From Chiloscyllium plagiosum (Eukaryota), in assembly GCF_004010195.1 (NCBI RefSeq), contig NC_057753.1:2726898-2770642 (forward strand): a stretch of DNA of 43,745 bases, read 5' to 3'. Numbering within the stretch: the stretch's first letter is position 1; each line of letters begins with the position of its first letter. Shown piece after piece: positions 1 through 43,745 of the stretch. The notes beneath the pieces are model-generated. The model did not search any database, was not told the DNA's origin, and saw only the letters and a list, made by a program, of their open reading frames with translations. Position numbers and translations under genes: made by a program.

Positions 1-119
1 AGCATGGAAACAGACCCTTTAATCTAAACTGTACATGGTGACGGCGTTTCCCAAACTAACCCAGTTCCACTACTCTGCAAAAGACCTTTTTCCTTTTACA
101 GTCATAAAGTCACAGACTT

Positions 120-955
120 GGTAACATACACGTAAATCTTTCTTCCACTCTTTCTCGTTTAACTATGAGTGTACTAAAACAGGGTGACCAAAACGGTAAA
201 CAATACTCCGAGTACAGCATCACCAACGATTTACACAACAGTAGGATAACGTCTCAATTCTTTTACTCAATGTTTCGACAGGTGCAGGTCAGTATGCTAA
301 ATGTTTTCTTCACTGACCTGTGGACTTGTGATGCCACTGTGAAAGAACTATATATTTGAACTAAGGTTCCTCTGTTCCACACAACTCCACAGGACCTTAC
401 CATTTTCTATGCAAGTCGTACCTTGATTTAACTTTCCAAAATGCAACACCTCAAACTTATCCATTTAATTGTAATTGCCAGTCCTCAGCCCACTTGCCCA
501 TCTGATCAAGACTCTGCTGCAATTTTTGATACCCTTTCACGCTATTCGATACCTCCTAATTTATTTTACCCACAAATCACTAATCATGCCTTGTACGTTC
601 ACGTCTTGGTCATTTATGTAATCAACAAATAACAAAGGTCCCTGCACAGACATCTCTGGCACACTATTAGTTGTCGCAGGCTTCCAGTCCGAGAAACAAC
701 CTTCAACCATCCCGGTCTGCTTCACACCTTCGAGCCCAATTTGTATCCAATTGACTATCTCTCTCTGTATCTCATGCAACTCACTTCAGCGTGAGCCTGT
801 CGAATCTTTTCTATTTATTTACCTGTTTAAATGTCTTTCAAATGTTGTAACTGCACCCGAATCTGTCACTTCCCTTGACAGCACTACACAACCACCTTCT
901 GGAAAAGTTGGGCCTTGGTACCATTTAAAGTTTTCACCTCTCACCTTAAATTGAC
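120..955 (-). mobile_element. Old, degenerate CR1-type LINE ORF2 (RT) fragments
   Basis: The minus-strand ORF 561..779 reads 'VNWIQIGL...VEGCFSDWKP...SVPEMSVQGPLLFVDYINDQD', a decayed form of the CR1 RT motif GVPQGSVLGPLLFxIYINDLD. It is an inverted homolog of 21640-22758 and 42645-43660. Confidence 0.8.
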
Positions 956-3368
956 CTCCTATTAGAGCGAGACGACTGGTCGTGGTTTAACCAGAGGGTC
1001 ATCACATCTCAAGAGATGGGCAATTTCGAGAATGTGAGAGCTGTGAAATCTGTGCAGCCAAATCGCTTAGCTTGGTAGAGATCAAACAAACATTCAGCTG
1101 TGGTGATTTGTAATATGCTGCATAGTTAAAATCTCACTTATCCAGCACTCCGCAAAACATACTAGCGTAAAAAAGCCTAAAATCAGAGTAAAATAATAAT
1201 TTAAAAAGCTTCTGTATATTCGATGAAGACTTTCTTAAGTTTCACAGTGGCAATGAAGTGACTGTGAATGAATTCAATTATTGTGAAGAAGTGGATTAGA
1301 ATAGTTTGCTCTTATTTTATGCACACAGGTGCTAGCAACTCTCTAATAACCAAAGCTTGGAATATCACCCCGTTACTTAAGGCCACGATAATGTTGCTTC
1401 CTTTACCAATGAAGATTTGCAACAGCTAATTTAATGATCATTAGTACAACGTTTGATTGTGGAGTTTTCAAAGCAGTCCAAATTCTCACGTTCAAAACTG
1501 ATCTAAAGAATATCCAAAGCGATGTGATGAGAAATCGGAGAGACAGTCAATGACGAAAACATCAGAAGAACACACTGTATATGTGAAGCACAGTAACATA
1601 ACTAGAGAGAGGCACACACACATTTAGACACATGCATAGAACATAGAACATTACAACGCAGTACAGGCGCATCGGCCTTCGACGTGGCACTGCCTTGTGA
1701 AACCAATCCGATGCCCATCTAACCTGCACTATTCCATTCTCGTCCATATGCCTATCCAAACAATCAACACCAATCCACATACAGACAACAAAATGGATAC
1801 AAATAACGACGAGACACCAATAAAGATTTTATGCAATTTGAAAGTAAATGTTGCGAGTAAAAACTATGTTACATCGAGCTTATTTGGTAAACTTAGATTT
1901 ATGAACAAGAAAGCCCAACAACATTACCAAGCTTCCAACAAGCAACACGGGCTCTCCAGATGAATTCTTTTGAATTTCGAAGTCAAGGGGTGATCTCACC
2001 GAAGTTGACAATATATTAACAGGAAAAAGATAGCAAAGGTAAACATTAACTATTTCCATTGTTTGGAGATTCAGGAGCTGTGGAATAAATAATCTAAGAA
2101 TTCTGTCCAATCAGTCAGGAGAGATGCTCAGAAGCACTTCAATGCACAGAGGGCGAGAGATGTTTAAAACTCTTTTCCACAAAAGGTAGTTAATGTTAGA
2201 TCTATCGCTACTTTTGAATCTGAGATTTTTTTGCTGTAAGCAAGAGTTATGGCCTCGGGACAGGCATATGCAGTCATGCCACATTTCACTCATGATCGTA
2301 AAAATGGCGGAATGTTCTCTTGTTCAAATGCTCTTATCTCAGCAACGTCGATCGTTGCAATGTTGGGCCTTGAGTATCTCTTCTCAAACAACCCACATTC
2401 ACCTTTATCTAACAGTTTGTGCCTATATTTAGTGAGAAAAAAAAACTAACATCGCCCCTTGGATCCCTAATCATCGGATGTACAGCTTAGCATTTTACAA
2501 AGCCAAAAGATTTAGGTTAATAAATACGATTCCTGGTGTGGGCCCTCCGTTTGATTTTGCATGATTACATTTTCAGATGTGCTAAACTGACAAATTATTT
2601 TCACTCACTGTAATGCTTTGTTTTGGCAGGGTAGTAGCGACTTTAATGGCAATAAAGCTAAATATGAGAAAGTTTAATCAAAATATGTTACATAGCACTT
2701 TGCTGACAGAAAACAAGCAGTCCTGGTCAATGTAATTTCCCCATCAATTTCTTTAGAAATCTTACTGTGCAACTGTGGCATAAGTGGCACTGGATCCTTT
2801 AGAGGTGGAGGTACAGATCTATCACTATGATTATGTTACTGCAAAACTCAGGAGCAGGCAGGAATTGAACCCGCGCCACAAGAACCCTGATACCTTTTGA
2901 AAGGATTTTTTTTTTCAAATTGACGACAACGACTCCCTCATAATGAAAGGTTGTAGATTTGACAATTAATTAATTGAGACTTTTAGAATACATTGAAGAT
3001 CAATTTAACACAAATCACAGCTGGTCAGGCTTCAATTGGTTAACTGGTCTTTCGGATACATTTCTCGAGGCGGCACATGGTTAAGAAAAGGAGCTGTTGG
3101 AATATAATGTATCCTTTTTTTCCGACATTCATTTTCTGCCATGGGCATTCCTTACAAATGCAAGACTCATTTCCTGCCCCCAGTGGCCCTTAAACTGAAT
3201 TGTATTCCAGACTATTTCAGAGGGCAGTTCGTCGCCAAGCGAATTCAGATGAATTGGGGTCACACGTAGACAGAATCAAGTCAACGTTGCAGACTTCCAT
3301 CTGTAGAGTTCCTCGGTGAATGAACCTGGGACTGGATGAGAGCTTGGATGTCACTATTATTCAAACTC
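120..3368 (-). repeat. Inverted paralogous copy of the GPCR 3' flank (homologous to ~19295-22500 and ~41150-43250)
   Basis: Reverse-complement matches seen directly. ~1035-1076 (tgagagctgtgaaatctgtgcagccaaatcgcttagcttggt) matches ~21523-21564. ~3180-3360 matches 19390-19560 and 41160-41330. ~2040-2230 matches 20400-20600 and 42200-42400. Confidence 0.85.
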
Positions 3369-4210
3369 GACATCCTGGAAACGGGAATTCATGGTGAGAC
3401 AAAAAGGGCTCAATTATGTCAAGTGAGGTCAGAGAGTCCAGAGAGGAATGGAGAATTCGTGCTAGAAGTACTGGATAAAATTTCATATCCACGAATAGAA
3501 TTTGTCCTAGGCTCACCGTTCGAAGTGATGACTACTGTGGCTGAAAAGCTAGAGGAAATCCAAGCAACTGAGCAACTGCAGAACACACTTCCTGGAATTT
3601 TCTATTACAGTTTGGTGATGAGGTCACAAAGCCACCAGCTGAAATAGGAGAGATCGAAAAGTTTAAGATATGGAAGTTGAAGTGCAATTAGCACAGACAA
3701 AGGAGGAGCAAGTAGCTGATATTGCAGACATCCTTAGTTCAGGCAAATTACTTGAGTTACAGCAGAAAGATGAAAATTTGAAGAATTGTATCAAAAGGCA
3801 TGCACAGAGTAGGAAGCCGAATGTATCCTTGAATGTTATTACCTTAACAATGATGTTGAAATGAGGAAATGGAGCCCATCCCATGTTCAAACAGATGAGA
3901 AATGTGTAGACACTCATTAAATCGTATTGCAAGTTGGGTATAGAAAGGAGGTGTTGCGAGTGGCTCACGAGCGACCACTTGGAAGTGAAGAAAACACAAG
4001 CAAAAATACAAGGAAACAGTTGTGCTTCCCTGGACGGCACAAGCATGCAGTTGAATTTTGCTAGATGTGTCACTAATGCCAGGTAATTGGAAAACCACAG
4101 ACACTAACAAATCCTACATCTTTAATACATATTTCTGTGTTTGAGGAACCTTTCATAAGTGTCTGGACTACCTACTTGAAATGTTTTGAGGGGTCTGGTC
4201 TGGACCATAA
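3369..4210 (+). mobile_element. Decayed Gypsy LTR-retrotransposon pol fragment (integrase Zn-binding region) plus the end of the 3' LTR
   Basis: Read across stops and frameshifts at ~3915-4160, it gives 'IVLQVGYRKEVLRVAHE...KTQAKIQ...HKHAVEFC*MCH*CQVIGKPQ...VFEEPF', the HHCC integrase N-terminus. It is an inverted near-identical copy of 9334-10177. Confidence 0.75.
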
Positions 4211-4705
4211 CAAATTATAACTTCAATCTTTCCTCCCAGTTTGGATTGGTGGGTACAAGAAGTAGTGATCATTGGATCTATTGACAAGGGAGAGTAGTTA
4301 GTGCACGTTTGTATTTCCCTAATCTGGATTCATGTATGTTCTGGAACTAGTTTACTTTGTACAGAGTTGCGCATAGTTTATTGCTGCTGTGGCAGGTACT
4401 GGGGTATTATCCTTGCACAGAATTTATATGCGTCACCTTGTTGATGTCGCCAGAGTCTTCAGTCTCATGTAGAACGTCACCGAACATTCTGACAGTTTTC
4501 TGAGTAGGCGGCAATATCTTTCAATGCCTGATTAAACTGGTTAAGTTAGTGTGTGCTGCTTTTGTTGATATTTAACTCTGATATGGCTCCTCTGGTACAA
4601 ACTTGAGTGTAGGATGCAGTGAAATTTTATAGCTCCTCCTGCACGTCCCACTTCCCCTGTTCAGATTCGATCGCACGTTCCCACGTCTCAGGACTTGTCT
4701 GCCCT

Positions 4706-4902
4706 TAGAACATAGAACATAGAACATAGAACATAGAACATAGAACATAGAACATAGAACATAGAACATAGAACATAGAACATAGAACATAGAACATAGA
4801 ACATAGAACATAGAACATAGAACATAGAACATAGAACATAGAACATAGAACATAGAACATAGAACATAGAACATAGAACATAGAACATAGAACATAGAAC
4901 AT
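4706..4902 (-). repeat. (CATAGAA)n / (TTCTATG)n heptamer microsatellite, ~28 perfect units, CR1 3' tail type
   Basis: Seen directly in the sequence. It abuts the 3' side of the minus-strand CR1. Confidence 0.95.
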
Positions 4903-7077
4903 CTCTCCAAAGCATCCACATCTTTCCTATAATAGGGCAACCAGAACTGGATGCAGTATTCCAAGTGCGGTCTAACCAAAGTTTTATAGAGCTGCAACCA
5001 GATCTCACGACTCTTAAACTCAATCCCCTTGTTCATGAAAGCCAAAACACCATATGCTTTCTTAACAATCTTGTCCGTTTGGATGGCCATTTTAAGGGAT
5101 CTATGTACCTGCACACCAAGATCCCTCTGTTCCTCCACACTGCCATGAATCCTATCCTTAATCCTGTACTCAGCTTTCAAATTCGACCTTCCAAAATGCA
5201 TCACTTTGCAATTATCCAGGTTGAAATCCATCTGCCACCTCTCAGCCCATCTCTGCATCCTATCAATGTCCCGCTGCAGCCATCAAAAGCCCTCTATACT
5301 GTCAACGACACCTCCAACCTTTGTGTCGTCTGAAAACTTGCTGACCAGTCCTTGAATCCCCTTATCCAAGTCATTAGTAAAAATTACAAACAGCAGAGGC
5401 CCAAGGACAGAGCCCTGTTGAACACCATTCACCACAGACTTCCAGGCAGAATATTTTCCTTCTACTACGACTCACTGTCTTCTGTTGGCCAGTCAATTCT
5501 GTATCCAGACAGCTGAGTTCCCCTCTATCCCATTCCTCTCTACCAAAGGGGAACCTTATCAAATACCTTACTGAAATCCATATACACCAAATCCACAGCT
5601 CGACTCTCATCAACGTTTCTAGTCACATCCTCAAAGAACTCGATAACGTTTGTGAGGCATGACCTGCCACTCACAAAGCCGTGTTGACTGCATTTAATCA
5701 AGCTATGCTCTTCCAGATGGTCATAAATCCTATCCATCAGAATCCTTTCGAACATCTTGCAGACGACTGACGTGATACTTACTGGTCTGTAAATGCCAGG
5801 GATTTCCCTATTTCCTTTCTTGAAGAGAGGAATTCTATTTGCCTCTCTCCAGTCCTCAGGTACCACTCCAGTGGAAAGCGAAGATGCAAAGATCTTCGCA
5901 AGTGGCGAAGCAATAGCATTTCTCGTTTCCCAAAGCAGCTGAGGATAAATCTGGTCTGGGCCTGGCGAGTTGTCAATCTTTATGTTTGACAAAATTTTCA
6001 GCACATCAGCTTCCTCTATCTTTATCCATTCCAGCATGCACACCTGCTCTTCAAAGGTTTCATTCACTTCAAAGTTCGTTTCTTTCGTAAAGACAGAAGC
6101 AAAAAACTCATTTAGGGCTTTCCCGACCTCCTCCGACTCCATACACAAGTTCCCTATGCTATCCCTGATCGGCCCTATTCCAACTTTGACTATTCTCTTA
6201 TTCCTCACGTAAGTGAAAAATGCCTTTGTGTTCTCCCTAATCCGTTCTGCGACGCCTTTCTCGTGCCCCCTTCTGGCTCCCCTCAGACCATTTTTGAGCG
6301 CCTTTCACGCCTGCCTGTAATCCTCTAGATCTGCGCTTGACCCTAGCCTCCTCCACCTTATGTAAGCTATATTCTTCCTTTTGACAAGAAGCTCCACCAC
6401 TCTTGTCATCCAAGGATCCTTTATCTTATCCCTTCTTGCCTGTCTCAGAGGGACATATTTATTCATCACTCGCAACAACTGTTACTTAAACAGTCTCCTC
6501 ATGTCTATAGTGCCTTTACCATGGAACAATTGCTCCCAGTTCATGCTTCCTAACTCATGTCGAATCGCATCATAGTTTCATCTTCCACAATTAAATATCC
6601 TCCCATTTTGCCTAATCCTCTCCTTTTCCGTAGCTATGTAGAATGTGAGGCAGATGTCGTCTTTATCACCAAAATGCTCTCCCACCACAAGATCTGATAC
6701 CTGCCCCGTCACGTTTCCGAGCACCAAGTCTAGAATGGCCTCTCCCCTCGACGGCCTGTCAACGTGCTGAGTTAGGAACCCCTCCTGAACACACCTTACA
6801 AAAACAGCTCCATTCAAATCTTCTGCTCGAAGGAGGTTCCAATCAATATTGGGAAAGCAAAAGTCACCCATCACAACAACCCTCGACGTCCACACTTTTC
6901 CAAAATCTGCCGACCTATGCTTTCTTCCATCTCCCTGCTGCTATTGGGGGACCTGTAGTAAACCCCTAATGAGGTGACTGCTCCCTTGCTGTTACTAATT
7001 TCCACCCATACTGACTCGGTAGGCAGATCTTCCTCGACAATGGAAGCTTCTGTAGCTGTGATACCCTCTCTGATTAG
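4903..7077 (-). mobile_element. Relatively young CR1 LINE ORF2 (APE endonuclease end + reverse transcriptase), frameshifted, cut by the gap
   Basis: ORF 6578..6895 has 'VVMGDFCFPNIDW...ILDLVLGN...EHFGDKD' (endonuclease). ORF 5540..6208 has 'SPGPDQIYP...VPEDWREAN...YRPVSITSVVCK...SQHGFVSGRSCLTN...YMDFSKVFDKVP'. ORF 4572..5258 has 'WQMDFN...EQRDLGV...LYKTLVRPHLEYC'. Confidence 0.95.
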
Positions 7078-7577
7078 NNNNNNNNNNNNNNNNNNNNNNN
7101 NNNNNNNNNNNNNNNNNNNNNNNNNNNNNNNNNNNNNNNNNNNNNNNNNNNNNNNNNNNNNNNNNNNNNNNNNNNNNNNNNNNNNNNNNNNNNNNNNNNN
7201 NNNNNNNNNNNNNNNNNNNNNNNNNNNNNNNNNNNNNNNNNNNNNNNNNNNNNNNNNNNNNNNNNNNNNNNNNNNNNNNNNNNNNNNNNNNNNNNNNNNN
7301 NNNNNNNNNNNNNNNNNNNNNNNNNNNNNNNNNNNNNNNNNNNNNNNNNNNNNNNNNNNNNNNNNNNNNNNNNNNNNNNNNNNNNNNNNNNNNNNNNNNN
7401 NNNNNNNNNNNNNNNNNNNNNNNNNNNNNNNNNNNNNNNNNNNNNNNNNNNNNNNNNNNNNNNNNNNNNNNNNNNNNNNNNNNNNNNNNNNNNNNNNNNN
7501 NNNNNNNNNNNNNNNNNNNNNNNNNNNNNNNNNNNNNNNNNNNNNNNNNNNNNNNNNNNNNNNNNNNNNNNNNNNNN
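7078..7577. other. Assembly gap (500 N)
   Basis: Run of exactly 500 N, a fixed size typical of a scaffolding join. Confidence 0.99.
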
Positions 7578-8799
7578 GCTGAAATGGATAAAGATAGAGG
7601 AAGCTGATGTGTTGAAAATTTTGTCAAACATAAAGATTGACAACTCGCCAGACCCGGACCAGATTTCTCCTCGGCTGCTTTGGGAAGCGAGAAATGCTAT
7701 TGCTTCGCCACTTGCGAAGATCTTTGCATCTTCGCTCTCCACTGGAGTGGTACCTGAGGACTGGAGAGAGGCAAATGTAATTCCTCTCTTCAAGAAAGGA
7801 AATAGGGAAATCCCTGGCAATTACAGACCAGTAAGTATCACGTCAGTCGTCTGCAAGATGTTAGAAAGGATTCTGAGGGATAGGATTTATGACCATCTGG
7901 AAGAGCATAGCTTGATTAAATGCAGTCAACACGGCTTTGTGAGTGGCAGGTCATGCCTCACAAACGTTATCGAGTTCTTTGAGGATTTGACGAGAAACGT
8001 TGATGAGGGTCGAGTTCTGGATTTGGTGTATATGGATTTCAGTGAGGTATTTGATAAGGTTCCCCTTTGGTAGGCTCATTCAGAAGGTAAAGAGGAATGG
8101 GATAGAGAGGAACTCAGCTGTCTGGATACAGAATTGACTGGCCAACAGAAGACAGCGAGTGGTAGTAGAAGGAAAATATTCTGCCTGGAAGTCTGTGGTG
8201 AGTGGTGTTCAACAGGGCTCTGTGCTTGGGCCTCTGCTCTTTGTAATTTTTATTAAAGACTTGGATAAGGGGATTCAAGGACTGGTCAGCAAGTTTTCAG
8301 ACGACACAAAGGTTGGAGGTGTCGTTGACAGTATAGAGGGCTTTTGTAGGCTGCAGCGGGACATTGCCAGGATGCAGAGATGGGCTGAGAGGGGCAGATG
8401 GATTTCAACCTGGATAATTGCGAAGTGATGCATTTTGGAAGGTCGAATTTGAAAGCTGAGTACAGGATTAAGGATAGGATTCTTGGCAGTGTGGAGGAAC
8501 AGAGGGATCTTGGTGTGCAGGTACATAGATCCATTAAAATGGCCACCCAACTGGACAAGATTGTTAAGAAAGCATATGGTGTTTTGGCTTTCATGAACAA
8601 GGGGATTGAGTTTAAGAGTCATGAGATCTTGTTGCAGCTCAATAAAACTTTGGTTAGACCGCACTTAGAATATTGCGTCCAGTTCTGGTCGCCCTATTAT
8701 AGGAAAGATGTGGATGCATTGGAGAGGGTTCAGAGGAGGTTTACCAGGACTCTGTCTGGACTGGAGGGCTTATCTTATGAAGAGAGATTGACTGAGCTC
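7578..8799 (+). mobile_element. CR1 LINE ORF2 RT region, inverted near-identical copy of ~4903-6035
   Basis: ORFs 7609..8073, 8159..8428 ('GVQQGSVLGPLLFVIFIKDLD...KFSDDTK') and 8398.. ('LVRPHLEYCVQFWSP...LERVQRRFTR'). Confidence 0.95.
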
Positions 8800-9249
8800 N
8801 NNNNNNNNNNNNNNNNNNNNNNNNNNNNNNNNNNNNNNNNNNNNNNNNNNNNNNNNNNNNNNNNNNNNNNNNNNNNNNNNNNNNNNNNNNNNNNNNNNNN
8901 NNNNNNNNNNNNNNNNNNNNNNNNNNNNNNNNNNNNNNNNNNNNNNNNNNNNNNNNNNNNNNNNNNNNNNNNNNNNNNNNNNNNNNNNNNNNNNNNNNNN
9001 NNNNNNNNNNNNNNNNNNNNNNNNNNNNNNNNNNNNNNNNNNNNNNNNNNNNNNNNNNNNNNNNNNNNNNNNNNNNNNNNNNNNNNNNNNNNNNNNNNNN
9101 NNNNNNNNNNNNNNNNNNNNNNNNNNNNNNNNNNNNNNNNNNNNNNNNNNNNNNNNNNNNNNNNNNNNNNNNNNNNNNNNNNNNNNNNNNNNNNNNNNNN
9201 NNNNNNNNNNNNNNNNNNNNNNNNNNNNNNNNNNNNNNNNNNNNNNNNN
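8800..9249. other. Assembly gap (450 N)
   Basis: Run of N. Confidence 0.99.
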
Positions 9250-9333
9250 TACTCTCCCTTGTCAATGGATCCAATGATCACTACTTCTTGAACCCACCAA
9301 TCCAAACTGGGAGGAAAGATTGAAGTTATAATT

Positions 9334-11930
9334 TGTTATGGTCCAGACCAGACCCCTCAAAACATTTCAAGTAGGTAGTCCAGACACTTATGAAAGGTTC
9401 CTCAAACACAGAAATATGTATTAAAGATGTAGGATTTGTTAGTGTCTGTGGTTTTCCACTTACCTGGCATTAGTGACACATCTAGCAAAATTCAACTGCA
9501 TACTTGTGCCGTCCAGGGAAGCACAAATGTTTCCTTGTATTTTTGCTTGTGTTTTCTTCACTTCGAAGTGGTCGCTCGTGAGCCACTCGCAACACCACCT
9601 TTCTATACACAACTTGCAATACGATTTAATGAGTGTCTAAACATTTCTCATCTGTTTGAACATGGGATGGACTCCACTTCCTCATTTCAACATCATTGTT
9701 AAGGTAATAACATTCAAGGATATATTCGGCTTCCTACTCTGTGCATGCCTTTTGATACAATTCTTCAAATTTTCATCTTTCTGCTGTAACTCAAGTAATT
9801 TGTCTGAACTAAGGATGTCTGCATTGTCATCTACTTGCTCCTCCTTTGTCTGTGCTAATTGCACTTCAACTTCTATATCTTTAACTTTTTGATCTCTCCT
9901 ATTTCAGCTGGTGGCTTTGTGACCTCATCACCAAACTGTCATAGAAAATTCCATGAAGTGTGTCCTGCAGTTCCTCAGTTGCTTAGATTTCCTCTAGCTT
10001 TTCAGCTACAATAATCATCACTTCGAACGGTGAGCCAAGGAGAAATTCTATTCGTGGAGATGAGATTTTATCCAGTACTTCTAGCACGAATTCTCCATTC
10101 CTCTATGGACTCTCTGACCTCACTTGACATAATTGAGCCCTTTTTGTCTCACCATGAATTCCCGTTTCCAGGATGTCTTCTGGTAATAGTCCTTCAGAAG
10201 TGCACACCTCCTACTCATACAAAATCGCAGACTGAGAGGATCCTGTGTCACTTAATATTGCAACCTATTTTTGTGCTGCTCATCTTCTGTACAAATAAAC
10301 GTTACCTTTGCGTGTATAGTTTTAAGAAGTTCTCTAACCTCCTCCTTAACTAGCCTCCGATCACTTGGTACATTCTGGGGCAGCTTTCTAGCCTCCACTG
10401 TGCTTTCTGTTACCCTCAAACAACGTTCGGTGGCTTATACTGTTTTCCTACATCCTTGCATTGCAGTGCTACGCCTAACCCATTAACACAGTGATTTCAT
10501 GCGGTCTAATATATTGCAAGGAAAATGCCAGAGCTTTCTAACGTCTTTGTCCCCTTCAAGGGTTTCTTTTTTATCCAATGGTAAGTTATCCCTATAATTT
10601 TCACCGAGATCGAACTTTCCCTTTCCACGTTAGCTTTTCTCAATTTCCCAATTTGTATTCCTCATGGAGTGAAGTCGATTCTGGAAGCCAAACTTTGGTT
10701 TCTGGACCAACTGATAATCATCAGCCATTTCAGCCACTAATCTTGCCGTTTTAACTCTCCCCACTTCCAATGGGTTTTCCCTACTCAGAACGCAATTCAT
10801 TGAACTCCTGTCTAAGTGTCAATTTCTGGAGTTCAATCTCTCTCTTTTCTTCTCTTTCCTCTGCTTTTAATCGCAAATCATTGTCTTTTCCTTCTAACGC
10901 AATCTGCTTCATTTGAAATTGAATTTTATCTATCTGGAAAAGTTCTGATGGTGCTTCCAACGAATTTAAATGCTGAGCCTTTGCTGTGATTGTCTCTTCT
11001 TTCCACAGGGAAGGAGGCAGTCCCAGATTCAGCTTGTCTGCTAATGCCCGCTGCTTGGCCTTAACCACCTTTCTTAAGCACCCCAAGATCACTCCTTCTA
11101 GCCCAGAAAACTCTTGGTAACTGAAGGAGCCATTGCTATCCCGAGCACTCTTGAAACCAAATAAATAAACATCGAGAATAAAAGACACTAACATCTATCA
11201 CTCGCTGATTCGATTCCAACAACTTCACCCTCAACTTGGACTTGCAATGTAAATCCCGCAAAGCACCTCCAGTCTGTTTTGGGACAGGCCATAGAGCTCA
11301 ACATATTTCAAGTCAGGAGCCCGGACCCAAACTTTGCGATTCGATTTTAATCCGGTGTACAGTGGATATTCCAGGAGAGAATTAGCTGGTCAGACTTTCT
11401 AAAATAAAACAGAATTCATTTGCAAGATTCCCAAATGAAACACAAAATAACCGAATAATTTAAACTATCCGAAAACCCAACAGACTACAGCAAGAAAATT
11501 ATACTGTTCCAAACTAATTGCAACAATACCCATAGACACCGCTTGACACAGAAGTTACATTCAAACAAAGGGTTAAGGTTTCAGGTGATAGAGAAAGATA
11601 GAGAGAGAAAGAGAGTGAGGAGAGAGAGATTCCACGCTGGACTTGCTTCAAACAACCTTCCTTCTCTACACACACACACACACACATTGCATTCGACTCG
11701 ACTAAAGAATAGCCAAGTTGCGCTGAGAGAACTGTCCACTCCCCTTTCATGAAAGAAGTGTGTGTTTTTCGTAACTTGAAACCCCTCTGGCTGAGGCAGT
11801 ATCTGTTTCATTGTAAACAAACTGCGCCAATAATCCTTCACCTCAGGCGATTGTAAACCTGTGTCATTTACAACCTCTCCGAACAAAAACAAGGACAGCC
11901 TAACCTTATTAAATGACCGAATTCGCCAGA
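9334..11930 (-). mobile_element. Internally deleted, decayed Gypsy LTR retrotransposon (possibly Gmr1-like): 5' LTR ~11275-11930, gag remnant ~10450-11200, integrase N-terminus ~9390-9650, 3' LTR stub ~9334-9385
   Basis: The minus strand at 10681-10740 reads LVAEMADDYQLVQKPKFGFQ (gag-like), and ORF 10781..11194 is a coiled-coil-like gag remnant. Related LTR termini TGTTATGGTCCAGACC (9334) and TGTTTTGGGACAGGCC (11275) are present. A degenerate PBS-like TGGAGGTGCTTTGCGGGAT sits just inside the 5' LTR on the minus strand. The LTR contains (GA)n and (CA)n tracts. Confidence 0.7.
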
Positions 11931-12034
11931 AAGTGAACACGTTTCGCCAGTCTTCAAAACTAACTGGAAACAATTTCTGATTTGATGCAAAGTTCTTTAT
12001 ACATTCATAAATTGTCACATGAAATACAATTTTA

Positions 12035-12354
12035 GATTAGATTAGATTATATTATAATAGATTACTTACAGTGTGGAAACAGGCCCTTCGGCCCAACCAG
12101 TCCACACCGCCCTGCCGAAGCGCAACCCACCCATACTCCTACATCTACCCCTTACCTAATACTACGGGCAATTTAGCATGGCCAATTCACCTGACCTGCA
12201 CAGCTTTGGACTGTGGGAGGAAACCGGAGGAAACCCACGCAGACACGGGGAGAATGTGCAAACTCCACACAGTCAGTCGCCGGAGGCGGGAATTAAACCT
12301 GGGTCTCTGGCGCTGTGAGGCAGCAGTGCTAACCACTGTGCCACCGTGCCGCCC
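12035..12354 (-). mobile_element. Near full-length tRNA-derived SINE (HE1/V-SINE type) with (TCTAA)n tail and ATTTTA target-site duplication
   Basis: The minus strand starts GGGCGGCACGGTGGCACAGTGGTTAGCACTG (A box), followed by GGTTTAATTCC (B box) and the central TTTGCACATTCTCCCCGTGTCTGCGTGGGTTTCC domain. ATTTTA is at 12029-12034 and 12355-12360. The element is absent from the paralogous sites near 24480 and 34365. Confidence 0.9.
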
Positions 12355-13744
12355 ATTTTATTGCTGCTTATCTGATTATAGACATGTGAGGATTTTTGTA
12401 ATTTTGATAAAAGCAGACAGTCGTGTGAAATCACTCTGTGTGTAACATGGGATGGAAGAGGATGTGTGCTGCAATGTACAATACTTCCAATGCTAAATAA
12501 ATCGTTTTTCGCATTTCATCACTTTAATGTACGTACAGTGGACATTTCGTTCCATTCTGGATGCCCTATAAATAAAAAGATTGATGCAAGAAATTAATAA
12601 CTGAATCAGAAATCTATTGTCTTCGATGTTAAATGACGATTTGCTGAAACTGGAGCCTGAATTACAAGCAATGTTTGCGAGTTCAACATATGGATCTATG
12701 TAAAACATAACAATGATAACAGGATGAAACGATTTGATGAGGTGAAGAATAAATCAATTGACTTTCTCCCCTTCAGTATCTCAGGGTCACACTGATTTTT
12801 CTTTCGTTCCTTTGAGACCAGAGTCTCTTCTAAGACCACTGAATCGCCAGTGTGTTTGACAGCTGGAACATTGACCAGTGAATTCAGAATACACAGGCAT
12901 AGAGCTTTTAAATGTAAATGTAAACCCGTTCGGACATATGTACGTGATGGGAAAGCAATGGCCTTTATGCTGCAGAACTGGAAATGGTGTTAATTATGTG
13001 CATAGCTTCCTATTGAAAATATAAAGTGCCAATTTTGCACAAGCCAGGATGAAGAATACCGCCATAATTCGCGCTCCCATTCATTGCACTGCAATGCCAC
13101 CATTGTGTAAGGGCTGTTAGTCCCATCTCACCTCTGGAATTCTGCCCTTGTCTCCATGATTGCAACAAGACCTTAGTGAGATCAGGAGCTGAATTACACT
13201 GGTGGAACACAACTTGCGTTTCAATGAGCAGGTAAAAGCTTAGCAGCTCTTTCCTAGCACTGTTGATCAAACACTCCATAAGTGACGATGGAGAGTAGAC
13301 TGAACGGACGGTAATTGGTTGTGGTGGACATGTCCTGATTTTTCTGTACTGGCCATATCCGGGTGCTCTCCCAAAGTTTCGGGAGATAGCTGTATTGTGG
13401 CTTCAGCTCTAGCTTGGCTGAGAGTACTACAGATTCTGGAGCACAAATCTTCATTACGAAAACCGCAATGTTATCAGAATCCAAAGGCTTTGCCATCTCT
13501 ATTATCTCCAACTGTATCTTTAAAGCATTGTGGACAATCTAGAAACAAAGAAGGGTTTATATCAAAATAACACATACATTGTTTGTTTATGTAACAGTCT
13601 TGAACTGTCACGTGCCAGACTCTTAGTGAAAATTCGCTTGCGTGAATGAAGTGCTGCTGATAAACAAATCACTCTTAAAATCCTGCTGTGAAAGCAGATT
13701 ATTCGGAACATCGAGTCGAAACCCAGCCAAACAGAACCCCAACT

Positions 13745-14450
13745 GTTTCACTGCATTTCCCACGGCCATTCCACCTCAACTGCAAATATTTGGACTGTTA
13801 GAGGAAAGTACAGGACCTGGAGGAAACCCCTGCTATTGCAGGGAGAATGTGCACCTCTACACAGACAGTCGCCCAAGGGAGGATTCCATAATGTCATAAT
13901 ATATAAAAGCTGAAATTAAGCCATTCTGCCAATCAAATCTTCTCCACCATTCCATTGTGTCTGATAGTTCTTTTTCAACCCATTTTCCTAACTCCTTCCC
14001 TTAGCATTTCATCCCGTTGGTAATCAGGAATGGATCTATCTCTTTTTTAACTATGCTCAATGCCCTCGAAGACCATTGCCTTCTGTGGCAATGAATTCCA
14101 TAGATTTAGCAATCGCAGGCTGGAGAAGTTTGTCTTTATCTCCGTTTTTAAGAGTTTTCCCTTTAGTCTAATGCAGTACCCTCACGTCGTCCTCTATCCT
14201 ACCAATGGAAACATCTCCTTCGTGGTCAATCTGTCCAAGTCATTCAGTATTCTGTAGGTATCAATCAGACCACTTATCATCATTCTAGACTTGAACGAGT
14301 ATAGTCTCGGCTTCCTTGAACGTTCCTCATATGTTAAGCTATACATTCCTGGGATCGTTCTCGTGAACCCCCACTGGGGCTCAGGGTCAATACATCATTC
14401 CTGAGGTATGCTGGCAAAATCACTCCCATTAGTCTAAATGAACTCTGATT
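13745..14450 (-). mobile_element. Old SINE remnant (~13745-13885) followed by an old CR1 3' fragment
   Basis: SINE central-domain remnant 'tttggactgttagaggaaag...acagacagtcgcccaagg' and CR1 3'-end-like sequence. Shared with ~25850-26370 and ~35660-36075. Confidence 0.6.
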
Positions 14451-16119
14451 GCGAACTAATGCTCCTGGCTCTGTGAAACAACAGTGCCGACAAAGTAGCC
14501 ACCATGCCACAAGTCGATTCAGGCTTCCAAGCCTGCTTCCGTTGTATGATCTACGGTTTATCCAGAAAAATACGCTAATGGAGACGATTGCAGTGTGTGA
14601 TTCTCGCTGTACTAATAGATCCAGTCTAGTGTCCCATGTTCGAATTTGCCATGACAGATGGCGGAAAATGAATTCAATAAAAGTCAGAAATTAAAAGTCT
14701 CAAGATGACAGTGAATCCAGTTTCGATTGTTGGGGAACAACTATCGGGCCCATTATATACTTTACAGAAGGAAGCTGCCATCCTTTCTTGATTTGCCTTC
14801 TATTTAGTTATAGCTAACTGGAATTCCGATTATCTCCAAATCAAACATACACAACAACTGTATTGGATAACATACGCAATGGCAATGACTTGACATAAGA
14901 CCTTTCGACGTACTTCAACTGCTGTCTCCATGAACGGCACACAAATATTAAGAGATTACTCATACGCTCGAAGATAAATTTTCGAGCAATAAACAGGAGC
15001 ACCAACCTTTATGGAAAATAGTTGATGTTTGAATATGCAACTGTACTTGGAATAAAATGTCTATGAAATTGGAATCCGAAATTGGCAAGACAACAAAAAA
15101 AAGCAAGGATTGAAGAAACTTCAAACATTTTCTACTCGGATGAAACAGCAGAAAAAAATCGGTTGTGTTTCTATATGATTGATTTCAGATTAAAAGTTGC
15201 TAAAATATATTTGCATTTTTCCTAAAAACAGCGTTGTCAATGATTGAAAAATCATTCTCTTCTGACTGGTTCTGGAAGCCTAAAGACTGAAATTTGGAGA
15301 TTTGTAAACAATACAGCAGAAAATAATTTCACGAATTTGAAGCAGAAATTAAATGACTATGATGTTTGATATTAACGTGTAATGGCAGTGAAGAATGCAA
15401 ATGATATGTTGGCGATCATAATGGATATAATTATGTGGAGTTGCGCGTGTTGGTTTTGGGCGGACAAAATGAAAAAGCACCCAGCAGCAGGTTATCGTCA
15501 AAGTTTTGGACTCGACTTATGTTATGTGATGTTTAACTTCATAATGGAAGGATAGAATACAGCAGCAGGGATGTATTTTGGCTTTTGAATAGTACTTTAG
15601 AGAGACCACAGAATATTTTGTTTGTGGAGAGAACGCAACAGTTATTTGCCAGAATGGTTCCTAGGAGAGTAAGCCTGTCACATAAAGAGAGACTGGATCA
15701 GTTAGAACTGAATATGCTGCCGCTAGAATCAAAGGGAATCTCATAGAAAACTATGACAATCTCGTACGAGTCGACAGAATCAAAGAGAAAGGATGTTCTC
15801 AATAACCAAGGCAGTATCCAAGTGTCGAATGGACTATTCCTGCTTCACATTTCGATGTTTCTCGGCAGACACACAACGGGTTTGAGGCTTTATCGCTCTT
15901 CCACTGTGGTCACATGTCCTGAATAATGATCACATGCGGAAGTTTGCAGAGATTGCATGGAAGTTTCTCCTCGCACGCAACGGTGAAAACGAAAGCGTTG
16001 ACTTTAACTCAATATCCAGGCAGTCACTGTCTCTTTCCAGAAATGTCATTGGTAAGTCTTTTGGTCTCAGCATACATCACGTTAGAAATATCACCAAGGT
16101 AAATAATTCATCCATGAAA

Positions 16120-16276
16120 ACATAAACACTACCTGAGCAACAGCTGCGCGGATCTGTTTGCTACAAGGACTTTTACAAAACTTAATGAACTAACGAACTC
16201 TCCAGAGACTGGAATGGGCTATAAATATCACAGTGAAACACTGAAGTTCTGAACGAGCTCACAGCATCTGATAGAA
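16120..16276 (+). promoter_or_regulatory. Putative core promoter/5' UTR of GPCR copy 1; TATAAA at 16220-16225
   Basis: TATAAA lies 57 nt upstream of the ATG, the same spacing as in copy 2. The ~150 bp block is conserved between the two paralogs. Confidence 0.55.
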
Positions 16277-19153
16277 ATGCATAAAGCACGAAAAGGTCTG
16301 CTGTTTGCCATTTGCTATCCCATCATTGGAGTAATCGGAGTTCCAGGTGAGTTACTGTGCCTTAGTAGTGACTGCATGAACGATGAAAGATACATGCCAT
16401 TAGAATCGCTTTCCATTTGTCAGCGACTCTCGCTCTTATTTTAATGTCTTCTCATTTCCCTGTCATCAGTACACTGGATATCATCTAACAGCGATAATCA
16501 TTTTTCACCAACCTCACATTACTTCATTATTTCAACTTCATGATCTCTCGCACTTCTATGCTTTTGACAAAATATGGCGGGATTAATCTGCATATTTTCC
16601 AACTTATTCAGTTTATTTCAAATTCTAAACCATAAGGCGTCTTCATTATGCGTAGATGATTTCATGTCTAGCAGTATTCTGTTTGTGGCAACACATACAG
16701 TTTCATTGTTCAAATTACACGATGCCTCCATTTCATGCTTACACCATACAAGGTAAATGTGGTGCTAATGCGCAATCGGTCCTGTTCCTGCAGTGAATTC
16801 AAATAATGTTATCATGGCGTCAATTCTATTCTTTTCTGGTATTGGCCCTGTTCTTAAGGATGCATTGACAAAACCTTATGCTGTGTGATTTAGTTTTGTC
16901 GTTGTACCGAAATTCACGTATCATTATCACAGAGCAAATTGCATGCTGTTCTATTATTCGCTTCAGATGTGGATAAGTTGCCACATTGTTCATAGTGTGA
17001 AACTGTAGATTTATTGTGGCATTCACAACTACATATAAGAAACAGGGTGAATTATTAATTGGGAATTATTAACAATAGAGTAATATATGAATAAATTGAA
17101 ATAAGAAAATTGATAATGAAACGACATATGAAACAGAGTTAATGACCAAATCTTAGTTATCAGTCTTTCTGAATATGTTTGATAACATTTCCGTTTCCAC
17201 GTTATCCTTAAACAGAACTTGAATCCAAATGTCCCCACCCAAGGTAACAACATCTATTCCACAATAACAAACCGAAATGATATTTGCATAAATTGGTGTA
17301 ATTGCATATTTATAGATCACTTATATGTGTCTTTTTCTTTCCGTTGTCCGCCTTTACAAAAGTCAATCATGCAACATGGTTGTCCCTCACAGCGTTCGCT
17401 GTTGCTGAGGGTTCTTTAATGACTGGCTTCCTTTCTGGTCGTTCTCTCGACAACACAAAGAAAGGTCCAGACGCCATCTTCATCATATTCTCCAGTAAAT
17501 CCTGCAAATTAAAGGAGCTCTCATTGCCATGATGTATGGATTCTTGCTTTAGTTGTCCACTCAGCAATGAAGTCAATTCTTGATCCACACAGTGGAGCAC
17601 GCGCATTGGGCTAGATTTTAAACAGGCTTTCCACTGTTTGCATTTCACCATCTGTAGTTATAGTTTGTCCACTCCATACCGACAAATCCCAATTTAATGC
17701 ATAGTATTGCTTTGAAAATTTCCAACTGAGACCGACCTAACATGATCTTTTCGAATTCGATGATAAAATTTTCGTCATTTTGCATTGATCTTGATCTGAA
17801 ATTTTTGAGTATCTTCACTGTTGACGTTAACCACAATGAATCATTTTAGATTAGCTTCATCAGTGCAGTCACCTTAAGTGTGCAGTATGACATATAAAGT
17901 GTCCTTCTTGATTTAACTGCTTATTCTCAGTTACTCTATCTTTAGATATTTCAAGATTTTCCACAATATTCTGTACAGTTCCTGCCAGCTGTCTTGATCA
18001 ATTTTAGAAGACGTTAAATTAATTTGGTTTTCTGCTGACTTTACTTGGTGGACATTCTCATCTGGAAGCCATCATAAATCGAAAACATACTCTGGCCAGC
18101 ATTCTGTACAATTCAGATTTTCCAAGATGAAACTCTCAAATTGACTAAGAGTAATTTTAAAAAGAATGTATTCTTTTGTGCTTAAAATCTGCAACATTAA
18201 TCTTTTTTCTCTCTTCCTCTCTGTGTCTGTTGCAGGGAACTTAGCAGTGATTGTGATCCTCTCTCAAAGAAGGTGCGGTATCTCCGGATGTATCGTTTGT
18301 TACCTGGTGTCAATGGCGGTGTCAGATCTGCTGCTCATAGTGACAGCTGCCATATTAAACCGTGCAGCTGGGATATATTTCCCCTTCAGTTTCCTCTCAA
18401 TCACGCCAGTGTGCAGTTTGCGTTCTGCAATTAATTATGGATTTAGTGATAGTTCTATTTGGTTAACAACCGCTTTCACCATTTATCGATTTGTAGCCAT
18501 TTGTTGTCAGACGCTCAAAATAACATATTGCACCAGGAGGATGGCAATGCGCGTTGTAGGAATTGTGATCATATTAAGTTGCATTAAAAATACATTTGTG
18601 TATTTTTATACATGAACCGAGGTACATTGTAAAAAATATACCTTGGTTCTGTAAGATAAAAGATGTATTTTTTACTTCACTTGCATGGACGATATACGAC
18701 TGGATTCGTTCAATTTTAACCACTTGCCTCCCATTCATTCTGATTTTACTGCTCAATGCTTTGACCGTCAGATACATTCTAGTGGCTAATAGAGCCCGCA
18801 GGAGACTGCAGAAGCAGAACATTGGAACGAATCAGAGCGATACAGAGCTGGAGAAGCGGAGAAAGTCAATCGTTTTGCTCTTTGCCATTTCAGTCAGTTT
18901 CATTCTGTTCAATGCATTGTACTTTATTACAATCCTGTATGTCCGCATCAGGAATCTTACTTATGCCCCAGGTTCCAATTTTAATCATTTCCTCTTTGTC
19001 CTCAATGAAAGTGCAATTATGCTTCAGTTTTTAAGTTCCTGCATTAACCCATTTATTCATGCTGGAACCGAAAACAAATTCAGAGCTGAGTTACGGAATG
19101 TGGTACAATATCCTTGGAGTCATTTCCTCAAAAGGTTGAAGATTAGAAAATAG
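16277..19153 (+). pseudogene. GPR139/GPR142-like orphan class A GPCR, probable pseudogene (exon 1 16277..16346, exon 2 18236..19153; +1 T frameshift at 18603-18607)
   Basis: Exon 1 encodes MHKARKGLLFAICYPIIGVIGVP and ends at donor CAG|GTGAGT. The acceptor is a polypyrimidine tract ending TTGCAG|GG (phase 1). The 7TM sequence is split between ORFs 18166..18615 and 18596..19153. It has TATTTTTATA where the intact paralog has TATTTTATA, plus DRF->YRF and NPFIY->NPFIH. Confidence 0.85.
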
Positions 19154-19317
19154 GCAATAGGATAAGAGCACAATGGTAGTGCCAGCAATTAGTAGTCTAG
19201 AGTTACAAACTGCGACTGAGAGCATACGTTGTGAAGTGCTACACGGAAGCAGGCCATTGCTATTAAATTCAAAATAGATAAATCGGGAAAATAATGCTAG
19301 ACTCAATAACAGTGACT

Positions 19318-19384
19318 GGATTAGTGGTGCTGGAAGAGCTCAGCAGTTCAGGCAGCATCCAAGGAGCAGTAAAGTCGGTGTTTT
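19318..19384. mobile_element. Short repeat-element fragment inserted in the 3' UTR/flank with a GTGACT target-site duplication
   Basis: GTGACT occurs at 19312-19317 and 19385-19390, while the paralog near 41164 has a single GTGACT. The insert shares 'cagcag-tcaggcagcatccaaggagcag' with the 37015-37166 element. Confidence 0.7.
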
Positions 19385-19641
19385 GTGACTTCTAAGTTCT
19401 CAGACAGCATCAAGCCCATTCACCGAGGGCCTCTATGGATGGAAATCTGCAAAGATCATCTGATTGCGTGTACGTCGGACGCCAATTCCTCTGAAGTGTA
19501 CTTGACAAAGAACTGTTCTCGAAGGTAGTCTGGATAACAATTGAGTTTAAGGACCACTGCGGACAGGAAATGATCGTGCCCTTCGAGAAATGTGTCCGGA
19601 TGACCAACTAACGAGTTGAAGCCTGGCCGGCTGCGAATTGC

Positions 19642-19647
19642 AATAAA
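19642..19647 (+). terminator. Candidate polyadenylation signal AATAAA (copy 1)
   Basis: Lies at the homologous position to the AATAAA at 41417-41422 in copy 2. Confidence 0.3.
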
Positions 19648-20806
19648 TTGATCTTCACTGTCTTCTGAAGATTGCAACGAGTTAATTGTCATTTCTACAA
19701 TCCCTCATTGCGAGGGAGTCGCAGTCGCCAAATTTAACACAGTTAACTTTCAGTATATATCAGGGTTCTTGTGGCTTGAATTAAATTCCTGCCTGCTCTC
19801 GAGATTTGCAATAACATAACCCTGTTGACAGATCTCCATCTCTAAGGGATTGAGTGCCACCTATCCCAGAGCTCCACAGCAAGCTTTCTAAACAGATTGA
19901 TTGGAAAATGTCATTGACCAAGACTGCTTGCCTTCAGCAACTAAACTGTAATGTAACATATTTTGATTAAACTTTCTCATGTTTAGCTGCATTACCATTA
20001 AAGCTGCTACTAACGTGCCAAAACAAAGTATTCCAGTGGATGAATACAATTTGTCCGTTTAACAGATTTGAAAGAGTAATCATACAAAATCAAACGACGG
20101 TCGCACACCACGAATCTTATTTATTTTTGTGTTGGCTCTGTAAAATGCGAAGCCATACATCTGAATGATTTGGGATACTAAGGGGGCTTTTAGCGATTGT
20201 GCTCACTAAATGGAGGCACATGGTTGTTCGATAAAAGTCAATATGCGCTGTTTGAGAAAATATCTTCAACGCCCATCACTGGACTGGTGGACAGTGTTGA
20301 GATAAAAGCAAAGGAGCTCGCAAAGTCGAATCCACCCCTTGAGTGATTTCCGCTATTTATTGAGATCATGTCTCATATGGGGGCATGATTGCACAAAACT
20401 CTTGCTATCTCTTGCTGAAAATAAAAACTATCTCAGATTTAAAACTAAGGATTGATCTATCATTAACTGCCGTTTGTGGAAGAGAGTTCGAAACAAGTAT
20501 TGCCCTTTGTGAATTGAGGTGCTTCTGAGCATCTTTCCTGACGGACTGGATCGAATTCTCAGACTATTCCCACAGTTCCTGAATCTCCAAACAATGGAAA
20601 TTGTTGATCTTTCCCTACTTTGTCTTGTTGTTGTTAATATATTGATGACTTCCATCAGATAACCACAGGGACTTCTAAACGAGAGAGAATTTATCTGGAG
20701 ACCCCGTGTTGTGTGTTAGACGCCCGGGTCCCTTCTTTATAAATCTAAGTTTAACAAATAAGCCAGATGAAACATGGTCTCATTCGCAGCTTTGAAGTTA
20801 CGATTT

Positions 20807-20995
20807 GGGGTGACATGATGGCTCAGTGGATAGCATTGCTGCCGCCCGGCGTCTGAGTTCAATTCCAGCCTCAGGCAAATGTCTGTGTCGTGTTTGCACA
20901 TTTTCCCCGTGTCTGCGTGGGTTTTCGCTGGGTGCTCCAGTTTTCTCCCACAATCCAAAGATGTGCAAACTCGGTGAATTGGCCATGCCAAATTC
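20807..20995 (+). mobile_element. 3'-truncated tRNA-derived SINE (HE1/V-SINE type)
   Basis: A box TGGCTCAGTGG, B box GAGTTCAATTCC and central domain TTTGCACATTTTCCCCGTGTCTGCGTGGGTTT. Confidence 0.8.
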
Positions 20996-21639
20996 ATTTC
21001 TTATTAATTTTGTCACTGTTCTTCACATGCTCAATGTATTTTTCTCATGCAGTCGTCTTTCACTGTCTCTCCAATTTCTCATCATATCGCTTTGGATCAC
21101 CTTTCGATCTGCTTTGCACGTGCATGCTTGGATTTCTTTCAAAATTCGACCATCAAACGTTGTACTAATTATCATTGAATTAGCAGTTGCAAATCTTCGC
21201 TGGTCAAGGAAGTAATATTACGTGGACTGCAAGGAACGGGGATCTATTCCGTGCTTTGGGTATTAGAGAGTTGTTAGCAACTGTGTCTATAAAATAAGAC
21301 CGAAATATTCTCATCCTCATTTTCACTCAAATTGAATTCATTCAGTCATTTCATTGCCACTGAGACACTTCACAAAATCGTCACCGAATCTACAGAAGAT
21401 TTAAAGAAGCTTTATTATTATTATACTCTGAATTTAGGCTTTTTTTTTGGTTATGACTTTTTTGTGGAGAACTAGGCAAGTGAGACCTCAACAATGCAGC
21501 ATATCACAGCCCACCACACCGCACCAAGCTAAGCGATTTGGCTGCACAGGTTTCACAGCTCTCACTTTCTCAAGATCGCCCATCTCTTGAGATAGAGTGA
21601 CTCTCTGGTGATTCCACTACTCGGCGTCTCTCTCTCATA

Positions 21640-22758
21640 AAAGGTCAGTTGAAGGTGAAAGGAGAAAAATGTAAACGGATCCAAGGGTCAAATTTTCCAG
21701 AAGGTGGTTTGTATATAGAACGAATAGTCAGAGGAAGTGACAGATTCTGGTTTAGTTACAACATTTGAAAGACAATTGAAGAGGTGCATGAATAGGAAAG
21801 GTTGAGCAGGCTTAGCCAGAAGCGTATGTCATATAGGATACCGAGAGATAGCCAATTGGATTCAAATTTGGCTCAAGGATGAGAAGCAGAGTAATGGTTG
21901 AAGGTTGTTTCTCGGACTGGAGGCCTGTGACTATCAGTGGTGTGCCAGAGGGATCAGTACTGGAACGTTTGTTATTTGTTAATTTCATAAATGATCTGGA
22001 TGTGAATGCACACGGCATGATTAGTAACCTATGGCTAATATAAATTAGGAGGTATCGTTGATAGTCTGAAAAATTATCATAAATTGCAGAGCGATCTTGA
22101 TCAGATTGGGGAGTGGGCTGAGGATTGGCAATTGCAATTCAATGCAGATAAATGTGAAGTGTTGCATTTTGGAAAGTCAAACCAAACCAGTACTTTCACA
22201 GTGAATGGTCAAGTCCTGTGGAGTGGTGTGGAACAGAGGGATATCAGAGTTCAAATACATAGTTCTTTTAACGTTGCATCATAGGTAGACAGGGTGGTGA
22301 AGAAAACATTTAGCATGCTGGCCTTTATCTGTCAAGGCATTGAGGAAAAGACAGTTTATCAATCATTGCTAACGTTGTACTTGAAGTACTGTGTACAGTT
22401 TTGGTGTTTCTGTTGTTGGAAACATTTTGTTAAATTAGAAAGAGTACAAAGAAGCTTTACTTGCATGTTGCCAGGACGAGTCGTTCTGAGTTCCATGGAG
22501 AGGTTTGCCAAGATGGGACTTTATTTCTTGGAACATAGGAGAATGAGGGTACCTCATTGAGGTGTACAGACTCATGACGGGCATAGATATGATGAATGTG
22601 TTTTGTCTTTTTTTTTCAAGGATGAGGATTTGAAAACTAAATGGCATATGTTTATGTTGAGAGGGGAGAGATTTAACATGGACTTGAGTGGAAAATTCTT
22701 CATCAGAGAGTGGTGTATATATGGGATGAGCTGCCAGAGTAAGTGGCCGACGCAGGTA
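21640..22758 (+). mobile_element. Old degenerate CR1 ORF2 3' part (two fragments)
   Basis: ORFs 22084..22284 ('WAEDWQLQFNADKCEVLHFGKSN...EQRDIRV') and 22294..22560 ('LKYCVQFW...LERVQRSFT'). Confidence 0.85.
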
Positions 22759-23258
22759 NNNNNNNNNNNNNNNNNNNNNNNNNNNNNNNNNNNNNNNNNN
22801 NNNNNNNNNNNNNNNNNNNNNNNNNNNNNNNNNNNNNNNNNNNNNNNNNNNNNNNNNNNNNNNNNNNNNNNNNNNNNNNNNNNNNNNNNNNNNNNNNNNN
22901 NNNNNNNNNNNNNNNNNNNNNNNNNNNNNNNNNNNNNNNNNNNNNNNNNNNNNNNNNNNNNNNNNNNNNNNNNNNNNNNNNNNNNNNNNNNNNNNNNNNN
23001 NNNNNNNNNNNNNNNNNNNNNNNNNNNNNNNNNNNNNNNNNNNNNNNNNNNNNNNNNNNNNNNNNNNNNNNNNNNNNNNNNNNNNNNNNNNNNNNNNNNN
23101 NNNNNNNNNNNNNNNNNNNNNNNNNNNNNNNNNNNNNNNNNNNNNNNNNNNNNNNNNNNNNNNNNNNNNNNNNNNNNNNNNNNNNNNNNNNNNNNNNNNN
23201 NNNNNNNNNNNNNNNNNNNNNNNNNNNNNNNNNNNNNNNNNNNNNNNNNNNNNNNNNN
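22759..23258. other. Assembly gap (500 N)
   Basis: Run of exactly 500 N. Confidence 0.99.
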
Positions 23259-24377
23259 TCTTCTTCTCTTTCCTCTGCGTTTAATCGCAAAGCCTTGCCT
23301 TTTGCCTCTAATTCAAGATGCTTCATTTGCAATTGAAATTTAGCCATCTCTAAAGGCTTTGATGGCGCTTCCAGCAAATTTAAATCCTGAACAGTTGCTG
23401 TAACTGTCTCTTCTTTCCTCACAGAAGGAGGCAGCTCCAGCTCCATCTTGTTTTCTAATTTCCACAGCTTGGCCTTAACCATCTTTTATAAACACCCCTA
23501 AATTTCTTCTTCTTCCCCAGAAAACTCTTGGTGACTGGAAGAGCCATTGCTATCCCAAGCATTCTTCAAACAAAGTAAATCAGCACGTGGAAAAAAAGAC
23601 CCTAACACCTACCACTCGCTGCTTCGATTCCAAAAACTCCACCTCCAGTTTGGAAGAACAATATAAATTCCACAAAGTGCCTGCAGTCCGCTATGGGATA
23701 GGCCGGATGGCTGAAAACATTTCCAGGAGGTAGTTATTCGACTTTAAGCGGGTGTACAATGGATATTCCAGGAGAGAATCAGCTGGTCAGACTATTTCGT
23801 GTTAAACAAAACAGCATTTTTCCAAGATTACTGAATGAAACACAAAAAAACAGAAAAAAGAATTCCGAATAGACATTTATTTTATCCGTCAACCCAACAG
23901 ACTATACTAACTTAATGATGTTGTTACACAAGAATTGCAACAATCTCCATAAACATTGCTTGACACAAAATGTAAATTCAAAGAAAGGCTGACAGGCTTG
24001 AGGTTAGAGTGAGAGGGGTGAGAGAGACAGATAGAGAGAAAGAGGGAGAAAGAGAGTCAGAGAGGGAGTGAGGGAGGAGAGAGAGGGAATCTCGTCGGAC
24101 ATGCTTCCAGCAGCCTTTCTTCACTGCACACACACATTCGACCACACCATGGAACAGCCGAACTGCGCTGAGAGAACTGCCCACTGCTTTTTCATGACAC
24201 AAGTGTGTGTTTTTCTTAACTTTAAAGTCTTCTGTCTGAGGAAGAATCTGTTAGCTGTAAACAAATTGTCTCTAAAATCCTTCACCTGAGACATTTCAGA
24301 ACCAGTGTCGTTTACAGCCTCTCTGAAGCAAAAACCCAAGGACAGCCTAACCTTGATAAAGGACCAGCTTCATTACA
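23259..24377 (-). mobile_element. Gypsy gag remnant + 5' LTR (third copy)
   Basis: ORF 22703..23482 ('LPPSVRKEETVTATVQDLNLLEAPS...FQLQMKHLELEAK') is homologous to 10781..11194. The LTR at ~23690-24377 is homologous to 11275-11930. Confidence 0.7.
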
Positions 24378-26370
24378 AAGTGAACACTTTTTGTCAGTGT
24401 TTGAAACTAAATGAAAACGGTTTCTGATTTGTGTTTTGATGCAGAGTTCGTTATACTTTCTTGAATGGTCACATGAAATAATGTTTTAAAAGCAGACAAT
24501 AGTATGAAAGCATTCTGTGTGTAACATGAGATGGAAGAGGACGTGCTGCGGTGCACAATATTTTTCATGTTAAATAATTCTATTTTCACATTTAAATATG
24601 GCACCCAGAGTGGAATGAAACATTTCAATCCACTCTGGGCACCATGTAATAAAAAGATGACGCAGGAACTTAATATCTGTATCATAAATCTGTTGTCTTC
24701 TATTTTAAAAGTAAAATTGCTGAAATTGGAACATGAATTACAAATAAAGTTTTTGAGTTGGATGCATGGGATCTATATAAGACACAACAATTGTTACAGG
24801 ATGAAACGACCTGAGGTGGTGAAGACTACATCAATTGACTTTCTCCCCTTCTGTATCTCTCGTTCACACAGATTTTTTTTTTCATTCCTCCGAGACCAGA
24901 GTCTCCTCTAAGATGTCTGGCACGCAACAGTATGTTTGACAGTTGGAACATTGACCAGAATAATCAGAATAAATTGGACTATATCTGTCAAAATACATAT
25001 AAACCAGTTATGGCATATTTATGTGACGTATAAGCCACGATTTAAATACTGTGTAACCAGACATGCTGTTAATTATGTACATAGCTTCCGAGTGAAAATA
25101 TAAAGTGGCATTTTTGCACAGGCCAGGGTGAAGATGCATCCTCTTATTCATTCTCCCTTCTTCCAGTGCAATGGCGCCGTGGTGTTAATGGCTGCAATTC
25201 TCATCTCACGCCTGGCATTTCGCTCTTTTTTCCATGATTGCACAAAGGTTTTACTGGGATATGGAGCTGAGTTACACTGGCGGAAGCCAAAATGCTCAAT
25301 GAGCAGATCATTGCTTCGCTGCTGCTTCATAGCTCTGTTGATTAAACATTCCATTACTGACGATGGACGTTAGACTGAAGGGATGATAATTGGCCATTGT
25401 GGGCTTGCCCTGCTTTTTGTGTACTGGTCATATTTGGGAAATTATTCAAGTTGTCGGGAGATGACTGTATTTTGGCTGAAACGATAGCTTTGCATAGAGG
25501 AGAACAGATTCTAGAGAACAAACCTTCATTACAATTGCCTTAATGCTGTCGGAGTCCACATGCTTTGCGGTGTCCAGTGTCTACAACTACATCTTTGAAG
25601 CATTTAGGACAATCCGAAGATGAAGAAGGATTATATCAAAGTTAAACTTACGTTGTTCCTTTCCACTATAGTCTTGTGCTGTCACAGGCCAGTGTCTTTT
25701 TTTTTTCAAAATTCACTTGCATGAATGAAGTATTGCTGATAAACAGATCACACTTAAAATCATGCTGTGGAAGCAAGTTCTTCGGACGATCGGGTCCAAA
25801 CCGAATCATCGAACAGGATTCCACCCAGACACAACCCTCAACCGGTTTCCCTCCATTTCCCATGGCCAGTCCACCACAGCTGCACATGTTTGGACTGTGG
25901 GAGGAAACCAGGGGACCAGGAGGAAACCCATGCTGACACGGGGAAAATATGAAAACTCCTCACAGACAGCCGACCAAGGAAGGATTCCATTGAATGTAAG
26001 ACACAGAAGCCATTCTGTCTATCTAGCCTGTTCTACCTTTCGATGGTGGCTGATAAGTTTTTCAAACCTATTTTCCCGCTTTCTTCCCATAACATTTGAT
26101 CCCCTTGGCAATCAAGAACCTATCTATCTCTGTTTAAAACATCCTCAAAGACCTTGGTTCCACAGCCTTCTGCGACAATGAATTCCAAAGATTCACCACT
26201 CTCAGGCTGAAGAATTTTCTCCTTATCTCCGTTCTTAAGGTCTTCTTCTTATTATAATGCAGTGCCCTCCGGTTTTCCTCTCTACTACCAATGGAAACTT
26301 GTTTCCACTGGGAATCTGCCCAGGCTGTTCTGCAAGTATCAATTAGACGCCTCGTTATCCTTCTAGACTT
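23259..26370 (+). repeat. Partial direct copy of the upstream half of the GPCR duplication unit (no gene follows)
   Basis: Collinear homology to ~10845-14290 and ~33195-36075. For example, 'tcaattgactttctccccttc' occurs at 12755 and 24831, with a variant near 34716. Confidence 0.85.
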
Positions 26371-26399
26371 TATCTATGAGACTCATAAGTCATACTTTC

Positions 26400-29235
26400 T
26401 CATTTTCCTGCCTTCTCTCCATATCTCTTCAACTCATTACCAACTAAACAATCTGCTTAACTGCTCCTTAAGTTTACTCACTGTCTCCGCATCCACTCCA
26501 CTTTGAGTTAGTGACTTCCACACATGCACAATCCTCCTGAACTCTGTTTTGAATTTTCTAATCTTTATTCTAAGACTATGACCTCTCGCCCTTAAAAGCC
26601 CCGCAAAAGATAGCATCTGTTCAATAACTTTTACATACACATCTTTTATCATGTTGAATATCTCAATTTAATCTCCCCTCATGCTTCTAAATTCCAGAGA
26701 GTTTAGGTCTAAACTGTTCAATCACTCCTCGTAAGGCAAGTCACTCATCTCTGGAATCAATGCAGTAAACCTCCTCTCAAATGCCTACAATATATTGCCT
26801 CAAATAGTGAGACAAACACCGTGCGAGGACTCCAGGTGCAGTCTCACCATCACCTTGTGTATTTGCTACAATACGGTCTTACTTTTACATAATATTCTCT
26901 GAAATATAAAAGCCAACGTTCCGTTCATTTCCTTTATCATCTGCTGTATCTGTATACGAGTTTCTGGGACTCATGAACGAGGACACAAATATGAGTCTGC
27001 ATCAGATCACCCGAAGTCTCTCCATAGTCGCCTTCTCATTTTAACGACCCAAATGCACGACCTTANNNNNNNNNNNNNNNNNNNNNNNNNNNNNNNNNNN
27101 NNNNNNNNNNNNNNNNNNNNNNCATTGCAATTAAGCATCCTGTCTATTTTTGTGTCGTCCGCAACTGTAGCTTCTACCTCTATCTCAAGGTTGTTAATGC
27201 AGATTGTAAATAGCTGGAACCCCAGACCGAACCTTGTTGCATCGTACAAGTTACATTTGCCATTCAAAAAGCAGATTTATCCTGACTCTCTGTCTTCTGT
27301 CATCAGCCAGTCAACTATCCATGCTAATACATTTCTGCTAATCCAACATGATCCAAACTTGTGAATTAATCTTTTTTTTATTTGCATTGCCCAATCAACC
27401 GCCTTGCAGAAGACCAGATAAATTATACCTGCAGCACCGCCATTGTCCATGTTGCTTGTTAGTTGTTTGAAGAAAACTCACAAAATTAGCCAAGCATTAT
27501 TTGCCTCCCTTCATAATGGCAAGTGTCCCGAATTCCTTTTTTAACTATCCTAATATCATGCCGTTCCACCTTCAATGAGTTTTAGACAAATGCTCCAGAT
27601 CCTTTTGCTCAATGGAACTTCATAGTATCATGCCATTATTTTATACTTTGTGTCAAGTTTTTCCTTCTAAAGTGTATCGTCATGCATTTCTCAGGATAAA
27701 ATTCCATTGCTTATCTTTCTCTTTCTCCATCCCGTTTACATTTTTCTTCACGCCCAAGACATTCAACAGCACTCTTAAATACCTGAACAACTTTCTGTCA
27801 TCTCCAAATGTACCCATCCAGCCCCTCACACAGTCATCTAAGTCATTTATTTTAAAAAATGAATAATTAAGGACTCAGCAGATGCCACTTTCATCAACCA
27901 CTGAAAACTGGCTTCCAATCATTAAAGCAACCTTCTGTCACCACACTCTGCCTGGTGGAAATCAATTAATTTTAAATCAAATCCATCAAATTATCCTGTG
28001 CGGCATATACGTTTACCTTCTTGATAATTTCCTATGTGAGACCTCGTCAACAGTTTTGTTTAAATTTATATTACTGACCTCATTTACACATTTCGTCACC
28101 TTCTTACGTTTCAATCAAATTCAGTCGGCTTGACCATACTCTGACCAAGCCATGCTGACTGTCCTGATCAATCTTTGCTTCTCCAAGTGGAGATAGACGC
28201 TGTCCTTCAAAATTATCTGCAGCAATTTCCTGACCACTGATGTGGGAATCGCTGCTCTGTTGTCCTCTGGATTATCTCTAAAATCCTTCATAAGTATTAA
28301 GAACACATTAATCATTCTCCTGTACTCTGCGACCTGCAGAGATTTTGCTTTTAAAATGTCAGTGTTTCAGCTATCTCCTCCCTTGCCTCCGACATCAGGC
28401 TGTGACACATTACATCTGGACCATGAGATTTATGCACTTTCAAACCCGCCAACATTTCTAAAACCTTGCCCTAACTGCTCAATTCGCTCAAGCACCTCAC
28501 AGTCTCTCCCAAAAGCTTGCATACCTATGTCCTCATTCTCTTAGTTGAACAACACTCAATAATTGGGCCTCACAGCCCTTCTGCAACAATAAATTCCACA
28601 GATTCAGCACCATCTGATTTTAGAGATTCTTCCTCATCTTAGCTCGAAAACATCATCCTTTCTCCCCGAGGCTGTGCCTCAGCAGAATCGTCTCATTTGT
28701 TACTGAATATGTTTTTTTTTTCAACTCCACTCTTACCAGGACTCTTCGTATTCTGTAAACTTCAATGATATCTCCTTCATATTTCTAAATTCCATCGCGT
28801 TAAGTTCCAGAGTCCTCAACCACTCCTCAAATGACAAACCCTTCATTCCCGGAATTGGTCTTGCTAACCTTCTCTGAACCCCCATGAACACTATGATATG
28901 GAAACGAAATTTGCTCACGACATTCCAAACCCGATCTGACTAGCGCCTCATACAGCCTTAACAGTATATATCAAGAGTCGTGCATTCCACCACTCCCAAA
29001 ATGAATTTTACCATTGCATTGGCCTTCCTAATTGGCAAATTAAAATGTATATTAACCGAAAAAGTATCCTGATTGAGGACTCACAAATTCTTTTGTGCTT
29101 CAGATTTAGAAAGCCTTTCGCAAATAATCTGCACCTCCGTTCTTCCCACTGAAATGTATAAACTCACAATTTTCCTTATTGTACTCTATCTGCCTCTTCT
29201 TTGCCCACTCGTCTAGCTTGTCCAAGTCTAACCAC
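26400..29235 (-). mobile_element. Cluster of several old, fragmented CR1-type LINE remnants (contains a 57-N gap at 27066-27122)
   Basis: Decayed RT/C-terminal motifs on the minus strand: 'RARGHSLRIKIRKFKTE' (26437..26652), 'FTICINNLE...VADDTKI' (27007..27267), 'TSVVRKLLQIILKDSVYLHLE' (28121..28315) and 'GVQRRLARPIPGMKGLSFEEWLRTLEL' (28733..28918). Confidence 0.75.
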
Positions 29236-29296
29236 AGCCTCGCCAATGTCCTGCTTAAACATTTCTCCTATTTCATGTGTCTGGAAAATTCAGGCA

Positions 29297-30150
29297 TTTG
29301 TTTTGAAACTTGAGGTAAAGCAAATATTATTGATTGGAATTCCGTTGGTTAAGTGAATCTCATTGGGTAGGAATTCCCTATGCATGTTTGCTGACTTGGC
29401 TGAATTAGTATGTCCTGGCTGACAGATATAAAGAGAAGTCTCGGGAATTCCCCTCACCCTCGGGATTGGCTCTTAGTTGGCTGGACAGGGTCCAAGTACT
29501 GTCCACCCAAAACTGAAGATAACTTGGTGACAGAATGCAGGGCGCCCTGCAGTTATTTCTCAGCTCAAATGGATGGATGTAGTACAGAACAATCGGGATG
29601 GATTGAACGTGTACAGGGAGATCCGAATGGTTTTCATATTCCTCCCTTTCACCCCTTCGCCACTACAGCACACACAAACATTGTTCATGCTACTCAAATA
29701 AAATATCAGGACGGACATAGTTGCGTAGGTGATAATTTGACTTGTTGCCTCTGTCCAGGTACGTGGCAGAAGCAACTCAACAGTCTCACTGCCTTGCCTT
29801 TTCCCGCCCGCCATGCAGTGTTTATTTGCCTTGTCGCTATTTTGACAAGGATTCAGCATGAACTTGGAGTTTTGATTGGGGACCAGTGATGGATTTAGTA
29901 AATGGGAGAGCAGGCTTGAGATAATACTCGCTCCTTTGACTGTAATTTGTTGCCGGGATGTTAACAGTGACAACAGTACTAAAGAGTGCTATATCTTAAA
30001 TAGCGTGGATGAAGTGTTGAAGCCATCGTTTCAAGGTTGTAGTATCATTGGAAGATTGGGTTTGAATGTCAGCGATGCCACGTTATTTTCAAAGTTGACA
30101 TTTCTTTCACTTCTCTGCAGTACATTTCTGTGATTTAATTTGGTAGCCTG
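29297..30150 (-). mobile_element. Possible LTR/ERV-like remnant (purine tract followed by a putative ~340-bp LTR)
   Basis: The minus strand has the purine run GAAGGGGTGAAAGGGAGGAA followed by TATGAAAACC near 29640, then CCAAT boxes, and an ...AAAACA end near 29297. No recognisable protein motif was found. Confidence 0.25.
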
Positions 30151-31029
30151 ATAAGTAAAGGCAATGCAACCATAGACTGTTTCTGGGGTAAAATAACATA
30201 TATTACTGAAGAGCGACAACAGTTAGTTTTATGGAAAGCAACACAGACGTTTTGGAATATACAGGAGTGATTTAAAAAAACGTGGACCAGTAAGAGTCGT
30301 GTCGAAGAGGGAGACCAGGAGAGGGAGGTGAAAGCAGAACAATGCTGCATTTGCCAGTCTAAACAGAAGCACAATGTTCCCCAAGCAGTCGTGATAAAGG
30401 AGTAAGGGCACAGAAATGAGGGGCCTGAGCAGAGGAGTGCAGTGGTGCTGCGGAACAGAGTAGAATAGAACAGAATACCCTTTATAGTCATATGTACTCC
30501 ATTGTAGACGCTATTTTTAACACAGCTTTGAAAAGCTTTCACAGTGTCGGCCTGATATTGGCACCAGGTTAGGTACAAGTACGGAGGTACAAATCATGGC
30601 CACGAAAGAGCATTAGAAAGCAGTTGCATCATTTTACCGATTTTTAAAAACGTTATCAATACGATATCGTTAGAGGATTGTTGTTGCAGTCAGGTTAAAA
30701 ACATCAAATATAAAATGAATTGCACGAGCTCAGCACAGGGCCACAACATGTGGTTTGATTACTCGCACCCGTCCCCAGTCCACAGTGGTCCACACTCCAC
30801 TGCAAGCTTACAGATCATCCTGCACAGGCACTCAGCTGCTCCAAGGTAAGTTTGAGGACTGCATCCGCCACGTCAGTCTCCATTTGGGAGTCACTGCCCG
30901 CGAGCTGCTCCTGGACTCACTGCCCACGAGATGCTCAGGGACTCACTATCGTGCGCTGCTCCAGGATTCAGAATAACAGTGCAAAAGTGCATATACTTTT
31001 CCTATGTATAAAAGACAGAACAGACTAGT

Positions 31030-31160
31030 TCTCTGAAGAATGTTCATGGGAATTAAAATATTAACTTCGCTTTACCTCCATCGACGCTGCGAGACATGCT
31101 GAGTTTCGCCAGCAGGTTTTCTGTCTCTTTCTGAATTCCAGCTTGCACAGCTTTTTTCTT
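31030..31160. mobile_element. Degenerate member of the same short repeat family as 37015-37166
   Basis: 'ctgaagaa...gacgctgcgagacatgctgagtttcgccagcagg...ttccagc' resembles the reverse strand of the 37015 element. Confidence 0.45.
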
Positions 31161-32387
31161 GCTTTAGGCTATTGCAAGCAGGAAGCTGCCAGCACAGAAA
31201 TAGGTCATGTCACCCCATCTGCCGCTTTGAAAGAACTTTATGGATGTTAGCTCTGGAATAATGAATGCACCAACGTAAACATTCAGTCATTAAACAGAAA
31301 ACACCACCACCCTTCGCCCACCTCCCATCACCTTATGCAGTCAGCAGTTTCTAAAGATTCTTCATACTCTGAAAGAAATTTCTCTTCATCTGAATCTTAA
31401 ATAGACAATGTTGGTTTCGTGAGAGCATTTGTTGCAGTTCTAGAGTCACTAGGCAGGAGAAACTTTCGAACTATATATCCTCTCAGAGCACAAAACATTT
31501 TCTTCCATGTTTTAATGAGTTCACTTCTGATACTTCAAAACTATCAGTAATATGGTTGCAGTTCCCTTGATCGCTCCTTGAGAGACATAAAGATCGAATA
31601 AGAGGCAAATACAAAATTGATGCCTCGTAATAGCTTAGGAATTATAAATAAAACCATTTCCATGTCATTCTCTCACTTGACACAGATCTGGCAGATCAGT
31701 AACTGCTCATGGTTAGACCAGTAGTGAGTCCAAGGATGTGAATGGCCTAATCAACGGTATAAAGGACATTCTCTGTAGATTAGAACATTGTGTTCAACGA
31801 ATTGGACATAATTCGAAAAGATGATAAACATAAGTACCAAGCACTTAGTTCTTCGTATCTTGAATTCAACAACAAGAACAGAAAACTGCTGTGATGGAAG
31901 AACACCCATCTAAATCTGGAGGGGGAGTAGGATGTGAGGAAGAAGCTATAAGCTTTCACTGAATCCTACACTCAAGTTTGTACCAGAGGAGCGATAGCAG
32001 AGTTAAATATCACCCAGAGCAGCACAGACTGACTTAACCAATTTAACCAGGCAGTGAAAGGTATGGCCGCCCACTCAGAAATCAATCAGAATGATGGGTG
32101 ACGTTGTGCATGAGACTGAACTCCTATGGAGGCGTCAACAAGGTGACTCATATAAATTCTGTGCGAGGATAATACCTAAACACCAGTCACAGAGCCAAGA
32201 AACCATCCGCAACCATGCACCATGGTAAACCCCATCCAACACAGACATAAATCCAGAAGTCTATCTCGAATAGAGAAATAGAAACGAGTACAGACTACTG
32301 TCTTTGTCAGTGATTCCAGTGATCACTACTTCCTGACCACACCCATCCCGTGTCCTCCAAGTGTGAGGAAAGATAGGAGTTGCACGT

Positions 32388-34277
32388 TGTTTTGATACAG
32401 GCGAGATCCCTCAAAACTTTTCAAGTATGTAGACCAGACTCTTGTTAAACGTTCTTCAAATGCAGGCATTGGTATTAAAGGTTCAGGTTTTGTTACCACC
32501 TGTGTTTTTGCAATTACCTTTTATGCATGATACGTCTGCTAAAATTCAACTGCATGCTTGTGCAGCCCATGCCAGTGAAAATGTTTCTTGTACTTTAGAT
32601 TGTGTTTCCTCATTCCTAGATGGCCCCCAAGTGGTAGCTCTATACACCACTGGCAATACGATTTGATGAATTTCTGCACATTTATCATCTGCCTGAATAC
32701 GTGACGGTCTCCATTTCCTCATTGAGACATCATTTTTAAGGTAATAACATTCAGGGATAGATTCTGATTCCTTCTCTGTGTATGACTTTTGATACAATTT
32801 CTTCAAATTTTCATCATTCTGCTGTAACTCAATTAATATATCTGAGCTAAAGATGTCTGCATTTTCATCTATTTGCTCTTACTTTGTCTCTGCTAATTCC
32901 ACTTCAACTTCCATATATGTACTCTTTGATGTTACAGCTGGTGACTTTGTGAACTCATCACCACACAGTCATGGAAAATTCCAGGATGTGGCAGGAGGCA
33001 GTACCCCGACTGGTGAATGAGTTGTATCATTAGCAAGGACGAATCGTATTCCTGAAGCTGACTATTTGTCTAGTGACGCTACCAAGAATTCTCCACTCCT
33101 CTCTGGGCATTCTAACATCACTTTAAATAATTGAGAGCTTTAACCGTGAATTCCCGTTACCAGTACCAATTTCTGAAGTTCAATCTCTCTCTCTCTCATT
33201 TTCTCTTTCATCTGCTTTTAATCCAGATTCCTTGCCTTTTGCATCGAACTCAAGCTGCTTCATTTGCAGTTGATTTTTAACCATCTCTAAAGATTCTGAC
33301 AGCGCTTCAAGCAAATTTAAATTCTGAGCTATTGCTGGGATTATCTCTTCTCTCCTCGCGGAAATGGCTGCTCCAACATCAGTTTGGTTGCTAATTCCTG
33401 CAACTTACCCTAAACCACCTTTCGTAAAACTCCCAATGTCACTTCTTCCACCCCCAGAAAATTCTTGGTGATTGAAAGAGCCATTACTCTGCCAAGCAAG
33501 CTTTAAACCAACGAAACTATCACCCGGGATAAAAGACACTAACACCTATCACTCGCTGCTTCGATTCCAACACCTCCACCCTCAATTTGGAACAACACAT
33601 CAAATCCCACAAATATCCTCCCATATGTTATGGGACAAGCCAAACCGCTCAAAGCATTTCAAGTTGGTAGCTGAGACATTCACTTTGCTTTTCGATTGTA
33701 TGCCAATATACAGTGGAATGTCCAGGAGAGTATGAGCAGGTCAGACTATTTAGTTTTGAACAAAACAAAATTTATTTGTAAGATTACTGAATGAAATACA
33801 AAGAAGAGAATACAGTATACAGAATAATGTATCCAATCGAAAAATCCAGCAGGCGATCCCAACTCACTGTTGCTGGTCCAAAATACTTGCCAGCATCCTC
33901 ATGAATACCCATTGACACAAAAGGTAAAATCAAAAGAAGGCTTACAGGCTGGAAATTAGAGAGAGAGAGAGACTCCAGTCTCCTCCAGCAACCTTTCTTC
34001 ACTATTAACACACACATACACACACACATTTATATAGAGTAGTCGAGCACAACAAAGATTTGCTGAAATTGCACTTGAGAGAACTGGCCAATTCCCTTTC
34101 ATGACACAAGCGTTTTTTGTTAACTTGAAAGCCTTCTTGCTGAAGCAGTATTCGTTAGTTGTCAACAAATTGGCCCGAAATCCTTTACCTCAGACGTTTC
34201 GGAACCTGTGGGTTACAACCTCTCTGAAACAAAAACCAAGGACAAGCCAACCCTTGTGACACGAATAGCTTGGTCAC
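32388..34277 (-). mobile_element. Internally deleted Gypsy remnant (3' LTR stub, integrase N-terminus, gag remnant, 5' LTR ~33626-34277)
   Basis: ORF 32546..32806 ('PECYYLKNDVSMRKWRPS...HQIVLPVVYR') is typical of the region just upstream of Gypsy integrase. The segment is collinear with 9334-11930 but has a larger internal deletion near 33165. Confidence 0.75.
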
Positions 34278-37014
34278 TAAGTAAAAAGTGTTCAAAACTA
34301 AATGAAAACGATTTCTGATGTGATGCAGATTTCTTTATACATTCTTAAACTGTCGCATGAAATAGAGTTTTAAAGTAGACGGTACTGTGAAAGTAGTCTG
34401 TGTGTACCATGACATGGAAGAGAATGTGCTGCAATGTACAGTACTTCTAATGTTAAATAAATCGATTTTCACATTTAATTGTTCTAATGGAAGTACTTTG
34501 AATATTCCGTTCCACTCTGGGTGCCAGATAAATGTAAAGAATGACGCGGGCAATTAATAACTGAATCATAAATCTGTTACCTTCAATGATAAATGTCGAA
34601 TTGCTGAAATTGGAACTTGAATGACAAGTAACGTTTGCCAGTTTGACACATCGGATCTATATAAAACATAACAATTATGACGGGATGATACGACCTGAGG
34701 TGGAGAACAGCAAATCAATTGACTTTTTCCACTTCAGCATCTGTAGGATAACTGACCTTTTTGCCATTCCTCTGAAATCAGAGTCCCCTCTAATATCTCT
34801 GTATCGCCAGCGCATCTTTGACAGTTAAAGCATTGACCAGTGAAATCAGGATAAATAGGCGTAGAATTGTTAAAATAAATGTAAACCAGTTATGGCATAT
34901 GTATGCGATGTACAAGCAATGACGCTGCGGAATCAGAACTGTTGTTAAGTATGTACATAGCTTCCTAATGCAAATATAATGGGCCATTTTTGCACAGGCC
35001 AGGGGGAAGTTGAGTCCCAGAATTCATGCTCCTATTTTCGCATTGCAATGCCTACTTGGTGTTATTCTCATCTCAACTCTGGAATTATGCTCTTTCCTCC
35101 ATGATTGCAATAAGTGCGCTTGACTGAGCAGATAAAACCTTAACAGATCTTTTCTAGCACTGTTGATTAAACATTCCATTCGTGGCGATGGAGAGTCGAT
35201 GGTAATTGGTCATGGTGGAATTCTCCTGATTTTTGTGCACTGGACCTATCTAGATGATTTCTCAAATTGTCGGGAGATGACAGTATTCTGGCTTAAACAA
35301 TAGTTTGGCGAAGAGTACAACAAATTCTGGAGCACAGACCTTCATTACAATTACCATAATGCTAACAGAGTCCAAAGGCTTTGCCGTGTCCAGTATCTCT
35401 AATTGTTTCTTTTGCAAGCATTTTGGACAATCTGAAGGTGAAGAAGAGTTTATATCAAAATAAAACTTACATTGTTTGCTTACGCAATCGTCTTGAACTG
35501 TCACGTGACAGTCTCTTGTTGAAAATTCGCTTGCATGAATGAAATATTGCTGAGAAACAAATCACACTTAAACTCCTGCTGTGAAAACAGGTCATTCGGA
35601 CAAGCGAGTCCAAACAGATCCCACGAAAAATATCTCACCAGACACACCCCCAACCGTTTCCCGGCATTCCCCATGGCCAGTCCACCTAAACTGCAAATAC
35701 TTGGACTGTTGGAGAAAAGCGCAGGACCTGGAGCAAACCCCCGCTGAAGCAGGAAGAATGTACAAACTGCGCACAGACAGTCGCCCAAGGGAGGAACCAT
35801 AAGACCAGTAGCAGAAATTAAGCCATTGTCCCTATCGAATGTTATCCACCATTCAATTATGTCTGATAGGTTTTTCGAACCCATTTCCCACTTTCTTCCC
35901 TTAACATTTGATCCCATTGGCAATCAAAAATACAACTATCACTGTTTTAAATATACTCAATGACCTCGGCTCCACAACCTTCTGAAGCAATGAATTTCAT
36001 CGATTTTCAAATCTCAGGCTGAGGAGGTTTATCCTTATCTCCGTTCTTAAGTTTCTTCATTTTACTCTAATGTCGTGTAAACAAAGTAGCCACCGTGCCA
36101 CAAGTCGATTCAGGCTGGCAAGCCTATTTCTGCCGAATGATCAGCTCTTTATTTCCATCAATGCGCTAACGGAGGCGATTGCATAATGCTGTTCTCGCTG
36201 CAATATACGATCCAGGGTAATATCCCATGTTGGAACCTGCCAAGGGAGATGGCAGAAATTGAATTAAATAAAAACCCGAAATTAAGAGTCTCAAGATGAC
36301 CGTGAATCAATTGTCGAGTGTCGGGGGAAGACCATCGGACTCAGTAATGTTCTTTACAGAAGCAAGCTGGCATCCTAACTTAGTTTGAATTCTATGTATT
36401 TGTAGCTATCTGGAAATCCGTAGATCTCTAATTCAAACATGCACAACAACAGGTGTAGATAGCATATGCTTTGGCAATGACATGACATAAGACCTTTGGC
36501 GATCTGAAACTGTTGCATCCAAGAACTACACACAAATAATAAGAGACTACTCATGCAATTGTGAGATAAATTTTCGGGCAATAAACAGGAGCATCAAACT
36601 TTATCGAAAATGTCTGATGTTTGAATGTTCAACTGGACTTGGAATATAATGCTTCTGAAATTGGAAACTGAAATTGGCAAGACAACAAAACAATGATCAT
36701 AGGAACTTAAACCAAAATTTCTGAGGATCAAACTGCCGAGGAAATTCGGTGGTGCTTCTGAATGAATGGCTTCAGATTAAAAATTGTTTTAATATAGTTT
36801 GCATTTATCTTAAAACGGTATTGTTAATGATTAAATAATCGTTGTCTTCTGACTGTTTCTCGAAGCCGAAAGACTGAAGTTTGGAAATTTGAAAATAATT
36901 CAGCAGAAAATAATTTCACGAATTTGAAGCAGAAAGGAATTTATTATGACGTTTGTTACTACTGTGTAATGACAGTGAAGAATGCAGATGACATCTTGGC
37001 GTAAATAATGGATA

Positions 37015-37166
37015 GGGGAAAGTGAGGACTGCAGATGCTGGAGATCAGAGCTGAAAATGTGTTGCTGGAAAAGCGCAGCAGGTCAGGCAGCATCCAAGGA
37101 GCAGGAGAATCGACGTTTCGGGCATGAGCCCTTCCTGTTGCTTTTCCAGCAACACATTTTCAGTAC
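37015..37166. mobile_element. 152-bp non-autonomous insertion with a 24-bp internal inverted repeat and a 10-bp TSD (ATAATGGATA)
   Basis: ATAATGGATA is at 37005-37014 and 37167-37176. The inverted repeat is CTGAAAATGTGTTGCTGGAAAAGC (37051-37074) / GCTTTTCCAGCAACACATTTTCAG (37140-37163). The paralog near 15418 has the empty site. Confidence 0.8.
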
Positions 37167-37639
37167 ATAATGGATACAATGATGTGGAGATGCCGGTGTT
37201 GGACTTAGGGGGACAAAATTTAAAAACTCACAACAGCAGGTTATCGTCAAACTGTTGGACTAGAACCGTGTGTTGGGTGATTTTGAACTTATTAATTTAA
37301 GGGTAGAATACAAGAGCAGGGATTTCTTTCAGTTTTTGAATAGGGCCTGAGTGAGACCAGGGAATCTTTTGACTGAGGAGAGAACGCAATGATTATTTGC
37401 CAGAATGATTCCTAGGATGGTAGCCTGTGTCAAAAACAGAGACTGGATCATTTAGAACTGAATACACTGCAACTGGAATCAATGAGGAAACTACGAAAAT
37501 CTAGCAGGAGTAGACAGGGTCAAAGAGAAAGGATGTTCTCGACGACCAGAGAGTCCAGAACCAAGCCTTAGAGAGTCGAATGGACTATTCCTGCTTCAAA
37601 TTTGTGTACTTCTATGGAGAGTCAGTGACCGGATTGGAG

Positions 37640-37795
37640 CAGAAACACCACCTGAGCAACAGCTGCTCTGATCTGTTTCTTACAAGGACATTAGTAAAAT
37701 GTAATGAGCCAATGAACTCCCCAGAGCCTGGAATGAGCTATAAATATCGCAATTTCACACTGAAGTTCTGAATTAGCACACAGCATCTAATAGAA
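37640..37795 (+). promoter_or_regulatory. Putative core promoter/5' UTR of GPCR copy 2; TATAAA at 37739-37744
   Basis: TATAAA lies 57 nt before the ATG. CCAAT is at 37709, and E-box-like CACCTG (37649) and CAGCTG (37660) are present. The block is conserved with copy 1. Confidence 0.55.
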
Positions 37796-37865
37796 ATGCA
37801 TGAAGCGACAAAAGGTCTGCTGTTTGCCATTTACTATCCCATCATTGGAGTAATAGGAGTTCCAG
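37796..37865 (+). CDS. GPR139/GPR142-like orphan class A GPCR, coding exon 1 (MHEATKGLLFAIYYPIIGVIGVP+G)
   Basis: 70-nt exon from the ATG to the consensus donor CAG|GTAAGT. The phase-1 join to exon 2 restores TM1 'YYPIIGVIGVPANLAVIVILS'. It is conserved with 16277..16346. Confidence 0.85.
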
Positions 37866-38270
37866 GTAAGTTACTGTGCCTTGGTAGTGACTGCATGAAC
37901 AAGTAAAGCGGCTGTGAAAGAGACATTTCATTAGAATAGCTTCGCCACTTGTCAGGTACTCTCTCTGATTTAACGTCTTCTCATTTCCCCATCACCAGTA
38001 CACTCAATTTCGTTTAACAGCTGTAACCGTTTTTCACAAACCTCGCATTAGTTCGTTATTTCAATCTCAGGATCTCTTCTACTTCTATCCATATGACAAA
38101 ATTTGGCCGGGTTAATCTGTATCTTCTCCCCGTTATCAAGTTTATTTCAAATTCTCAACCATAAAGCTGGTTCATTCCTCCCGGACAATTGCATGTTCAG
38201 CAGCATTCTGTTTCTGGGAACACATACAATTTAATTGTTCTAATTATATGATTCCTCCGTTGAATGCTCA

Positions 38271-39008
38271 CACCTTATAAAGTATGTGTATTTCTAATAC
38301 GGAGTCGGCCCTGTTCCTGCAGTGAATTCAAATAATGTTATCATGGCATCAAGTCAATTCTATTCTAGTATTGACGCTGTTCTTGTGGATGAATTAACGA
38401 AACCTTATTGCTGTAGAAATCAGTTCTGTCTTCGTACTGAAATTCAAATATTATTATCACAGAGAAAATTATGTCCTGTTCTATTATTCACTTCAGATGT
38501 GGATAAGTTGCCACTTTATCCATAGTGTGTAATTGTAGATTTCTTGCAATATTGACAACTACAGATAAGAAGCACGATGAATTAATAATTAAGAATTATT
38601 AACCATAGAATAAAGTATGAATAAATGTAAATCAGGAAATTGTTAATGACACACCACCTTATAAAGTAAGTGTAATTCTAATACGGAGTCGGCCCTGTTC
38701 CTGCAGTGAATTCAAATAATGTTATCATGGCATCAAGTCAATTCTATTCTAGTATTGACTCTGTTCTTGTGGATGAATTAACGAAACCTTATTGCTGTGG
38801 AAATCAGTTCTGTCGTCGTACTGAAAATCACATATTATTATCACAGAGCAAATTATGTCCTGTTCTATTATTCACTTCAGATGTGTGTAATTGTAGATTT
38901 CTTGCAATATTGACAGCTACAGATAAGAATCACGATGAATTAATAATTAAGAATTATTAACAATAGAATAAAGTATGAATAAATGTAAATCAGGAAATTG
39001 TTAATGAC
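38271..39008 (+). repeat. Recent intronic tandem duplication (two copies, period 384 bp; second copy has a ~26-bp deletion)
   Basis: CACCTTATAAAGTA... starts at 38271 and 38655, and both copies end ...GGAAATTGTTAATGAC (38650, 39008). The copy-1 intron has only one copy. Confidence 0.92.
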
Positions 39009-40086
39009 GCACTGTATCAATGGCAGGTAATAGCCACATCTTATTTATCTGTCTCTCTGGAAATGTTCGAACATATTTCAGTTGCCACATTATACTGAGA
39101 CGGAAGTTAAATTCATTCGAGATAACGACATTATTCTTGCAACAAAAAACTGAAATGATTTCTGCATAAGCATTGTTATCATTGCATATTTATGGATCAC
39201 TGATATGTTTCTTTTTTTCCCTTCTCAGCCTCATTCAGATTGGTTGTCCTTCACCGCATTCACTGTTGCTGAGAGTTATGTAATGACTGACTTCCTTTCT
39301 TGTCCTTTTCTCCTCAACGCATAGAAATGCCCAAACACGATATACATCATATTTTCCAGACTCAGTAAAGTCCGATAAATTGAAGTATGTCTCACAGCCA
39401 TGATGCATGGATGCTTGCTTTAAGTGTCCATTCAGCAATGAAGTCAATTCTTGAGCCGCACAGTCGGCTACATTTTTAATAGGCTTTACACTGCTTGCAC
39501 TTCACCATCTGTAGTTATACACTGTCCACTTGATACCGACAAATCCCAATTTATTACTTGGTTATGGGGAACAAACATACAACTGAGCTGTATGTAACAT
39601 GTTCTTTTCAAAGTCGAAGACAAAATGATTGTCATTTTGCATTCATCTTGATCTGAATATTTTTGAGCATCTTCACTGCTGACGTTAACAACAACGAATC
39701 ATTTTAGATTAGCTTCTTTGGATGTGCAGTGTGAAATATTAAATGTCCTTGATGATTTAACTGCTCAGTCTCAGTTGCTCTATCTTTAGTTATTTCAAGA
39801 TTTCTTGCAATTTTCTGTAGTGTTCCTGTCAGCACTGTCTTGTTCAATCTTAGAAGATGTTAAGTTAATTTTGCTTTCGGCTGACATTTACATTGTGTAC
39901 ATTCTCATCTCGAAGCCATAATAAGTTGAATAAATACGTTGGCCAGCATTCTTCACAATTCATATTCGAGTTTTCTGTCATTATACTCTCAAATTGACGA
40001 AGAGTCCATTAAAGAAGAACGAATACCTTTGTGATTAAAATCTGCAACATTCATCTTTTTTCTTTCCCTCTCTCTGTATATTGCAG

Positions 40087-41003
40087 CTAACTTAGCAGTT
40101 ATTGTGATCCTCTCTCAAAGAAGATGTGGTATCTCCGGATGCATCATCTATTACCTGGTGTCAATGGCAGTTTCAGATCTACTGCTCATTGTGACTGCGG
40201 CCATATTAAACCGTGTTGCTGGGATTTATTTCCCCTTCAGTTTCCTCTCAATCACGCCAGTGTGCAGTTTGCGTTCTGCAATTAATTATGGATTTATTGA
40301 TAGTTCTACCTGGTTAACAGCCGCTTTCACCATTGATCGATTTGTAGCCATTTGTTGTCAAACGCTCAAAATAACATATTGCACCAGGAGGATGGCAATG
40401 CACGTTGTAGGAATTGTGATCATATTAAGTTGCATAAAAAATACATTTATGTATTTTATACATGAACCGAGGTACATTGTAAAAAATATACCTTGGTTCT
40501 GTAAATTAAAAGATATATTTTTTACTTCACTTGCATGGACTGCATACGACTGGATTCGTTCAATTTTAACCACTTGCCTTCCATTCATTCTGATTTTACT
40601 GCTCAATGCTCTGACCGTCAGATACATTCTAGTAGCTAATCGAGGCCGCAGGAGACTGCAAAAGCAGAATATTGGAACGAATCAGAGCGATACAGAGCTG
40701 GAGAAGCGGAGAAGGTCAATTGTTTTGCTCTTTGCCATTTCAGGCAGTTTCATTCTGTTCAATGCATTGTATTTCATAACGATCCTGTATGTCCGCATTA
40801 GGAATCTTATTTATGCCTCCGGTTCTGACTTTAATAATTTCCTTTTTGTCCTCAATGAAAGTGCATTTATGCTTCAGTTTTTGAGTTCCTGCATCAATCC
40901 ATTTATTTATGCTGGAACCCAAAACAAATTCAGAGCTGAGATACAGAATGCGGTACAATATCCTTGGAATCATTTCCTCAAAAAGTGGAAGATTACAAAA
41001 TAA
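40087..41003 (+). CDS. GPR139/GPR142-like orphan class A GPCR, coding exon 2 (full CDS join 37796..37865,40087..41003; 328 aa; intact)
   Basis: Acceptor is a pyrimidine tract ending TTGCAG|CT, and the frame is open to TAA at 41003. Class A motifs are present: TM1 N, TM2 'LVSMAVSDLL', TM3 Cys and 'FTIDRFVAIC', ECL2 Cys 'PWFC', TM5 'CLPF', TM7 'SSCINPFIY' and helix 8 'KFR'. Confidence 0.92.
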
Positions 41004-41416
41004 GCAAGAGGGATAGAGTGCAGTGGTATTGACAACAAATTATTCATCCTGCGTTTCAGACTGATACTGAGAGCATACGTTGTGAAATGCTTCAATGCAG
41101 CAGGTCATTTCAATTTAGATTCAAAACCGATAAATCGAGAACATAATGTTCATCTCAATAAGAGTGACTTCCAGCTCTCGCAGCCACAAGCTCATTCACC
41201 GAGGCCACTACGGACGGAAATCTGCAAAGATGACCTGATTGTGTCTACGTCGGACACCAATTCCTCTGAACTGAGCTTGACAACGAACTGTTCTCTGAGG
41301 TAGTCTGCAAAACAATTCAGTTTAAGAACCATTTGGGAAAGGCAATGAACATGACCCTCGAGAAATGTATCCTGATGACCATTTAACCAGTTGAAGCCTG
41401 GCCAGCTGCAAATTGT

Positions 41417-41422
41417 AATAAA
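41417..41422 (+). terminator. Candidate polyadenylation signal AATAAA (copy 2)
   Basis: AATAAA lies ~415 nt after the stop and is conserved at the homologous position in copy 1. Confidence 0.35.
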
Positions 41423-42644
41423 CTGATCTTCACTGTATCCCATAGATGTCAACTGATTAATTGTAAATTCTACATCCCGTCATCATGAGGGAGCGCAATC
41501 GCCAATTTGACACAGTTAACTTTCAGCATATATCAGAGTTCTTGTTTCTTGGATTCAATTCCTGCCTGCTCCAGAGATTTGCAATAACAAAACCGTATTG
41601 ATAGATCTCTATCTCGAAGGGATTGCGTGTCACCTACACCAGAGGTGCACAGTAAGATTTCTAAACAGATTAATTGGAAAATGACATTGAACAAGACTGC
41701 TTGCCTTCTGTAACTATAATGGAATGTAACATGTTTTGATGAAACTTTCTTATGTTTAGCTGCATTGCCATTAAAACTGCTACTAAGTTGACAAACCAAA
41801 GTGTTGCAATGGATGATATACCATTTGTCAGTTTAACAGATCTGAAAGGGTAATTATGCAAAATCAATCTGTGGTCTCAGACAACGGATCGTATTTTTGA
41901 AATGATGGCTCTGTGAAATTCTAAGCAGTATAACGGAATGATTTGGGATCCTCGAGGCGCTTTTAGTATTTTTGGTCACTAAATGGAGGCACAAGATTCT
42001 TCGATAAAAGTGAATATGAGCTGTTTGAACAGAGATCGTCAACACCCATCACTGGACCGGTAGACATTGCTGAGATAAGAGCATATGAACAAGCATAGTC
42101 CAATCCACCCCGTGAATTGTTTTCGCCATTTATTGAGATCATGTCTCAGACATGGCATGACTGCATATACCTGCCTCTGGGCCATAACTCTTGCTATCTT
42201 TTGCTTAATATAAAAGTTATCTCAGATTTAAAATAGATATTGATCTAACATTAACTACATTTGTGGAAGAGAGTTTTAAACATCGCCGATTGTGCATAAA
42301 AGTGTTTCTGAGCATCTCTCCTGCTTGACTAGAGCGAATTCTCAGACTATTCTCTTAGTTCCCGAATCCCCAAACAATGGAACCAGTTAATCTTTACTTT
42401 CCCTGTCTTTTTCCTGTTAATATATTGACAACTTCTGTCAGATCACCCCTTGACTTCGAAAGTCGAGAGATTTTATCTGGAAAACCCGTGTTGCGTGATC
42501 GTTGCTTGGAAATGTCATTGGGATCCCTTGTTTACAAATCTAATTTTAACAAATAAGCTAGATGAAACATGGTTTCTCTCGCAGCTTTACAGTCACCATT
42601 TACTTTCAGAATTACATAAAATATTTATTGGTATCTCATGAAAG

Positions 42645-43675
42645 TTGAAGGTTGTTTCTCGGGATGGAGGGCTATGACAATGAGTGGTGTGCCAGAGGGG
42701 TAACGTCTGGGACGTTTGTTAATTGTTAATGACATAAATATTCTGTATGAGAATGTACAAGGCATGATTAGTAATTTTTGGGTGATAGAAATTTGGAGTA
42801 TCGTTGATAGTCTGAAAGATTATCATAAATTGCAGAGGGATCTTGATCTGATGAGCAAGCGGGCTGAGGATTGGCAATTGCATTTCAATGCAAATAAATG
42901 TGAGAAGTTGCATTTTGGAAAGACAAATCAAGGCAGGACGAACACAGAACGTGGTAAGGCCCTGAGGAGTGGTGGGACAGAGTGACCTTGGTGTTCAAAT
43001 ACATAGCCCGATGAAAGTGGCATCACAGGTAGGCAGGGTGGTGAAGAAGGCATTTAACATGCTGTCATTCATCCGTCGACCCATTAAGGAAAAGAATACA
43101 AACATTACCTGACAGTTGTATAAATCGTTGCCAACGTTGTACTTGAAGTATTGTGCTCAGTTTTGCTCTCCCTGTTGCAGGAAAGATGTTGATCAACCGG
43201 AAAGAATTCAAAGAACGTTTTCGTGTATGTTGCCAGGACAAGGGAGAGGTTGGCCAAGATGGAACTTTATTTCTTGGAACAAAGGAGAATTAAGGTTTTA
43301 CCTCGCTGAAGTGTGCAGACTCGTGTGGGGCACAGATATGATGAATGCTTAGTCTTTTTCCTACTCATGGAGATTTGAAAACAAAATGGCATATGTTTGA
43401 GTTGAGAGGGGAAAGATTCAGCATAGATATGTGGGGCAATTTCTTCATACAGAAAGTCGTGCGTACATTGAATGAACTGCCAGACAAATCAGCTGAGGCA
43501 GGTAACATAGCAAAACATAAAGACAGTTTGGATTGGTGCATAGATCAGAGGAGTCGTGCATGACATGGAACATCTTCAGGCAATGGGAACGAACCGAGTT
43601 GGCACCATAATCAGTATGGACCAGTTTGGGCCAAAGAGTCACCTTTAATGCTACATTACTCTATGACGCTATGAC
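42645..43675 (+). mobile_element. Old degenerate CR1 ORF2 3' end and 3' UTR
   Basis: ORFs 42716..42985 ('LQRDLD...WQLHFNANKCEKLHFGKTN'), 43116..43352 and 43345..43563 ('NFFIQKVVRTLNELP'). A CTCTATGA-type tail is near 43660. Homologous to 21895-22758. Confidence 0.85.
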
Positions 43676-43745
43676 TCGAGAAGGAATGGTGTCATACATA
43701 GACAAGTGAAACTGGTTAGTTAACAAATTTTGTTGGCATGTACAA

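Follow-up and report, generated by a model that had tools for sequence, protein, structure and literature searches.

An intact gene and its decayed relatives in a shark-expanded family of orphan class A GPCRs, a candidate chemosensory repertoire

The window analysed here, the whole 43,745-nucleotide stretch of Chiloscyllium plagiosum DNA, holds a real birth-and-death cluster of orphan GPCR genes, in which four of the five family copies are dead. The explanation that we favour, with a confidence that stands at about even, is that the intact gene B is a working member of an elasmobranch-expanded orphan class A GPCR family, of which gene A and three antisense remnants are dead members, and that this family serves as a repertoire for external chemicals. 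The features of the cluster are as follows.

119..3361, minus strand: unit D, which repeats just the 3' flank in inverted orientation, with 73-80% identity to the A and B flanks; no coding sequence
9250..22758, plus strand: duplication unit A (flank, antisense remnant, gene A, 3' flank)
12385..13096, minus strand: decayed remnant of an older family paralog (approximately ECL2 to TM7), upstream of gene A; profile E 3e-12
16220-16227: TATAAATA ahead of gene A exon 1
16277..16346, plus strand: exon 1 of gene A (pseudogene), with donor GTGAGT
18236..19153, plus strand: exon 2 of gene A, with an extra T in the run 18603-18607, a stop at 18613-18615, D107Y and Y298H
23261..26370, plus strand: unit C, a truncated copy matching 10847-14292, which contains a remnant without a plus-strand gene and starts at an N gap
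24560..25124, minus strand: decayed remnant of the same older paralog as 12385..13096, inside unit C; decayed exon 24623-25021, profile E 2.6e-28
32304..43504, plus strand: duplication unit B (flank, antisense remnant, gene B, 3' flank)
34468..35245, minus strand: decayed remnant of the same older paralog as 12385..13096, upstream of gene B; profile E 7e-15
37739-37746: TATAAATA ahead of gene B exon 1
37796..37865, plus strand: exon 1 of gene B (intact gene), 70 nt, encoding a short N-terminus and the first half of TM1, ending in phase 1, with donor GTAAGT
37866..40086, plus strand: phase-1 GT-AG intron of gene B, with an internal tandem duplication (38271-38654 / 38655-39012, 90% identity)
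40087..41003, plus strand: exon 2 of gene B, encoding the remainder of TM1 through TM7 and helix 8

Gene B is a class A (rhodopsin-like) GPCR. Its 987-nt coding sequence in two exons (37796-41003) encodes 328 aa that match Pfam 7tm_1 with an E value of 1.2e-21 (77.9 bits against a cut-off of 30.5), bearing out the claim in a preliminary description of this DNA that one intact gene with class A motifs is present. The protein retains N1.50, D2.50, DRF, P5.50, NPxxY (as NPFIY in exon 2) and the TM3-ECL2 cysteines (C3.25 and the ECL2 Cys), and lacks W6.48 and P6.50. Its Pfam search gave no match to Srw at an E value of 0.01 and, besides 7tm_1, only a sub-cutoff match to Srx. The structure model is a helical bundle (mean pLDDT 68) that matches class A structures; a fold search with it ranked GPR15 first, TRHR second and GPR139 tenth, with E values within one order, and thereby failed to discriminate among class A receptors.

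Gene A is a recent pseudogene, as the preliminary description had proposed in reporting one disabled gene. The additional T in exon 2 leads to a stop at codon 150, a frameshift that, taken by itself, could be a homopolymer error. Among the changes that can be polarised to gene A, 9 of 15 strike residues kept by at least 80% of 120 relatives, including D107Y (DRF), Y298H (NPxxY), Q302E and G243V, versus 1 of 8 in gene B (Fisher p 0.038); another 10 differences are not polarisable. This concentration at conserved residues supports the death of gene A independently of the frameshift. DNA reads from two of four data sets, aligned on gene B at 88% likeness, gave no indel row in exon 2, at a depth that would mask one contig below the 5% threshold. 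Summed read depth rose to 1377 in gene B exon 2 versus approximately 20-60 in most flank bins, and the pieces aligned to gene B numbered 299 and 239 (164 and 150 of them less than 95% alike), figures that are consistent with many paralogs and give no copy number.

The minus-strand remnants were overlooked in the preliminary description, which had counted two gene-less copies of the duplication unit; unit D is indeed without coding sequence, whereas unit C holds a decayed minus-strand exon. Chance or mirror matches were ruled out as the source of the remnants, given profile E values of 3e-12 to 3e-28 versus more than 0.2 for mirror matches over real genes. Units A and B are colinear, with 71-81% nucleotide identity in their flanks and 92% between the coding sequences (exon 2 of gene A against gene B). 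Mere sharing of transposons was rejected for units A, B and C, which have the remnant and flanks in common order; unit D may be only a shared transposon. It is joined to an inverted 96.6% copy of 9250-10177, and because the sequence around this junction contains two N gaps as well as young LINE copies, unit D may partly be an assembly effect. The tally of four dead copies in five also fits weak selection on copy number.

Beyond the window, a protein search for family members gave 757 of 3736 candidates at an E value of 1e-10. Among the best 120 of these 757 matches, 119 carry shark species names and one is unnamed; 69 are from Heterodontus (horn shark) and 18 from Rhincodon. One species alone has no fewer than 69 different clusters at 90% identity, a copy number based, like the others, on predicted proteins of other sharks. 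At 50% identity, 131 clusters have E values of 1e-30 or lower, with fragments and a few proteins of the sister clade among those counted, and a skate also carries a family member (P0408). No description of the family came up in literature searches, whose reach did not extend to one shark genome paper and a catshark supplement. Family size, dead copies and trees all support the earlier claim of a lineage-expanded family with birth and death and no one-to-one GPR139 ortholog, and we are highly confident that the family is both expanded and non-orthologous.

Purifying selection has acted on the family copies, with dN/dS of 0.23 between genes A and B (dS 0.21) and with coding identity of 92% next to flanks at 71-81%. 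The dN/dS value speaks against a largely non-adaptive amplification, in which a duplication-prone, repeat-bearing unit would multiply and most copies would be redundant or dying, with few that matter; so do 28 invariant columns across 47 proteins of many shark orders, and variation that is focused in the pocket rather than evenly spread (see below). We regard such an amplification as quite unlikely, while acknowledging that it would account for the dead majority of copies here and for the repeat-like flanks that the units share, and that database predicted proteins can include pseudogenes.

The relation to GPR139 is remote. RefSeq names most family members "probable GPR139", and the family profile finds human GPR139 at the top of the PDB (E 2.8e-14), as would be the case if the family were a shark GPR139 or GPR142 ortholog, locally duplicated and sensing Trp/Phe. 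We consider this highly improbable. TRHR scores almost equally with the same profile (4.2e-14), gene B exon 2 has no match to human GPR139 at an E value of 0.001, and a full-length 80% relative used as query places GPR139 only fourth (E 4e-8), behind the PrRP and NMU receptors. Such remoteness contrasts with the 70% identity of human and zebrafish GPR139 (PMC7318219). Nor is the single-copy state expected of a GPR139 ortholog found, with 69 of the best 120 clusters from one species.

The earlier idea of GPR139-type aromatic amino-acid sensing is likewise unsupported, because none of the six reported Trp/Phe pocket residues (E108, F109, H187, W241, R244, N271) is matched by the aligned residues of gene B (N90, Y91, R181, N249, Y252, F284). 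Histidine occupies the H187 position in 40 of the 69 Heterodontus paralogs. The family further differs from GPR139/GPR142, orphan class A receptors that respond to L-Trp and L-Phe, in its many copies versus one, its remote sequence and its retention of C3.25, the ECL2 Cys and NPxxY: of the 69 Heterodontus paralogs, 68 have C3.25 and all have P7.50, whereas the aligned human GPR139 chain has D at 3.25, a shorter ECL2 without cysteine, and NFFLY in TM7. The two groups are alike in that the profile puts GPR139 closest among human receptors, on a par with TRHR, and in a similar TM1, a two-exon gene and a very short N-terminus. The GPR139 intron is presumably also of phase 1 and at the same TM1 position as that of gene B. 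The GPR139 gene is described as having two exons (PMC7318219). Judged by sequence, the family is not a GPR139 ortholog, and its "probable GPR139" label would denote a different lineage; in non-mammalian annotations this label spans at least three distinct non-orthologous lineages.

In trees built without true GPR139 and GPR142 sequences, the family groups with an amphibian/sturgeon clade (100/99; SH-aLRT 98 for the same grouping under a mixture model), and the next branches include a coelacanth/teleost clade. Joining the family instead with the other conserved clade was rejected (p-AU 0.0003). On these trees the shark family is sister to an apparently single-copy orphan receptor of amphibians and sturgeon; since this sister gene is present there, the lineage is not shark-only in origin, and the preliminary "lineage-specific" reading needs correcting in that sense. 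The other conserved clade was recovered in teleosts, sturgeon, bowfin, coelacanth, amphibians, turtles and two sharks. Both clades are 27-32% identical to gene B (profile-profile E 7e-59). For the more widely recovered one, GPR139 is clearly the nearest receptor (E 2.8e-32 versus 2.9e-23 for the next), and 37 of its 118 gene models have the intron break point of gene B, which is indirect evidence for an intron position common to the family and a conserved bony-vertebrate relative.

Set beside the description by Rinne et al. (2019), the two conserved clades may be GPR210-type orphans. Coelacanth, gar and fishes have, next to GPR139/142, the orphan receptors GPR210A and GPR210B and a third subtype that carries no name (Rinne et al., 2019; PMC6504862); these probably belong to the same wider group as the shark family. 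The main text of that study does not mention sharks or cartilaginous fishes, and its passage on GPR210 genes describes no expansion of them. Through Xenopus, the gene conserved in amphibians gives workable access to the ancestral ligand.

Variation within the family combines a variable pocket with a conserved scaffold. Across 69 Heterodontus paralogs, mean entropy is 1.06 at 32 pocket-facing positions versus 0.56 at 125 other TM positions (p 3e-5), and across 18 Rhincodon paralogs 1.02 versus 0.68 (p 0.004); these p values are optimistic, because paralogs are related. TM numbering was taken from motifs rather than from a solved structure, and the list of pocket-facing positions is one that we take to hold for class A receptors in general. 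The pattern is reversed in 20 amphibian orthologs (0.07 at pocket versus 0.43 at other positions, p 1e-5) and likewise in the other conserved clade (36 orthologs; 0.50 versus 0.79, p 0.024). A stricter control, made of 59 positions of the extracellular half that lie outside the pocket, leaves Heterodontus with a modest pocket excess (p 0.024) and Rhincodon with one that is not significant (p 0.145). A pocket that varies among paralogs and is conserved in single-copy relatives is as expected for a ligand-diversifying repertoire.

One rival reading, which strikes us as somewhat unlikely, is an immune or barrier-sensing set on leukocytes, mast-like cells or nociceptive neurons that detects microbial or damage-derived peptides. 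The FPR and MRGPR expansions of mammals are of this kind. The birth-and-death pattern and the variable pocket fit it as well, and most of the closest solved structures are those of peptide receptors. In addition, a whale shark genome paper notes that MAS1 and its relatives form a bony-vertebrate family that is absent in sharks (PMC8455134), which leaves that role open. Against it, a term search found no mention of GPCRs in the paper on the bamboo shark genome that deals with fast-evolving immune genes (PMC7677710).

Endogenous ligands have also to be considered. The receptors could respond to endogenous peptides or to peptides carried by sperm, in reproductive or neuro-endocrine signalling like that of the insect sex-peptide/MIP receptor, and could have diversified through receptor-ligand co-evolution. 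The branch is related to the MIP/sex-peptide, FMRFamide and proctolin receptors (PMC12208981; PMC8514136), and the almost invariant pocket of the single-copy amphibian sister implies a fixed endogenous ligand. Nonetheless, the number of Heterodontus clusters lies far above the usual need of endogenous peptide systems, and known peptide receptor families are stable in number in nematodes (PMC2576165), so that we think this reading unlikely.

The preferred reading, of a repertoire for external chemicals, may be outlined as follows. A gene of the GPR139/GPR142-related branch, which shares its origin with FMRFamide and myosuppressin receptors (PMC8514136), would have remained apparently single-copy in amphibians and sturgeon; in sharks, tandem copying would have taken in the entire 11-14 kb unit with its promoter, both exons and the flanks, new copies being held by purifying selection for a while and then often lost. 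Each receptor may recognise its own small peptide or polar metabolite, bound in the extracellular pocket, and signal via a G protein. The paralogs together could cover many external chemicals, their site being a sensory epithelium of the nose, the skin or the gut, or one with taste or solitary chemosensory cells. Among the hallmarks of chemosensory repertoires, tandem birth-and-death and lineage-specific expansion are both observed, and the pocket is more variable than all other TM positions in two species and than the extracellular-half control in one of the two. By analogy with such repertoires, we put the chance of external chemosensory use at close to even.

The family resembles the OR, TAAR, V1R/ORA, V2R/OlfC, T1R and T2R families in its tandem clusters, pseudogenes, lineage-specific size, compact coding region and variable pocket, and differs from them in sequence membership, its only Pfam matches being 7tm_1 and the sub-cutoff Srx. 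Recruitment from other receptors has a precedent in TAARs, which arose from amine receptors. The complete olfactory receptor genes of cartilaginous fishes number only 20-62, although their sensory neurons are many (PMC10869828). Against chemosensory use, robust V2R/OlfC expression is already known from the catshark nose (PMC10116579). Also against it, in a catshark brain and olfactory library the 50 most specific genes include no GPCR, and known olfactory receptors are likewise absent from them (PMC11979771). Two single-cell RNA runs found by matching species label (tissue not given; approximately 2% and 6% read) yielded one partial read less than 90% alike, and none, respectively, which counts neither for nor against expression.

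In the published view, cartilaginous fishes have a very small chemoreceptor set with few GPCRs, a view that a family with at least 69 members in one shark, differing in their pockets, would change whatever the tissue. More tentatively, and with less than even confidence, we suggest that sharks and skates recruited from a peptide-receptor lineage, represented by a single gene in amphibians and sturgeon, a chemosensory family bigger than their entire known olfactory repertoire. If true, this would mirror the nematode srw expansion in a vertebrate and account for how large shark olfactory organs function with so few known receptors. The srw genes are likewise a birth-and-death expansion, from the FMRFamide/myosuppressin receptor branch, and are proposed sensors of environmental peptides (PMC2576165); in contrast to the shark family, they expanded independently in another phylum, and gene B falls outside their Pfam family at the threshold given above. 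Srw-bearing clusters occur among the language-model neighbours.

The receptor cluster in the window is real, as is the large family to which it belongs; this family, apparently undescribed, is an expanded GPCR repertoire. Self-comparison of the window identified two long units (A and B) and two partial copies (C and D); unit B holds an intact receptor gene (gene B) and unit A a pseudogene (gene A):

119–3361, inverted: unit D, copy of the 3′ flank
About 9250–22758: unit A, colinear with unit B (71–81% nucleotide identity)
16277–16346 and 18236–19153, plus strand: gene A exons, same structure as gene B
23261–26370: unit C, truncated copy
32304–43504: unit B, colinear with unit A (71–81% nucleotide identity)
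37796–37865, plus strand: gene B exon 1, 70 nt
40087–41003, plus strand: gene B exon 2, 917 nt

Gene B encodes a 328-residue class A GPCR (Pfam 7tm_1, E 1.2e-21), has a GT-AG phase 1 intron, and is preceded by TATAAATA 57 nt 5′ of its ATG. Gene A, 92% identical in coding sequence, carries one additional T, giving a stop at codon 150. The dN/dS between them is 0.23 at a dS of 0.21, which implies that both genes stayed under constraint through most of the period after they duplicated. Of the changes polarised against three close relatives, 15 map to gene A and eight to gene B (10 ambiguous), and residues that 80% or more of 120 relatives share are hit by 9/15 versus 1/8 of these, respectively (p = 0.038). 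Because conserved-residue changes pile up on gene A, it is a real recent pseudogene, even were the homopolymer an error. The preliminary description of one intact and one disabled gene is thus borne out; its two gene-less copies reduce to unit D, which has no coding sequence, since unit C holds a minus-strand family remnant. Three such remnants of an older paralog, overlooked in that description, occur on the minus strand, one each in units A, C, and B. They contain stops and frameshifts and share 75–79% identity, comparable to the flanks, from which we infer that the older paralog was probably dead before the units were copied.

The status of unit D is uncertain because it adjoins a 95–97% inverted repeat holding two of the four N gaps in the window and LINE reverse transcriptase copies. 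This near-perfect repeat (3369–10177; 3369–4296/9250–10177 at 96.6%, 4903–6035/7578–8726 at 94.5%) encloses the two gaps and two opposed LINE copies (RVT_1), and may reflect a recent inversion or be an artefact of haplotype or assembly; the LINE copy at 4706–4902 contains 28 perfect tandem copies of a 7-bp motif. The upstream part of each unit (31920–34400; copies near 3586–4658, 9259–12041, and 23261–24488) looks like a decayed LTR retrotransposon, with fragments that we take to be gag-like and integrase-adjacent; a Pfam scan of two fragments from this region returned zero matches. The 5.5 kb at 26370–31900 has neither a match elsewhere in the window nor a family remnant, and includes a 26-bp tandem repeat (30886–30947). 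The gene B intron contains a tandem duplication (38271–39012, copies 90% identical) that a contig of one DNA run skips (358 bases) and for which another run shows a bin of zero depth; the duplication is possibly polymorphic, or the contigs may derive from paralogs or a sister species.

Of 3736 candidates compared with gene B exon 2, 757 proteins matched at E 1e-10. A shark species is given for 119 of the best 120, the other being unnamed; most are called “probable G-protein coupled receptor 139”, and other labels are capa, sex-peptide, TRH, apelin, FMRFamide, or GPR15 receptor-like. Heterodontus francisci contributes 69 and Rhincodon typus 18, tallies of clusters at 90% identity, hence minimum numbers, in which some genes may be mispredicted; the closest matches (80–82%) are from Chiloscyllium punctatum and Hemiscyllium ocellatum, which makes a bamboo or epaulette shark the probable source of the window. 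Among representatives clustered at 50% identity, 131 matched the family profile at E 1e-30 or better. One whale shark model (P0077) fuses a family receptor to C2H2 zinc fingers, probably a misprediction, and hints that family clusters are situated among zinc-finger gene arrays. The genes are already in RefSeq under an automatic name; what is new is to recognise them as a family, with its origin and pocket pattern. The literature searched, largely titles and opening lines of abstracts from outside most subscription journals, contained no description of it; none of the four papers in which “GPR139” and “shark” co-occur is about sharks by title. Term searches of the genome papers for catshark (PMC11979771), whale shark (main text and supplements; PMC8455134), and bamboo shark (PMC7677710) returned no mention of the family.

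Despite its database name, the family is almost certainly not true GPR139. Human GPR139 is not among the 15 PDB sequences matched by gene B exon 2 at E 0.001; with a full-length 80% relative as query it ranked below the PrRP and NMU2 receptors, and with the family profile it came top but tied with TRHR (2.8e-14 versus 4.2e-14). According to one report, true GPR139 has two exons and 70% identity between human and zebrafish, and its six Trp/Phe pocket positions are E, F, H, W, R, and N (PMC7318219); their counterparts in gene B are N, Y, R, N, Y, and F. Both cysteines and NPxxY are kept in the family, whereas the aligned human GPR139 chain lacks the cysteine at 3.25 and has NFFLY in TM7. These differences agree with the earlier suggestion that this may not be a GPR139 ortholog, and with 0/6 pocket residues shared, GPR139-type aromatic amino-acid sensing is not supported.

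Two related lineages, T1 (P0231 clade) and T2 (P0219 clade), are conserved and apparently single-copy orphan GPCRs found in vertebrates other than mammals; both are tagged “probable GPR139”, and each has roughly one cluster for every species named. T1 spans teleosts, sturgeon, bowfin, coelacanth, amphibians, turtles, catshark, and zebra shark (best 120 of 131 matches), and T2 comprises 20 proteins from amphibians and one from sturgeon (21/25 matches), ranges from a word-limited search in which missing amniotes or teleosts are not proof of absence; the search for T2 relatives also recovered a skate family member. T2 is sister to the expanded family in all three trees (79, 50, and 26 chosen rows, without true GPR139 or GPR142), supported at 100/99 in the 50-row tree, where genes A and B are sisters beside two H. 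ocellatum paralogs, and at SH-aLRT 98 in the 26-row tree. Joining the family with T1 instead, an alternative named after the earlier trees were seen, was rejected (p-AU 0.0003). A profile of mostly T1 proteins placed human GPR139 far in front among structures (2.8e-32), linking the group as a whole with the GPR139 branch. T2 retains F3.33, W6.48, K6.51, and N7.39, a set similar to the GPR139 pocket; most are lost in the shark subfamily. Similarity begins exactly at gene B’s intron site in 37/118 T1 models and 20/120 family models, indirect evidence that the intron may be common to both. The fish and coelacanth orphans beside GPR139/142 that Rinne et al. named GPR210A and B (PMC6504862, whose main text, where accessible, has no mention of sharks) are probably T1 or its kin.

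Column entropy was compared between 32 positions that we take, from class A structures, to be pocket-facing and 125 other TM positions, the list being set before the run. Paralogs are more variable in the pocket (Heterodontus 1.06 versus 0.56, p = 3e-5; Rhincodon 1.02 versus 0.68, p = 0.004), and single-copy orthologs show the opposite (T2 0.07 versus 0.43, p = 1e-5; T1 0.50 versus 0.79, p = 0.024), with significance inflated by the kinship of paralogs. Against a stricter control of 59 extracellular-half non-pocket positions, the excess has p = 0.024 (Heterodontus) and 0.145 (Rhincodon). The reversal would be expected of a receptor for one fixed ligand turning into a repertoire for many; the loss of ligand constraint is a weaker alternative. 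With its almost invariant pocket, the amphibian T2 receptor is a good deorphanisation target.

The whole gene unit has been copied in tandem under purifying selection and copies have often died, while a conserved signalling scaffold carries a pocket that varies; drift, as an account of this pattern, is distinctly improbable. We propose, with evenly balanced confidence, that each receptor would bind its own small peptide or polar ligand, signal through G protein, and serve in a sensory epithelium. The branch has a common origin with protostome MIP/sex-peptide, FMRFamide, proctolin, and myosuppressin receptors (PMC8514136; PMC12208981), and nematode srw is a birth-and-death expansion out of that neighbourhood with proposed environmental peptide sensing (PMC2576165). 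That the shark receptors instead recognise endogenous or reproductive peptides is quite improbable. Cartilaginous fishes average 43.8 complete olfactory receptor genes (20–62; PMC10869828), and the olfactory neurons of catshark are microvillous, positive for Go and TRPC2, and express V2R robustly (PMC10116579). An immune sensing repertoire is unlikely.

Gene B TM6 (exon 2, 40087–41003) lacks both W6.48 and P6.50, and Pro at 6.50 is present in 9/69 Heterodontus paralogs versus 20/20 amphibian orthologs, a pattern that suggests changed activation mechanics.
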